Part shown: piece after piece, positions 1 through 64,000 of the stretch
How positions within the stretch are numbered: position 1 is the stretch's first letter
Layout of the letters: the number at the start of each line of letters is the position of its first letter
NCBI GenBank assembly: GCA_947446975.1
Contig: CANFHM010000007.1
Location: 7,459-71,458, forward strand
DNA: 64,000 bases
Reading direction: 5' to 3'
DNA from: Microthrixaceae bacterium
GTDB lineage: Bacteria > Actinomycetota > Acidimicrobiia > Acidimicrobiales > Acidimicrobilacustridaceae
Program-made: the position numbers and the translations under genes
Notes under the pieces: generated by a model
The model's database searches: none
What the model saw: only the letters and a program-made list of their open reading frames with translations
Told to the model about the DNA's origin: nothing

Positions 1-1086
1 GGCGACATGGGCCCGTTCGTTCCACAGCGCCCGGCCCTGCTCCACGAGCTCCTCGATCCCATGACGACGGAGGAACGCGGCCTGACTGGTGAGCTCCAGC
101 GGTGATGACAGCTGGAACTGGTCGACGGCGACATCGGTGGTGATGTCCTGGGAGCCGGGATCATCGAGCGGGTGACTCCCCCGCTCCTGACCGCGGAAGG
201 TCCGCAACCAGCCCATCTCGGGACGCCCGGCCAGCTCGGCGGTCGGGGCGCCGTAGTCGAACACGAGGATGTGACCACGCGACAGCCGACGTTCGACGGT
301 GGCGAGCCACTCGCCGGCGGCGCCCTGCCACGGGAACCAGGTGTCGAGCGGGAGATCCGGAGCACGGTCGAGGAGCTCACCCACACCGTCGACGACCACC
401 TGTGGGGCGCGACCCACGATGAGGTCGAGTTCGCCGTCGGGGGCGGCGGCCACCTCCATCTGCTCGATGACCAGATCGCCGATGTCGCGGGGGCGTCGCG
501 CATCGCCGGCATCGGCGTCGACGTCAGCAGCGGCGGACCGGCGGATCCGCAGGATCTCGAAGGGGAGGTTGTCGAGGAGTTCATTGGCCAGCACAACGCC
601 ACAGGACATGAGTGGCAGGTCCGTGGTGCTGATGAACTGCGGTCCGTCGCCGAGCTGCGGGGATGCGACGAATGCCTCCAGTTCGAAGCCGTTGCGCTCC
701 CCCATCCAGCCGGGCAGGTGCTCGGCATGCATGGCCCGCTGGAACGCCGACTGTTCGACCAGCACATAGAGCAGACTCGACGAGCACTCCGGTGCGGCGA
801 ACCTGATGGCACGGGCGAGCGTACCGGGGCCGGCGCCCACCTCGGCCACCACGAAGGGATCGGGTCGCCCGGCCTCGATCCACCAGGCGTCCAGCACCCG
901 GGCCAGCACCGCCCCGAACAACGGACCGACCTCCGGGCTGGTGAGGAAGTCCGCTCCCCGACCGGCGCGACCGCCACGCTCGTAGAACCCGTGACGCGGG
1001 TCGTACAGCGCGACGCGCATGTACTCGGCGAAGGTGATGGAACCGCGCTCCCCGATGAGGGAGCGCACCGCCTCGAGGGGCGTCAA
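1..1086 (-). CDS. MidA/NDUFAF7-family SAM-dependent methyltransferase (3' end runs off window)
   Basis: Absent from the ORF track; translated by hand from a TTG at 1086 that overlaps the nuoN stop: MTPLEAVRSLIGERGSITFAEYMRVALYDPRHGFY...DFLTSPEVGPLFG...EVGAGPGTLA...LANELLDNLP...PGSQDIT...QAAFLRRHGI. These are Methyltransf_28 family motifs; the frame is still open at base 1. Confidence 0.9.
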   Translation of the reverse strand, partial: MTPLEAVRSLIGERGSITFAEYMRVALYDPRHGFYERGGRAGRGADFLTSPEVGPLFGAVLARVLDAWWIEAGRPDPFVVAEVGAGPGTLARAIRFAAPECSSSLLYVLVEQSAFQRAMHAEHLPGWMGERNGFELEAFVASPQLGDGPQFISTTDLPLMSCGVVLANELLDNLPFEILRIRRSAAADVDADAGDARRPRDIGDLVIEQMEVAAAPDGELDLIVGRAPQVVVDGVGELLDRAPDLPLDTWFPWQGAAGEWLATVERRLSRGHILVFDYGAPTAELAGRPEMGWLRTFRGQERGSHPLDDPGSQDITTDVAVDQFQLSSPLELTSQAAFLRRHGIEELVEQGRALWNERAHVA

Positions 1087-2594
1087 CGCCCGATCGACAG
1101 GAGCGAGATCGGATCGGTGAAGTGGGTGATCACGCTGGGAAGCACACCGATCACGATGGTGACGGCCACGGTGATGACGAGTGCGGCCATGATCGAGGAG
1201 GGGACCCGGATCGGGGTGCGGTCACCGTCGGGGACCTCATCCATCCACATGACCCGCATCAGTCGGCCGTAGTACCCGAACGCGATCACCGAGTTGATGC
1301 CGACGAGGACGGCGAGCACGTAGCCCGAGGTGGAGCCGGCGGAGGTGAGCGCCCGGAAGATCTCGAGCTTGGCGAACCAGCCACCCGCCGGCGGGATGCC
1401 CGCCAGGGCGAACAGGAAGATCGTCATGGCGACGGTGAGTCCCGGGGCGTAGTGGAAGAGTCCGCCGAACGAGGTGATCTCGCCGGAACGGGTCTTGCGG
1501 GCCACGGCGATGACGACGGCGAAGGCGCCGAGGTTCATCGCGGCGTAGATGAGCAGGTAGGTGACGACCGCACGGAGCGCCTCGCCGCCCGAGGTGAGGC
1601 TCACACCGGCGACCGCCAACGGGGCGAGGATGTAGCCGGCCTGGGCGATGCCCGAGTAGGCGAGCATGCGCACCACGTTGGTCTGGCGCAGCGCCACGAG
1701 GTTGCCGAAGGTCATGGTGACGGCGGCGAGCACCCACATGAGCGGCTCGAAGACGTCGTGGCGTCCGTAGAAGCCCACGAAGATGATGTTGAGCAGTGCC
1801 ACGAAACCGGCGGCCTTGGAGGCCACTGCGAGGAACGAGGTGACCGGCGTGGGAGCGCCTTCGTAGGTGTCGGGTGCCCACATGTGGAACGGCACCGCCG
1901 AGACCTTGAAGGCGAAGCCGATGATCACGAAGACGATGCCGAGCGTGACGATCGGCTGGGAGGAGATGGCCTCGCCCAGCTTCGGCCCGATCTCGGCGAG
2001 CAGGGTGGATCCGGTGATGCCGTAGATGAGCGAGAGGCCGTAGAGCAGGATCGCCGAGGCGAACACGCCCATCAGGTAGTACTTCATGCCCGCTTCGTTG
2101 GACCGGAGATCGCGCTTGCGCCAGGCGGCGAGCATGTAGGCCGGGATGGAGATGAGCTCGAGCGCCACGAAGATGCTGATGAGGTCGCGGGCTGAGGCCA
2201 TGACCATCATGCCGAGGACCGACGCGAGGATGAGCTGGTAGTACTCCCCCTCCCAGTAGTCGCCCTCGGCGATGTAGTTGGTGGACAGCAGGATCACCAC
2301 GTAGCCGGAGATCACGAACAGCGCCGAGAGCAGCAGCGAGTAGGGATCGACCACGAAGGCCCCGCCGAACAGGACCCGTGAGGTTCCGTCGTTTGCGAGC
2401 GTGGCGATGGGGATGAGCGATGCCAGCAGACCGACGCCGGCGAGCGAGGAGGAGGTCCAGCGCGAGTGCTCGCCGGTGAAGGCGTCGACCACGATGATCA
2501 CGAGCAGGGTCGCCGCCACGATGATCAGCGGCGCGAGCGCGTGATAGTCGATGCTCGGCGACTGCCAGGCGAACGTCATGAGCGAGGCGAGCAA
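1083..2594 (-). CDS. nuoN: NADH-quinone oxidoreductase subunit N (11-subunit operon)
   Basis: Multi-TM; FKVSAVPFHMWAPDTYEGAP and RMLAYS motifs. Confidence 0.95.
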   Translation of the reverse strand: MLASLMTFAWQSPSIDYHALAPLIIVAATLLVIIVVDAFTGEHSRWTSSSLAGVGLLASLIPIATLANDGTSRVLFGGAFVVDPYSLLLSALFVISGYVVILLSTNYIAEGDYWEGEYYQLILASVLGMMVMASARDLISIFVALELISIPAYMLAAWRKRDLRSNEAGMKYYLMGVFASAILLYGLSLIYGITGSTLLAEIGPKLGEAISSQPIVTLGIVFVIIGFAFKVSAVPFHMWAPDTYEGAPTPVTSFLAVASKAAGFVALLNIIFVGFYGRHDVFEPLMWVLAAVTMTFGNLVALRQTNVVRMLAYSGIAQAGYILAPLAVAGVSLTSGGEALRAVVTYLLIYAAMNLGAFAVVIAVARKTRSGEITSFGGLFHYAPGLTVAMTIFLFALAGIPPAGGWFAKLEIFRALTSAGSTSGYVLAVLVGINSVIAFGYYGRLMRVMWMDEVPDGDRTPIRVPSSIMAALVITVAVTIVIGVLPSVITHFTDPISLLSIGR

Positions 2595-2598
2595 GGGA

Positions 2599-4158
2599 TC
2601 AGCCCCCGTGTCCGGACAGGGCGCTCACGATGTTGCCGACGGCACCATCGGTGACCTTGAAGATGAGGTTCGGGTACACACCGAGCACGAGGATGAGGAC
2701 GAGCATCGGGGTCCAGGCCAGCCATTCGGTGAACGACACATCGTGGATGTGCGGATCGTCCTCGAACTCGGCCTTGGGGACGCCGAAGCCCACACGCTGG
2801 TACAGCCACAGCAGGTAGGCGGCGGCGAGCACGGTGCCCAGTGCGGCGATGACCATCAGCACCCGGAAGAACGCCACGTTCAGACCGCCACCGGGGTTGT
2901 AGGCCGAGAGGATGGCGGGGAACTCACCCCAGAATCCCGCCAGACCGGGCAGACCCAGCGAGGCCATGACCGAGAAGCCGAGGATCCAGCCCATGTGCGG
3001 CATCTGCTTGAGCATGCCGCCGAGGCGGGCGATGTCGAGGGTGTGGAAGCGCTCCTTGGTGGAACCGGCCACGAAGAACAGCATGCCGGTGATGAGGCCA
3101 TGGGCCACCATGCCGAAGATGGCGGCGCTCATGCCGAAGCTGGTGAGCGAGGCGATGGCGAGCATCACGAAGCCCATGTGTGACACCGAGGAGAAGGCGA
3201 TGAGACGCTTCATGTCGGTCTGGGCCAGACAGCACAGTGCGCCGTAGATGATGCCGATGACCGCCAGGACACCGATGAAGGGAGCCCACTTCTCGGCGGC
3301 GTGCGGAAGGATCGGGATGGCGATACGGATGAAGCCGTAGGTGCCGAGCTTCAGCAGGACTGCGGCGAGGATGACCGAACCCACGGTGGGAGCCTGGGTG
3401 TGGGCGTCGGGCAGCCAGGTGTGGAACGGGAACATCGGCACCTTGATGCCGAAACCCATGAACATGCCGCCGAAGATCCACAGTGCGGCACCGGTGGAGA
3501 TCCCGGTGGCCAGCGCCGGGAGCTGACGCATGTCGAAGGTGTGCATCATCACGCCGCCGACGTCGACCTTGTCGGAGAGGAAGTACAGGGCGAGGAAGCT
3601 CACGATCATGAGCGCCGAGCCGAACAGCGTGTAGAGGAAGAACTTGAGTGATGCGTACTGACGCTTCTCGCCGCCCCAGACGCCGATGAGGAAGTACATC
3701 GGCAGCAGCACGACCTCGAAGAAGACGAAGAACAGGATGAGGTCCTGGGCGATGAACGACCCGATCATGCCGGTCTCGAGGATGAGGATCAGGATGAGGA
3801 ACGCCTTGGGGTTGCGCGGCTCGGGGAAGTGGTTCCACGAGTAGATGATGCACAGCGGCACCACCAGCAGCGTGAGGGCGATCATGGGCAGCGAGATGCC
3901 GTCCATGCCCACGATGTAGCGGCTGTTGATCAGCGGGATCCAGGACTTGTCGACGACGAACTGGAGCGTGCCGCTCTTGTCGTAGTCGAAGTTGGTCAGC
4001 AGCAGGACGCCAAGCAGCCCGACCACCAAGGAGGTGGCGAGCGCGATGACCTTGTGCGCCCCCTCCCTCGCCTTCGGGATGAGCAGCATGATCAGCGCAC
4101 CGATCAGCGGAAGGAAGACGGCGAGGCTCAAGCCCCAGCTGTTCAGAAAGTCTTTCAT
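2599..4158 (-). CDS. nuoM: NADH-quinone oxidoreductase subunit M (11-subunit operon)
   Basis: KVPMFPFHTWLPDAHTQAP, LLKLGTYG, SSVSHMG motifs. Confidence 0.95.
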   Translation of the reverse strand: MKDFLNSWGLSLAVFLPLIGALIMLLIPKAREGAHKVIALATSLVVGLLGVLLLTNFDYDKSGTLQFVVDKSWIPLINSRYIVGMDGISLPMIALTLLVVPLCIIYSWNHFPEPRNPKAFLILILILETGMIGSFIAQDLILFFVFFEVVLLPMYFLIGVWGGEKRQYASLKFFLYTLFGSALMIVSFLALYFLSDKVDVGGVMMHTFDMRQLPALATGISTGAALWIFGGMFMGFGIKVPMFPFHTWLPDAHTQAPTVGSVILAAVLLKLGTYGFIRIAIPILPHAAEKWAPFIGVLAVIGIIYGALCCLAQTDMKRLIAFSSVSHMGFVMLAIASLTSFGMSAAIFGMVAHGLITGMLFFVAGSTKERFHTLDIARLGGMLKQMPHMGWILGFSVMASLGLPGLAGFWGEFPAILSAYNPGGGLNVAFFRVLMVIAALGTVLAAAYLLWLYQRVGFGVPKAEFEDDPHIHDVSFTEWLAWTPMLVLILVLGVYPNLIFKVTDGAVGNIVSALSGHGG

Positions 4159-4176
4159 CGAGTTGGTCCTGAGCTC

Positions 4177-6495
<2,319 letters not shown>

Positions 6496-6499
6496 AGCA

Positions 6500-6814
6500 T
6501 CAGCCCTTCATCAGATCGACGTCGTTGACGTCGATGCTCTGACGATTGCGGTGGATCAACAGGACGATCGCCAGACCGACACCGACCTCAGCCGCCGCGA
6601 TGGCGATCACGAACAGGGCGAACACCTGACCGGAGAGGTTGGAGGGATCGGTGACATGCCACATGGCACCGAAGGCGACGAGGTTGATGTTGACCGAGTT
6701 CAGGATGAGTTCGATCGACATCAGCACGAGCACCGCATTGCGACGGGCGAGGACGCCGTAGACCCCGATGCAGAAGAGGATCGCGCCGAGGAAGAGGAAC
6801 TGGTTGACCAGCAT
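6500..6814 (-). CDS. nuoK: NADH-quinone oxidoreductase subunit K (11-subunit operon)
   Basis: 3 TM; IELILN and [10 protein letters not shown]. Confidence 0.95.
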
Positions 6815-7323
6815 CAGTCCCTCCGAGCGAGGACGATGGCGCCGATGAGCGCAGCGAGCAGAAGGATCGAGATGACCTCGAAGGGCAGCAGGTAGGTGGA
6901 GAAGATGGAATCGCTGACCTGGGCGGTGCGTTGGACGAGCAGATCGCCGAACTCACGCTTCCCGAAGCCGTCCCAGAGCGAGTAGCCCATCACTCCGGCG
7001 AGCAGCACACCGATGAGTGCGGCCATGCGACGAGCCCCGGCGGAGTTGTCGAGGTTGTCGTCGGTGCCGGTCTTGGTGCGGGTGAGCATGATGCCGAACA
7101 GGAACAGCACGATGATGGCGCCGAGGTAGACGAGCACCTGGGTGATGGCCACGAACTCGGCAGCCAGCAGGATGTACTGGGCGGCCACACCGGCGAGCAC
7201 CAGCACCAGCCAGAGCGCGGCGTGCATGAGGTTCTTGCAGGTGACGACCCGGATGGCGCCGAACACCATGAGGGCGGCGATGATGTAGAACGCGATGTTC
7301 TGGGCGACGAGAAGAGCGAGCAT
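6814..7323 (-). CDS. nuoJ: NADH-quinone oxidoreductase subunit J (11-subunit operon)
   Basis: Start moved to ATG 7323 (overlaps nuoI stop); QVLVYLGAI and YLLPFE motifs. Confidence 0.93.
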
Positions 7324-7826
7324 CAGTCCTTCGGCACCTTCCTGAGCTTGGCCTCGGAGCCGGCCTCGTAGGGCTCGAACTCCGGGACGGTCTCCATCCA
7401 CTGCGCCAGTCGGCTCTTGTCGTGGAGGAGATCGGCGATGCGGACCTCCGAGTACTCGTGCTCCGGGCTCCAGAAGAGCGCATCGAACGGGCAGACCTCG
7501 ACGCAGATGCCGCAGTACATGCACAGCGAGTAGTCGATGTCGAAGCGGTCGAGTTCGTTCTTCTGGCGGGGCTTGCCACCCTCGCGGCGCGGCGGGGCGA
7601 CGTACTTGTGCGCCTCGATGAAGATGCACCAGTCGGGACACTCACGGGCGCAGAGCATGCATGAGGTGCAGTTCTCCTCATGCATGGCGATGACCCCGCG
7701 GGCACGGGCCGTGGGCTCCTCGCGCTCGTGCGGGTAGCGGGTGGTCTGGGGACCCGACTTGAGGGTCTTGACCATCTCGCCGAACGTGACACCGAGACCC
7801 TTGATGAGACCGGGGACCTGAGGCAT
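7323..7826 (-). CDS. nuoI: NADH-quinone oxidoreductase subunit I (11-subunit operon), 2x[4Fe-4S]
   Basis: [12 protein letters not shown] and [12 protein letters not shown]. Confidence 0.95.
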
Positions 7827-8863
7827 CAGAACACCACCTTCAGGATGGCCGTGGCGACGATGTTGACGAGCGCCAGCGGGATGAGGAACTTCCAGGCGAA
7901 GCTCTGGAGCTGATCCTCACGGAGACGGGGATAGGTGAACCGGACCCAGAAGATGATGAACGAGACGAGCATCACCTTGGCGAACAGCACCGCCGGGCCG
8001 AGGACGTAGTACCAGTCGCTGTTGGCCGAGAGCCACGGGACGGCCCAGCCGCCGAGGAACATGACGGCGGCGATACCGGCGAACACGAACGCCGTGGCGA
8101 ACTCGGCGAGGAAGAAGATGAGGAAGCGGAAGCCCGTGTACTCGACCTGGTAGCCGCTCACGATCTCCGATTCGGCGACCGGCATGTCGAAGGGCGGCTG
8201 CGTGAGCTCGGCCTGGACGGCGGCGATGAAGATGAAGAACCCGATGAACTGGGTGAGGATGTACGGGTTGCCGATGCCGGTCCAGCCGAAGATGGCACCG
8301 CCGTTCTGGGCGAACACGATGCCGTTGAGGCTGAGGGTGCCGGCCTGGATGACCACACCCATGACGGCGAGCACCATGGGCAGCTCGTAGGCGATGAGCT
8401 GCCCCGCCGCACGGAGCGCACCCATGAGCGAGTACTTGTTGGCCGAGGCCCAGCCCGCCATGAGGACACCGATGACCGACAGCGAGGAGATCGCCAGCAC
8501 GTAGAACACACCGACGTCGAGGTTCTCGACGACCAGATGTGCCGATGCGGGCAGTGCCACGTAGAGCAGCAGCGTGGAGGAGAGCACCACGAGCGGAGCG
8601 GCCTTGAACACCCAGAGGTCGGCGCCGTTCGGGGCGATGTCCTCCTTCTGGATGAACTTCACGCCGTCGGCGAGCAGCTGGAGCAGACCACGGGGGCCGG
8701 CCTCCTGCGGACCGAGACGGCTCTGCATCCAACTCATGATCTTGAACAGGAAGACCACGCCGAGGATGAGGGCGGTGGTGGGGACGACCGCGCCGACGAC
8801 GAGCACCTTGATGACGGTGGACAGCCAGTACGGCGGGGCGAAGGAGGCCAGCATCGGGATCAT
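7826..8863 (-). CDS. nuoH: NADH-quinone oxidoreductase subunit H (11-subunit operon)
   Basis: Start moved to ATG 8863 (overlaps nuoD stop); [34 protein letters not shown]. Confidence 0.93.
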
Positions 8864-10035
8864 CGGTCGATGTCTCCGAGGATGAAGTAGAGGCTGCCCA
8901 GGATCGAGATGAGATCGGGCACGTAGGCGCCGCGGGCCACCCACGGGACGATCGAGATGTTGTTGAACGAGGCCGAGCGGATCTTGACCCGGAACGGCAC
9001 GAGCTCACCCTTGGACACGATGTAGTAGCCCATCTCGCCGAGCGGGTTCTCGGTGGCGACGTAGGCCTCGCCCTCGGGCACCTTGATGATGCGCGGCACC
9101 TTGGCCATGACCGGTCCGGCCGGGATGGTGTCGAGCAGCTGCTTGACGATCTTGGCCGCTTCTCGGGTCTCCTGGAGACGGACCCAGGTGCGGGCGAAGC
9201 AGTCGCCGTCGGGGTGGGTCCAGACCTTCCAGTCGGCCTGGTCGTAGACCAGACCGGGCGGGCAGCCGTCGCGACGGAGGTCCCAGTCGACGCCCGACGC
9301 GCGCAGGTTGGCACCGGAGAGGCCGTAGTTCAGGGCGATGTCGGCGGGGATGACACCGATGCCGCGGGTACGGGACTGGAAGATCTCGTTGCCGACGAGG
9401 AGGTCCTCCATCTCGTCGCAGAACGCGAGGAGCTTGTCCATGGCGACATGGGAATCGGCGATCCAGCCCTTGGGCAGATCATCCTTGAGGCCGCCGATGC
9501 GGTCGAAGTTCGGATGGAACCGTCCGCCGGTGGCCGATTCGATCATGTTGAGGACATGCTCGCGATCGCGGAAGGCGTAGAAGCCGGCGGTCATGCCGCC
9601 GAGCTGCAGACCGAAATCACCGAGGAACAGCGAGATGTTGGCCACACGGGACATCTCGAACAGGATCGTGCGGATCCACTGGGCGCGGGGCGGGGCCTCG
9701 ACACCCATGAGCTTCTCGGCGGCGAGGATGAACGGCACCTCGTTGGCGAAGCTGCCGAGCCAGTCGATGCGATTGATCAGGGCGTTGATCTGCGGATACG
9801 AGCGGACCTCGACGATCTTCTCGTAGCCGCGATGCATGTAGCCACAGATCGGCTCGGCCGAGATGACCTGCTCACCGTCGAGCTTGGCGACGATGCGCAG
9901 CGTTCCATGGGTGGCCGGATGCTGGGGACCCATGTTGAGGGTCATCCCCTCGGATTCGAAATCCAGGTTGACCCGTGTGTCGGTGGCCTCGGCGACGAGG
10001 TCGGAGAGCTGGCTGGGGTCGCTGACGGCGGTCAT
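8860..10035 (-). CDS. nuoD: NADH-quinone oxidoreductase subunit D (11-subunit operon)
   Basis: NMGPQHPATHGTLR, GYMHRGYEK, C-terminal GDIDR; no NiFe CxxC motifs. Confidence 0.95.
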   Translation of the reverse strand: MTAVSDPSQLSDLVAEATDTRVNLDFESEGMTLNMGPQHPATHGTLRIVAKLDGEQVISAEPICGYMHRGYEKIVEVRSYPQINALINRIDWLGSFANEVPFILAAEKLMGVEAPPRAQWIRTILFEMSRVANISLFLGDFGLQLGGMTAGFYAFRDREHVLNMIESATGGRFHPNFDRIGGLKDDLPKGWIADSHVAMDKLLAFCDEMEDLLVGNEIFQSRTRGIGVIPADIALNYGLSGANLRASGVDWDLRRDGCPPGLVYDQADWKVWTHPDGDCFARTWVRLQETREAAKIVKQLLDTIPAGPVMAKVPRIIKVPEGEAYVATENPLGEMGYYIVSKGELVPFRVKIRSASFNNISIVPWVARGAYVPDLISILGSLYFILGDIDR

Positions 10036-10724
10036 TCGGCGTCACCCTCCTCGGAATCGGCGGCTCCGGGCATCGGCTCGACATCGACGATCCCCGGCCA
10101 CGGACGCACGCGACGGGCGAGGAGCGGGAAGTCCTTGCGCAGGGGGAAGCCCTGGAAGTCGGTCGGCAGGTACATGTTGATCAGGTTGGGATGACCGTCG
10201 AAGGTGATCCCGAACATCTCGCGGGTCTCGCGCTCATGCCAGTTGGCACCGGCGAAGACGCCCGACCAGGTGGGGAGCGAGAGATCGTCGTCAGGCACAT
10301 CGGCCTTGAGATGGATGCCCGTGGCGGTGGCGATGCTGTAGACGTGGGCGATGACCTGGAAGCGGGTGTCGCCACCGGCATAGCCCTGCACGATGGGAGC
10401 TGGTTCCTTCGGCTCGGCGCCCGAGACCACGAGGTCCTCCTGGGCGTCCATGTCGCGGCCGAACGGGGAGGGCAGCCAGTCGATGGCCGACACGTAGTCG
10501 AAGAACGTGAATCCCATCGCCTTCACGGCCTCGGCGGCCTCGCGCCATGCGGTGCGATCGATGCGCACCCAGAGATCGTCGCCGGGACGGATGTGGGATC
10601 CGAGGACGGCATCGCCGAGACGTTCGATGAGTTCGGCCAGCACGGCCTCGCGGGCGGCGTCGGTCTCGACGACTGCGCCGGACTCGGCCTCTGCTGCTGC
10701 GTCGGTGGTGTCAGTTGACGACAA
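10032..10724 (-). CDS. nuoC: NADH-quinone oxidoreductase subunit C (11-subunit operon)
   Basis: Likely TTG start at 10724 after GGAAGGG; [18 protein letters not shown] and FPLRKDF. Confidence 0.9.
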
Positions 10725-11211
10725 TGGGTTCACCCTTCCAGCGCTCGGCCATGTCCTCATGGGCGATGCGTTCCTGCAGCAGCAGGATGCCTTCGAGCAG
10801 GGCCTCGGGCCGCGGCGGACAGCCCGGCACGTAGACGTCGACGGGGATGAGCTGATCGACACCCTTGGTGACCGAGTAACTGTCCCAGTAAGGCCCGCCG
10901 CAGTTCGCGCAGGAGCCCATGGAGATCACGTACTTGGGATCGGGCATCTGCTCGTAGAGCCGCACGACGGCAGGGGCGAGCTTGTCGGTGACGGTTCCGG
11001 CGATGACGACGAGATCAGCCTGTCGTGGGCTGGCCGGGAAGGGGATGACCCCGAGGCGCATGACGTCGTAGCGCGGCGACGCGAATGCCGCACCCATCTC
11101 GATGGCGCAGCAGGCCAGACCCCACTGATAGGCCCAGATCGAGTACTTGCGCGAGAGGTTGAGGAGCTTGGACAGCGGCTTCGGGACACGACCGCTTTCG
11201 ACTAGACCCAT
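10711..11211 (-). CDS. nuoB: NADH-quinone oxidoreductase subunit B (11-subunit operon)
   Basis: Start moved to ATG 11211; [23 protein letters not shown]. Confidence 0.94.
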
Positions 11212-11576
11212 CGGAGCACCTTCTTGCGCCATGCATAGAGCAGACCGAGAGCGAGGATGGCGACGAAGACCAGCATCTCGACCAGACCGAAGGTTCCGTA
11301 GCTCTCGAGCTGCGTGGCCCACGGGAACATGAACACCGCTTCGACGTCGAACATCACGAAGAGCAGTGCGTAGACGTAGTACCGGATCTGACTCTGCGAC
11401 CACCCGGTGCCGACGGCATCGACGCCCGACTCGTAGGAGAGGTACTTCTGCTCCTGGGGACGGGTCGGACGGAAGATCTTTCCGATGCCGAGAAGGCCCG
11501 CGCCGAGGCCGACACCGACGCCCGCGAAGATCGCCACAGTGAGGTACTGGCGTACGAAATCGGAGTACTCAGACAT
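11202..11576 (-). CDS. nuoA: NADH-quinone oxidoreductase subunit A (11-subunit operon)
   Basis: YESG and FDVEAVF motifs, 3 TM. Confidence 0.94.
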
Positions 11577-11585
11577 GAGATTTTG

Positions 11586-11591
11586 AGCCTA
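11586..11591 (-). promoter_or_regulatory. Probable -10 element (TAGGCT) for the second nuo operon
   Basis: TAGGCT lies 9 nt before the nuoA ATG, in the only sizeable gap (137 bp) within the nuo array. Confidence 0.55.
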
Positions 11592-11713
11592 CAGATCGGC
11601 CGAGCACGGCATGAAATCCTCTCGCGTGGACTGTCGACGACGGCAACAGTCTGCGTGATGTACGGGGGTGGGACAGCGGATGGTGCGTTCCGGGGGTGCG
11701 GATCATGGGGTGA

Positions 11714-13378
11714 TCAGCCGCCGGTGATGGAGCTGGCGGGGGCGCCTGTGGCCTCCACCTTGACCAGCGCCGGCGTGGCATCCCGGGCGGGGTTGACGAG
11801 CAGATCGGGGACCAGGCCGAACAGGACGGTGACACCGACGCACACCGCCAGTGCGAGTCCGGCGCTGAAGGGCACCCGGATCCGATCGGCAGCGGCGGGC
11901 AGCGGTGCATCGGCACCGTCGTCGCCACCGGTCATGAACATGGCCACGATGAGACGCAGATACAGGAACGCCGAGATGACCGCCGAGACCATGGCGATGA
12001 TGGCCAGCGGCGTGCTGTGTGAGTTGACCGCAGCGGTGATGGCGTAGAACTTGGCGAAGAAGCCTGCCGTGAACGGCACACCGGCCTGTGCGAGCAACAG
12101 CAGTGTGAACGCCGCGGCGAGCACCGGGTTGCTCCGGGACAGGCCCTTGTAATCGGCGAGGGAATGATGCCCGTCGCCCCGCCGGCCCACGATGGTGGCC
12201 ACGCCGAAGGAACCGGCGACCATGAACGTGTAGACCGCCACGTAGAACGCGATGGCCGCGGTTCCCTGTGAGGAGCTGGCCTGGAGCGCCATGAGCATGA
12301 AGCCCGCATGGCTGATCGAGGAGTAGGCCAGCATGCGCTTGACGTTGCTCTGCACGATGGCGAGCGCCGCACCGACGACCATCGAGAGGATGGCCAGCAC
12401 GTACACGATCGGGCGCCAGGTGGAGCCGTAGTTCGAGAACGTGAGCACGAAGATCCGCACGAGGCCGGCGAACGCCGCCGCCTTCACACCCGAGGCCATC
12501 CAGGCCACGGCCGGGGTCGGGGCGCCGTCGTAGACATCGGGGCTCCACGCATGGAACGGGACGGCAGCGACCTTGAACGCCAGGCCGATGAGGATGAGGG
12601 CGAGGCCGAGCAGCAGGAAGCCGTTGTGCAGCGGCACCACGACCGACATGAAGTCCTTGATCTGCAGGAGGTTCACCGATCCGGTGGCGCCGTAGATCAT
12701 GGCGATGCCGTAGAGCAGGAACGCCGAGGAGAACGCGCCGAGCACGAAGTACTTGATGCCCGACTCCTGCGACTGGACCCGGCGCAGATGCATGCCGGCG
12801 AGCACGTAGACGGCGATGGAGAGGGTCTCGATGCCGATGAACATCACGATCAGATCGTTGGCCATCGCCATCATCACGCCACCGGACGCCGAGATGAGCA
12901 TGAGGACGTAGAACTCGGGTCCCTCCATGTCCTCACGGCGCAGGTAGGCGTTGGCCAGGAGCGCCGCCATCGCCACGGCACTGCACAGTGCGATGGTGAT
13001 GAAGAGGCTGAAGCCGTCGATGCCGACCGATCCGCCCACGGTGCTGAACGCGCCGTGCTGCGAGTGCGAGGTCGACCACCACAGCAGGGAGTCCCAGTTC
13101 TGCACCCTGGCCCACACGGGCAGGGCGCTGAGTGCTGCGGCGACGGCGATGACGACCGTGACCGTTGCGAAGAGGCCCTTCGGTGCTCGTCCCCGCAGGA
13201 ACGAGGAGAAGGTGAGCATGAGCAGGCCGCCCACCAGCAGGATCAGCAGCGGCAGCAGTGCCGGCCAGTCGACCGAGGGACCGGCCAGATGGATGACGGG
13301 CGTGCTCTCCGACGCACCCATGGGGTTCGACGTGATCAGTGGCTGGGCCTGACCGAGGATGGAAGCGACGATGCTCAT
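11714..13378 (-). CDS. nuoN: NADH-quinone oxidoreductase subunit N (14-subunit operon)
   Basis: FKVAAVPFHAWSPDVYDGAP, KRMLAYSS. Confidence 0.95.
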   Translation of the reverse strand: MSIVASILGQAQPLITSNPMGASESTPVIHLAGPSVDWPALLPLLILLVGGLLMLTFSSFLRGRAPKGLFATVTVVIAVAAALSALPVWARVQNWDSLLWWSTSHSQHGAFSTVGGSVGIDGFSLFITIALCSAVAMAALLANAYLRREDMEGPEFYVLMLISASGGVMMAMANDLIVMFIGIETLSIAVYVLAGMHLRRVQSQESGIKYFVLGAFSSAFLLYGIAMIYGATGSVNLLQIKDFMSVVVPLHNGFLLLGLALILIGLAFKVAAVPFHAWSPDVYDGAPTPAVAWMASGVKAAAFAGLVRIFVLTFSNYGSTWRPIVYVLAILSMVVGAALAIVQSNVKRMLAYSSISHAGFMLMALQASSSQGTAAIAFYVAVYTFMVAGSFGVATIVGRRGDGHHSLADYKGLSRSNPVLAAAFTLLLLAQAGVPFTAGFFAKFYAITAAVNSHSTPLAIIAMVSAVISAFLYLRLIVAMFMTGGDDGADAPLPAAADRIRVPFSAGLALAVCVGVTVLFGLVPDLLVNPARDATPALVKVEATGAPASSITGG

Positions 13379-15039
13379 CGGATCACTCCCACACCGATCG
13401 GGGCGAGCGCATGCTCACCGTTGGAGGAGCCCGATTCCGAGGCGCCGCCCTGATGCTCGTGCAGCAGCGCATCGATGGGTCCGAGCTGACTCCCTCCCTG
13501 GGTGACCGGCTCGTGGAACCCGTCGACCTGGGCCTCCATGCGGGTGATGACCCGCTTCACCGAGGGCTGGATCCGATCCAGCATCGGCTTGGGATAGACG
13601 CCGAGGAACACGATCAGGACCAGCAGGGGCACCATGACGAGGCGTTCCGAGATACGCAGATCGGGGAAGCTGGCGTTGGCCTCATCCGGCTCGCCCTGGA
13701 ACACGCGCTGGTAGGCCCAGAGCAGATAGAGCGCAGCGATGATGACGCCGGCGGCGGCCACCACGGCCCACCAACGATGCGCCACGAACGTTCCGATGAG
13801 CACGAGGAACTCGCCGACGAATCCGTTGAGGCCGGGCAGACCGATCGAGGAGAGCATCACGATGGTGAAGATGCCGGCGAACACCGGAGCCACCTTGGCG
13901 ATGCCCTTGAGCTGCGAGATCTCATAGGTGTGCCGGCGGCTGTAGAGGAAGCCCAGCAGGATGAACAGTGCGCCGGTCGAGATGCCGTGGTTGACCATCT
14001 GGAGCACCGAGCCCTGCACACCCTCCATGTTGAGGGCGAACAGACCCATGATCGCGAAACCCATGTGAGCGACCGATGAGTACGCCACCAGACGCTTGAG
14101 GTTGCGCTGCATGGCCGCCACGATGCCGCCGTAGATGATCCCGATGGCACCGATCGTGAGCATGACCGGAGCGAACCACACGGTGGCTTCGGGGAACAGT
14201 TCCAGACCGAAGCGCAGGAAGCCGTAGGTGCCGAGCTTCAGGAGGATGCCGGCGAGGTCGATCGAGCCGGCGGTCGGGGCCTCGGTGTGGGCATCAGGGA
14301 GCCAGGTGTGGAACGGGAAGGCCGGGACCTTGACGGCGAAGGCAATGGCCATGCCGAGGAACAGCCAGCGACCGGTTCCGGTGGCGAGGTTGTTGCTGGC
14401 GATGATCTTGGTGAAATCGAAGGTGATGGCACCGTTGTCGCCCGCCTTGGCCAGCACCGCCAGCGACACGATGCTGACCAGCATGAAAGCCGAACCGAGC
14501 ATCGTGTACAGGAAGAACTTCGTGGCGGCGTAGACCCGACGACCGTGACCCCACTTGCCGATGAGCATGTAGAGGGGCACCAGCGTGATCTCGAACATCA
14601 GGAAGAACAGGAAGAGATCCAGCGACAGGAACGCACCCATGCAGCCGCCCATGAGCAGGGTGAGCCAGGCGTAGTACCCCTTCGGGTCGTTGTCGGGCTT
14701 CGCTGCGAACAGGGCGATCGGGAAGAGGATCCCGGTGAGCACCACCAGGAACAGCGAGATGCCGTCGACACCGAGGAAGAACTTGATGTCGAGCGAGGAC
14801 ACCCAGGTCTGCGAGACGGTGAACTGGAAGTGCTCGTCCGAGGTCTTGAACTGGCAGAGCATCACGATGCTGAGCACGCCGGTGGCGAGGGCGAACAGGA
14901 TGGCGACCTGACGCGAGATCTCGGGGCGCGAGCGCGGGATGAGGGCGAGCACCGCTGCCCCCACCATGGGCAGGAACACGAGTGCGGGGAGGATGGGGAA
15001 GCCGGCCACGGCTTCGTTGGCGAGGATCAACTGGCTCAT
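13375..15039 (-). CDS. nuoM: NADH-quinone oxidoreductase subunit M (14-subunit operon)
   Basis: KVPAFPFHTWLPDAHTEAP, SSVAHMG. Confidence 0.95.
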   Translation of the reverse strand: MSQLILANEAVAGFPILPALVFLPMVGAAVLALIPRSRPEISRQVAILFALATGVLSIVMLCQFKTSDEHFQFTVSQTWVSSLDIKFFLGVDGISLFLVVLTGILFPIALFAAKPDNDPKGYYAWLTLLMGGCMGAFLSLDLFLFFLMFEITLVPLYMLIGKWGHGRRVYAATKFFLYTMLGSAFMLVSIVSLAVLAKAGDNGAITFDFTKIIASNNLATGTGRWLFLGMAIAFAVKVPAFPFHTWLPDAHTEAPTAGSIDLAGILLKLGTYGFLRFGLELFPEATVWFAPVMLTIGAIGIIYGGIVAAMQRNLKRLVAYSSVAHMGFAIMGLFALNMEGVQGSVLQMVNHGISTGALFILLGFLYSRRHTYEISQLKGIAKVAPVFAGIFTIVMLSSIGLPGLNGFVGEFLVLIGTFVAHRWWAVVAAAGVIIAALYLLWAYQRVFQGEPDEANASFPDLRISERLVMVPLLVLIVFLGVYPKPMLDRIQPSVKRVITRMEAQVDGFHEPVTQGGSQLGPIDALLHEHQGGASESGSSNGEHALAPIGVGVIR

Positions 15040-17033
15040 GAGAACGACACCTGCGAGAGCACGAAGGCCACGACGACCACTGCCCCCACCCCGATCATGA
15101 GCGCGTACCAGCGGACGTATCCGCTCTGCACGGTGCGCAGACGCATCGCTCCCCCGCGGGTGGCACGAGCCACACCGTTGACTGCTCCATCGATGACCAC
15201 CTTGTCGAACATGGCGATGAGTTCGAAGCCCTTGCGTCCGAGACCGCCCATGAAGTTGGTGATCGTGGAGTCGATGTACCAGCCGTTGGCGAACAGCGGC
15301 AGTTCGATCCGACGGGCATCGACCTTGTGCTTCAGGTACACGCCGTAGGCGATGGCGATGCCGAGCAGTGCGATCACTGACGAGGTGACGAGCTCGATCG
15401 CCAGCTGGCTGCCCGAGAGATGCAGCTGGGTCTGGGTGGCCCCGACCACCGGCTCGAGCCAGCGGTTGAGGAACTCGAGCTTCTCGGTGAAGGGGAGGTT
15501 GAGCGCCCCGGCGATGGCCGCGAAGAACGCCAGCACGATGAGCGGGATGGTCATGGTGCGGGGCGACTCATGCGGATGGACACCATGGCCGGCATGGGCC
15601 CCGTGTCCGGCATGGGCGTCATCATGCGAGTCGGCGTCTGCAGCGGTGTCGCCGTCGACGGTGGAGGTCTCGTGGGCGATCTTGTTGGCCAGTTCGGCCT
15701 CATGGGATTCGCCCCAGTTGGCCTTGCCGAAGAACACCATGAACACCTGACGGCTCATGTAGAAGGCCGTCAGCAGTGCAGTGATGAGACCGATCACGTA
15801 GAGCACCACGCTCTTGTGCAGGGCGTAGGCGAGGATGTCGTCCTTCGACCAGAAACCGGAGAACGGCGGCACACCCGCGATGGCCAACCACCCGATGATG
15901 AAGGTGATGGCCGTGATGGGCATGACCTTTCGCAGCGCACCCATCCGGCGCATGTCCTGCTCGTCGTCCATGCCATGGATGACGGAGCCGGAACCGAGGA
16001 ACATGCAGGCCTTGAAGAAGGCGTGGGTGATCATGTGGAAGATGGCGGCGCTGTAGCCACCGACACCGACGGCGAGGAACATGTATCCCAGCTGGCTGAC
16101 CGTGGAGTAGGCCAGCACCTTCTTGATGTCGGTCTGGGCGATGGCGATGGTGGCGGCGAGGAACGCCGTGGCGACCCCGATACCGGCGATGACCCAGGGC
16201 AACCAGGATGCCGACGCCGCGATGATCGGGTTGACGCGCACCATGAGGTACACGCCGGCGGTGACCATCGTGGCGGCGTGGATGAGCGCCGACACCGGCG
16301 TGGGACCGGCCATGGCGTCGGGCAGCCAGATGAACAGCGGGATCTGAGCGGACTTGCCCATGGCGCCGATGAAGAGCATCAGCACGATGAAGGTGGCGGT
16401 GGTCTGGGCCAGGCCCGACGCCTTCGGGAGGAACTCCACGTACTTCACGGTGCCGAAGGCGAAGAAGGTGGCGAAGGTGCCGACCATGAATCCCCAGTCG
16501 CCGACGCGGTTGGTGATGAAGGCCTTCTTGCCGGCGCTGGCGTTGGCGTCCTTCTCGAACCAGAACGAGATGAGGAAGTACGAGCAGGCGCCCACACCCT
16601 CCCAGCCGAGGAACGTGAGCACGAGGTTGTCGCCCATGACGAGCATGAGCATCGAGAACACGAACAGGTTGAGATAGGTGAAGAAACGCGGGAAGCGGCT
16701 GTCGCCATGCATGTACCCGATCGAGTACAGGTGGATCAGCGCGGCGATGCCGGTGATGAACAGGATCATCGCCATGGAGAGCGGATCGAGCAGGAAGCCG
16801 ATGTCGACCGAGAACTTCCCGGCGGGCATCCACTCGAACAGCTTCAGCGAATAGGTGTGCTCCGGTTCGTTCCAGAGTCCGGCGAACACCACCAGCGCGG
16901 TGACGAACGAACCGGCGACGGTGGCCGTGCCGATCCATCCGGCAAAAGGTTCACCGATGCGCTTGCCCAGCAGCAGCAGGAGGAGGAACCCGGCGAGCGG
17001 GAGCGCGGGAATGAGCCACAGAAGGCTGACCAT
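15036..17033 (-). CDS. nuoL: NADH-quinone oxidoreductase subunit L (14-subunit operon)
   Basis: KSAQIPLFIWLPDAMAGPTPVSALIHAATMV. Confidence 0.95.
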   Translation of the reverse strand: MVSLLWLIPALPLAGFLLLLLLGKRIGEPFAGWIGTATVAGSFVTALVVFAGLWNEPEHTYSLKLFEWMPAGKFSVDIGFLLDPLSMAMILFITGIAALIHLYSIGYMHGDSRFPRFFTYLNLFVFSMLMLVMGDNLVLTFLGWEGVGACSYFLISFWFEKDANASAGKKAFITNRVGDWGFMVGTFATFFAFGTVKYVEFLPKASGLAQTTATFIVLMLFIGAMGKSAQIPLFIWLPDAMAGPTPVSALIHAATMVTAGVYLMVRVNPIIAASASWLPWVIAGIGVATAFLAATIAIAQTDIKKVLAYSTVSQLGYMFLAVGVGGYSAAIFHMITHAFFKACMFLGSGSVIHGMDDEQDMRRMGALRKVMPITAITFIIGWLAIAGVPPFSGFWSKDDILAYALHKSVVLYVIGLITALLTAFYMSRQVFMVFFGKANWGESHEAELANKIAHETSTVDGDTAADADSHDDAHAGHGAHAGHGVHPHESPRTMTIPLIVLAFFAAIAGALNLPFTEKLEFLNRWLEPVVGATQTQLHLSGSQLAIELVTSSVIALLGIAIAYGVYLKHKVDARRIELPLFANGWYIDSTITNFMGGLGRKGFELIAMFDKVVIDGAVNGVARATRGGAMRLRTVQSGYVRWYALMIGVGAVVVVAFVLSQVSFS

Positions 17034-17038
17034 GATCG

Positions 17039-17347
17039 CTACCCCCTCAGCAGTCGCAGGTCGTCGGCGTTGGCTTCGGGACGGCGGCGGGCCATGGCCA
17101 CGATCAGCGCGAGGCCGATCACGACCTCAGCGGCTGCGACCACCATCACGAAGAAGACGATCACCTGTCCGGAGATGTCGTCGAGCATCTTCCCGAAGGT
17201 GACGAAGGTGAGGTTCACGGCGTTGAGCATCAGCTCCACGCACATGATCATCACGAGCGGGTTGCGACGCACCAGCAGACCCACGCCACCGATGGCGAAG
17301 AGGATCGCCGAGAGCGCGAGGTAGGCGAGCGGGAGGTTCGGGCTCAT
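17039..17347 (-). CDS. nuoK: NADH-quinone oxidoreductase subunit K (14-subunit operon)
   Basis: [19 protein letters not shown]. Confidence 0.95.
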
Positions 17348-17949
17348 CAGTGCGCCGCCTCCTCGGGGATGGTGGTCAGCGGATCATCGCCGAGCTCGGT
17401 CATGGATTCAGGCTCCGGGATCGGTTGGAGGTCCTTCGGACGTCGGGAGAGGACCACTGCCCCGACCACGGCGATCGTGAGGAGGCCGGCGGTGAGCTCC
17501 AGCGGGAAGACATAGGTGGTGAAGAGCTGACGGCCGATCTGCACGATGTTGGCGATCGAGGGCGAGATCGCCTCCGTGGCGGAATGGGCACCCGTGACTG
17601 CGGCATCCTTGCCGAGGATGATGACGGCCAGGACCGCACCGGCGAGGAGCAGTCCGACCAGCACGGCGAGGATCCGCTGGCCGACGATCGGTTCGGCGTC
17701 GAGATCCTCGTCCTCATCGACCCCGAGGAGCATGAGGACGAACAGGATCAGGACCACGATGGCCCCGGTGTAGACGATGACCTGCACCACGGCGAGCAGC
17801 TGGGCACCGAGGTTGAGGAACAGCACGGCGATGCCGAACAGGGTGGCCACGAGGCTGAGGGCGGCATGGACCGGATTGCGGGACATCACCACCCCGATGG
17901 CACCGGCGAGCACGATCAACGCGCACACGATGAACACTGCGGTCTCCAT
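17347..17949 (-). CDS. nuoJ: NADH-quinone oxidoreductase subunit J (14-subunit operon)
   Basis: [16 protein letters not shown]. Confidence 0.94.
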
Positions 17950-17951
17950 GA

Positions 17952-18662
17952 TCAGTGACCCCCGTGTCCGTGATCGTCGTGATCGTGATCACCGTGGTCG
18001 TGACCGTGATCGTCATGGCCGTGATCGTCATGGCCGTGATCATCGTGGCCGTGGGTGGCGGTGATGGCGTCCTTGAGTTCCTGACCGGCCTCGGGGGCAC
18101 GGATGCCGTAGCCGAGTTCGCCGGACCAGCCGATGATGCCCTCGAACTCCGCTGCACCGGATGGTGCCGTGGCGCGCATCCAGGCCGAGGTGTTGAGATC
18201 CTCGCCCGGACGCCAGTCCTCCCAGGGGAGGTGCTTGGGCATGCCGGCATCGTCGACCACGAGTTCCGACTTCGTGTAGATGGCGTCGGCCCGGCTCGTG
18301 AACGAGAACTCGAACATCTTCGACTCCGTGATGGCCTCGGTCGGGCAGGCCTCGACACAGAGATCGCAGTGGATGCAGCGCAGATAGTTGATCTCGTAGA
18401 TGAAGCCGAAGCGCTCACCCGGCGAGACCGGGTTCTCGGGATCGTTCTCCGCTCCGCGCACATAGATGCACCGGGCGGGACAGACACCGGCGCACAGTTC
18501 GCAGCCGATGCACTTCTCCATGCCGTCCTCGTAGCGGTTGAGGACGTGGCGACCATGGACCCGGAGGGCCTTCGGGGCCTTCTCCTCCGGATACTGGGTC
18601 GTGACCCGCTGCTTGCGTCCGATCTGACGCAGGCTGACGAGGAAACCTCCGAGGTAACCCAT
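17952..18662 (-). CDS. nuoI: NADH-quinone oxidoreductase subunit I (14-subunit operon), His/Asp-rich tail
   Basis: CIGCELCAGVCP and CIHCDLCVEACP. Confidence 0.95.
   Translation of the reverse strand: MGYLGGFLVSLRQIGRKQRVTTQYPEEKAPKALRVHGRHVLNRYEDGMEKCIGCELCAGVCPARCIYVRGAENDPENPVSPGERFGFIYEINYLRCIHCDLCVEACPTEAITESKMFEFSFTSRADAIYTKSELVVDDAGMPKHLPWEDWRPGEDLNTSAWMRATAPSGAAEFEGIIGWSGELGYGIRAPEAGQELKDAITATHGHDDHGHDDHGHDDHGHDHGDHDHDDHGHGGH
17955..18053 (-). repeat. Coding tandem repeat (15-bp unit, HGHDD)
   Basis: ccgtgatcgtcatgg-type units on the + strand encode HGHDDHGHDDHGHDDHGHDHGDHDHDDHGHGGH. Confidence 0.85.
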
Positions 18663-19903
18663 TACTCGACCACTCCCTGCAGACGCTTGGCCCTCGAGGT
18701 CGCGATGGCGAACCGCAGCAGGCCGTAGCCGGTGAGGCCGATGGCGCCACCGATCACGATGGTGATGAGACCGTTCCAGTGCTGGTCACGGGCCACGTAG
18801 TAGGTGGCGAGGAGCAGGAACCACCCGAGTGACATCGGGATGAGCACCTTCCAGCCGAGATCCATGAGTTGGTCATAGCGGACCCGCGGCACGCTGCTGC
18901 GGATCCAGACGAACAGGAACAGGAAGGCCAGCACCTTGAGGAGGAACCAGATCACGCCCCACAGCCAACCCGGGCCGATGAGCGCGGGCCCGGCGGGTCC
19001 GCCGAGGAACAGGGTGACGATGATGGCGGCCATGGTGACGGAGTTCATGAACTCGGCCACGAAGAACAGAGCGAAGCGGATGGAGCTGTACTCGGTGTGG
19101 TAGCCGCCGACGAGTTCCTGCTCGGCCTCGACGAGATCGAACGGCGGGCGGTTGAGCTCGGCCTGGCTGGCCAGCAGGAACACCACGAACGGCAGCACAC
19201 CGGCAGCGACGAGGTTCCAGTGCGGGATGAACCCTGCCCAGCCGGCACCGGCCTGGGCCATCACGATGCCGTGGGTGCTGAGCGTGCCCGACACGAGCAC
19301 CACCGAGCACACGGACAGGCCGAGGGCGGCTTCATAGGAGACCATCTGGGCCGAGGCGCGCACCGAGCTGAGCAGCGGGTACTTCGAACCGGAGGACCAA
19401 CCGGCGAGCATCACGCCGTACACGGCGATCGAGGACAGCGCCAGCGCGAACAGGATGCCGATGGCGGGATCGGCGAGCTGGAGATAGGTGGTGTGGCCGA
19501 AGAGCTCGACCGAGCCGTCGTGACCGTTCGAGAAGTCGCCGCCGAAGGGGACGATGGTGAACAGGAGGAAGGCCGGCACCACGGTGAGGAACGGGGCGAG
19601 GATGAAGACGCGCATCTGGGCCCGGGCCGGCTTGAGGTCCTCCTTGAAGAAGAACTTGATGCCGTCGGCGAGGGTCTGCAGGATGCCGAATGGACCTGCG
19701 GTGTTGGGGCCGACCCGGTTCTGGAGGTCGCTGACCACCTTTCGCTCGAACCAGATCATCAGCATCGTGGCCACGAGCATCAGGGCGAAGATCACCACGA
19801 CCTTGAGGATCACGATCAGCACGATCGCCAGATCGATATGACCGGCGAGGAGCGGATCACCGCTCACCGTGGCGGCACCGAGGGAGGTCACGGCGGCGAT
19901 CAT
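18662..19903 (-). CDS. nuoH: NADH-quinone oxidoreductase subunit H (14-subunit operon)
   Basis: ERK..QNRVGP, ADGIKFFFKE, NRPPFDLVEAE. Confidence 0.95.
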   Translation of the reverse strand: MIAAVTSLGAATVSGDPLLAGHIDLAIVLIVILKVVVIFALMLVATMLMIWFERKVVSDLQNRVGPNTAGPFGILQTLADGIKFFFKEDLKPARAQMRVFILAPFLTVVPAFLLFTIVPFGGDFSNGHDGSVELFGHTTYLQLADPAIGILFALALSSIAVYGVMLAGWSSGSKYPLLSSVRASAQMVSYEAALGLSVCSVVLVSGTLSTHGIVMAQAGAGWAGFIPHWNLVAAGVLPFVVFLLASQAELNRPPFDLVEAEQELVGGYHTEYSSIRFALFFVAEFMNSVTMAAIIVTLFLGGPAGPALIGPGWLWGVIWFLLKVLAFLFLFVWIRSSVPRVRYDQLMDLGWKVLIPMSLGWFLLLATYYVARDQHWNGLITIVIGGAIGLTGYGLLRFAIATSRAKRLQGVVE

Positions 19904-22620
19904 TTCGTGGTCTCGATCCGCAGTTCGGTCACGAGCTCGGTGATGTTCATGAGGGTGCTCACCTGATGGTCGGACTGGTTCAGCACGACTGCGGCAGTGC
20001 CCCGGGGGACACCGGCATCGGCGTGGATCGGCATCATCATCGTGGTGCGCGGCGAGCGCACCGAGACGATGTCGCCGGCCGCGACGCCGAGACGATCGAA
20101 GTCGTAGGGACTCACGCGCACCGCAGTGCCCGGGGCGAGACCGGCGAGATGGTTGCCGGACTGCACGATGGTGCCCTGGTCGTAGAGCTTGCGCGTGGCC
20201 ACGAGCCGGAACGAGTAGGAGTCCACCGCAGGGGCGGGCACCGGGGCCGCGGCGCTGAAGGCCACGGGCTGCGGCTGTGCTGCGGCGGTCTCGGCCTGAT
20301 CCAGTTCGGCGAGCAGTTCGGGATCGACGGGCTCGGCGTCCGCTCCAGCTCCAGCTCCAGCTCCAGCTTCAGCTTCAGCTTCAGCCACGGCCACGGCCTC
20401 GGCATCTGCGGTTCCGGTCTCGTCCGTCCCGGCCTCTGCCTCTGCGACTGCCTCGACCTCGACATCGACCTCGACATCGAGCTCGTCGACGACCGGGGCC
20501 GGGAGATCACCGGGGACGAGGACACCATCGGGAGCGGCGGCCACGAGCTCGGCGGTGATACCGAGATGGGACGGTGCGATGCTGCCGATCTCGGCGAGGA
20601 CATCGGCCGGTGAGGTGAATCCGAGGTCGGCACCGAGTCGGGAGGCCAGTTCGGTGGCCAGCACCCAGTCGGGACGGGCGGTGCCCGGAGGGGTGACCCG
20701 CTGCGAGAGCGAACTCACCCGACCCTCGAGGTTGGTGGTCGAGCCCGCCTTCTCGGCGAACCCGGCGGCGGCCAGCACGATGTCGGCCTGCAGGCTCGAG
20801 GCGTTGAGGAGCGTGTCGACGCTGATGACGGTGCGGGCGCCGGCGAGACCACGAGCGGCGAGGTCGGCGTCGGGAAGATCAGCGAGCGGATCGGCACCGA
20901 GGAGCACGAGCACGTCGATCTGACCCGCAGCGGCGGCCTCGAGGATCCCGACGGTGTCGAGACCACGAGCGGCCGGCACGGTGGGCCAGCATTCGGCGAA
21001 CCACGGACGAGCGGCGTCGAGGGCGACGCGCCCGGGAAGCATGCCGGGGGCGAGTCCCATGTCGAGGGCGCCGTGGATGTTCGCTCGGCGCAGTGCGGGG
21101 AGGAACACGGTGTCGGGACGGGCCTCGAGCAGCACGGTGGCGGCGTCGAGCGTGACGGCGACGGACTCGCTGAGCGATGCACGACCCAGCAGGACCTTGA
21201 TCGGACCGTTCGCCGCAGCGATCAGCGCCCGCATGGCGTTGATGCGCTCAGCGGTGACACCGGCGACATCGCGATCGGTGTCGGTGGCGGCGGTGAGTGC
21301 ACGGAGGAGATCGCCGGTCTCGCCCGGGCGGGGCTGCAGCGATGCCTTCGAGAGCGAGGTGATCCCCGTGGTGCGTGGCGAGATCTCGAGCAGGGTGACG
21401 CGATCGTTCTCCGCCGCATGACGCAGACGGAGGAAGAGCACCGGGAGCTCCTCCTTCGGATCGGGACCGAGCAGGAGCACGGTGCCGCCCGGGGCGCAGA
21501 GTTCGTCGATGGTGGTGCGGGGCAGACCCAGTGCCGCTTCGGCCGGAAGACCATCGGCGAGCTGGGCGTCGACGTTGTCGGTGCCGAGCACGCCCTTGGC
21601 GAGCTTGGCCCAGGCGTAGGCGTCCTCGTTGGTGAGTCGGGCGCCGCCGATGAAGGCGATCGAAGCGGGAGATGCGGCCGTCAGCGCCGTGGCGGCGGCG
21701 GCCAGCGCCTCGGACCAGCGGGCGGGCGTGAGGCCGGCAGCGGTGCGCAGCAGCGGCTCGCCCAGGCGACCCTCAGCAGCCACGGCCTCGCTCGAGAAGC
21801 GACCCTTGTCGCAGAGCCAGCCCCAGTTCACGGGGTCGATGTCGACACCCGAGTAGCGCTGGACCTGATCCCGGGAGGAGTCGATCGAGATGCGACAGCC
21901 CACCGAACAGCCCTGACAGGTGGACTCGGTGGTGTCGAGATCCCAGGGACGGGCCTTGAACCGATAGGTGCTGGCGGTGAGGGCACCCACGGGACAGATC
22001 TGCACGGTGTTGCCGCTGAAGTACGAGGCGAACGGTTCGTCGGGGAACGTGTTGACCTCGGTGTTGTTGCCCCGATGGATGAAGTGGATCAGCGGATCGC
22101 CGGCGACGTCCTTGGCGAAACGCGTGCAGCGATCGCACAGGATGCAGCGCTCACGATCGAGCAGCACGAGATCGCTGATCGGGATCGGCTTCTCCTTGTG
22201 GCGCTTCTCCTCGACCATGCGGCTCTCACCGGGACCGAACGCCATGGTCTGGTCCTGGAGGGGGCATTCGCCGCCCTTGTCGCAGACCGGGCAGTCGAGC
22301 GGATGGTTCAGCAGCAGGAACTCGAGGACGCCGTCCTGAGCCTTCTTGGTGATCTCGGATTCGGTCTCGACCTTCATGCCGGGCGTGCACTCGATCATGC
22401 AGCTGGGCTGCAGGGCCGGGCCACGACCGGAGTCGACCTCGACGAGGCACATCCGGCACATGCCGACGGGCTTCATGCGCTCGTGGTAGCAGAAGCGCGG
22501 GATGTAGGTGCCGGCGCGCTCGGCGGCGTCGATGAGGAGCTCGCCCTTCCGGGCGACGACCTCATGGCCGTTGATCTCGACGACGACGCCGTCGACCGCG
22601 GGAGCCTCGGACTCAGGCAT
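19900..22620 (-). CDS. nuoG: NADH-quinone oxidoreductase subunit G
   Basis: PRFCYH..CRMC..C, HPLDCPVCDKGGEC, RCILCDRC, N7-type CQGCSVGC..LCDKGRF; C-terminal molybdopterin-family domain. Confidence 0.95.
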   Translation of the reverse strand: MPESEAPAVDGVVVEINGHEVVARKGELLIDAAERAGTYIPRFCYHERMKPVGMCRMCLVEVDSGRGPALQPSCMIECTPGMKVETESEITKKAQDGVLEFLLLNHPLDCPVCDKGGECPLQDQTMAFGPGESRMVEEKRHKEKPIPISDLVLLDRERCILCDRCTRFAKDVAGDPLIHFIHRGNNTEVNTFPDEPFASYFSGNTVQICPVGALTASTYRFKARPWDLDTTESTCQGCSVGCRISIDSSRDQVQRYSGVDIDPVNWGWLCDKGRFSSEAVAAEGRLGEPLLRTAAGLTPARWSEALAAAATALTAASPASIAFIGGARLTNEDAYAWAKLAKGVLGTDNVDAQLADGLPAEAALGLPRTTIDELCAPGGTVLLLGPDPKEELPVLFLRLRHAAENDRVTLLEISPRTTGITSLSKASLQPRPGETGDLLRALTAATDTDRDVAGVTAERINAMRALIAAANGPIKVLLGRASLSESVAVTLDAATVLLEARPDTVFLPALRRANIHGALDMGLAPGMLPGRVALDAARPWFAECWPTVPAARGLDTVGILEAAAAGQIDVLVLLGADPLADLPDADLAARGLAGARTVISVDTLLNASSLQADIVLAAAGFAEKAGSTTNLEGRVSSLSQRVTPPGTARPDWVLATELASRLGADLGFTSPADVLAEIGSIAPSHLGITAELVAAAPDGVLVPGDLPAPVVDELDVEVDVEVEAVAEAEAGTDETGTADAEAVAVAEAEAEAGAGAGAGADAEPVDPELLAELDQAETAAAQPQPVAFSAAAPVPAPAVDSYSFRLVATRKLYDQGTIVQSGNHLAGLAPGTAVRVSPYDFDRLGVAAGDIVSVRSPRTTMMMPIHADAGVPRGTAAVVLNQSDHQVSTLMNITELVTELRIETTK
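20342..20384 (-). repeat. Hexamer microsatellite inside nuoG linker
   Basis: (gctcca)4(gcttca)3 on the + strand, encoding AEAEAEAGAGAGAGA. Confidence 0.8.
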
Positions 22621-23959
22621 GGGTCACCGCCTTGGGGAATGCCACGGGCACCGAGATACGGGTCTGCTCTGCCTGGGTGATGCGCGCCTCGAACTCGGGG
22701 CGGAAGCGTTCCAGCGCCGAGGAGATGGGCGAGACGGCCGACGGGCCGAGCGGGCAGATGGTGGTCTGCTTCGGGGGCCAGGCGATCCCGGGGGAGATGT
22801 TGTCGCAGACGTCGAGCAGCAGCGCGAGGTCGGAGGGGCGGCCGTAGCCGTCGAGGATGCGCTGGAGGATCTTCTCGAGCCAGGTGGTTCCCTCACGGCA
22901 GGGGGTGCACTTGCCGCAGGATTCGCGGGCGAAGAAGCGCACGACGCGCAGACATGCCTTCACCGCATCGGTGGTCTCGTCCATGACGACGATGGCGCCC
23001 GAACCGAGCATCGAACCGGCGCGGTCGATGGTGACCTTCTCGAGCGGGAGATCGAGGTGCTCCTCGAAGAACCACGGAGCGGAGGCGCCGCCGGGGATGA
23101 ACGCCTTGATGGCGTTGTCATCACGGATGCCACCGGCGTACTCGGGCGAGAAGATGAGATCACGGAAGGTGGTGACGCCGTACTCGACCTCGAACACACC
23201 CGGGTTCTTCACATGACCCGACACGGCGAACATGCGGGTGCCGCGTGAGGTCTCGGCGCCGAGGGCGGCGAACGCCTCTCCCCCGTTGCGGACGATCCAG
23301 GGCAGGTTCGAGAGGGTCTCGACGTTGTTGACGATGGTGGGCTGCATGTAGAGGCCCTTGGCCGCCGGGAAGAACGGCGGCTTGAGGCGCGGCATCCCGC
23401 GGTTGCCCTCGAGGCTCTCGATGAGGGCGGTCTCCTCGCCCACGATGTAGGCGCCGGCACCCCAGGACAGCACGATGTCGACGGAGAACTCCGAGCCCAG
23501 GATGTTGCGGCCGATGTACCCGGCGGCGTAGGCGTCGTTGAGTGCCGCTGCGATGCGCTCCTGGGCCAGGGCCATCTCGCCCCGGACGTAGAGGAACGCC
23601 TGACCGCAGCCGATGGCGTAGCAGGCCAGCAGGACACCCTCGATGAGCTGATGGGGATCGCGCTCCATGAGGAGGCGGTCCTTGTAGGTGCCCGGCTCGG
23701 ATTCATCGCCGTTGACGACGAGATAGCGCGGCCAGACCTCGGCAGGTGCGAGCCCCCACTTCACGCCGGCCGGGAAGCCGGCGCCACCACGACCGAGCAG
23801 GCTGGCGGACTTCACCTCGTCGGCAACAGCGGCCGGAGCCATGCTGATCGCCTTGCGCAGGGCCTCGTAGCCACCGGTGGCCTCGTAGCGCGCAAGCGTG
23901 TGGCTGTCGTCGAACTCGAAGCGGGACGTGATGATGCGGGGGACGTCGGTGGTGCTCAT
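22613..23959 (-). CDS. nuoF: NADH-quinone oxidoreductase subunit F (FMN/NADH binding)
   Basis: Start moved to ATG 23959; GRGGAGFPAG, DESEPGT, GAYIVGEETAL, ESCGKCTPCREG. Confidence 0.95.
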   Translation of the reverse strand: MSTTDVPRIITSRFEFDDSHTLARYEATGGYEALRKAISMAPAAVADEVKSASLLGRGGAGFPAGVKWGLAPAEVWPRYLVVNGDESEPGTYKDRLLMERDPHQLIEGVLLACYAIGCGQAFLYVRGEMALAQERIAAALNDAYAAGYIGRNILGSEFSVDIVLSWGAGAYIVGEETALIESLEGNRGMPRLKPPFFPAAKGLYMQPTIVNNVETLSNLPWIVRNGGEAFAALGAETSRGTRMFAVSGHVKNPGVFEVEYGVTTFRDLIFSPEYAGGIRDDNAIKAFIPGGASAPWFFEEHLDLPLEKVTIDRAGSMLGSGAIVVMDETTDAVKACLRVVRFFARESCGKCTPCREGTTWLEKILQRILDGYGRPSDLALLLDVCDNISPGIAWPPKQTTICPLGPSAVSPISSALERFRPEFEARITQAEQTRISVPVAFPKAVTHA

Positions 23960-24573
23960 CAGGACTGAGCCTCCTGCGATGAAGCGAGCCAGACGGGATG
24001 GGCGGTGTTCTCGGGGGTGACGACCCCGGCACGGCGGTCGGCGGGGATGCGCTGACGCACCGTGGCGAGCGTGCCGTGCGGCGGGATGTCGGTGCGCGCC
24101 CCGGAACGGAGTTCGTCGACGAGCTGGTCGAACTCGGCGTTGGTGATCCGGTGGAAGTACCGGTAGTTGACCTGGAGGCACGGGGCCTCGGTGCAGGCCG
24201 CGATGCACTCGACGTCCTCGATGGTGAAGAGTCCGTCGGCGGTGGTCTGTCCGGGTCGGATGCCGAGGGTGGCCTCAGCGTGCTCGAGGAGTTCCTCGCC
24301 ACCCATCAGCTGGCAGGAGATGTTCGTGCAGATGTTGACCATGTAGCGGCCGACGGGCTCGAACTTGAACATCTCGTAGAACGAGGCCGTGCCCAGCACC
24401 TCTGCGGCGGAGACGCCGATCAGTTCGGCGATATGGGACATGGCGTCGTCGGTGACATGCCCGTCCTGCTCCTGGGCCAGATGCAGCAGCGGGATGAGCG
24501 CGGACTTGGGCCGCGGGTAGCGACCGATGATCTCGAGGGCGAGTTCGGTGTTCTCAGCGGTGAGTCGGGACAT
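23959..24573 (-). CDS. nuoE: NADH-quinone oxidoreductase subunit E ([2Fe-2S])
   Basis: CTNISC..CIAAC. Confidence 0.95.
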   Translation of the reverse strand: MSRLTAENTELALEIIGRYPRPKSALIPLLHLAQEQDGHVTDDAMSHIAELIGVSAAEVLGTASFYEMFKFEPVGRYMVNICTNISCQLMGGEELLEHAEATLGIRPGQTTADGLFTIEDVECIAACTEAPCLQVNYRYFHRITNAEFDQLVDELRSGARTDIPPHGTLATVRQRIPADRRAGVVTPENTAHPVWLASSQEAQS

Positions 24574-25907
24574 CAGCGATCGACCTCCCCGAGGATCGGA
24601 TCGACCGACGAGATGATGGCCACGGCGTCGGCGACGAGGTTGCCGTGCATGAGATGCGGGAGCGTCTGGAGGTTCACGAAACTGGGAGCCCGCACATGCA
24701 TGCGATACGGGGTGGGTGAGCCGTCGCTGACGATGTAGCAGCCGAGTTCGCCGCGGGGTGACTCGATGGACACATAGGCCTCACCCTCGGGAACCTTGAA
24801 TCCCTCGGTGAAGATCTTGAAGTGATGGATGAGCGCTTCCATGGACTCGTCGATGCGGGCACGAGGCGGCGGCGTGACCTTCTTGTCCTGGATCCGGTAG
24901 TCGCCCTTCGGCATGTTCTCGAGGCACTGGCGGACGATCTTCATCGACTCACGGATCTCGGCGAGACGGATGGCGAACCGGTCGAAGCAGTCGCCGTAGG
25001 AGCCGACGACGACATCGAAGTCGATCTGATCGAAGGCGAGGTACGGCATGTCGCGGCGCAGATCCCAGTCGTACCCGGTCGAGCGCAGGATGGGGCCGGT
25101 GACCCCGAGGGCGAGGCACTCCTCGGCCGAGATGACGCCGATTCCCTGCAGGCGCTCGCGCCAGATGGGCTGGTTGGTCATCAGCACGTCGTACTCGGCG
25201 AGGCGCGGCGGGAGCATGTCGAGCAGGCGCAGGATGCTGTCGCGCCAGCCGTCGGGGAGATCGGCGGCGACGCCACCCGGACGGATGTAGTTGTGGTTCA
25301 TGCGGAGGCCGGTGACCTCCTGCAGGAAGCGCAGCGCCTCTTCGCGCTCGCGCCAGCCGTAGAGCATCATCGACACCGCACCGAGGTCCATGCCGTTGGT
25401 GGCCATGAACAGCAGATGCGAGGAGATGCGATTCATCTCGGTCATGAGCATGCGGATCCAGACCGCTCGCTCGGGGACCTCGATGTCGAGGAGCTTCTCG
25501 ACCGTGAGGGAGAACGCCAGCTCGGTGAACAGCGGCGCGGCGTAATCCATGCGCGTGACGTTGGTGGGGCCCTGCAGATAGGTGAGGTCCTCACCGGTGC
25601 GCTCCATGCCGGTGTGGAGGTAGCCGATGATCGGCTTGCACCGAAGGACTGTTTCACCCTGCAGCTCGAGCATGAGCCGGAGCACACCGTGGGTGCTCGG
25701 ATGCTGCGGGCCCATGTTGATGATCATGGTCTCGTCGTCGGGCACCGAATCGAGCTCGGCGTCGAGGGCCTCGGACTCCGAGAGTCGCAGCACGGCACCG
25801 AGCTCGCGCAGCCGCTCACCGGCGGCGACGATGTCGCGGCTGGTGAGCTCCTGGGCGCCTTCGGCTGTCTGGGCGAGGTTGATGGGGGCGTCGTGTGTGG
25901 TGGTCAT
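24573..25907 (-). CDS. nuoD: NADH-quinone oxidoreductase subunit D (14-subunit operon)
   Basis: GPQHPSTHGVLR, GYLHTG, RMDY, GEVDR. Confidence 0.96.
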   Translation of the reverse strand: MTTTHDAPINLAQTAEGAQELTSRDIVAAGERLRELGAVLRLSESEALDAELDSVPDDETMIINMGPQHPSTHGVLRLMLELQGETVLRCKPIIGYLHTGMERTGEDLTYLQGPTNVTRMDYAAPLFTELAFSLTVEKLLDIEVPERAVWIRMLMTEMNRISSHLLFMATNGMDLGAVSMMLYGWREREEALRFLQEVTGLRMNHNYIRPGGVAADLPDGWRDSILRLLDMLPPRLAEYDVLMTNQPIWRERLQGIGVISAEECLALGVTGPILRSTGYDWDLRRDMPYLAFDQIDFDVVVGSYGDCFDRFAIRLAEIRESMKIVRQCLENMPKGDYRIQDKKVTPPPRARIDESMEALIHHFKIFTEGFKVPEGEAYVSIESPRGELGCYIVSDGSPTPYRMHVRAPSFVNLQTLPHLMHGNLVADAVAIISSVDPILGEVDR

Positions 25908-25918
25908 GGGTGCGTGAG

Positions 25919-26476
25919 CTATCGGGAGGCGGGTCGGTTCGCAGGAGCACCCTTGAACTGCACGGGGATGCGACCGGAGTCGTAGTCCTTGCGCAGCGGA
26001 TGACCCAGCCAGTCCTCGGGCATGAGGATGCGGGTGAGATCGGGATGGCCGTCGAAGGAGATCCCGAACATGTCGAAGGTCTCGCGTTCCATCGCCTCGG
26101 TGCCGGGATAGAGGTCGAAGGCACTGGCCAGACGAGCGTCGTCGACAGGGATCTGGATGCGCAGGCGGAGTCGGCCGCGCTCCTTGTGGTTGATGAGGTT
26201 GACCACGACCTCGAAGCGCTCCGTGGCGACAGAGGCCGGCACGCCGCTGCGACCGGGATGGGTCAGGTAGTCGACGCCACAGAGGTCGATGACCGAGTGG
26301 TACCCGGCCTCATGGAGCGTGCGCAGGAGCGCCGGATACTGCTCGCGTGTGGGATGCAGCACGAGCTGTCCGCCCGACCGCGTGAGCAGTGCGCCGAAGA
26401 GCTCCTCGGGGGCGACCTCGGGCGTGACCTCGACCTCGGCGTCGTCCGCTCCGGTGGGGGCGGTGTCGTCGGCCAT
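25919..26476 (-). CDS. nuoC: NADH-quinone oxidoreductase subunit C (14-subunit operon)
   Basis: ERETFDMFGISFDGHP, GHPLRKDY. Confidence 0.95.
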   Translation of the reverse strand: MADDTAPTGADDAEVEVTPEVAPEELFGALLTRSGGQLVLHPTREQYPALLRTLHEAGYHSVIDLCGVDYLTHPGRSGVPASVATERFEVVVNLINHKERGRLRLRIQIPVDDARLASAFDLYPGTEAMERETFDMFGISFDGHPDLTRILMPEDWLGHPLRKDYDSGRIPVQFKGAPANRPASR

Positions 26477-26478
26477 GG

Positions 26479-27066
26479 TCAGCTCCGTCCGAGCACGACG
26501 GGAGTGGGCCCGGCGGCTCCGACCTGCTCGATGACGATGCCCGCGCCCTGACCGGGGCGGCGGGTGAGCTCGCCGTCACGGATCTGCTGATGCAGGGTGA
26601 GGATGGCGTGCATGAGGGTCTCGGGCGACGGCGGGCAGCCCGGGGCGTACACATCGACGGGGACGATCTGATCGACGCCCTGCACGATGGCGTAGTTGTT
26701 GAACATGCCACCCGAGGAGGCGCACACACCCATGGAGATGACCCACTTGGGTTCCATCATCTGGTCGTAGATCTGACGGAGGACCGGCGCCATCTTCTGG
26801 GACACGCGACCGGCCACGATCATGAGATCGGCCTGGCGCGGGGAAGCCCGGAAGGTCTCCATGCCATAGCGGGAGAGGTCGTAGTGGGGACCGCCGGCGG
26901 CCATCATCTCGATGGCGCAGCATGCGAGACCGAAGGTGGCCGGCATGACGCTGTGGGACCGGGCCCACTTCACGAGGCCCTCGAGGGTGCCGGTGAGGAA
27001 GTTGTGGCTGAGTCCTTCGAGGCCGGCGTCGAGGAGCCCACCGGTGGGACGGGATTCGCTCGACAC
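26479..27066 (-). CDS. nuoB: NADH-quinone oxidoreductase subunit B (14-subunit operon)
   Basis: [21 protein letters not shown]. Confidence 0.95.
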
Positions 27067-27542
27067 TATGCAGCTTCTTCCGAGGAGGTGGCCGGAGCGG
27101 GGTCGCGGCCTTCGAGACCGACGAGTCGGATGGTCGAGGACGCGGTGCGGGCCGGCGAGGTGATACCGCTGCGACGCAGCTGCTTGATGGGACCCCAGTC
27201 GAGTGCGCCGTTGCTGATGAGGTACACGAACGATTCGAAGACCGCCGCCGAGAAGATGACGATGGCAGCGATGCCGAACCCGCCGAGCGATCGGAACACG
27301 GTGGCGAACGGGAACAGGAAGATGACCTCGATGTCGAACACGATGAAGATCATCGCCACGAGGAAGAACTTCACCGGGAACCGCTCGGGGACGTCACGTC
27401 CGGGGACGATGCCGCACTCGTAGGGAGAGGACTTCGAGGCCGAGGGACGACGGGGAGCCAGGACCTTGGACACCACGATGCTGATCGCGGCGAACAGGAT
27501 GGCCAGCACCAGCATGGCGAGGATGGGGAGGTACTGACCCAC
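27066..27542 (-). CDS. nuoA: NADH-quinone oxidoreductase subunit A (14-subunit operon)
   Basis: [13 protein letters not shown]. Confidence 0.95.
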
Positions 27543-27545
27543 GGA

Positions 27546-28484
27546 TCAGGCCCCCTTGGCCGCGTCGGCGAGCGCCTTGTTCTTCATCAGGACCTTCTCA
27601 CGGTTGTGGAGGGTCCAGGCGAAGATGATGAACAGCGACACCGAGATGAGGAAGTACAGGAACGGGATGAGTCGGACGTTGCCGAGATCGCGGACCAGCA
27701 CCACCGAGTAGACCGGGGCCGAGGTGTCGACCTGCGGGAGGGGCGGCGGCTCACCGGGCTTGGCCTCCTGGGTGATCACCTTCTGCACCTGCACCACGGC
27801 GTAGTGGGTGGGGTGCTTGAAGGTGACGGCGAGCTTCACACGGAAGACCGCACGGCAGATCATGTCGGAATCGGCGCATTCGTTCTCGCGCTGGGGCTTG
27901 CCGCCGTACTCCCAGGTGTTGAGCTTCTTGTAGGCCGTGGGGCCGGTGAAGATGCCGGCGTTGACCAGCGCCACATCGGCGGCGGCCTGGGATTCACCGG
28001 CGGCCGAGGAGGCCACGAGGCTCCAGCCGTTCATGTTCTCCGAGTGGATGTACTCGGCGAGGATCTTCGGGTTGTTGGCCTGGAGATCCGAGAGCAGGAA
28101 GCCGTTCGGATAGTCGGCGGCCAGTTCCGGATGATCGGCGAGGATCTGGTCGGCGGTGGGGAGCGACGAGGGATCGGCGAGACCGCCCACCTGGGTGGTC
28201 TTCGGCGCACCCGAACCGTTCACGTAGATCTCGACCGGCTTCCATGAGGCATTGGTGCCGCGGGGACCGATGGCGGGCGGGGTGATCCACCAGATGAGCG
28301 TGAGGATCGTGAGCCAGCCGAACAGACCGGTGAGGGTGAGCAGCATGCCGAGACGCGCCCCGACGTTGCTGGACAGCAGCAACCACACCGAACCCATCAG
28401 CACCCCGACGCCGACGGAGACGACGAGGATGCCGCGGATGCCCGGGTTGAAGGCGATGCCGGCGAGGATCTGGAGATGGTGCAT
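27546..28484 (-). CDS. Hypothetical membrane protein (2 N-terminal TM, extracytoplasmic domain, 1 C-terminal TM)
   Basis: Start moved to ATG 28484, 2 nt after the cyt c stop; clear hydrophobic helices; no recognised family motif. Confidence 0.8.
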   Translation of the reverse strand: MHHLQILAGIAFNPGIRGILVVSVGVGVLMGSVWLLLSSNVGARLGMLLTLTGLFGWLTILTLIWWITPPAIGPRGTNASWKPVEIYVNGSGAPKTTQVGGLADPSSLPTADQILADHPELAADYPNGFLLSDLQANNPKILAEYIHSENMNGWSLVASSAAGESQAAADVALVNAGIFTGPTAYKKLNTWEYGGKPQRENECADSDMICRAVFRVKLAVTFKHPTHYAVVQVQKVITQEAKPGEPPPLPQVDTSAPVYSVVLVRDLGNVRLIPFLYFLISVSLFIIFAWTLHNREKVLMKNKALADAAKGA

Positions 28485-28486
28485 GG

Positions 28487-29593
28487 TCAGAGGCTCCGCT
28501 CGTAGGCGACGACAGCTGCGATCTGGTCCTGGGTCAGCATGACCTGATCGGGCGACATGATGGCAGTCTTCGGGTCGACGGCGTTCGGGTTCACGCCGAA
28601 GCTCCCCATCCGGCCGCTGGAGAGACCCTGGATGCCGTAGGAGGTCTGGGCCTTGGGATAGGCCGACACGAAGGCGACCTGCTGAGCAGCCGTCGGGAAC
28701 TGGCGGATCTCGGACCCGTTGGTCATGTTGGGACCGAAACCACCGCCACCGGGGACCTGGGCCTGACCGTAGGACCAGCCCTTGGTGTGGCAGCGGCCGC
28801 ATGAGTAGGCGCCACCGGCGAAGCTGTCGGTGTAGCCGAGGTTGAAGACGGCCTCACCGAGGGTCTTGTAGGGACCGCCGGGGACGGTGCAGTTGCCGGA
28901 GGCATCGGCGGCACAGGTCTTGTCGAGTTCCGCCTGCACAGCAGCGGTGGATTCCTCGGCCGGGATCTGGATCGAGATCAGGTACTCGATGACATCGGAG
29001 ATCTGCTGCTCGGTGAGCGGACCACCACCGGGAGCACCCCAGGCCGGCATCGGCGAGAAGCCGCGTCCGTAGTTGAGGATCAGGGTGACCTGCTCGGGCG
29101 TGTAGCGGTACATCACGGTATTGAGGGCGGGAGCGCGCCACGAGACCGCAGCCACGTAGTCGCCGGTGGCGGGATCGGTGATGGTGTAGTTGGCCACACC
29201 GCCCACGCCGTTGGGGCCATGGCAGCTCGCGCACTGGGCGCCGTTGATGTAGACGTTCTCACCGCGCTTGATCGCCTCTTCCTTGAAGGCGTCGACGGCG
29301 TTGGTCTGCCGGCTGGGCTCAGCCAGCCAGTAGAGCGGCAGAGCGATGCCGATCACTGCGAGGAGCACGAGGCCGGCACCGAGGGTGCGGTCGAGCTTCT
29401 TCGTCTCCAGTTCCTCGTCATCGAGGTAGGGCTTGCGGTTGGCGGCGAGTTCGACCTCGGAGCCGACCTCGGCGCGCCCCTTGCGCATGTTGAACAGGAT
29501 GGCGATGGCGAACGCCAGCAGCAGCAGCACACCGAGCACGATGCCGATGGTGCGGGCCGCATTGGCCAGGACGAGGGTCGAGGTGATGTGCAT
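28487..29593 (-). CDS. Membrane-anchored diheme cytochrome c
   Basis: Two N-terminal TM; CASCH..MPAW and CGRCH..MGSF (two His/Met hemes). Confidence 0.92.
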   Translation of the reverse strand: MHITSTLVLANAARTIGIVLGVLLLLAFAIAILFNMRKGRAEVGSEVELAANRKPYLDDEELETKKLDRTLGAGLVLLAVIGIALPLYWLAEPSRQTNAVDAFKEEAIKRGENVYINGAQCASCHGPNGVGGVANYTITDPATGDYVAAVSWRAPALNTVMYRYTPEQVTLILNYGRGFSPMPAWGAPGGGPLTEQQISDVIEYLISIQIPAEESTAAVQAELDKTCAADASGNCTVPGGPYKTLGEAVFNLGYTDSFAGGAYSCGRCHTKGWSYGQAQVPGGGGFGPNMTNGSEIRQFPTAAQQVAFVSAYPKAQTSYGIQGLSSGRMGSFGVNPNAVDPKTAIMSPDQVMLTQDQIAAVVAYERSL

Positions 29594-30438
29594 CAGTGTC
29601 CTCCGCCCACGCAGTGCGGGCCTTCAGCTTCTTGACCAGTGGTGTTGGTCCCGATGGGCGGACCCTGGAAGATCTGCCCGGTGTCGACGGTGAGCACGCC
29701 GGCGGTGACATCCATGGCGAAGCGATCCATGCCACGGGGGGCCGGACCACCCTTCTTCTCGCCGGCCTGGTTGTACTGCGAACCGTGGCAGGGGCACTCG
29801 AACCACTGCGAGGTCTGGCAGGACGGCACTCGGCAACCGAGATGCGGGCACTTCTGGTAGAGGGCGACGACGCCGGCCTCCATGCCGGGGAGCACCGCGG
29901 CCGGATACACGGCCTTGGCCTTCTCGACCGCCGAGGACGGATAGGCGGTGATCCACATACGACCCTCAGCGAGGTACAGGAAGCCCTTGCCGGCGGCGAT
30001 CTTGGCGAGGATGTCGCTCACGTTGCCGACACGGATCTTCGAGCCGAAGCCACCCTTCGGCACAGGCCACAGGAAGGCGACGAACGCCGCTCCGAAGCCG
30101 CTGAGGGTGAGCCCGATGAGGATGATGATCGAGCGGTTGAAGAACTGACGGCGGGTGACCCCGATGGCGTCGGCATCCGGCGGCACATAGGTGGCCACCG
30201 AGCTGGTGACCTTCTCGACGGAACCGGAGCGGCGCTCGATGGCCGCGGACTTCTCGACCTGTCGACCCGACAGAACGGCGTCCTCGGGGAGCGCAGCGGT
30301 CTCGGAGTGATCACGCTTGCGGGTCTCGCGGCTGAGCGCACCCGTGGCCCCACCGGAGTCGCTCCGACGGAGCGCGGCGAACACGACCACGCCGCCGAGG
30401 ATGATCACGATGGGGATGACGATGACGAGAGGATTCAT
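29593..30438 (-). CDS. Rieske [2Fe-2S] subunit of Rieske/cytochrome b complex
   Basis: CPHLGC and CPCHGSQY boxes; internal twin-arginine TRRQFF before a TM helix. Confidence 0.94.
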   Translation of the reverse strand: MNPLVIVIPIVIILGGVVVFAALRRSDSGGATGALSRETRKRDHSETAALPEDAVLSGRQVEKSAAIERRSGSVEKVTSSVATYVPPDADAIGVTRRQFFNRSIIILIGLTLSGFGAAFVAFLWPVPKGGFGSKIRVGNVSDILAKIAAGKGFLYLAEGRMWITAYPSSAVEKAKAVYPAAVLPGMEAGVVALYQKCPHLGCRVPSCQTSQWFECPCHGSQYNQAGEKKGGPAPRGMDRFAMDVTAGVLTVDTGQIFQGPPIGTNTTGQEAEGPHCVGGGH

Positions 30439-30461
30439 TGGGGGCTCCTACGTGTTCGTGA

Positions 30462-31235
30462 TCAGAGTTCGAAGAACAGGCCGGCGGTCCAGGGGGCGAC
30501 GAAGTTGAAGCCCGGACCCCGGAAGAATGAGCCGATGACGACCAGCACGGCCCAGAACATCATCTGGACGGTGAAGAGTGAGATGGCGAACTTGCGGTCC
30601 TCGGGCTTGTTCGACGGATTGCGGTCGATGTAGGGAGCGAGGATCAGCAGGAAGATGCCCATGCCCGGGATCGTCACACCGGCGACCATCGGGTGGAACA
30701 TGGTGAGCAGTTCCTGCAGACCGAGGAAGTACCAGGGCGCCTTCGACGGGTTCGGCGTGGAGTTGATGTTGGCCAGCGCCAGCAGCGGGGCGTTCATGAA
30801 GATCGAGAAGATCATCACGAAGGCGAACATCAGCAGCGAGGCGACGAACTCCACGGCGAGCAGATGGGGCCAGGTGTGGACCTTGTCGACGGGCACGGAC
30901 TTGACGTCCTGGATCGAACCCGCCTTGACCACCGTGAGCAGCCGCTGGGTGTGACCACCCGGACCGGTGGCGGTGGGAGGAGGTGCCGCAGCGGTGGCGA
31001 CCGCCGTGGCGACGCCGCCGCCGGTGGTGGCGACTGCGGTCTCGGTGACCGCACCCTTGGACTTTGCGGACTTGGAGCGCTCGAGGAGGTGCGCCGGGAT
31101 GCGGCTGGCCTCGCCCGAGGGCGCGGCGGTTTCAGCAGCCGGGGCAGCGGCCTCGGCGGGTGCCGCAGCCTGCTCAGCAGCCTTCTCGCGAGCGGCCTCG
31201 GCTCGCTTGCGGAGATGTTCGGGGATCTCGGTCAT
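30462..31235 (-). CDS. Cytochrome b C-terminal part (subunit IV / PetD-like)
   Basis: WPHLL, NPSKAPWYF (PEWY-equivalent), 3 TM, long Ala/Pro-rich N-terminal extension. Confidence 0.9.
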   Translation of the reverse strand: MTEIPEHLRKRAEAAREKAAEQAAAPAEAAAPAAETAAPSGEASRIPAHLLERSKSAKSKGAVTETAVATTGGGVATAVATAAAPPPTATGPGGHTQRLLTVVKAGSIQDVKSVPVDKVHTWPHLLAVEFVASLLMFAFVMIFSIFMNAPLLALANINSTPNPSKAPWYFLGLQELLTMFHPMVAGVTIPGMGIFLLILAPYIDRNPSNKPEDRKFAISLFTVQMMFWAVLVVIGSFFRGPGFNFVAPWTAGLFFEL

Positions 31236-31252
31236 GGTCTGGCCTCCTCAGA

Positions 31253-32035
31253 TCACAGGGGTCCGGAGATGCCGCCGTCCTTGCGGACCCGCCAGAAGTG
31301 GATCGCAAGGAAGATGACAGTCACGAATGGGACGAAGAGCACATGGAGCACGTACCAGCGCAGCAGGGTGTCGGTACCGATCTCCTTGCCGCCGAGCAGC
31401 ACGAACCGGACCTGGTTCCCGAACACCGGGGTGTACCCCATCATGTTGGTACCCACGGTCACAGCCCAGAGTGCGAGCTGATCCCACGGCAGCAGGTAGC
31501 CGGTGAACGAGAGCAGCAGGGTGAGGGTGAGCAGGATCACGCCGATCACCCAGTTGAACTCACGGGGCGGCTTGTAGGCGCCGTGGTAGAAGACGCGGGC
31601 CATGTGCAGGAACACCGACAGCACCATGAGATGGGCGGCCCATCTGTGCATGTTGCGCACGAGCAGACCGAAGGTGACCGAGGTCTGCAGCGTGTAGATG
31701 TCGTTCCAGGCCTGCGCCGCGGTCGGACGGTAGAAGAACATCAGGAAGATGCCCGTGACGGTCAGCAGGATGAACAGGAAGAAGCTGAGACCGCCGAGGC
31801 ACAGCGTGTAGCTGACCTTCACCGCGTGGCGCTTCACCTTCACCGGGTGCAGGTGGTACAGCACGCTGTTCATGATCACGTAGGACCGGTTGCGAGGGCT
31901 GTCGGTGTAGCCCTTGCGGAACACCGAGCCGGGCCGGAAGATCGAGTTCCAGGCCTGTGAGCCCTGGGTCTTGTCGACGAGTTCGCTGACCCGATCGGCA
32001 GGGGACTTCTTCGGACGCTCCATGGTCTTAGCCAA
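31253..32035 (-). CDS. Cytochrome b6-like subunit (PetB-like)
   Basis: CLGG heme-ci motif, HRWAAHLMVLSVFLH, GYLLPWDQ, second His pair 15 apart, ends GISGPL. Confidence 0.93.
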   Translation of the reverse strand: MAKTMERPKKSPADRVSELVDKTQGSQAWNSIFRPGSVFRKGYTDSPRNRSYVIMNSVLYHLHPVKVKRHAVKVSYTLCLGGLSFFLFILLTVTGIFLMFFYRPTAAQAWNDIYTLQTSVTFGLLVRNMHRWAAHLMVLSVFLHMARVFYHGAYKPPREFNWVIGVILLTLTLLLSFTGYLLPWDQLALWAVTVGTNMMGYTPVFGNQVRFVLLGGKEIGTDTLLRWYVLHVLFVPFVTVIFLAIHFWRVRKDGGISGPL

Positions 32036-32106
32036 GGGACTTCTCCATTGCTCTGGTTCTGGGAAGAGAGGGACGAACAGTCATGGGGGCGAGGGATGTC
32101 ATGGGA

Positions 32107-32523
32107 TCAACCGAGTCGCATTCCGTAGCCGTAGCCGTGGGTCGGCATGCGCTGGTGGGAGTCTCCGTCGGCCGGTGCGTCGCCGACCTTGCCCAAGATG
32201 ATCACGCCGGTGGGGCAGCGGTCCACGCAGAGCGCACATCTCGTGCAGACATCGTCGTCGATGAGGAAGACGGACTGATCGCCGGGGTCCTCACCGGGGA
32301 GTTCGGTGCCGAGTGCCTCGGCGATGGAATCGGTGCGCACCAGATGGATGCACTTCCACGGGCAGATGTCGACGCAGCCCTCGCAGGTGATGCACTCGGA
32401 CTGGTCGATGTGGATGAACTGCTTCGGCTTCACGGCCTTCGAGAGCCATGCCGCGTCGACTTCCTGGAGCTGATAATCGGCCCGGAACTCGGGCATCGGC
32501 GGGTTGGCGTCGACGCGAGCCAT
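32107..32523 (-). CDS. 2x[4Fe-4S] dicluster ferredoxin
   Basis: CITCEGCVDICP and CTRCALCVDRCP; no TM or signal peptide. Confidence 0.92.
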   Translation of the reverse strand: MARVDANPPMPEFRADYQLQEVDAAWLSKAVKPKQFIHIDQSECITCEGCVDICPWKCIHLVRTDSIAEALGTELPGEDPGDQSVFLIDDDVCTRCALCVDRCPTGVIILGKVGDAPADGDSHQRMPTHGYGYGMRLG

Positions 32524-32525
32524 GA

Positions 32526-32984
32526 TCAGCCCTTCCGGACCAGCGGACGGCCGTAGTCGCTCGAGACGACCTCGACGGAGGCGGCGGCAGCGGCGGCCGC
32601 ACGCTTGTCACGCTTCTGCCACCAGACCCACAGCGCGATCTGGGCGCCGAGGAACACCACGTAGATGAGCACGGCGATGATGTCGCGGATGGTCTGGTAG
32701 CTGACGGTCATGGGGAACCAGCCGCCGTAGGCCTGCGGCTTGATGATGTCGCCCGGGCCGAACAGCAGCTTGTCGGGACGCCAGTTCAGCTCGTTGTCGG
32801 CCCAGGTGAGCCACAGGTGCGGGATGATCCCGTAGAACCAGATGAACAGGAAGAACGTGTACACCGACGCCACCATCGCCTCACCCCAGGTGAGCGGTGT
32901 GCCGACGGGTCGACGCTTGGCGAACGGGATCACGAGCGCCGTGAGCGCGATGCCGATCAACAGGGCTGTAATAAGCGCAACCAC
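32526..32984 (-). CDS. Hypothetical 3-TM membrane protein, first gene of the respiratory operon
   Basis: GTG 32984 preceded by GGGAGGA; three hydrophobic segments; stop 2 nt before the ferredoxin ATG. Confidence 0.8.
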   Translation of the reverse strand: MVALITALLIGIALTALVIPFAKRRPVGTPLTWGEAMVASVYTFFLFIWFYGIIPHLWLTWADNELNWRPDKLLFGPGDIIKPQAYGGWFPMTVSYQTIRDIIAVLIYVVFLGAQIALWVWWQKRDKRAAAAAAASVEVVSSDYGRPLVRKG

Positions 32985-33000
32985 CCGGGTTGGTCCTCCC

Positions 33001-33018
33001 TCGTGAACGTTCTCACAA
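33001..33018. promoter_or_regulatory. Rex-type (or CRP/GlxR-type) operator
   Basis: TCGTGAA-CGTT-CTCACAA, two mismatches to TTGTGAA-N4-TTCACAA; lies between a minus-strand -10 (TACGAT, 33019-33024) and the RBS. Confidence 0.7.
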
Positions 33019-33254
33019 ATCGTAACTTCAGACAGGTGCCCCGGGATCATCGGATGATGCGGTCTGGTCGCGGGGCGTGGGTGATTGTCTACCACCCGTG
33101 AAGAGAGGGTGAGACATTCATCGGCCACGTTTCCACCCGACGTGGAAACCGCTCCCATACTTGGCTCCCGGCCACATCCATCGTCTAGGTTTGCCGCACG
33201 TTCCGACCCGTGGGTCGAGCTTCATCTCATCCACCTTCCTTCTCCGGAGGAGCT

Positions 33255-34082
33255 GTGACCGAAGTTCCCGAGCATCTGCTCAAGCGCTCAAAAGACCGTC
33301 GATCCGCGATGAGCGGAGAGGCCCCGAGCGGCGACTCCCCGGCTGCAGCGGCTCCGGCCGCCGAGCCCGGCTCGGGTGTCGAGGCCACGGCTCCGGCAGC
33401 TGCCGCCAAGGTCGCCGCCGCCACGCCGGCGGTCGCTGCAGAACCGGCGTTCGTGCCCCCCTATGTCGAGGCGGCGCTCAAGCGCAAGAAGATCCCGGTG
33501 TGGGCCATGCCCGTGCTGGCGTTCCTCCCGGTGTGGGTGTTCATCTACATCGGTGGTCTCTCGCCCGCCAGCGACGGCAAGCCCACGCAGCTGGCCCAGG
33601 GCCAGGCGATCTTCGCCGCCCAGTGCGCCGGTTGCCACGGTTCCGCCGGTGGCGGCGGCGTCGGCCGCCCGATGAACGAGGGCAACCTCATCAAGACCTT
33701 CCCGGACATCATCGGGCAGCTGGAGTTCGTCTGGCTCGGCAGCAATGGCGTCGGTCCCGCCGGCACGCCCTACGGCGACCCTGATCGCGAGGGTGGTCAG
33801 CACAAGACCCTCAGCTACAACGGCAATCCGATGCCGGCGTTCAACAAGTCACTCAAGCAGTCCGAGCTCCTCGCCGTCGTGCGCTACGAGCGCGAGGTGC
33901 TGTCGGGCTACAAGATCGACCCCACCCAGATCGACGCCAAGGGGCAGCTCACCTACGGCAACAGCAGCCCATACCTCGACGCCGAGGGCCAGCTCGTCAC
34001 CCCTGAGGGCAAGCCGCTGTTCGACTCGGCCGGCAAGCTCACCATCGAACCGAACTGGACGATGCCGGTCGGGAGCAAGTGA
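33255..34082 (+). CDS. Membrane-anchored monoheme cytochrome c
   Basis: GTG 33255 after GGAGG; one TM, then CAGCH and NPMPAF. Confidence 0.9.
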   Translation: MTEVPEHLLKRSKDRRSAMSGEAPSGDSPAAAAPAAEPGSGVEATAPAAAAKVAAATPAVAAEPAFVPPYVEAALKRKKIPVWAMPVLAFLPVWVFIYIGGLSPASDGKPTQLAQGQAIFAAQCAGCHGSAGGGGVGRPMNEGNLIKTFPDIIGQLEFVWLGSNGVGPAGTPYGDPDREGGQHKTLSYNGNPMPAFNKSLKQSELLAVVRYEREVLSGYKIDPTQIDAKGQLTYGNSSPYLDAEGQLVTPEGKPLFDSAGKLTIEPNWTMPVGSK

Positions 34083-34118
34083 TCATCGCCGATCTCGGCT
34101 GATCCTCACGAGATGTGC

Positions 34119-34146
34119 GAAGGACCCCGCTGCGGCGGGGTCCTTC
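34119..34146. terminator. Hairpin between convergent cyt c and hemL
   Basis: GAAGGACCCCGC-TGCG-GCGGGGTCCTTC, perfect 12-bp stem. Confidence 0.75.
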
Positions 34147-34199
34147 CGCGTCCGGGGCCGGCGGATCATGGCCCGGATCCTGCTGCGGACCCGGAACCG

Positions 34200-35480
34200 T
34201 CAGCGCTGCTCGGCCACCTGCGCGGCAGCCCCGGCGGCGGCATCGGCGATCGCCGTGAGCGTGGCGTCGTCGTGCGCGAGACCCGGGAACATCACCTCGT
34301 AGGCACCCGGGGCTATGGCGACGTCCCGTTCGAGCAGCGCATGGAAGAACGCCGCATACATCGCCTCATCGGTGGTGCAGGCGGACTCGTAGTCGGTGGG
34401 AGCGGTGGGACCGAAGAAGAGTCCGAGCAGCGACGCGAATCTCGGCACCTGCACGGTGATGCCTGCGGCGGCGAACGCGCTGGCGAACGCTCCGGCGAGA
34501 CACTCCGCTCGTGAATCGATGAGCGCATAGGCGTCGTCGTCGAGCAGTTCGAGTGCGGCGAGGCCGGCGGCGGTGGCCAGGGGGTTCCCCGAGAGCGTGC
34601 CCGCCTGGTAGACGGGGCCGAGCGGGGCCAGGTTGTCCATGAGTTCGGCCCGCCCGCCGAAGGCCCCCACCGGGAGACCGCCACCGATGATCTTGCCGAA
34701 CGCGGTGAGATCGGGGCGCACCCCGAGCAGGCCCTGGGCACCACCGCGGGCCACCCGGAACCCGGTGATCACCTCGTCGAAGATGAGCAGTGCGCCGACG
34801 CGATCGCATTCGGCGCGCAGTCCCTCGAGGAAGCCAGGCACCGGAGGCACCAGACCCATGTTGGCGGCGCAGGGCTCGACGATGACGGCGGCGAAGGAGT
34901 CGTCGAGACGGGGCACCACGTTGTACGGCGCCACGACGGTGTCGGCGATGGCGTTCGCAGTGACGCCTGCGGATGCGGGGATGCCGAGCGAGGCCATCGC
35001 CGTGCCACCGGAGACGAGGAGCCCATCGCTGTGACCGTGGTAGTTGCCGGCGAACTTGAGCAGCTTCGATCGACCGGTGGCACCGCGGGCCACACGGATG
35101 ACGCTCATCGTGGCCTCGGTGCCGCTGTTGACCATGCGCACCTTCTCGCAGGACGGCACGCGCTCGGAGATGGCCTCGGCGAGCTGCACCTCACGAGGCG
35201 TGGGAGCGCCGAACGATGTGCCGTCGCCGACGGCATCGCGGATGGCGGCGACGATCCTCGGATGGGCGTGGCCGGCGATGACGGCGCCGTAACTCTGCAC
35301 GAGGTCGATGAACACGCGACCCTCGACGTCGGTGACCCGCGCCCCGGAGCCACTGGCCACGAAGTAGGGCGTTCCACCGACCGAACGGAAGGCGCGCACC
35401 GGCGAGTTGACGCCACCGGGGATGACCCTCTGGCCTCGGGCGAAGAGCTCGGCGTTGGTGGTGGGGAGCGGCTCGCTCAT
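34200..35480 (-). CDS. hemL: Glutamate-1-semialdehyde 2,1-aminomutase
   Basis: IPGGVNSPVRAF, NSGTEAT, FDEVITGFR, FGKIIGGG, AGTLSGNP; start overlaps the hemB stop. Confidence 0.95.
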   Translation of the reverse strand: MSEPLPTTNAELFARGQRVIPGGVNSPVRAFRSVGGTPYFVASGSGARVTDVEGRVFIDLVQSYGAVIAGHAHPRIVAAIRDAVGDGTSFGAPTPREVQLAEAISERVPSCEKVRMVNSGTEATMSVIRVARGATGRSKLLKFAGNYHGHSDGLLVSGGTAMASLGIPASAGVTANAIADTVVAPYNVVPRLDDSFAAVIVEPCAANMGLVPPVPGFLEGLRAECDRVGALLIFDEVITGFRVARGGAQGLLGVRPDLTAFGKIIGGGLPVGAFGGRAELMDNLAPLGPVYQAGTLSGNPLATAAGLAALELLDDDAYALIDSRAECLAGAFASAFAAAGITVQVPRFASLLGLFFGPTAPTDYESACTTDEAMYAAFFHALLERDVAIAPGAYEVMFPGLAHDDATLTAIADAAAGAAAQVAEQR

Positions 35481-36460
35481 GACTGCAGCAGTTCTGCGAT
35501 GTCGGCGGCGAAGTAGGTGAGGATCATGTCGGCTCCTGCTCGGCGGATGGCGGTGAGATGTTCGAGCGCCACGGCATCGCCATCGATCCAGCCACGTTCT
35601 GCAGCGGCCTTCACCATCGCGTACTCCCCCGACACGTGATACGCAGCCATCGGGATGTCGACCTCGGCCCGGGCCCTCGAGATGATGTCGAGATACGCCA
35701 TGGCCGGTTTCACCATGACGATGTCGGCGCCCTCGCTGATGTCGAGTCGGATCTCCTCGAGCGCCTCCCGGGCGTTGGCGTAGTCCTGCTGGTAGCCCTT
35801 GCGGTCGCCACCGCCGACGATCGAGACATCGACGGCGTCGCGGAACGGGCCATACAGCGCCGAGGCGTATTTGGCGGCGTAGGCCATGATCGAGACCTGC
35901 CCGAAATCGTCGTCGTCGAGCGCATCGCGGATGGCCATGACGGCACCGTCCATCATCCCCGAGGGAGCGACGATGTCGGCGCCGGCCTCCGCCTGGGCCA
36001 GCGCCACCTCGCCGTAGAGCTCGAGGGTGGCGTCGTTGTCGACATCGCCGTGATCGTCGAGCAGTCCGCAGTGACCGTGCGAGGTGTACTCGTCGAGACA
36101 CAGGTCGGCCATGAGCACGATGGAGTCGCCGACATCGTCACGCAGCTGCCGCAGCGCCACCTGCACGATGCCGTCGGGATCCCATGCCCCCGAGCCCTGC
36201 GCATCCTTGGTGGCGGGGACGCCGAAGAGGATCACACCGGGGACACCCAGCGACACCAGGCGGGCGACCTCGGTGCGCAGGGAGTCGATGGTGTGCTGCA
36301 CCACCCCCGGGATCGAGGCGATCGGCTGCGGGGCATCGATGCCCTCGCGCACGAACAGCGGGGCGATGAGATCGTCGACCGAGAGCCGGGTCTCGGCCAC
36401 CATTCGGCGAAGTGCGGGGGTTCGCCGGAGGCGACGGAGGCGACGTTGCGGGAAGGTCAT
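35477..36460 (-). CDS. hemB: Porphobilinogen synthase
   Basis: RRLRRLR, CLDEYTSHGHC, APSGMMDG, MVKP, AYHVSGEY. Confidence 0.96.
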   Translation of the reverse strand: MTFPQRRLRRLRRTPALRRMVAETRLSVDDLIAPLFVREGIDAPQPIASIPGVVQHTIDSLRTEVARLVSLGVPGVILFGVPATKDAQGSGAWDPDGIVQVALRQLRDDVGDSIVLMADLCLDEYTSHGHCGLLDDHGDVDNDATLELYGEVALAQAEAGADIVAPSGMMDGAVMAIRDALDDDDFGQVSIMAYAAKYASALYGPFRDAVDVSIVGGGDRKGYQQDYANAREALEEIRLDISEGADIVMVKPAMAYLDIISRARAEVDIPMAAYHVSGEYAMVKAAAERGWIDGDAVALEHLTAIRRAGADMILTYFAADIAELLQS

Positions 36461-36470
36461 CGCCCCCAGC

Positions 36471-37379
36471 CTAGGCACGACCCCCGTGACGACCGCTGCC
36501 GAAGCCACGGCGATGGGTGATGAGCGCGTCGACCAGTCCGTCGACGGTGTGCACCTCGGCGATGACCGTGATGCGCAGGCCATGGTGGCGGGCCACATCG
36601 GCGGTGACCGGGCCGATGCATGCCACGATCGGCGGTGCCGAGTCGACGCCGAACACCGCGACCCACTGATCGACGGTGGAGCCCGAGGTGAACGTGACAG
36701 CATCGGCCGATGCCACCTCGGCCCGCTCCGCTGCGGTGATGACGGCGGGGACCGTGCGATACGCCGTGACGACATCGACCTCCCAGCCGAGATCGCGGAG
36801 ACCCTTGGGCAGGACGTCGCGGGTGACCTCCGCCGACGGGATCAGCACCTTCGTGGATCGCGACCCGTGTGTGAACGACACGGGTCGGCCCGATGATGCG
36901 GCGGGGCCGACCGGCGCACCCGGGAGATCGGCCCCGTGGGGTCCGGGGAGCGGGAAGGCCTCGAGCAGCGATTCGGCGATGAACCGCTCGGGCACCAGAT
37001 CGGCGGTGAGTCGATGCCGGGCGAGTTCGGCCACGGTGGCGGTGCCGATGGCCGCGATGCGTACATCGGCGAGGTCGCGGGAGTCGCGGAGCACACCGCA
37101 GAAGCGGCTCACCGCGTTGGCGGAGCTGAACACGACCCAGGCGTAGTCGTCGAGCGCGCCCGCTGCGGCTGCCAGTGCCTGCGCATCGTCGAGCGGGTCG
37201 ACGATGTCGATGGTGGGCACGGAGATCGCATCGGCCCCTTCCGCCCGGAGGCGATCGAGCAGCGCCGAGCGCTGGTGCCGGGGCCGGGTGACCACGACAC
37301 GGAGGCCCGAGAGCGGGCCTGCCGGCTGATCGGCGGGGAGGTGCCGGGGCTGGTCCGCCGGCGCTGCGTCTGTGTCCAC
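36471..37379 (-). CDS. hemD: Uroporphyrinogen-III synthase
   Basis: VVTRP, FSSANAV, IGTAT, FTSGSTV, IGPVTA. Confidence 0.9.
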   Translation of the reverse strand: MDTDAAPADQPRHLPADQPAGPLSGLRVVVTRPRHQRSALLDRLRAEGADAISVPTIDIVDPLDDAQALAAAAGALDDYAWVVFSSANAVSRFCGVLRDSRDLADVRIAAIGTATVAELARHRLTADLVPERFIAESLLEAFPLPGPHGADLPGAPVGPAASSGRPVSFTHGSRSTKVLIPSAEVTRDVLPKGLRDLGWEVDVVTAYRTVPAVITAAERAEVASADAVTFTSGSTVDQWVAVFGVDSAPPIVACIGPVTADVARHHGLRITVIAEVHTVDGLVDALITHRRGFGSGRHGGRA

Positions 37380-37512
37380 CCCGAGAGCCTAGGAGGTGAG
37401 GAGTTCGTCACATCGGGCCGTTTTCGATCGGTTCAGGTTGTGTCCGGTCCATTTAGCGCTAAATTCACATCCCGCAGTGGAAACCCAACAGAACCAGTTC
37501 TCGGAGGCAGTC

Positions 37513-37818
37513 GTGGAATCGATCCTGATCAATGCAGATCGTCCGGCTTGGATGGAACAGGCAGCCTGCAAGGGCCGCACCAACCTCTTCTTCGGGATCG
37601 CCGGCGAACGTCCGGAACGACGCATCCGCCGTGAGGAATCCGCCCGCAAGGTCTGCGCCGAATGCCCGGTCCTGCTCCCCTGCCGTGACCTCGCCCGCAT
37701 CAACCGTGAGAACGGCTTCTGGGGTGGCGAGACCGAGGAGGAGCGTGCAGCCTCCGGTCATGCACCTCGCTCGATCAGTCGTCGTTCCGTGCAGGAAGCG
37801 GCCGTCCGGGCCAGCTGA
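37513..37818 (+). CDS. WhiB-family Fe-S transcriptional regulator (WhiB3/WhiD-like)
   Basis: W..QAAC..FF..CAECPV..C..GFWGG; GTG start 5 nt after GGAGG. Confidence 0.9.
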   Translation: MESILINADRPAWMEQAACKGRTNLFFGIAGERPERRIRREESARKVCAECPVLLPCRDLARINRENGFWGGETEEERAASGHAPRSISRRSVQEAAVRAS

Positions 37819-37840
37819 GCCATCGGTGGGCCCCCGCTGA

Positions 37841-39247
37841 TCAGCGAGGGGTCCGCACTGCTTCATAGGCGGCGAGCGCCCGCTGCCGGCTGGCCCGCAG
37901 GTCGACGATGGGCTGCGGGTACTCCACTCCGAGCGTGATACCCGCAGCGGCGAGCTCGAGCGGACCTGCTGCCCAGGGCTCATGGATGGCGGTGTCGTCG
38001 AGACCCGAGAGTTCGGGCACCCATCGACGGATGTAGGCGCCGTCGGGATCGAATCGCTGGCCCTGGAGCACGGGGTTGAAGATCCGGTTGTACGGCGATG
38101 CGTCCGGGCCGGTTCCGGCCACCCACTGCCAGTTGCCCACGTTCTGGGGGGTGTCCGCGTCGACGAGCACATGGCGGAAGTGACGCTCGCCGCGTCGCCA
38201 GTCGACGAGCAGGTTCTTCACGAGGAACGATGCCGTGACCATCCGCACACGGTTGTGCATCCAGCCGGTGTCGCGGAGCTGGCGCATCCCGGCATCGACG
38301 AACGGGATCCCCGTGCGACCCTCGGTCCAGGCGAGGAAGCCCTCATCGTCGTCGAGCCATTCGATCGCCTCGAACTGGGGCTTCATGGGCGCCCGCACCA
38401 GCGTGGGGGTGGCGTGCAGGAGATGGGCGTACCAGTCGCGCCATGCCAGCTGCCGCACCAGCGCGGCGCGCCCCGGGGTGGACTCGCCCACCACCCGGGC
38501 GACGGTGCGGGCCGACAGGGTGCCGAACTTCAGGTCCGCCGAGAGCTCCGAGGTTCCCTGGATGCTCGGCGTGTTGCGTTCGTCGTCGTAGCGGTCGGCG
38601 CGCGCCGCGGCGAGCAGGAGGCGGGCGAACGCGCCCTGTTCTCCGGGTTGCGCGGCATCACCCGTGAGCCCGTCGCCGAGCGGAGAGGACTCGGGAACCG
38701 GGAGTGGATCGCCCTCTGCGGCCAGCACCCGGGCCTCACCCGGCTCCGGCCATGGTTCCCACGCCGTGCGCGCCCACACCCGGTGGAACGGCGTGAAGAC
38801 CTGGGACAGACCGCCGGCCGCGGTGCGCACCGCGCCGGGCCGATGGACGAGCGTGCCCCAGTGTCCGTGCCATGCCACCGCGTGTTCGGCGAGGCGCCGC
38901 TGCACGGCGAGATCACGGTCGGTGGCGAAGGGCGACACATCGAGGTTCACATGGACCGCTGTCGCACCGTGCGATGCGACCACCTCGGGGATCACCGCCC
39001 GGGGATCGCCGTGCCGCACGAGGAGCTCCCCGCCGAGTGAGCGCAGCCGCGCACGGAGGGCGGCGAGATCAGCGAGGAGCCGCGACCGCCGCGCCGGGCC
39101 GGACCGATCCAGCAACCGGGGGTCGAGCACGAACAGTGCGAGCACCGACGCATGGGAGGAGGTGGCCGCGGCCCACGCCGGATTGTCGTCGAGTCGCAGG
39201 TCCCGACGGAACCAGACCACGGCGGGCGCGTCGGTCAGGATCGGCAT
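37841..39247 (-). CDS. Deoxyribodipyrimidine photolyase
   Basis: WFRRDLRLDDNPA, TSELSADLKFG, GWMHNRVRM, GNWQW, RIFNP. Confidence 0.92.
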   Translation of the reverse strand: MPILTDAPAVVWFRRDLRLDDNPAWAAATSSHASVLALFVLDPRLLDRSGPARRSRLLADLAALRARLRSLGGELLVRHGDPRAVIPEVVASHGATAVHVNLDVSPFATDRDLAVQRRLAEHAVAWHGHWGTLVHRPGAVRTAAGGLSQVFTPFHRVWARTAWEPWPEPGEARVLAAEGDPLPVPESSPLGDGLTGDAAQPGEQGAFARLLLAAARADRYDDERNTPSIQGTSELSADLKFGTLSARTVARVVGESTPGRAALVRQLAWRDWYAHLLHATPTLVRAPMKPQFEAIEWLDDDEGFLAWTEGRTGIPFVDAGMRQLRDTGWMHNRVRMVTASFLVKNLLVDWRRGERHFRHVLVDADTPQNVGNWQWVAGTGPDASPYNRIFNPVLQGQRFDPDGAYIRRWVPELSGLDDTAIHEPWAAGPLELAAAGITLGVEYPQPIVDLRASRQRALAAYEAVRTPR

Positions 39248-39257
39248 GCGATGCGGT

Positions 39258-40271
39258 TCAGGCGATGGGTCGGCCGAAGGGCAGCTCGGACCGCCAGCCG
39301 AGCAGGAACGCCTCGGCCCGCTCGCACGCGGCGAGCAGCGGTCCCTGTTGCGCACCGAGGACCTCGCCGAGTGCGGAGGTGACCATCTCGGCCGCGGCCG
39401 CAGGGAGGTCGTCGGGGAGAGATGCGCCATCGGCCGGCCAGGCGGCGAGCCCGCCACCGGTGACGATGAAGTCGGGCAGCACGACAGTGCCGGCGCGCGT
39501 GAGCATGGCGAGGGCCTTGGCCGAGACGGGCATCGTGCCGTACGGGACGACCACACCGGCCTTCACATGCGGCGCACCGTTGTGGTCGAGCGCACCGGTC
39601 TTGGACCCGACGAGGAGGGCATCGGCCTTCGTGCCGAACAGCGCCCAGCCGGGCTTGGCGTCGACACCGAGTTCGTTGACGATGTCGGCCCGGTGGGCGG
39701 CGAAACCATCGGTGAGCGAGCCGAGATCGAATCCGGCGGCCGATGCGGCGGAGCCCGACGCCGTGCTGAGCGCCACGATGTGGGCGCCCCGGGCGATGAG
39801 TGCGGTGGCGAGCTCGAGGCCGGCGGCGTCGAACCCCTCGATGGCGATGGTGCGGCCGTCGAGTCCGCCGAGCGCGAGTTCGGCTGCGGCGACCACGCCG
39901 GCACGCCGGAGATCAGCGGCGCCGTCGATGGCGGCGGGAGGACGCGGATCGGACTGTCGCAGTGCGGCGATCTCGGCGGCACCGAGGCCCTTCGCGGCAT
40001 CGAGCAGCACCGTGCCGGAGTCCGGGGTGAACTCCTCGACGAAGGCGGCGATCGCCTCGGCCCGGTTCTCCGGCGGGGTGTTGATACCGGCCGACGCCCC
40101 GCCCACGCGGCGTTCGAACGATGCGAACTGATAGGTCTGCGATCGGGCCAGCCACGTGGCTCCGTCGAGGAGGAGTTTCGGGGCGAGACGCACGATGCCG
40201 CACGACAGCGGGGCGTCGTCGAGATCGGTGACGACGAAGGCATCGACGGAGGTCAGTCTGCGAGTGCTCAC
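39258..40271 (-). CDS. Glu/Leu/Phe/Val dehydrogenase-like protein with degenerate active site
   Basis: GIVR..LARSQTYQFA..GGASAGI, LDGRTIAIEGF, VLPDFIVTGG resemble the ELFV family. Confidence 0.7.
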   Translation of the reverse strand: MSTRRLTSVDAFVVTDLDDAPLSCGIVRLAPKLLLDGATWLARSQTYQFASFERRVGGASAGINTPPENRAEAIAAFVEEFTPDSGTVLLDAAKGLGAAEIAALRQSDPRPPAAIDGAADLRRAGVVAAAELALGGLDGRTIAIEGFDAAGLELATALIARGAHIVALSTASGSAASAAGFDLGSLTDGFAAHRADIVNELGVDAKPGWALFGTKADALLVGSKTGALDHNGAPHVKAGVVVPYGTMPVSAKALAMLTRAGTVVLPDFIVTGGGLAAWPADGASLPDDLPAAAAEMVTSALGEVLGAQQGPLLAACERAEAFLLGWRSELPFGRPIA

Positions 40272-40313
40272 CCGAGAAGTCTCGCACACCGCCCGATGGA
40301 GCAGACTTGTCCG

Positions 40314-40847
40314 ATGAACAGTTCCCCCACTGAGCCCGTCCCGACCGGAACCATCCTCGAGGTGGTCGTGGAGATCCCCCGGGGGTCACGCAACAAGTAC
40401 GAGTTCGACCACACCACCGGACGCATCAAGCTCGACCGGCGCCTGTTCTCCGCCACGACCTACCCGGCCGAGTACGGCTTCGTCCCCGACACGCTCTCTG
40501 AGGACGGTGACCCGCTCGACGTGCTCGTGCTCACCGAGGATCCGACCTTCCCGGGCTGCTGGATCGATGTCCGCCCCGTGGGCGTGCTGTGGATGGAGGA
40601 CGACGCCGGACGCGACGCCAAGATCCTGTGCGTGCACCCGGTGGAACCCCGCTGGGCCGAGACCCACGACATCGGCGATGTCCCCCCGGCCACGCTGGCG
40701 GAGATCAAACACTTCTTCACCGTGTACAAGGATCTCGAACCAGGGAAGTTCTCGATCATCGAGGAGTTCGACGGGCGTGATGCGGCATGGGCCGAGATCG
40801 CGGCCTCGAGGGCGCGCTACGTTCCGCACTCCGGAACCAACCGCTGA
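40314..40847 (+). CDS. ppa: Inorganic pyrophosphatase (family I)
   Basis: EIPRGSRNKYE, DGDPLD, FFTVYKDLE. Confidence 0.95.
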   Translation: MNSSPTEPVPTGTILEVVVEIPRGSRNKYEFDHTTGRIKLDRRLFSATTYPAEYGFVPDTLSEDGDPLDVLVLTEDPTFPGCWIDVRPVGVLWMEDDAGRDAKILCVHPVEPRWAETHDIGDVPPATLAEIKHFFTVYKDLEPGKFSIIEEFDGRDAAWAEIAASRARYVPHSGTNR

Positions 40848-40867
40848 ACGGGCGGCGGCCACACACG

Positions 40868-41794
40868 ATGTCGACGGGTGAATCCAAGCGAGCGATCCTC
40901 GCCGCACTGCTGGCCAACCTCGGCATCGCCATCGCGAAGTTCGTGGGGTTCGCGTTCACGATGTCGAGCTCGATGCTCGCCGAGGGTGTGCACTCCGTCG
41001 CCGACACCGGCAACCAGCTCCTGCTGCTGCTCGGCGGCCGCCGGTCCCGGCGTGCCCCCACCGACCGGCACCAGTTCGGCTTCGGTCGGGAGCGCTACTT
41101 CTGGGCGTTCGTCGTGTCGATCGTGCTGTTCACCCTCGGTTCGGCGTTCGCCGTGTTCGAAGGGGTCGAGAAGATCCTCCATCCGCATCAGCTCGAATCG
41201 CCCGGCTGGGCGATCGGCATCCTCGCTGTGGCCTTCGTGCTCGAGGCGTTCTCGTTCCGCACCGCCGTGCACGAGGCGCGCCCGGCGAAGGGCAGCGGCG
41301 GATGGGCCGGGTACATCCGGCACTCCAAGGCACCGGAGATCCCGGTGGTGCTGCTCGAGGACACGGGGGCACTGATCGGTCTCGGGATCGCCCTCGCCGC
41401 GATCATCATCGACACCGTGACCGGGAACGCCATCTGGGACGGCATCGGCACCCTGGCGATCGGCCTGCTGCTCGGCGTGATCGCGATCGTGCTGTGCGTG
41501 GAGATGAAGAGTCTGCTGATCGGCGAGTCGGCGAGCCCGCGGGACGAGGACGCCATCCGTGCGGCCATCGATCGGTCGCCCGATGTGGAGCAGCTGATCC
41601 ATCTGCGCACCGAGCACATCGGTCCGGAGGACATCCTCGTCGCGGCGAAGATGCAGTTCCGCCCGGATCTCACCATGGCGCAGCTGGCGGAGACGATCGA
41701 TGCCGTCGAACGGGAGATCCGTCTCGACGTGCCGATGGCGACACGGATCTTCATCGAACCGGATCTGCTTCGTCCGAGCTCGCCGATCGAGTGA
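40868..41794 (+). CDS. Cation diffusion facilitator family transporter
   Basis: EGVHSVAD, FGFGRERY, LLED, C-terminal IFIEPD. Confidence 0.92.
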   Translation: MSTGESKRAILAALLANLGIAIAKFVGFAFTMSSSMLAEGVHSVADTGNQLLLLLGGRRSRRAPTDRHQFGFGRERYFWAFVVSIVLFTLGSAFAVFEGVEKILHPHQLESPGWAIGILAVAFVLEAFSFRTAVHEARPAKGSGGWAGYIRHSKAPEIPVVLLEDTGALIGLGIALAAIIIDTVTGNAIWDGIGTLAIGLLLGVIAIVLCVEMKSLLIGESASPRDEDAIRAAIDRSPDVEQLIHLRTEHIGPEDILVAAKMQFRPDLTMAQLAETIDAVEREIRLDVPMATRIFIEPDLLRPSSPIE

Positions 41795-41911
41795 CCCCCG
41801 GGGGTGCTCGTCCGGGCCGCCCAGGAAATCCGACCTGTTGGGTCGACTTTCGGACGGGAACGTCTACACTGTCGATCCGACCAGCATCCCGACAGCCCCT
41901 GGAGGCCCCTG

Positions 41912-42547
41912 ATGACGCTCCGCCTCGGCGATCTCGCCCCTGACTTCTCCGCCGACACCACTCACGGCACCCTCTCGTTCCACGACTGGAAGGGCGACAG
42001 CTGGGCGGTGCTCTTCTCGCATCCGAAGGACTTCACGCCGGTCTGCACGACCGAACTGGGCACCGTGGCCAAGCTGAAGCCCGAGTGGGACAAGCGCAAC
42101 GTGAAGCCCATCGGCCTCTCGGTCGATCCCGTCGACTCGCACCATCAGTGGGAGGGCGACATCGAGGAGACCCAGGGCCAGGCCGTGAACTTCCCGGTCA
42201 TCGCTGATCCCGACCGTGCCGTGGCCGATCTCTACGACATGATCCACCCGAACGCCAGCGACACCATGACCGTGCGCTCGGTGTTCATCATCGATCCGAC
42301 CAACAAGGTGCGCCTCATCCTCACCTACCCGGCGAGCACCGGTCGCAACTTCGATGAACTGCTCCGGGTCATCGACTCACTGCAGCTCACCGACGGCTAC
42401 AAGGTGGCCACCCCGGCCAACTGGACCGACGGCGGCGACGTCATCGTGGCCCCGGCGCTCTCCGATGAGGAGGCCACCGAGAAGTTCCCGAAGGGCTTCA
42501 CGAAGCTCAAGCCGTACCTCCGGATCACCCCCCAGCCGAACAAGTGA
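41912..42547 (+). CDS. 1-Cys peroxiredoxin (Prx6 type)
   Basis: FSHPKDFTPVCTTE, GRNFDE. Confidence 0.95.
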   Translation: MTLRLGDLAPDFSADTTHGTLSFHDWKGDSWAVLFSHPKDFTPVCTTELGTVAKLKPEWDKRNVKPIGLSVDPVDSHHQWEGDIEETQGQAVNFPVIADPDRAVADLYDMIHPNASDTMTVRSVFIIDPTNKVRLILTYPASTGRNFDELLRVIDSLQLTDGYKVATPANWTDGGDVIVAPALSDEEATEKFPKGFTKLKPYLRITPQPNK

Positions 42548-42589
42548 TCCGGGGCGGCCCGGCCGCCAGCAGCACTGCAGGAACCGTCG

Positions 42590-42614
42590 ACGGGACAGGC
42601 GATGCCTGTCCCGT
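42590..42614 (+). terminator. Hairpin downstream of peroxiredoxin
   Basis: ACGGGACAGGC-GAT-GCCTGTCCCGT, 11-bp stem. Confidence 0.6.
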
Positions 42615-42643
42615 TGCGCGCCCGAACCCGTAGGCTCTGCGGC

Positions 42644-43408
42644 GTGAATGCCACTGAGACCTCTCTTCCGCGCCCCCCGATCACCGATGCCGCTGCTCGC
42701 ACCGTCGATGCATGCAAGGTCTACGGCGCCGGCGACACCCTCGTGAACGCCCTCGACCATGTCACCGTCGAGTTCGAACGGGGGAAGTTCACCGCCATCA
42801 TGGGCCCGTCCGGCAGCGGCAAGTCCACGCTGATGCACTGCGTGGCCGGTCTCGACACCCTCACCTCCGGACAGATCTTCATCGGCGATGTCGATCTCAG
42901 CTCGCTCAACGAGCGGCAGCTCACCCGGCTGCGTCGCGACACCATCGGGTTCGTCTTCCAGTCGTTCAACCTCGTGCCGACGCTGACCGCATCGGAGAAC
43001 ATCACCCTCCCGATGGACCTCGCCGGCACCACGCCCGACGCAACCTGGATCGAGACCATCGTGTCCACCGTCAACCTCGGCGACCGCCTCAGTCACCGGC
43101 CGAGCGAGCTCTCCGGTGGGCAGCAGCAGCGTGTGGCGGTGGCCCGTGCCCTGGCCAGCAAGCCGGCGATCGTGTTCGCCGACGAGCCCACCGGCAACCT
43201 CGACTCCCGCAGCGGCGGCGAGATCCTCAAGTTCATGCGCACCGCCGTCGACCAGTTCGAGCAGTCGATCGTGATGGTCACCCACGACCCGGTGGCCGCC
43301 AGCTACGCCGACCGGGTGGTGTTCCTCGCCGACGGTCGCATCGTGGACGAGATCCTCGACCCCACCGCCGAGGCCGTGCTCGAACGCCAGCTCCGCTTCG
43401 GGGCCTGA
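42644..43408 (+). CDS. ABC transporter ATP-binding protein (MacB/LolD-like)
   Basis: [25 protein letters not shown]; GTG start 7 nt after TAGGCT. Confidence 0.93.
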
Positions 43409-43409
43409 C

Positions 43410-45968
43410 ATGTTCAAGGTCACCCTGCGAGGTCTGCTCGCGCACAAGGTCAGGCTCATCGCCACGGGCGTCGCCGTCATCCTCGGCGTGGCGTTCATGG
43501 CCGGCACCCAGGTGCTCACCTCGAGCATCAGCGCCAGCTTCGACAAGATCTTCTCCGACGTCTACTCCTCGATCGACGTCGTCGTCCGCTCGAACAACGA
43601 GGTGCAGACCCCGTTCGGATCGCAGCGCGATCGCATCTCCGACACCGTGGTGCCCACCGTCCAGGAGGTGCCCGGCGTCGATGCCGCCGAGGGTCAGGTG
43701 TTCGGCCAGATCCGGGTGCTCGGCAAGGACAACAAGCCGCTCGTGCAGGCCCAGGGCCCGCCGAACTTCCTGCTCAACTGGCTCACCTCGCCGTCTCTCA
43801 ACGGCTGGAACCTGGTGGACGGCACGGCGCCCGCCGGTGCCGATCAGGTGGTGCTCGACGCCAAGTCCGCCAAGGACGGCGGCTTCGCCGTCGGCGACAC
43901 CGTCTCGATCCTCGTGACCCAGGGAGTCCAGCAGTTCCGTGTCGTGGGTGTTGCGAAGTTCGGCAAGCTCGACACCTGGGGCGGGGCGCAGGCTGCGCTC
44001 TTCGACACCGCCACGGCCCAGACGCTGGTCGGTCAGCCGGGGACCTTCGACTGGATCTCGGTCTCGGGCGACGAAGGCGTCTCGCAGACCACGCTGACCG
44101 AACGCGTCGCCGAGGTCATCCCCGCCGACACCGAGGCCATCACCGGCAAGGCGTTCACCTCCGAGAATCAGGACGCCTTCCAGAAGATCATCGGCATCTT
44201 CAACACGTTCCTGCTGGTGTTCGCCCTGATCGCCCTGTTCGTCGGATCGTTCATCATCTACAACACGTTCTCGATCATCGTCGCCCAGCGCACCAAGGAA
44301 CTGGCCCTGCTGCGGGCCCTCGGAGCGAGCCGGCGTCAGGTCCTGACCTCGGTGATGCTCGAGGCGTTCGTCGTCGGTCTGCTGGCCTCGGCCATCGGCG
44401 TCGGACTCGGTGTGCTGCTGGCCATCGGCCTCAACGCACTCATGGAGTCGATCGGCTTCTCCGCCCCCGACACGCCGATCGTCGTCCCGATCACGGCGAT
44501 CTCCTCCTCGATCTTCACCGGCACGATCATCACCCTGCTGTCGGCGATCCTCCCGGCTCGTCGTGCCGCATCGATCGCCCCCATCGCCGCCATGCGCGAT
44601 GTCGCCGTCGAATCCACCCGGACCTCCCGACGACGCATCGTCCTCGGGGCGCTGCTGCTGCTCGGTGGCGCGGCGTCGCTGTGGTCCGGGCTCTACGGCA
44701 GCACCGACGCCGGCCTGCAGCTCGTGGGCTTCGGCGCCTTCCTCGTGTTCATGGGGTTCACCGTTGTCGGTCCGGTCACCGCCGGCCCGATGGCCCGACT
44801 GCTCGGATGGCCGATGGCCCGCTTCGGCGGCGTGGCCAGTCGGATCGCCCGGGAGAACGCCATGCGCAACCCCAAGCGCACCGCCACCACGGCGTCGGCA
44901 CTCATGATCGGGGTCGGCCTCGTCGGGTTCATCTCGGTCACGGCCCAGTCGCTCAAGGTGTCGGTGGTCGACGCCATCGACAACTCGATCACGGCGCAGT
45001 ACGTCGTCACCACCGACAGCTTCGGTGCCACGGCCCTGCCGCTGACCCTCACCGGACGGATCACCGCCCTCCCCGAGGTGAGGACCGCTGCGGCGGTGAG
45101 CGCCAGCTTCGCCAACATCGAGGGCGACGCGAAGGTCATCCTCGGCACCGATCCAGCTGCGCTCGAGCAGGTGGTCGCCATCACCGATGTGGCCGGCTCG
45201 TTCGCCGGGCTCACCGACACCGGCGTGGCCATCCCGAAGAAGATGGCCGAGGACAAGAAGCTGTCGGTCGGCGACACGCTGGCGGTGAGCTTCCTGCACG
45301 GCGGGCCATCACAGCTCACCGTCGAGTCGATCTACGACACCCGGTTCCCGATCCAGGGTCCCGGCTACTTCATCAACACCCAGCTGTTCACCCAGGTCAC
45401 GCCGCCCGATCAGCAGACCGCCCAGTCGATCTACGTGGGATTGGACGACACCAGCGATGCGGGCATCGCCGAGGCCCGCGAGCCGCTCGACCAGCTCATC
45501 TCCACCGTGCCCGGAGCGAAGCTGCAGAGCATCAAGGAGTTCACGAAGGCCCAGACCGATCAGGCGAACCAGTTCCTGCTCGTCGTCTACGTGCTGCTGG
45601 CCCTCGCGCTCATCATCGCCATCATCGGGGTGATCAACACGCTGCTGCTGTCGGTCTATGAACGCACCCGTGAACTCGGACTGCTCCGTGCTGTCGGCAT
45701 GAGCCGTCGACAGGTGCGCTCCAGCATCCGATCCGAATCGGTGATCATCAGCCTCATCGGCACCATCATCGGCCTGGGCATCGGTCTCGTGTTCGGCTGG
45801 GCCCTCGTCCAGGCACTCTCCGACCAGGGGATCACCTCCTTCGCCATCCCGTGGTCGCAGCTCATCATCATCGTGATCATCGCCGCCCTCGCCGGCGTGG
45901 GCGCAGCCCTCTACCCCGCCCGACGCGCCGCTCGTCTCGACGTGCTCCGCGCCATCTCCTCGGAGTGA
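43410..45968 (+). CDS. ABC transporter permease (duplicated FtsX/MacB-like)
   Basis: QRTKELALLRALGA and ERTRELGLLRAVGM repeats. Confidence 0.92.
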   Translation: MFKVTLRGLLAHKVRLIATGVAVILGVAFMAGTQVLTSSISASFDKIFSDVYSSIDVVVRSNNEVQTPFGSQRDRISDTVVPTVQEVPGVDAAEGQVFGQIRVLGKDNKPLVQAQGPPNFLLNWLTSPSLNGWNLVDGTAPAGADQVVLDAKSAKDGGFAVGDTVSILVTQGVQQFRVVGVAKFGKLDTWGGAQAALFDTATAQTLVGQPGTFDWISVSGDEGVSQTTLTERVAEVIPADTEAITGKAFTSENQDAFQKIIGIFNTFLLVFALIALFVGSFIIYNTFSIIVAQRTKELALLRALGASRRQVLTSVMLEAFVVGLLASAIGVGLGVLLAIGLNALMESIGFSAPDTPIVVPITAISSSIFTGTIITLLSAILPARRAASIAPIAAMRDVAVESTRTSRRRIVLGALLLLGGAASLWSGLYGSTDAGLQLVGFGAFLVFMGFTVVGPVTAGPMARLLGWPMARFGGVASRIARENAMRNPKRTATTASALMIGVGLVGFISVTAQSLKVSVVDAIDNSITAQYVVTTDSFGATALPLTLTGRITALPEVRTAAAVSASFANIEGDAKVILGTDPAALEQVVAITDVAGSFAGLTDTGVAIPKKMAEDKKLSVGDTLAVSFLHGGPSQLTVESIYDTRFPIQGPGYFINTQLFTQVTPPDQQTAQSIYVGLDDTSDAGIAEAREPLDQLISTVPGAKLQSIKEFTKAQTDQANQFLLVVYVLLALALIIAIIGVINTLLLSVYERTRELGLLRAVGMSRRQVRSSIRSESVIISLIGTIIGLGIGLVFGWALVQALSDQGITSFAIPWSQLIIIVIIAALAGVGAALYPARRAARLDVLRAISSE

Positions 45969-45972
45969 CCTG

Positions 45973-46368
45973 ATGGCCCACGATCCTGCCGATCTCGCCC
46001 CCGAGGTCACCACCTTCGTCACCGAACGTCATCTCGCCACCCTCACCACCATGCGGGCCGACGGCACGCCGCATGTGGTCGCAGTGGGCTTCACCTGGGA
46101 TCCCGAGGAGCAGCTCGTGCGGGTCATCACCTGGGCCGGAAGCCGCAAGGCCCGCAACGTCGCCCAGGCGCAGGGGAGCCCCGCGGCCGTGTGCCAGGTG
46201 GACGGCGGCCGCTGGCTCACCATGGAGGGGCGGGCCACCGTCACCGCTGATCCTGAGCGCGTCGCCATCGCCGTCGAGCGCTACGCCGGGCGCTATCGCC
46301 AGCCCAAGGAACGCGACGACCGGGTCGTGATCGAGATCGCCGTCGACCGGGTGCTGGGTCGGGCCTGA
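45973..46368 (+). CDS. PPOX-class, probably F420-dependent, oxidoreductase
   Basis: ATLTTMRADGTPHVVAVGF, RKARNV. Confidence 0.85.
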   Translation: MAHDPADLAPEVTTFVTERHLATLTTMRADGTPHVVAVGFTWDPEEQLVRVITWAGSRKARNVAQAQGSPAAVCQVDGGRWLTMEGRATVTADPERVAIAVERYAGRYRQPKERDDRVVIEIAVDRVLGRA

Positions 46369-46433
46369 CACCGGCGAACAACCGGGAGAACAGCCCGGGT
46401 CGACCGTCGGCGTCCTCCCGTAGACTCCCGTCC

Positions 46434-47114
46434 ATGGCGCCCCAGACCCAACGTGAATGGCATCCGGCCTTCGAGGAGTACTGCGAGGCCATCTTCGAAC
46501 TTCGCGAGGACGATGTCGCCGTCATCCAGGCCCGGATCGCCGAACGTCTCGATGTCTCGCGTCCGGCCGTCTCCGAGATGATCAAACGGATGGACAAGGC
46601 CGGGATCGTCACGATCGACAACGGCACCATCCGCCTCACCGCCGACGGCCTGTCCCTCGCCGAGACCGTCGTGCGCCGCCATCGTCTCGCCGAGCGGTTC
46701 CTCACCGACATGCTCGGGCTGTCCTGGGCCGACGCCCATGTCGAGGCCGGCCGCTGGGAGCACGTCATCTCCCCCACCGTCGAGGCGGCGATGACCCGGG
46801 CCCTCGGTGCGCCCACCACCTGTCCGCACGGCAATCCCATCCCGGGCACCGACTACAGCGCCCCCGACACCGTGAGCCTCGACCAGCTCGTGGTCGGTGC
46901 CGGTTTCATCGTGTCGCGCATCCCCGAGGAGCTGGAGTTCACCCCGGGCCTGCTCGAGTTCCTCGAACTCTCCTCGCTGCTGCCCGGCCATCGTGGAACG
47001 GTCGCCGCCACCACCGGCCCCGCCGGCGCCTCGGGGACCACCGTGGAGATCGACGGACGGCTCGTCGAGATCGACGAGTTCGCCAGCACCCGGATCCTGG
47101 TGCGCGCCGTCTAG
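46434..47114 (+). CDS. DtxR/IdeR/MntR-family metal-dependent repressor
   Basis: EEY..I..L, HTH, RRHRLAERFL, RWEH, CPHGNPIP, FeoA-like C-terminus. Confidence 0.92.
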   Translation: MAPQTQREWHPAFEEYCEAIFELREDDVAVIQARIAERLDVSRPAVSEMIKRMDKAGIVTIDNGTIRLTADGLSLAETVVRRHRLAERFLTDMLGLSWADAHVEAGRWEHVISPTVEAAMTRALGAPTTCPHGNPIPGTDYSAPDTVSLDQLVVGAGFIVSRIPEELEFTPGLLEFLELSSLLPGHRGTVAATTGPAGASGTTVEIDGRLVEIDEFASTRILVRAV

Positions 47115-49258
47115 GGCAGCAACGATGCCGGCAGCGGTGCCTCATGCACCACGGCCAGACGCTTCGTGGCCCGGGTGAGCGCCACGTAGAGCGCCCGATC
47201 CCCCTGTGCCTGCTCGGCCACCATCAGCGCCGGTTCCACCACGATGGCGGCGTCGACCTCGAGACCCTTGACGAGTCCGACCTCCACCACGGTGACCCGA
47301 TGCTCGAGACCGTTGCGGGTGGCCCGGCCGAACGCGATGTCGGCGCGTTCGAGCGACTCGCAGATCTCGTCGATGATCGAGGGCGGACAGATGATCGCCA
47401 CCTGACCGGGATCCACCTCGGCGCGCTCCACGAGGGTGATCTCGGCCACGGCCCGGGCGAGATTGCCGGGGGTGGCCCGGGAGATCGTGGGCTCGGCGCC
47501 GTCCTCGCGCACCGAGCGGGGCGGGAGGAGATCGGGAGCGGCATGACGCAGCACCCGCGCCGCCAGCGCCATGATCGGCGCCGGGAGCCGGTAGCCGAGG
47601 GTGAGCTCGGCCCGATGTGGGGGACGGCGGGCCGGGAGACGGTCGAGGATCTCCTGCCATGAGCTGTGTGCCCACTGGCCGGTGGCCTGGGCGATGTCGC
47701 CGACGATGGTCATCGATCCGTTGAGGGAGCGGCGCTCGAGCATGCGCAGCTGCATCGGGGAGAGATCCTGGGCCTCATCCACCACGATGTGGCCGTAGGT
47801 GCGGATCTCGTCGTCCTCGGCGCTCTCGCCGGGGCGACGCCGACGGGGCTTCGGGCCGAGCAGGGCGCGGGCCTCGTCGAGCAGCGGAGCGTCCTCATGG
47901 GTCCAGGGCACCTCGCGCAGCGACTCCGACCAGGGTCGGTGCAGGGCCGACCACTCGGGTTCGGACAGCACCCCGTCTGCGGCATGACGCAGCAGTCCGC
48001 GTGCGCCGAGGAGATCGTGGAGGAACTGCTGCGGGGTGAGGATCGGCCACATCCATTCCAGGGCCTCGCGGACGAGCGGATCACGGCGGAGCCGTTCACG
48101 CACCTCGGAGGCGGGGATCTCGTCGCGGGAGGAGAGCGCCAGTTCGGCGAAGACCTCGTTCTCGACGAACCGACGGGCGGCGTTGTGGCGACGATGACGA
48201 CGGCGGGCGTCGCGGATGATCTCGAGGCTGCGGTCGCGGCGCAGCGTGAGACGCTGCAGGCCGTATCCGACGACGAGATCGGTGCGCAGGGGCCGCTCGC
48301 GATCCCGAAGGGCGCGTTCGAGGAAGCGCACCATGCGGGGATCGCCCTTGACCCGGGCGGTGGCGCCGGTGTCGTAGGAACGGATGCTCACATCGGGCAC
48401 GAGGTCGGCCAGCACGGCCAGTTCGACACCGGCCTCGCCCAGCGACGGCAGCACCTGTTCGATGTACCCGAGGAACAGACGGTTGGGGCCGATGACGAGC
48501 ACACCCTGTCCCTCGAGCGGGAAGCGATGGGTGTAGAGCAGGTAGGCCGCTCGGTGCAGCGCCACGACGGTCTTGCCGGTGCCGGGACCTCCCTGCACCA
48601 CGAGCACACCGGGGAGCGGGGCGCGGATGATCTCGTCCTGCTCACCCTGGATGGTGGCCACGATGTCGCCAAGTCGGCCGGTGCGGGCTGTCTCGAGCGC
48701 ACTGAACAGGGCGCCCTGGCCGGCGACCATCGGTGCCTCGTCGCTCGGGGGCATGCCCAGACTGGCCAGGGTGTCACCGAAGAGTTCGTCCTCGATGCCG
48801 AGCAGTTGCCGGCCGCGGGTGGCGAAGTGGCGGCGACGGGCGAGACCCATCGGCTGGCGACCGGTGGCCCGGTAGAAGGGTTCGGCGATCGGTGCCCGCC
48901 AGTCGACGATGACGGGATCCTGTGCGCTGTTCGAGACGGCGATACGTCCGATGTAGAAGCTCTCGACGCCCGGACCGTCGAGATCAGCAGCAGTGACCGC
49001 TTCGGTGCCGGAACCGGCGTCGAGCTCCTTGTCGATCCGACCGAAGCACAGGGCGGCATCGCCGAGCTGCAGCTGGGTGAGGCGGTTCACGACCGTGTCG
49101 TAGATGACCTCGCGCTCGTACCGGGCCTGTTCGGTGCCCCCGCGACCGACCTCGACCATCGAGGTGAGACGGCTGGCGGCCAGGCGGGATTCGTCGAGAC
49201 ACGCGTAGGCGTCATCGATGTAGGCCTGCTCGGCGATCAGATCGGGGTGTGGAGCCAT
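47111..49258 (-). CDS. HelD-family SF1 helicase-like ATPase
   Basis: FYIGR, DWRAP, IVATIQGEQD, GGPGTGKT, DEAQD, KGLE, LYVALTRAT. Confidence 0.88.
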   Translation of the reverse strand: MAPHPDLIAEQAYIDDAYACLDESRLAASRLTSMVEVGRGGTEQARYEREVIYDTVVNRLTQLQLGDAALCFGRIDKELDAGSGTEAVTAADLDGPGVESFYIGRIAVSNSAQDPVIVDWRAPIAEPFYRATGRQPMGLARRRHFATRGRQLLGIEDELFGDTLASLGMPPSDEAPMVAGQGALFSALETARTGRLGDIVATIQGEQDEIIRAPLPGVLVVQGGPGTGKTVVALHRAAYLLYTHRFPLEGQGVLVIGPNRLFLGYIEQVLPSLGEAGVELAVLADLVPDVSIRSYDTGATARVKGDPRMVRFLERALRDRERPLRTDLVVGYGLQRLTLRRDRSLEIIRDARRRHRRHNAARRFVENEVFAELALSSRDEIPASEVRERLRRDPLVREALEWMWPILTPQQFLHDLLGARGLLRHAADGVLSEPEWSALHRPWSESLREVPWTHEDAPLLDEARALLGPKPRRRRPGESAEDDEIRTYGHIVVDEAQDLSPMQLRMLERRSLNGSMTIVGDIAQATGQWAHSSWQEILDRLPARRPPHRAELTLGYRLPAPIMALAARVLRHAAPDLLPPRSVREDGAEPTISRATPGNLARAVAEITLVERAEVDPGQVAIICPPSIIDEICESLERADIAFGRATRNGLEHRVTVVEVGLVKGLEVDAAIVVEPALMVAEQAQGDRALYVALTRATKRLAVVHEAPLPASLLP

Positions 49259-49444
49259 GGGCTGCCTCGGGACGGGATGGGACCATCTGGGGCACCACGA
49301 CGCCGTGTCGTCGACGCTGCGGACCTGCCGATGGGGATCGGCAATGCTACCCGCGGCCGCAACCACCTCCCACGGGCCGACCTCCCGCACCCGGCCCCGA
49401 GGGTCGGATTCTCACTCCGGTGGGTCGGTCGGTAGCGTGGCGCC

Positions 49445-50551
49445 GTGCCCAACCCTCCTGCGCCGACCCCACCTGACTCCCCCGAGCCGCTGCCGGCGTT
49501 CCTGCGGGCCTGCCGGGGCATCCCGGGTGGCCCCGGTGATCGGGTGCCGGTGTGGTTCATGCGACAGGCCGGTCGATCACTGCCGGAGTACCGATCGATC
49601 CGGGGGTCCGGCAGCATCCTCGAGGCCATCGCCGATCCCGAGCTCTCCGCCGAGATCACGCTGCAGCCGGTGCGTCGCTACGGCGTGGATGCAGCCATCC
49701 TCTACTCCGACATCGTCGTCCCCGCCGCCGCCATCGGGTTCGGTGTGGATGTCGCCCCCGGCATCGGCCCTGTGGTCGAGCAGCCCTTCGAACGCACCGC
49801 CGATCTCGAGCGCCTCCGCCCGCTGGAACCCGAGCTCGACACGCCCTATGTGCTCGAGACCGTCCGCATCCTCGCCCGTGAGCTCACCGTGCCGCTCATC
49901 GGATTCGCCGGCGCCCCCTTCACCGTGGCGAGCTATCTGATCGAGGGACGGCCCTCGCGCACCTACACCCGTACCAAGGCGCTCATGCACGGCGACCCCA
50001 CCCTGTGGCATGCCCTGATGGAGCGGCTGGCCGAGATGGCGATCGTGTCGCTGCGGTCCCAGATCGCGAACGGTGCGGTCGCACTGCAGATCTTCGATTC
50101 CTGGGCCGGTGCGCTCGCCCCGCCCGACTACGAGCGATTCGTGCTCCCGCACAGCCGACGGGTGTTCGAGGGGGTCGCCGATCTCGGCGTCCCGCGCATC
50201 CACTTCGGAGTGGGCACCGGCGAGCTGCTCGGGCTCATGGCCGATGCGGGCGCCGATGTCGTGGGTGTCGACTGGCGGGTCCCGATCGATGTGGCCCGCA
50301 CCCGGGTCCCGGCCGGCATCGCCCTGCAGGGGAACCTCGATCCGGCGCTGTGCTTCGCCCCATGGGAGGTCACCGCCGAGGCCACTCGTGATGTCCTTCG
50401 CCGCAACGCCGGACACCCCGGTCATATCTTCAACCTCGGCCATGGCGTCATGCCCGAGACTGATCCCGGCGTGCTCGAACGCGTCGTCGAACTCGTCCAC
50501 ACCGAAGGCCGCTGCGACGGCACCATCGCCCCGGAGGGCAGCACTCCATGA
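49445..50551 (+). CDS. hemE: Uroporphyrinogen decarboxylase
   Basis: [30 protein letters not shown]. Confidence 0.96.
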
Positions 50552-51465
50552 CCACGACCGACCAGCGTCTCGGCCTCATCGTGATGGCCTACGGCACGCC
50601 CCGCACACCGGCGGAGATCGAGCCCTACTACGTGCATATCCGCAGGGGACGGCCGCCCACCCCCGAGCAGCTCGCTGATCTCATCAGCCGGTACGAGGCC
50701 ATCGGCGGGATCTCCCCGCTGGCCCAGCGCACCGAGGCCCAGCGGGCCGCGCTCGAAGCCGGGCTCGAGGCCGCCATGCCCGGTCGTTGGCGGGTGGTGC
50801 TCGGCCAGAAGCATGCCGCCCCGTTCATCGAGGACGCCGTGGCCGAACTGGCCGCCGAGGGCATCACCGAGGCCGTCGGTCTCGTGCTGGCCCCGCACTT
50901 CTCCGGTTTCAGCGTGGGCGAGTACCAGCGCCGGGCGGCCGAGGCCGGCGCCGAGGTCGGGCTCACCGTGCACGGGATCGAGAACTGGCATCTCGAACCC
51001 ACCTACCTCGACTTCCTCACCGCCGCAGTGGCCGACGCCCGCATCGGACAGCCCGAACGCCATCGGGTGCTGTTCACCGCCCATTCCCTGCCCGAACGCG
51101 TGCTCGTGGACGATCCCTATCCCGAGGAGCTCGCCGCCAGCGCCGCCGCCGTGGCCGGCCGCCTCGATCTCCCCGACTGGGGTCTCGCCTGGCAGAGCGC
51201 CGGTCGCACCCCGGAACCGTGGCGGGGGCCCGACATCCTCGACGTCATGCGTGAACTGGCCGCCACCGACGCCACCGATGGCGTGGTCGTCTGTGCCCAG
51301 GGGTTCACCGCCGACCATCTCGAGGTGCTCTACGACCTCGACATCGAGGCGGCGCAGCTCGCCGACGAACTCGGCCTGGCGTTCTCCCGCACCCGATCGC
51401 TCAACGACGAGTCGGCAGTGATGACCGCGCTCGCCCATCGGGTCATCGCCGCCGCCGGTCTGTGA
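50548..51465 (+). CDS. hemH: Ferrochelatase (probably coproporphyrin ferrochelatase)
   Basis: [34 protein letters not shown]. Confidence 0.93.
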
Positions 51466-51475
51466 CCCCACGCCG

Positions 51476-52930
51476 ATGACCGCACCCGGTGGTGCCCATA
51501 TCGTCGTGATCGGCGCAGGTGTCGCCGGACTCACCACCGCCCATTCGCTGCTCCCGGACGCCATGAGCGCCGATGGCGCACCGCCCCGTCGTGTCACGGT
51601 GCTCGAGGCCGCACCCCGGGTCGGCGGTCGCATCGAGTCGGGGCCGTTCGCCGGTCATGTCGTCGACTGCGGGGCCGACGCCTTCCTGGCGCGGGTGCCC
51701 GATGCGGTCGAGCTGTGCCGTGAACTCGGTCTCGACCACCTCCTCACCTCGCCGGCCAGCTCCAGTGCACGGGTCTGGACCGCCGGCGCACTCCGGCCCC
51801 TGCCCACCGGACTGGTCCTCGGCGTGCCCGCCGATCTCGACTCCCTCGCCGCGTCGGGGATCATCAGCCCGGCGGGTGTCGCCCGTGCCGCACTCGATCT
51901 CGAGCGCACCGACTGGGCCGATGGCGCGCCCGGACCCGATCCCGAGGGGGCCGATGATCAGTCCGTGGGTCGGCTCATCCGCTCCCGCCTCGGCGATGAG
52001 GTGTTCGAACGTCTGGTGGCGCCCCTGCTGGCCGGGGTCAACGCCGGTGATGCCGATCAGCTCAGCCTCGCCGCCGGCGCCGCCCAGCTCGCCGCTGCTG
52101 CACGCATCCACCCCAGCCTGATCCTCTCGCTGCGCCGACAGCTGGAATCCGCCCGGTCCTCCGGGGCCGACCCCGACGCCCCTGTGTTCAACGGCCTGCC
52201 CGGTGGGACGCAGCTGCTCACCGACACCCTGCACGCCCGGATCCTCGAGCGCGGCGGCGAGGTCCGATGCTCCTCACCGGTGTCCGGCCTGCAGCGCACC
52301 GACGGCGGATGGCGGGTCATCACCGCCGATGCCACCCTCGATGCCGATGCAGTGGTGATCGCCGCACCGGCGCCCACTGCCGCCGCGCTCCTCGCCCCCT
52401 TCGCCCCCGAGGGCGCCGCCGGACTCGCCGCCCTCGAGTACGCATCGGTCGCCATGATCACCGTCGCCGTGCCCCGCCGGGCGATGACCTGCGATCTCGA
52501 CGGCAGCGGGTTCCTCGTGGCCCTCACCGATCGACTCCCGGCGCTGACCGCCTGCTCCTGGGCCTCGTCGAAATGGGCCCATCTGGCCGATCCGGACACC
52601 GCCATCCTGCGTGTGTCGGCCGGTCGCCACGGTGACACCGCCGCCCTCGAACTCGACGACGATGCGCTCGCCGCGGCGATCCACCGGGACCTGCGCACCA
52701 CCATGGGACTCGACGCCGCCTTCGGCGAGTGCCGCATCACCCGTTGGAACGATGCGCTGCCGCAGTTCCGGGCCGGACATCTGGGTCGGGTGCGGGCGTT
52801 GCGGGAGGAACTCGATGCTGGCGCCCCCGGTCTGACTGTGACAGGAGCCGCTCACGAGGGTCTCGGCATCCCGGCATGCATCCGGCAGGCCCGAGCCGCC
52901 GCCACACACCTCGCTGAACAGGGCTTTTGA
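51476..52930 (+). CDS. hemY: Copro/protoporphyrinogen oxidase (HemY type)
   Basis: GAGVAG FAD motif, GADAFLAR, GLGIPACI. Confidence 0.9.
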   Translation: MTAPGGAHIVVIGAGVAGLTTAHSLLPDAMSADGAPPRRVTVLEAAPRVGGRIESGPFAGHVVDCGADAFLARVPDAVELCRELGLDHLLTSPASSSARVWTAGALRPLPTGLVLGVPADLDSLAASGIISPAGVARAALDLERTDWADGAPGPDPEGADDQSVGRLIRSRLGDEVFERLVAPLLAGVNAGDADQLSLAAGAAQLAAAARIHPSLILSLRRQLESARSSGADPDAPVFNGLPGGTQLLTDTLHARILERGGEVRCSSPVSGLQRTDGGWRVITADATLDADAVVIAAPAPTAAALLAPFAPEGAAGLAALEYASVAMITVAVPRRAMTCDLDGSGFLVALTDRLPALTACSWASSKWAHLADPDTAILRVSAGRHGDTAALELDDDALAAAIHRDLRTTMGLDAAFGECRITRWNDALPQFRAGHLGRVRALREELDAGAPGLTVTGAAHEGLGIPACIRQARAAATHLAEQGF

Positions 52931-53125
52931 CGCGAATCCGGCGAAATCGACCGTCGGATCGGGCTCCCGGACGAGCGTGTGGTCGCGGTCGAACATGACA
53001 GGAATGGCGGAAATGTTACGGATCGCGTTGCATCTCCGCGACAGAACTGCAACACTTTCGCAACAATGCGAGCCCATCTGCTGTTCCCACTGCCGAACTG
53101 GCCGCACACCCTGATCCGTCGTCGG

Positions 53126-53815
53126 ATGTCTGCGGTGCTGCGTGTGCTCGCCCTCGTCGCCGCCCTCTCCTGCACGCTCGCCGCCGCTCCCGCCGCCAGC
53201 GCCCGCTCGGTCACCGGCGAGTACACCCCTGCTGCAGTGCTCACCACCGATGCGCCCGCCGTGCTCATCAGCCCCGAGGCCGGCGCCGGGCCGCGCTCCT
53301 CCGAGGCTGAGCCGGTGATCATCGCCCCGCTCATCGAGGCCCCCGCTCCCGCTGCTCCGGAGACCGCAGAGGACGCCGCTCCCGCCGCAGCCGTCGCCGA
53401 TGTCCCGGCCGCTGCTCCTGCCCCTGCCCCCGGCCCGGATCCGCGCCAGGTCGCCATCGCCACCGCCATCGAGGCCGCCCGCTCGAAGCTCGGCGCCCCC
53501 TATGCCTACGGCTCTGCCGGCCCGTACGCCTTCGACTGCTCCGGTTTCACCCGCTGGGTCTACCTCCAGGCCGGCATCGAGCTCCCGCACTTCAGCGGCG
53601 CCCAATGGGCCGGCACCGTCCACATCCCGCTCGATGAACTGCAGCCCGGCGATCTCGTCTTCGACTGGGGCTTCGGGGGCGGTGCACCGGATCATGTCGG
53701 CCTGTACATCGGCGACGGCATGATGATCCACGCTCCCAACGGCGGCGGATCCGTGCGCTACGACAGCATCTGGTGGTGGACGGGCGCCACTGTCGCCGCC
53801 GGCCGTCTCCCCTGA
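53126..53815 (+). CDS. Secreted NlpC/P60 peptidoglycan peptidase (start uncertain, 53066 possible)
   Basis: Signal peptide, Ala/Pro linker, FDCSG..HVGLY..IHA. Confidence 0.88.
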   Translation: MSAVLRVLALVAALSCTLAAAPAASARSVTGEYTPAAVLTTDAPAVLISPEAGAGPRSSEAEPVIIAPLIEAPAPAAPETAEDAAPAAAVADVPAAAPAPAPGPDPRQVAIATAIEAARSKLGAPYAYGSAGPYAFDCSGFTRWVYLQAGIELPHFSGAQWAGTVHIPLDELQPGDLVFDWGFGGGAPDHVGLYIGDGMMIHAPNGGGSVRYDSIWWWTGATVAAGRLP

Positions 53816-53873
53816 TCCGCCGGCCATCCCCCTCGTCCGCCCGACGACCCTCCGGATGTAGGTTCTGGCCGTC

Positions 53874-54527
53874 ATGAGCTCCGCATCCGCCGCCGAACCG
53901 CTCGACCTCGTCGTCAGCGGACCCGCCGACGCCGATCGTCTGCTGTTCCTGCTGCCCGGGTTCGACGACCGCCCCGAGCGATTCCTCTCCCGGGCGATGA
54001 TGTTCGACCCCGAGGGGATCTGGCGCATCGTCTCACCCCGCCCACGGCTGCAGCTCGAGACCGGCATCGCCTGGTACCGGGTGGATGACGAGGGAGCCGA
54101 CCTCGACGGCGTGGCCGCCAGTGTCGCCGCCGTCGACGCCGCGATGGCCGCCGCCCTCGCCGACAGCGGCCTGACCCCGGATCGACTCGTGCTCGGCGGG
54201 TTCTCCCAGGGAGGTGCCCTCGCCCTGTCGGTGGCACTGGATCGCACCGTCACCACGCGCCCCCGCGCCATCGCCGCCATCTCCCCGTACCTGCTCCACC
54301 GTGACGAGATCGACGCCGATCGTGTGGCGGGGGTCCCGGCGCTCATCGTCCACGGCCGCCACGACACCCAGGTCGAGCAGACCCGCGGCCGGGCGGCGGC
54401 GAAGTTCCTCGAACGATCGGGGGCGGAGGTCACCTGGGTGGATGTGGAGGGCGGCCACCATCTCGGGCCGGTGCTGCTCGAACCGCTCGGCGAGTGGCTC
54501 GGCGGACTCGATCTCGGGCCGATCTGA
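53874..54527 (+). CDS. Phospholipase/carboxylesterase (alpha/beta hydrolase)
   Basis: GFSQG, HGRHD, GGH. Confidence 0.85.
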   Translation: MSSASAAEPLDLVVSGPADADRLLFLLPGFDDRPERFLSRAMMFDPEGIWRIVSPRPRLQLETGIAWYRVDDEGADLDGVAASVAAVDAAMAAALADSGLTPDRLVLGGFSQGGALALSVALDRTVTTRPRAIAAISPYLLHRDEIDADRVAGVPALIVHGRHDTQVEQTRGRAAAKFLERSGAEVTWVDVEGGHHLGPVLLEPLGEWLGGLDLGPI

Positions 54528-54583
54528 CCTCCGACGGGGATCGGGGCAAGGATGCAGGCAGGACACGACCAGCGAGAGATCCC

Positions 54584-55156
54584 ATGACCACACCCGTGCA
54601 GCCCGCAGCGTCACCCCAACCCCGCACCGACATCTACTTCCGCATCAGACGGGCGGCTCCGGTGCTCGTGGTGCTGTTCTGTGCCGGCATCCTCGTGACC
54701 GTCGCCGTCATCCATCCCTTCACCAAACCACCGGTGTCGATCGAGGTGCGCACCCCGCTGGTGGCCTCCGAGGGCGACCCCACCGCTGCCTACGTCGTGC
54801 TGCACAACGGTGGTGGTTCCGATGTGCTGCTGAGCGCATCCACTCCCGCCGCCGCCACCGTGGTGCTGCAGCAGTGGCAGACCTCCCAGCCCGCCGACGG
54901 CACCGCCACCGTCGGCCATCCCGTCACCGTCGACCATCTCGACGTCCCCGGGTTCGGTGATCTCCGGATGCAGCCCGGTGGCGATCAGCTCCTGCTGAGC
55001 GGCCTCGTCGAGCCGCTGCGGGTCGGACAGACCATCCCGCTCACCCTCGTGTTCCAGCGGTCCGGCACCCGGACCGTGCAGGCCGAGGCCCAGACCTATG
55101 ACACCATCGCCGACCGACTGCTGCCGCCGCGGCTCAAGGTGTCGAACGGCGGCTGA
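54584..55156 (+). CDS. PCuAC copper-chaperone-like membrane protein
   Basis: One TM; AAYVVLHNGG..DVLL, QPGG..LLLSGL..PLRVGQTIPLTLVF. Confidence 0.7.
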   Translation: MTTPVQPAASPQPRTDIYFRIRRAAPVLVVLFCAGILVTVAVIHPFTKPPVSIEVRTPLVASEGDPTAAYVVLHNGGGSDVLLSASTPAAATVVLQQWQTSQPADGTATVGHPVTVDHLDVPGFGDLRMQPGGDQLLLSGLVEPLRVGQTIPLTLVFQRSGTRTVQAEAQTYDTIADRLLPPRLKVSNGG

Positions 55157-56646
55157 TGATCTCTCGTCGGCGATCCCCGGCACTGGCGATCCTCGCCGGG
55201 GCGCTGCTGGCGGCGGCGGTCCCGCCGTTCGGCTGGTGGCCCACCGCGTTCATCGGCGTGGCGATCTGGGATCGGCTCCTCGCCGGGGCGCCACCGCGGG
55301 CCCGTTTCCTGCGCTCGTTCCTCATGGCGGTGGCCTGGTTCGCCCCCACCATGCTGTGGATGGTCGATCTGACCGCCATCGGGTATCCGGTCGCCGTCAT
55401 CGTGTACTCCTCGATGGTGGGCGTGGCCGGGCTCGCCGTTCCCGGGCGGGCTGATCGGAGCTGGATCCGCTGGATCGCCGTGCCCGCCGCATTCACGCTC
55501 GCCGAGATCACCCGCTGGACCCTGCCGTTCGGTGGGGTCCCGCTGGCCACCACAGCCATGAGCCAGGCAGCCGCCCCGCTCGGCCAGATCGCCCGGGTGC
55601 TGTGCGCCATCGGCGTCGTGTTCGCGGTGGCCGTCGTGGGCGTGGCGCTCTCGGCGGCATGGGAGCGTCGATGGGCCGTCGCGTGCGGGTCACTGGCCGG
55701 TGTCGTGGCGCTGCTGGGTTTCGCCATGGTGGCGCCCCGCGGCCATCAGGTGGGTGAGCTCCGCGTCGCCGTGGTGCAGGGCGGTGGCCCCCAGGGCACC
55801 CATGCCGCCACCTCCGATGCCCGGGCCGTGTTCCGCCGCCATCTCGACGCCAGTGAGGCGATCCACACCCCGGTCGATCTGGTGGTGTGGCCGGAGAACG
55901 TGGTCGACGTGGAGGGGCCCATCGGCGCCAATCCCGAGGGTTCGGCGCTGTCGGCACTGGCCGAGAAGCTCGACACCACGCTCGTGGCCGGGGTCACCGA
56001 GGGAGTCGACCCGCGGACCTTCACCAACGTGGCTCAGGTGTACCTCCCCGATGGTTCGGCCGGCGATCGCTACGAGAAGGTCCGCCGGGTGCCGTTCGGT
56101 GAGTACGTCCCGATGCGGACGTTCATCGAATGGGCCGCCGGGGCCGACAGCGGATTGCCCGCGCGGGATGCACAGATCGGCACCGGCCCCGCCGTGCTGC
56201 ACACCCCGGCCGGTCCGCTGGCCGTGGCCATCTCCTGGGAGATCTTCTTCACCAACCGCGGCCGGGACGGCGTCCTGCACGGCGGCGAGCTCCTGCTGAA
56301 CCCCACCAACGGCTCGAGCTACTGGCTCACCGAGGTGCAGTCGCAGCAGGTGGCCTCCAGCCGGCTGCGGGCCATCGAGAACGACCGCTGGGTGCTGCAG
56401 GCCGCCCCGACCGGGTTCAGCGCCATCGTCGACCCCTCCGGCGGCCTGGTGGCCCGCACCGACATCTCCGAGCGGGCCGTGCTCGAGCACACCGTGGGCG
56501 AGCGATCCGGTGACACCATCGCCACCAGGATCGGCCCGAACCCCATGGTGGTGGTCTCGATCCTGCTCGTGGTGCTGGCCTGGTGGCTGGCGCTGGGACG
56601 CCCGATCCCGGGCCGGCGACGCCCGTCGGGGTCCCGCTCATCTTGA
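55156..56646 (+). CDS. lnt: Apolipoprotein N-acyltransferase
   Basis: PFGG.P, VVQGG, WPEN, YEK..VPFGEY, RLRAIE; nucleophile position reads ISWE. Confidence 0.88.
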   Translation: MISRRRSPALAILAGALLAAAVPPFGWWPTAFIGVAIWDRLLAGAPPRARFLRSFLMAVAWFAPTMLWMVDLTAIGYPVAVIVYSSMVGVAGLAVPGRADRSWIRWIAVPAAFTLAEITRWTLPFGGVPLATTAMSQAAAPLGQIARVLCAIGVVFAVAVVGVALSAAWERRWAVACGSLAGVVALLGFAMVAPRGHQVGELRVAVVQGGGPQGTHAATSDARAVFRRHLDASEAIHTPVDLVVWPENVVDVEGPIGANPEGSALSALAEKLDTTLVAGVTEGVDPRTFTNVAQVYLPDGSAGDRYEKVRRVPFGEYVPMRTFIEWAAGADSGLPARDAQIGTGPAVLHTPAGPLAVAISWEIFFTNRGRDGVLHGGELLLNPTNGSSYWLTEVQSQQVASSRLRAIENDRWVLQAAPTGFSAIVDPSGGLVARTDISERAVLEHTVGERSGDTIATRIGPNPMVVVSILLVVLAWWLALGRPIPGRRRPSGSRSS

Positions 56647-56680
56647 CCCATCCGGAGTGGGCGGGGAGACTTGACGACTC

Positions 56681-58057
56681 ATGTCCCCCACCGCAGATGC
56701 CCCCCGAACCTCGGGACGCACCGCTGCTGACGGCGATCTTCCGCTGCGCATCGCGTTCCTGACCTACCGCGGCAAGCCCCATGTGGGCGGCCAGGGGGTC
56801 TACACCCGCCATCTCACGAAGGCGCTCATGGATCTCGGCCACGAGGTCGAGGTGCTCAGCGGCCAGCCGTACCCGATCGTCGACCCCCGGGTCCCCCTGA
56901 TCGACCTCCCCAGTCTCGACATCTACAACGACCAGTTCCCGATGCGCCTGCCCGGACCATGGGAGATCAAGAGCCTCGGCGATCTCGTCGAGGTCGGCTC
57001 GTTCATGGGCGGGAGCTTCCCGGAGCCGCTGGCCTTCAGCGTGCGGGCGTTCCAGCATCTGCGCCGTCGGGTCAACGAGTTCGATCTCGTCCAGGACAAC
57101 CAGTGCCTCGGCTACGGACTGCTCGCCATGGAGCGCGTGGGTCTGCCGGTGCTCGCCACGATCCACCATCCCATCACCGTGGATCGTCGCCTCGAGATGG
57201 AGCACGCCGAGACCGCCTTCAAGCGGTTCTCGAAGGGTCGCTGGTACGGCTTCACCAAGATGCAGACCCGCGTCGCCTCCCGCATGCCCCGGGTCATCAC
57301 GGTGTCGCAGAACTCGCTGAAGGACATCCACGCCGATCAGAAGGTGCCGCTGGATCGACTCCATGTCGTGCCGGTGGGCGTGGATCAGGATCTCTTCAAG
57401 CCGCAGCCGCATGTGCAGCGCGTGCCGGGTCGTCTCATCACCACCGCCAGCGCCGACGTCACCATGAAGGGCCTGCGCTATCTGCTCGAGGCGGTGGCCA
57501 AGCTCCGCACGGAGCGCCATGTCGAACTCGTCGTCATCGGCCGGCTCAAGGAGGGCGGACCCTCGGCCCGCATCATCGACGAGCTCGGCCTGCGTGATGC
57601 CGTCACGTTCATCACCGGCGTCCCCGAGGAACGCATCATCGAGCTGTACTCCGAGTCCCAGCTGGCGGTCGTGCCCTCGCTGTATGAGGGCTTCTCGCTG
57701 CCGGCCATCGAGGCCATGAGCTGTGGTGTGCCCCTCGTGGCCACCACCGGTGGCGCGCTGCCCGAGGTCGTGGGGGCCGACAACGACACCGCCCTGTGCG
57801 TCCCTCCCGGCGACAGCGAGGCGCTGGCCGCCAAGATCGCCATGGCCCTCGACGATGAGGCGCTGCGCGATCGCATCGGCGCTGCCGGCCGTCAGCGAGT
57901 GATCGAGCGCTGGACCTGGCGCCACACCGCCGTCGGCACCGTGGAGCACTACCGGGCGCTGCTCGCCGAGACCGCCCATATCCAGGCCCGTCGTCCGGGC
58001 GGAGCCGGTGCTGCACCCCGGTACCAGCTCTCCCGCATCCCCACGACCGGGGCCTGA
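56681..58057 (+). CDS. GT4 glycosyltransferase (ManT-like mannosyltransferase)
   Basis: YRGKPHVGGQGVY, FPEPLAFS, PSLYEGFSLPAIEAM. Confidence 0.85.
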   Translation: MSPTADAPRTSGRTAADGDLPLRIAFLTYRGKPHVGGQGVYTRHLTKALMDLGHEVEVLSGQPYPIVDPRVPLIDLPSLDIYNDQFPMRLPGPWEIKSLGDLVEVGSFMGGSFPEPLAFSVRAFQHLRRRVNEFDLVQDNQCLGYGLLAMERVGLPVLATIHHPITVDRRLEMEHAETAFKRFSKGRWYGFTKMQTRVASRMPRVITVSQNSLKDIHADQKVPLDRLHVVPVGVDQDLFKPQPHVQRVPGRLITTASADVTMKGLRYLLEAVAKLRTERHVELVVIGRLKEGGPSARIIDELGLRDAVTFITGVPEERIIELYSESQLAVVPSLYEGFSLPAIEAMSCGVPLVATTGGALPEVVGADNDTALCVPPGDSEALAAKIAMALDDEALRDRIGAAGRQRVIERWTWRHTAVGTVEHYRALLAETAHIQARRPGGAGAAPRYQLSRIPTTGA

Positions 58058-58060
58058 ACC

Positions 58061-58825
58061 ATGCTCACCGCCGAGTACGACCGACTCGGACTCCAGGCCG
58101 GCGACCGCCTCCTCGATCTCGGCTGCGGGTTCGGCCGCCATGCCTTCGAGGCGCTTCGCCGCGGCGCAACCGTGGTGGCCTGCGACATGGCCTATCCGGA
58201 ACTCGTGCAGGTGGTGAACACCGCCGACGCCATGCGTGAGGCGGGCGAGATCGCCCCCGGCCTCTCCTGCACCTCGGTCAACGGCGACGGCACGCAGCTG
58301 CCGTTCACCGACGCCTCCTTCGATCGCATCATCGCCTCCGAGGTCATGGAGCATGTGCCCGACGACATGGCGGCCCTCGACGAACTCACCAGGGTGCTGC
58401 GTCCCGGTGGCACGATCGCCATCACCATCCCGGCCGAACTCCCCGAGAAGATCTGCTGGAAGCTCTCCGACGAGTACCACGCCCCGTTCGTGGTCGGTGG
58501 CCATGTGCGCATCTACTCCGAGTCCGAACTGCGCGAGAAGATGCGCACCGCCGGGCTCGTCCCCACCGGTTCGCATCGGGCGCATGCCCTGCACGCCCCG
58601 TACTGGTGGCTGCGCTGCGCCGTGGGTCCCACCAACGACACCAACCCGCTCGTCAAGGGCTACACCAAGCTGCTCGAGTGGGACATCATGACCGCACCGG
58701 CCATCACCCGCACCACCGAGCGACTGCTCAACCCGGTGCTGGGCAAGTCCCTGGTGGTCTACGCCACCAAGCCGGTCACCGGCACCACCACCCGCCGGAA
58801 CGCCACCGTGGGAGCATCCGCATGA
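58061..58825 (+). CDS. Class I SAM methyltransferase (candidate MMP O-methyltransferase)
   Basis: LDLGCGFGRH, SEVMEH, GGHVRIY. Confidence 0.85.
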   Translation: MLTAEYDRLGLQAGDRLLDLGCGFGRHAFEALRRGATVVACDMAYPELVQVVNTADAMREAGEIAPGLSCTSVNGDGTQLPFTDASFDRIIASEVMEHVPDDMAALDELTRVLRPGGTIAITIPAELPEKICWKLSDEYHAPFVVGGHVRIYSESELREKMRTAGLVPTGSHRAHALHAPYWWLRCAVGPTNDTNPLVKGYTKLLEWDIMTAPAITRTTERLLNPVLGKSLVVYATKPVTGTTTRRNATVGASA

Positions 58826-59910
58826 CCACCATCCCCTCCGTCGATGGCATCATCAGCGCCGAGCAGGTCCGTGCGACCGCCGAGGCCATCGCCTCCTGGC
58901 AGCTGCCCAACGGCATGATCCAGTGGTTCCCGGGAGGGCACGCCGATCCCTGGAACCATGTCGAGGCGGCCATGGCCCTCGATCTCGCCGGTCTCACCGA
59001 CGAGGCGCTGCGGGCCTACCAGTGGCTCGTCGACATCCAGCGTCCCGACGGTTCCTGGCACCAGTACTACCTGGCCGATTCCATCGAGCAGGACAAACTC
59101 GACGCCAACACCATCGCCTACATCGCCGCAGGCGTGTGGCACCACTGGCTGCTGAGCTGCGACCTCGTCTTCGTCGAGACGATGTGGCCCACCGTCGAGC
59201 GGGCCATCGACTTCGTGCTCGATCTGCAGACCCCGCGCGGCGAGATCCTCTGGGCCCGTCATGCCGATGGCACACCGTGGTCGTTCGCCCTGCTCACCGG
59301 CTCCTCGAGCATCTGCCACAGCCTGCGCTGTGCGGTCGCCATCGCCAACCTGCTCGGCCATGAGCGCCCCGACTGGGAGCTCAGCGTGTCGCGTCTGGCC
59401 CAGATCGTGCGCTCGCACTGCCTCGGTTCGGCCCCCGACGCCTTCGCCCCCAAGGCCCGCTGGGCCATGGACTGGTACTACCCCGTGCTCGGCGGCGTGC
59501 TCACCGATGATGAGGGCCGCGAACGGCTCGCCTCGCGCCGCAACACCTTCCTCGTCGAGGACCGCGGCATCCGCTGTGTGAGCGATCGTCCGTGGGTCAC
59601 CGCCGCCGAGACCTGCGAATGCCTCATGGCCGAGCTCTCGGTGGGCAACCGCGACATCGCCCTGCAGATGTTCGCCTGGGCCCAGAAGCTGCGCGATCAC
59701 GATGGCCACTACTGGACCGGCATCGTGTTCCCCGATGAGGTCCACTTCCCGGGCGACGAACGCACCACCTACACCGACGCCGCCGTGATCCTCGCCGCCG
59801 ATGCACTGAGCCGAACCTCGGCCGCCTCGGGCCTGTTCATCGACCACCATGCGCTGCCGCCGCTGGTCGATCTCGACACCGACACCCCGATCGACGATCA
59901 CGCCGACTGA
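58822..59910 (+). CDS. (alpha/alpha)-barrel protein of the 'prenyltransferase' annotation class, MmpH-like hydrolase
   Basis: GHADPWNHVEAAMAL, MDWYYPVL, PWVTAAETCE; start overlaps the upstream stop. Confidence 0.75.
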   Translation: MTTIPSVDGIISAEQVRATAEAIASWQLPNGMIQWFPGGHADPWNHVEAAMALDLAGLTDEALRAYQWLVDIQRPDGSWHQYYLADSIEQDKLDANTIAYIAAGVWHHWLLSCDLVFVETMWPTVERAIDFVLDLQTPRGEILWARHADGTPWSFALLTGSSSICHSLRCAVAIANLLGHERPDWELSVSRLAQIVRSHCLGSAPDAFAPKARWAMDWYYPVLGGVLTDDEGRERLASRRNTFLVEDRGIRCVSDRPWVTAAETCECLMAELSVGNRDIALQMFAWAQKLRDHDGHYWTGIVFPDEVHFPGDERTTYTDAAVILAADALSRTSAASGLFIDHHALPPLVDLDTDTPIDDHAD

Positions 59911-59922
59911 TCCCGCCTCGGG

Positions 59923-60549
59923 TCAGTCGTGGACCCGACGCAGCACCCGCAACGAGCCGGTGGCCGACACCTCGACGAAGTCACCGGACTCGATGGCCCG
60001 GCAGTAGATCTCGAACGGCGGGCGTCCGCCGTCGGCCGGATCGGGGAACACATCGTGGATGGCCAGCAGACCGCCCCGTTCCACCCATGGCGTCCAGAGC
60101 TCGAAATCCCGATGGGCCGGCTCAGAACCATGCCCGCCGTCGATGAACAGGAACGACAGCGGGATCTGCCAGTGGCGACCGAGCGTGGGTGAATCGCCGA
60201 CGACGGCGATGACCGTGCTCTCGAGACCGGCGTCGTGGATCGTGCGACGGAAATGCGGCAGCGTGTCGATGCGACCGACGGACGGGTCGACGAGATCGGG
60301 CTCATGCCATTCCCAGCCCGGCTGGTTCTCCTCCGAACCGCGGTGATGGTCGAGGGCGAACAGGACGGTGGCCCGCTCCTGGGCGGCCGCACCGAGGTAG
60401 ATGCCGGACTTGCCGCAGTAGCTGCCGATCTCGAGCATCGGCGAGCCCCCGACGGGCACCGTGGCGGCGGCATCGTGCAGCGCCAGACCCTCGTCGGGGG
60501 GCATGAAGCCACGAGCGGCCTCGGCGGCACGGCGGAGGTTGGGGTTCAT
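59923..60549 (-). CDS. Methyltransf_24-type SAM methyltransferase (MeT1-like)
   Basis: GFMPPDEG, EIGSYCGKS, DHHRGSEE, IDGGH, IHDVF. Confidence 0.85.
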   Translation of the reverse strand: MNPNLRRAAEAARGFMPPDEGLALHDAAATVPVGGSPMLEIGSYCGKSGIYLGAAAQERATVLFALDHHRGSEENQPGWEWHEPDLVDPSVGRIDTLPHFRRTIHDAGLESTVIAVVGDSPTLGRHWQIPLSFLFIDGGHGSEPAHRDFELWTPWVERGGLLAIHDVFPDPADGGRPPFEIYCRAIESGDFVEVSATGSLRVLRRVHD

Positions 60550-60606
60550 CGGGATCCTGTCGGGGTCGGGGTGGGCTCGGGGTGGGCTCGGGCCGGATCG
60601 GCGAGC

Positions 60607-61095
60607 TCAGGCGGGATCAGGGGTGTCGTCCTCGTAGACCTCGACATGGAACAGCTTGTCGAGGACGAAGAACCGCACCACCCACAGGATGCCGAACGCC
60701 ACCAGCTGCACGAAGCCGACCGCCAGCTTGTCCTGGGTGAAGTGCTTGAGGATCCAGATGGCGAGGCTCGAGAGCGCCAGACCGGCGAGGGTGAATCCCC
60801 AGAACGGCGCCACCTCCTTGCGCATATGGCTCTTGCCCGTCTTGCCCCAGACCCACGAACGGTTCATGTAGTACGCCGGGATGGAGGAGATCCCGACGGC
60901 CAGCACATTGGCCCACACCGGCCCGAAGGCGCCCTGGAGCGCGAACAGCAGCGCCTGCCCGACCACCACGTTGACGGCGGCCACGAGGCAGTAGCGCAGA
61001 CCCTTGGTGCGCACGAGGCCGACGATATGACCGATGGTGCCGGTGGGTTCCGGCATCGGGGTGATCACATGCTCGGCGGGAGCGTCGGGACTCAT
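60607..61095 (-). CDS. GtrA-family membrane protein
   Basis: 4 TM, AYYMNRSWVW, RFFVLDKLF. Confidence 0.75.
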   Translation of the reverse strand: MSPDAPAEHVITPMPEPTGTIGHIVGLVRTKGLRYCLVAAVNVVVGQALLFALQGAFGPVWANVLAVGISSIPAYYMNRSWVWGKTGKSHMRKEVAPFWGFTLAGLALSSLAIWILKHFTQDKLAVGFVQLVAFGILWVVRFFVLDKLFHVEVYEDDTPDPA

Positions 61096-61207
61096 CGGTG
61101 CACCTCATCCGTCCGTGTGTCGCATCGACCTCGGCGGTCGACGTCATGCTGCTCGACGGCGCCCGATCACACTACTTCCGGCACCATGGCCGAGCGGTTC
61201 GGTCAGG

Positions 61208-62398
61208 TCACTCGATGAGGGCATTGGCGCGGGCCACCCGGCCCAGCCATTCGCCGCTGGGCTTCACGATGCGTCGCTGGGTACTGCGGTCCACGTCGAT
61301 GATGCCGAAGCGCGGGCGGTACCCGAAGCACCATTCGAAGTTGTCGAGGAGGCTCCAGTACGTGTAGCCGCGCACGTCGATGCCGTCGGCGAGACAGGCG
61401 AGCACCCCTTCGAGCGCCGTGTGCACGTAGCGCCGGCGCTGGTCGTCGTCATGGGTGCCGATGCCGTTCTCGGTGACCAGCAGCGAGATGGCGCCGCCGG
61501 TGTACTCCCAGGCCCGTCGGATGCAGGCCTCGAGCGCCTCCGGGTAGTACTCGTAGCCCATCTCGAGGATGTCGTAGCCGGGCTCGCCGCCGATGACACC
61601 CTTCGGGCCCACCCGCGTGCGGCTGTAGGTCTGCACCCCGAGGAAGTCGTCGCCGGCGCAGATGTCGAGGTACTGGTCCTCCATGTCGCGGCGCAGCGCG
61701 TCGAGCGCCGACAGCGCATCGGGATCATCGGCGGGCACGGCCTGATGGTCTGCCATCGAGAGCGTGAGCCCGACCGGGAAGTCGCCGGGACCGCCGCGCA
61801 GGATCGGCACCACCCGCTGATGCGCGGCGATGAAGTTGTCGGTGGCCCGCCGGTACTGATCCAGATCGCTCACACCGGGAGGGAAGAACGCCATCTGGTA
61901 CCCGATCATCGCCACGATGTTGGGCTCGTTGATCGTGCAGGCCCGGCCGATGAGATCGCCGAGCGCACCCACCGCCACCTCGCTGAAACGCAGGAACCGA
62001 TCGACGGTGCTGGCCGTGTGCCAGCCGCCCTCGGCCACCACCCAGCGCGGGGTGGTGAAGTGATGGAACGTGACCACCGGTTCGATGCCATGGGCATGAC
62101 AGGCGGCGCAGACCCGGCGGTAATGGTCGAGTGCCGCTCGTGAGAAGAGTCCGGGCTCGGGTTCGATGCGGGACCACTCGATCGAGAACCGGTAGTTGTC
62201 GAAGCCGAGCGCGGCACACAGCGCGATGTCCTGCTCGTAGAGATGCCACTGATCGACGGCGTCGCCGCTGGGTTCCTCGCACGGGGATCCCTCGGTGTGC
62301 TCCCACATCCACCAGTCGTTGTTCCAGTTGCCGCCCTCGACCTGATGCGCCGCCGTGGCGGTGCCCCATCGGAATCCTTCGGGGAAGTTCTGTGCCAT
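61208..62398 (-). CDS. Glycoside hydrolase family 1
   Basis: FPEGFRWGTATAAHQVEG, YRFSIEWSRI, TINEP, VTENG, DNFEW. Confidence 0.93.
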   Translation of the reverse strand: MAQNFPEGFRWGTATAAHQVEGGNWNNDWWMWEHTEGSPCEEPSGDAVDQWHLYEQDIALCAALGFDNYRFSIEWSRIEPEPGLFSRAALDHYRRVCAACHAHGIEPVVTFHHFTTPRWVVAEGGWHTASTVDRFLRFSEVAVGALGDLIGRACTINEPNIVAMIGYQMAFFPPGVSDLDQYRRATDNFIAAHQRVVPILRGGPGDFPVGLTLSMADHQAVPADDPDALSALDALRRDMEDQYLDICAGDDFLGVQTYSRTRVGPKGVIGGEPGYDILEMGYEYYPEALEACIRRAWEYTGGAISLLVTENGIGTHDDDQRRRYVHTALEGVLACLADGIDVRGYTYWSLLDNFEWCFGYRPRFGIIDVDRSTQRRIVKPSGEWLGRVARANALIE

Positions 62399-62477
62399 GC
62401 AGCGGACCCTAGTTTCCCGAGTCGCACGGTGACGGAGATCGGTGCGAGGGTGCCCGCCGATGTGGGAGATTGGTCGG

Positions 62478-63329
62478 GTGACCCAGGCCGCAGTCGACGC
62501 ACTCCTGAACCTCCTCGATCTCGAGGAGATCGAACTCAACATCTTCCGGGGCAGCAGCCCCCATGCCGATCGCCAGCGGGTGTTCGGTGGCCAGGTGGCC
62601 GGGCAGGCGCTCGTGGCCGCCGCTCGCACCGTGGAGGCCGAGACCCGCGTGCATTCGCTGCACGCCTACTTCCTGCGTCCCGGCGATGCCCGCATCCCCA
62701 TCCTCTACGACGTGCAGCGCATCCGCGACGGCCTGTCGTTCACCACCCGACGGGTCACCGCCATCCAGAACGGTCGGGCCATCTTCAGCCTCTCGGCCTC
62801 GTTCCAGGTGCCCGAGGACGGCTTCGACCATTCGGCCACCATCCCCGATGTCCCGGCACCCGAAGGGCTGCCCGACATCAAGGAGCGCTGGGCCGAGGTC
62901 GCCGCCGAGCACGGCGACCACCGCTTCGAACTGGATCTCCCCTTCGATCTGCGCAACTGCGACTGGGGGCCGTCCGATCGCGAGCGTGGACTCCCGCCCT
63001 ACCAGCGGATCTGGCTCAAGGCCACCGGCACCCTGCCCGACGATCCCGTGCTGCACGCGTGCGCGCTCACCTACGCCTCGGACATGACCCTGCTCGACAC
63101 GGCACTGCTGCCGCATGGACTCGGCCCCGTCGACAACGTGTTCATGGCCAGCCTCGACCACGCCATGTGGTTCCATCGCCCCTTCCGTGCCGATGAGTGG
63201 CTGCTCTACGCGCAGGACACGCCATCGGCCTCCGGCGGACGCGGCTTCGCCCGCGGCGAGGTCTTCACCGCGGACGGCAAGCTGGCCGTCACCGTGGTGC
63301 AGGAGGGCCTGATCCGACCACCCCGCTGA
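62478..63329 (+). CDS. tesB: Acyl-CoA thioesterase II
   Basis: VFGGQVAGQAL, HSLHAYFLRPG, YASD, SLDHAMWFH, VVQEGLIR. Confidence 0.93.
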   Translation: MTQAAVDALLNLLDLEEIELNIFRGSSPHADRQRVFGGQVAGQALVAAARTVEAETRVHSLHAYFLRPGDARIPILYDVQRIRDGLSFTTRRVTAIQNGRAIFSLSASFQVPEDGFDHSATIPDVPAPEGLPDIKERWAEVAAEHGDHRFELDLPFDLRNCDWGPSDRERGLPPYQRIWLKATGTLPDDPVLHACALTYASDMTLLDTALLPHGLGPVDNVFMASLDHAMWFHRPFRADEWLLYAQDTPSASGGRGFARGEVFTADGKLAVTVVQEGLIRPPR

Positions 63330-63344
63330 TCAGGTAGCTGCTGA

Positions 63345-64000
63345 TCAGAACCAGGCGGGCAGGAGCTGGCTGAGGGTCTCCGAGGCGAGCACGGCGAACA
63401 CCAGCAGCGGCGGCACGGTGAGCAGATAGGCCACCCGTGCGCTGGAGCGGCGGTACAGCAGCACCGCGCCGACGATCGCAGCACCGAGGCACAGGGCCGC
63501 GAGCAGCGCCATGGGCCAGCGGGAGGTGTCGCTGGAGGTCCCGGTCTGGCTCGCCGTGCGACCGTTCTGCGGGGTCGGCGGATACGGCTTGCCCTGGAGC
63601 GTGGCGATGACCACCCGGGCCTGCGCCGAGTTGAACGGGAAGGCGCTGTCGGAGGTGACAAGCGTGAGCCGGTCATCGCTCGACGGACCATAGAGCGTGT
63701 CGATCGGGACACTGTCGGACCCGAGCAGCTCGCCCGCGGCGGATGATGCCGCAGATGCCGCCGAGGACACCGCGGAGGCCGATGCACCTCCGCCGCTCTT
63801 CGGCGTGGTGAGACGCACGGAGCCCGCCTCGGTGACCTTGTAGACCACCTGTCCCTGGGTGGTGGTGACGGCGATGAGGTCGTCGGTGGCGAGCGTGCCG
63901 AGATCGGCGAAGGGAGCACCGAAGAGCGTCGAGCGCCCGACGATCACGCTGTTGCCGGGCTGACCGGGTGCCGCAGTGCCGGGCACATGGCCGGGACCGT
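63345..64000 (-). CDS. Sortase-like protein (5' end outside window), catalytic residues substituted
   Basis: GPGHVPGTAAPGQPGNSVIVGR..FGAPF..LTLVTS; two C-terminal TM segments. Confidence 0.75.
   Translation of the reverse strand, partial: GPGHVPGTAAPGQPGNSVIVGRSTLFGAPFADLGTLATDDLIAVTTTQGQVVYKVTEAGSVRLTTPKSGGGASASAVSSAASAASSAAGELLGSDSVPIDTLYGPSSDDRLTLVTSDSAFPFNSAQARVVIATLQGKPYPPTPQNGRTASQTGTSSDTSRWPMALLAALCLGAAIVGAVLLYRRSSARVAYLLTVPPLLVFAVLASETLSQLLPAWF

Follow-up and report, generated by a model that had tools for sequence, protein, structure and literature searches.

A split Rieske/cytochrome b gene module with a predicted dicluster iron-sulfur subunit upstream of two complex I gene sets in Acidimicrobiales

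The window analysed here, a stretch of 64,000 nt, raises the question of whether a b6f-like complex, a ferredoxin and two different complex I enzymes encoded side by side serve one electron circuit or are separate neighbouring units. The initial annotation had reported 33 co-oriented genes and read them as a single respiratory island resembling the parts list of cyanobacterial cyclic electron flow. Open reading frame calls and family profiles confirmed all 33 minus-strand genes in the order given there: a 3-TM protein, a 2[4Fe-4S] protein, cytochrome b6 (PF00033), subunit IV (PF00032), a Rieske protein (PF00355), a diheme cytochrome c and a membrane protein, followed by nuoA-N (14 genes), nuoABCDHIJKLMN (11 genes) and a midA-like gene (PF02636). 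Intergenic gaps range from -10 to +23 nt, and the two exceptions, 71 nt from the ferredoxin gene to b6 and 137 nt from nuoN1 to nuoA2, are also as first described. Translation probably starts at GTG 32984 in the 3-TM gene and at ATG 28484 in the membrane-protein gene. The midA frame is truncated by the left end of the window, and the full ORF of 397 aa is found in the genome's contig C7. At the opposite side, position 34082, the end point in the initial annotation, is the stop codon of a divergent plus-strand monoheme cytochrome c gene that was not named there. The features are collected in Table 1.

Table 1 Positions of genes and predicted control elements in the window, with the basis of each assignment
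Feature	Position	Strand	Basis or remark
Monoheme cytochrome c, membrane-anchored, divergent	33255..34082	+	PF13442/PF00034; found in 64 of the 70 close loci with sufficient flank
Probable operon-promoter -10 hexamer (TANNNT)	33019..33024	-	Predicted, read from sequence; similar hexamers before the operator in many relatives
Predicted Rex-type operator	33001..33018	-	Two mismatches to the S. avermitilis consensus (PMC5355995)
3-TM protein, candidate bc subunit	32526..32984	-	Without Pfam/NCBIfam match; precedes b6 in all 69 loci
2[4Fe-4S] protein	32107..32523	-	8 Cys conserved without exception across 72 rows; homology to both ends of a bc-associated FAD/NAD(P) flavoprotein
Cytochrome b6-type subunit, four-helix	31253..32035	-	CxGG (Cys79), basic N-terminal extension, NCBIfam ExtP
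Subunit IV, APWY Qo motif	30462..31235	-	Invariant His124/Glu129
Rieske protein, CPCHGSQY	29593..30438	-	S-Y signature, Tat motif, two TM segments
Diheme class I cytochrome c, membrane-anchored	28487..29593	-	Two CxxCH, PF00034
3-TM membrane protein with outer domain, candidate bc subunit	27546..28484	-	Without family match; invariant His293/Arg295
nuoA1-N1, 14-subunit complex I with NuoEFG	11714..27542	-	Family profiles; NuoD1 quinone-site residues kept
Probable internal -10 hexamer, leaderless-like	11586..11591	-	Predicted; 9 nt before the nuoA2 ATG; kept in same-genus G005
nuoA2B2C2D2H2I2J2K2L2M2N2, 11-subunit complex I-like	1083..11576	-	NuoD2 with Trp92 and Gln144
midA/NDUFAF7-like methyltransferase, partial	1..1086	-	PF02636

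GC content is 0.64-0.71 in the cluster and 0.67-0.72 in the remaining window, and the gene order was found again in all relatives with enough flanking sequence. An origin as a genomic island was rejected, GC being not atypical and presence not patchy. The cluster is conserved core respiratory DNA of Acidimicrobiales, holding three units, and its seven-gene Rieske/cytochrome b module also occurs in two named strains, Aquihabitans sp. G128 and Salinilacustrithrix flava.

Profile searches of the genome, which is 88.6% complete, disclosed one cytochrome b, one subunit IV and one bc-type Rieske protein, those of the module, which is the sole bc complex detected; the initial reading of a b6f-like complex in place of QcrCAB thus stands. 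Cytochrome b is split into a four-helix b6 and subunit IV, and in an alignment of 72 rows the heme b residues His130, 144, 231 and 246 of b6 are invariant, as is Cys79-Leu-Gly-Gly, the predicted CxGG motif for heme cn. The N-terminal extension of b6 is basic and cytoplasmic and carries an invariant His61/His63 pair, and Arg249, Arg251 and Lys252 are invariant as well. With 308 bits b6 passes the NCBIfam ExtP cut-off of 290, subunit IV is below that of ExtQ (48 against 150), and all three subunits are far below the cut-offs of the Qcr families (122/500, 23/275 and 22/200 bits). The best solved-structure matches of the cytochrome b are b6 chains (6rqf, E 4e-54). As judged by motifs and ExtP score, the module is a split APWY-type Rieske/cytochrome b enzyme in place of QcrCAB. 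The Rieske protein has the S-Y signature in the window and in 28 of 29 loci, for which the rule in PMC4122944 (section 21) predicts a high potential. The genome carries menD and genes for a caa3-type oxidase, the latter on a separate contig. In 35 of 44 loci the divergent monoheme cytochrome c and subunit IV share an N-terminal motif. This cytochrome c is likely the carrier from the bc complex to the oxidase.

The ferredoxin, 138 aa long, has sites for two clusters but lacks the FAD/NAD module, and none of its eight Cys, nor Arg95 or Arg102, varies across all 72 aligned rows (28-94% identity). A paralogous APWY clade has a dicluster domain encoded upstream of cytochrome b in 9 of 10 loci; five of these upstream ORFs are 598-694 aa long, and the four that were scanned are Fer4_20 + Pyr_redox_2 + Fer4 flavoproteins. 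The ferredoxin is 45% identical over 74 aa to the flavoprotein C-terminus, and its residues 17-31 rank first of about 600 windows, in register ahead of the first Cys motif, for 40 of the 43 flavoproteins, among them three of the four picked by cytochrome b alone; the flavoproteins in these comparisons were actinobacterial or unnamed. A tree of the dicluster domain (75 columns, NuoI outgroup) placed the ferredoxin and flavoprotein domains together, compatible with deletion or insertion of the flavin module. On this homology the ferredoxin is the apparent equivalent of the N-terminal segment and dicluster domain of a bc-associated FAD/NAD(P) flavoprotein, minus the flavin module. Because it matches both parts of a flavoprotein encoded before the paralogous cytochrome b, it is likely a fixed cytoplasm-side subunit of the bc complex rather than a mobile shuttle. 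Its average net charge over the 72 rows is -8.4, and that of b6 residues 24-76 is +8.1. A search of the genome for a free-standing flavin partner gave none beyond GltD, encoded beside gltB and the sole close flavoprotein homologue. The subunit is not always needed, since the module occurs without it in three genomes from a single family. Single-member ferredoxin-cytochrome b fusions look like frameshift read-throughs and were left out of the counts. A split APWY cytochrome b in Ilumatobacter and tandem 14/11-subunit complexes are already published; the ferredoxin subunit was not found in the literature search.

Neither of the two unnamed membrane proteins has a Pfam or NCBIfam match. The 3-TM gene lies directly upstream of cytochrome b6 in all 69 loci and the ferredoxin gene in 66 of them, and a homologue of the other membrane protein follows the cytochrome c gene in 20 of 20 distant loci. 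The 3-TM protein was modelled as three helices (pLDDT 94) and the membrane protein at pLDDT 91.8. Fold searches with both models gave nothing informative (best Z 8.4, to a designed helical protein, and 6.8; no Foldseek E <0.001), and an Atlas search with a 3-TM homologue returned unnamed Actinomycetota clusters only. By conservation of position the ferredoxin and both membrane proteins behave as candidate extra subunits of the bc complex. That part of the initial proposal was borne out for the membrane proteins (69/69 and 20/20), while a role as linkers between complexes I and III was not, as they persist in 20 of 20 distant loci in which the module is not directly followed by a nuo gene.

The full complex I set immediately follows the module in all 56 close loci, with the membrane-protein gene abutting nuoA1, and in 0 of 20 loci outside the order; as predicted from gene order, it shares an operon with the module in Acidimicrobiales only. 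This set, nuo1, is complete for NuoA-N including NuoEFG, and NuoD1 keeps the equivalents of His38, Tyr87 and Asp139. The second set, nuo2, comprises NuoABCDHIJKLMN without EFG, there being one NuoE/F/G set in the genome, and NuoD2 has Trp92 and Gln144 at the positions of Tyr87 and Asp139 (Nqo4 numbering), which we take to be canonical quinone-binding residues. Trp occurs at the Tyr87 position in 24 of 35 aligned NuoD rows and Tyr in the other 11 (8 NuoD1 and 3 of other clades). A NuoD2-type gene was found in 80 of 85 genomes with this cytochrome b, four unpublished genomes included. The earlier view of one island in which the second complex I belongs to the same unit is disfavoured by a nuoN1-nuoA2 gap of 1.7-14.7 kb in six of nine relatives and by a Rex-like box of its own before nuo2 in four of the nine. 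Read by eye, the inserts in the six relatives hold unrelated genes and no common donor module. The 11-subunit complex is probably a separately promoted neighbouring unit with an altered quinone site.

The operon is headed by a predicted Rex operator near its putative promoter, and a rex gene, above the NCBIfam cut-off, is present in contig C5. The box was detected in 53 of 86 close loci (0.3 expected) and in 20 of 68 mostly distant loci (0.1 expected; five perfect), and was not found in 48 of the 68. The loci counted here and elsewhere come from related genomes and are not independent trials. Rex is a repressor of respiratory operons that NADH releases, and nuo1 is under Rex in S. avermitilis (PMC5355995). 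The core palindrome of the operator is common to CRP-family proteins, and the genome has four cNMP-domain ORFs. A generic promoter and terminator scan performed at chance level; among RNA data, one run held 7% of words, its contigs being short and mostly <90% alike.

Anammox Kuste4569-4574 and Kustd1480-1485 (PMC12954380; subfamily G, PMC5600118) are like this module in the split four-helix cytochrome b and subunit IV, the heme cn Cys, the Glu and His of subunit IV near cn, the high-potential Rieske signature and an operon-encoded cytoplasmic Fe-S partner. Their partner has an FAD/NAD module and their cytochrome c is a hexa- or octaheme, whereas here a 138 aa dicluster protein occurs with the flavoprotein absent from the operon, cytochrome c is diheme (two CxxCH), two extra membrane proteins are encoded, and the only bc complex found belongs to an aerobic chain with caa3 and bd oxidases. 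The APWY clade of Kao and Hunte (2014, PMC4122944), including Ilumatobacter coccineum, agrees in APWY, split cytochrome b and S-Y Rieske; Geobacter ExtOPQ (NCBIfam NF040969, PMC5877670), whose ExtP cut-off the present cytochrome b passes, lies among multiheme cytochromes. The available portions of these two papers do not mention the ferredoxin and extra membrane subunits present here. Cyanobacterial and chloroplast b6f with NDH-1 is alike in the split b6/IV, the CxGG motif and the co-occurrence with a complex I that has no N module, but here APWY replaces PEWY, a class I diheme c stands for cytochrome f, the ferredoxin is a 2[4Fe-4S] protein, and a photosystem was not found in the genome; the 70-residue basic extension is absent from the b6 matches, and NdhH keeps the Tyr that NuoD2 does not have. 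Actinomycete QcrCAB (bcc-aa3 supercomplex) shares menaquinol oxidation and a membrane-bound diheme c, but its QcrB is long and unsplit, whereas here cytochrome b is split with a cn site, all three subunits score far below the Qcr cut-offs and the oxidase is on another contig. A full and an N-module-less complex I per genome are known from Streptomyces nuo and nuo2 (PMC3765725) and from the 14/11-subunit complexes of Ca. Actinomarina (bioRxiv 2021.02.01.429150); in the latter the two lie close together, followed by NDUFAF7, whereas in the present cluster they are adjacent, with nuo1 attached to the bc operon.

We lean slightly towards the reading that the seven genes specify the only detected complex III, with a forward Q cycle to a caa3-type oxidase and a fixed Fe-S subunit, nuo2 being separate. 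The split APWY-type enzyme would likely oxidise menaquinol in this way, and the 2[4Fe-4S] subunit on the cytoplasmic side would likely pass low-potential electrons into the bn/cn hemes. By analogy with models of the anammox enzyme, it seems quite probable that the ferredoxin, which is acidic, docks on the basic N-terminal extension of the cytochrome b dimer, one per dimer, and probable that it carries electrons and does not merely brace the dimer. If it does carry them, chances are about even that the usual direction is inward, with a putative donor linked to NAD(P)H or flavin docking at the place that the flavin module takes up in the long form, thereby priming quinone reduction at Qn. The full complex I is proposed to be co-transcribed because both Rex-controlled NADH-oxidising steps would be linked through the menaquinone pool, the 11-subunit complex with its altered quinone site being an adjacent unit with a predicted promoter of its own. 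In residue type and approximate position only, b6 His61/His63 and Arg249/Arg251/Lys252, subunit IV His124/Glu129 and ferredoxin Arg95/Arg102 resemble residues of the anammox heme/oxidoreductase interface (PMC12954380, sections 13-14); the His-to-Arg spacing is 188-191 here and 204 in Kuenenia, and His61/His63 may, by position only, correspond to the His pair for the proposed dimer-axis heme. A complex prediction (two b6, two subunit IV, one heme, ferredoxin) scored 0.29, 0.32 and 0.29 against a mark of 0.32, with controls left unfolded, and was given no weight either way.

The direction of flow is where one rival departs. Counting against the favoured reading, the anammox authors hold that NAD(P)H-to-quinone flow through such a port wastes energy and favour the outward direction (PMC12954380); Kao and Hunte tie APWY to reverse operation, and no APWY enzyme had been characterised as of 2014 (PMC4122944). 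With an outward port, bifurcation at Qp, given menaquinol and a high-potential Rieske protein, would send one electron to the bound clusters and then to the 11-subunit complex or other cytoplasmic acceptors, and nuo2 would re-reduce quinone and pump, raising the proton yield. This is the ferredoxin-linked circuit of the initial annotation in modified form, and we regard it as rather improbable. It draws on the S-Y Rieske signature, seen in 28 of 29 loci, in combination with menaquinone, the same mismatch that argues for NAD(P)H production in anammox (PMC12954380), on the NuoD2-type gene in 80 of 85 genomes, and on the neighbouring bc module and nuo2 in Acidimicrobiales, with Rex-like boxes common to both in four of nine relatives. 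The genus is without the usual ferredoxin-reducing enzymes, so the 11-subunit complex needs some donor: 2-oxoacid:ferredoxin oxidoreductase (POR_N), not found in this genome (88.6% complete), occurs in 65 of 81 genomes of the order and in 1 of 16 of the genus, for which it was rejected as obligatory donor. The outward port is weakened, however, by NuoD2-type genes in 11 genomes without this cytochrome b at threshold (four of them from one large-genome family with weak cytochrome b matches only), by Streptomyces, which carries nuo2 (PMC3765725) together with QcrCAB, by retention of NuoD2 in two of three ferredoxin-less genomes, and by shared ancestry, which confounds the co-occurrence. A rough inference from the anammox paper's potentials gives about -300 to -340 mV after membrane crossing, sufficient to move roughly 3 rather than 4 protons per 2 electrons under a normal proton-motive force, and a fixed subunit would need a supercomplex or another carrier to shuttle. 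A more specific circuit in the abundant aerobic Acidimicrobiia, light-independent and NADH/Rex-switched, in which the sole complex III bifurcates quinol and the Fe-S subunit passes electrons via the dimer-axis heme to the Trp-site nuo2, is decidedly unlikely.

Net flow through the port would be nil if the Fe-S protein served chiefly to cap the cytoplasmic face of the dimer as a structural element, or to sense redox state there, a relic of the flavoprotein on an ordinary Q-cycle enzyme. This is unlikely, albeit consistent with the missing catalytic module and free-standing partner in this genome, with loss of the ferredoxin in three genomes, and with Geobacter ExtOPQ, of the same cytochrome b family, being described without a ferredoxin gene in the available portion of PMC5877670; the invariance of its eight Cys, Arg95 and Arg102 fits electron transfer instead, though it is no proof. 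It is very unlikely that complexes I and III form a supercomplex, or that a mobile ferredoxin cycles as it does in cyanobacteria, the membrane proteins serving as linkers: the membrane-protein gene does abut nuoA1 in all 56 close loci and one operator heads bc and nuo1, but both membrane proteins and the ferredoxin persist where nuo does not follow. Searches of this genome (88.6% complete) for a photosystem (PF00223, PF00124), a NiFe hydrogenase and a 2-oxoacid:ferredoxin oxidoreductase found none of them, which weakens the cyanobacterial cyclic-flow reading. Its parts list does not hold for the ferredoxin, whose 2[4Fe-4S] domain is of a bacterial kind, akin to that of the bc-associated flavoprotein, and not of the plant [2Fe-2S] type.

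Cytoplasmic Fe-S electron exchange by b6-type complexes and the role of heme cn are a long-standing question in photosynthetic cyclic flow and anammox. The module described here would represent such a complex in minimal form, its operon encoding a dedicated dicluster subunit, and it appears to be the only complex III that a widespread aerobic group possesses. The module's presence in Aquihabitans sp. G128 and Salinilacustrithrix flava makes the question experimentally approachable. As predicted from these genes, the QcrCAB design familiar from mycobacteria and streptomycetes is not the one used by deep-branching Actinomycetota.

The 33 co-oriented genes described in the initial annotation, with their order and spacing, were all borne out in the window. 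In the 80 best ferredoxin loci, counting each neighbour only where the locus had room for it, the 3-TM gene was present in 77/77, b6 in 73/73, subunit IV in 65/65, the Rieske gene in 62/62, the diheme c gene in 60/60, the membrane protein gene in 59/59 and nuoA in 56/56. The reading of the cluster as an island thus fails, since every neighbour is conserved apart from the divergent cytochrome c (64/70); these loci are close kin, so that the counts reflect inheritance and not function. A wider draw of 201 genomes from the phylum included 85 with the cytochrome b of the module (E below 1e-110), and 70 of these loci were fetched. Excluded were the genome itself with its close relatives (five), four unpublished genomes and six whose match lay close to a contig end. 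One fetched locus lacked upstream room; in the remaining 69 (three belong to the same order), cytochrome b had the 3-TM gene upstream in all and the ferredoxin gene in 66. Among 20 loci, all outside the order and read over 20 kb, the membrane protein followed the cytochrome c gene in every case and nuo genes were directly behind the module in none, and therefore the conserved unit is the seven genes from the 3-TM protein to the membrane protein. Conservation of gene order holds for this module in the sample of the phylum, while the direct link to nuo was absent from the 20 loci outside the order. The two membrane proteins, suggested earlier as extra subunits, and the ferredoxin are probably parts of the bc complex.

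In three genomes from a single family (G199, G233 and G211; loci L045, L169 and L171), the 3-TM gene lies directly before cytochrome b and the ferredoxin is missing; a fourth, G223, keeps the ferredoxin, and the family offers a natural comparison. G207, from the same order, has neither the cytochrome b of the module nor a NuoD2-type gene. The outer domain of the membrane protein is almost gone in loci L033 and L034 (118–119 aa). Subunit IV and the divergent cytochrome c share the N-terminal motif [IV]PEHL..R[SA], followed in both by an Ala/Pro-rich linker; they are the only 2 matches among 21,011 genome ORFs. Both proteins carry the motif at 35/44 loci, subunit IV frequently with a further copy, and it is possibly a cytoplasmic docking tag.

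Features of the cluster and its genome (window positions unless a contig is named)
Feature	Position	Strand	Observation
NuoD2	8860-10035	-	Trp92, Gln144
NuoI1	17952-18662	-	His/Asp-rich repeat tail at its end
NuoG			long acidic Ala/Glu linker
Membrane protein	27546-28484	-	His293 and Arg295 invariant (79 rows), end of last TM helix
Subunit IV	30462-31235	-	shared N-terminal motif
Ferredoxin	32107-32523	-	138 aa, 2[4Fe-4S]
Palindrome	33001-33018		18 bp, adjoins a -10-like hexamer
Divergent cytochrome c	33255-34082	+	shared N-terminal motif
hemD, hemB, hemL	34200-37379	-	just upstream of cluster; hemL close to module in many relatives
Oxidase cluster	contig C47:3376-11997		caa3-type core, second divergent COX1-like gene (E 3e-33), two subunit III-like genes

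The second, 11-subunit complex I (Nuo2) is only loosely attached to the cluster. The nuoN1-nuoA2 gap is 1.7–14.7 kb in 6/9 relatives, a Rex-like box precedes nuoA2 in 4/9, and a probable -10 hexamer lies 9 nt upstream of the nuoA2 ATG in the window; with this separation and these signs of its own promoter, a single unit including Nuo2 was not sustained. In NuoD2, Trp92 and Gln144 occupy the positions of Nqo4 Tyr87 and Asp139, the Trp recurring in 24 NuoD2-type rows over the phylum, where the Asp site is taken by Gln or Glu; Nuo2 therefore differs from a simple NDH-1 analogue.

A weaker cytochrome b group (about 55% identity) bears on the nature of the ferredoxin: a dicluster domain is upstream in 9/10 of its loci. 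Five upstream ORFs of this group are 598–694 aa long, and scans of four of them showed GltD-like flavoproteins carrying Fer4_20, Pyr_redox_2 and, at the C-terminus, a dicluster, the type that also provides the main unfused long matches of the ferredoxin profile. Their C-terminal dicluster is 45% identical to the window ferredoxin over 74 aa, and ferredoxin residues 17–31 also match their extreme N-terminus. The in-register N-terminal window ranked first of about 600 in 40 and among the top five in 42 of 43 flavoproteins, many of them near-copies and 39 found via the ferredoxin profile; three of the other four, chosen by cytochrome b alone, gave rank 1. The two-ended match indicates that the small protein corresponds to both ends of the long one minus the flavin/NAD module, a difference that may stem from deletion in the short form or insertion in the long one, both compatible with the dicluster-domain tree. 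A second APWY bc clade (L183–L192, 10 sampled genomes) has the full flavoprotein upstream, a cytochrome b without CxGG and a subunit IV without Glu at the cn-ligand position. The long partner thus accompanies loss of the cn site, and the short one is found where that site is kept.

For subfamily G complexes, flavoprotein partners have been described before (PMC5600118, PMC12954380). AlphaFold3 models in the latter place a single oxidoreductase capping the cytochrome b dimer, with a proposed axis heme on a cytochrome b His pair beside it and a Glu-ligated cn. The interface residue types of these anammox models are invariant in the present module, where the ferredoxin is acidic and the b6 extension basic; going by residue type and rough position only, the module may tentatively be mapped onto the Kuenenia complex.

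The only cytochrome b, subunit IV, bc-type Rieske and NuoE/F/G set that tblastn detected in the genome (2.35 Mb, 88.6% complete) lie inside the cluster; the genome encodes menD, a caa3-type oxidase and cytochrome bd as well. At this completeness it yielded no core proteins of photosystem I or II, no NiFe hydrogenase and no POR_N. The closest ferredoxin relatives are mostly from Acidimicrobiales. Most likely, electrons would pass from NADH through the 14-subunit Nuo1 to menaquinone, the seven-subunit complex III, cytochrome c and caa3, and the Fe-S subunit would be held permanently at the cytoplasmic side, providing an electron port to bn/cn.

Of the uses of such a port, inward priming of Qn is ranked first, in agreement with a primed Q cycle as considered in PMC5600118, although no ferredoxin donor was found in the genus; a structural or sensing role of the Fe-S subunit comes next. 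Outward bifurcation through this subunit into Nuo2 is placed after both: the S-Y Rieske and the co-occurrence of NuoD2 with the module's cytochrome b in 80/85 genomes (four unpublished ones included) speak for it, but some genomes carry NuoD2 while lacking this complex, others while lacking the ferredoxin, and there is little energy to spare. The bolder circuit, with complex III bifurcation feeding Nuo2, is judged improbable. Nor is the cyanobacterial-type circuit of the initial annotation favoured.

Forward flow from NADH is also the direction to which the regulatory signals point. The palindrome core occurs with at most one mismatch in 53/86 close loci (0.3 expected) and in 0/86 coding controls, the Rex-specific position is T in 42/46 distinct sites, and the window palindrome is by far the top-scoring site in the genome, which has a Rex gene. 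Among 68 mostly distant loci, 20 match the full Rex consensus with at most three mismatches (0.1 expected), five perfectly, and 48 have no such site. In S. avermitilis, according to PMC5355995, Rex acts as a repressor of nuo1, cyd, atp and hem, and NADH causes its release.

Several elements are in print, in the portions of the sources consulted: the split APWY cytochrome b of Ilumatobacter, uncharacterised (PMC4122944), groups A1/A2 (PMC3509893), the presence of both nuo and nuo2 in Streptomyces (PMC3765725), 14- and 11-subunit complexes side by side and accompanied by NDUFAF7 in Ca. Actinomarina (bioRxiv 2021.02.01.429150), 14-subunit enzymes only (PMC4453560) and Geobacter ExtOPQ (PMC5877670). 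The literature searches listed no publication describing the module's ferredoxin or its membrane proteins; subscription papers and the gene-neighbourhood figure S1 of PMC5600118 may show the ferredoxin gene. The cluster is real and conserved, neither an island nor a cyanobacterial-type circuit, and is an apparently undescribed form of APWY/subfamily G complexes; through the Rex box the bc module itself would respond to NADH status, which speaks for operation in the forward, NADH-oxidising direction.
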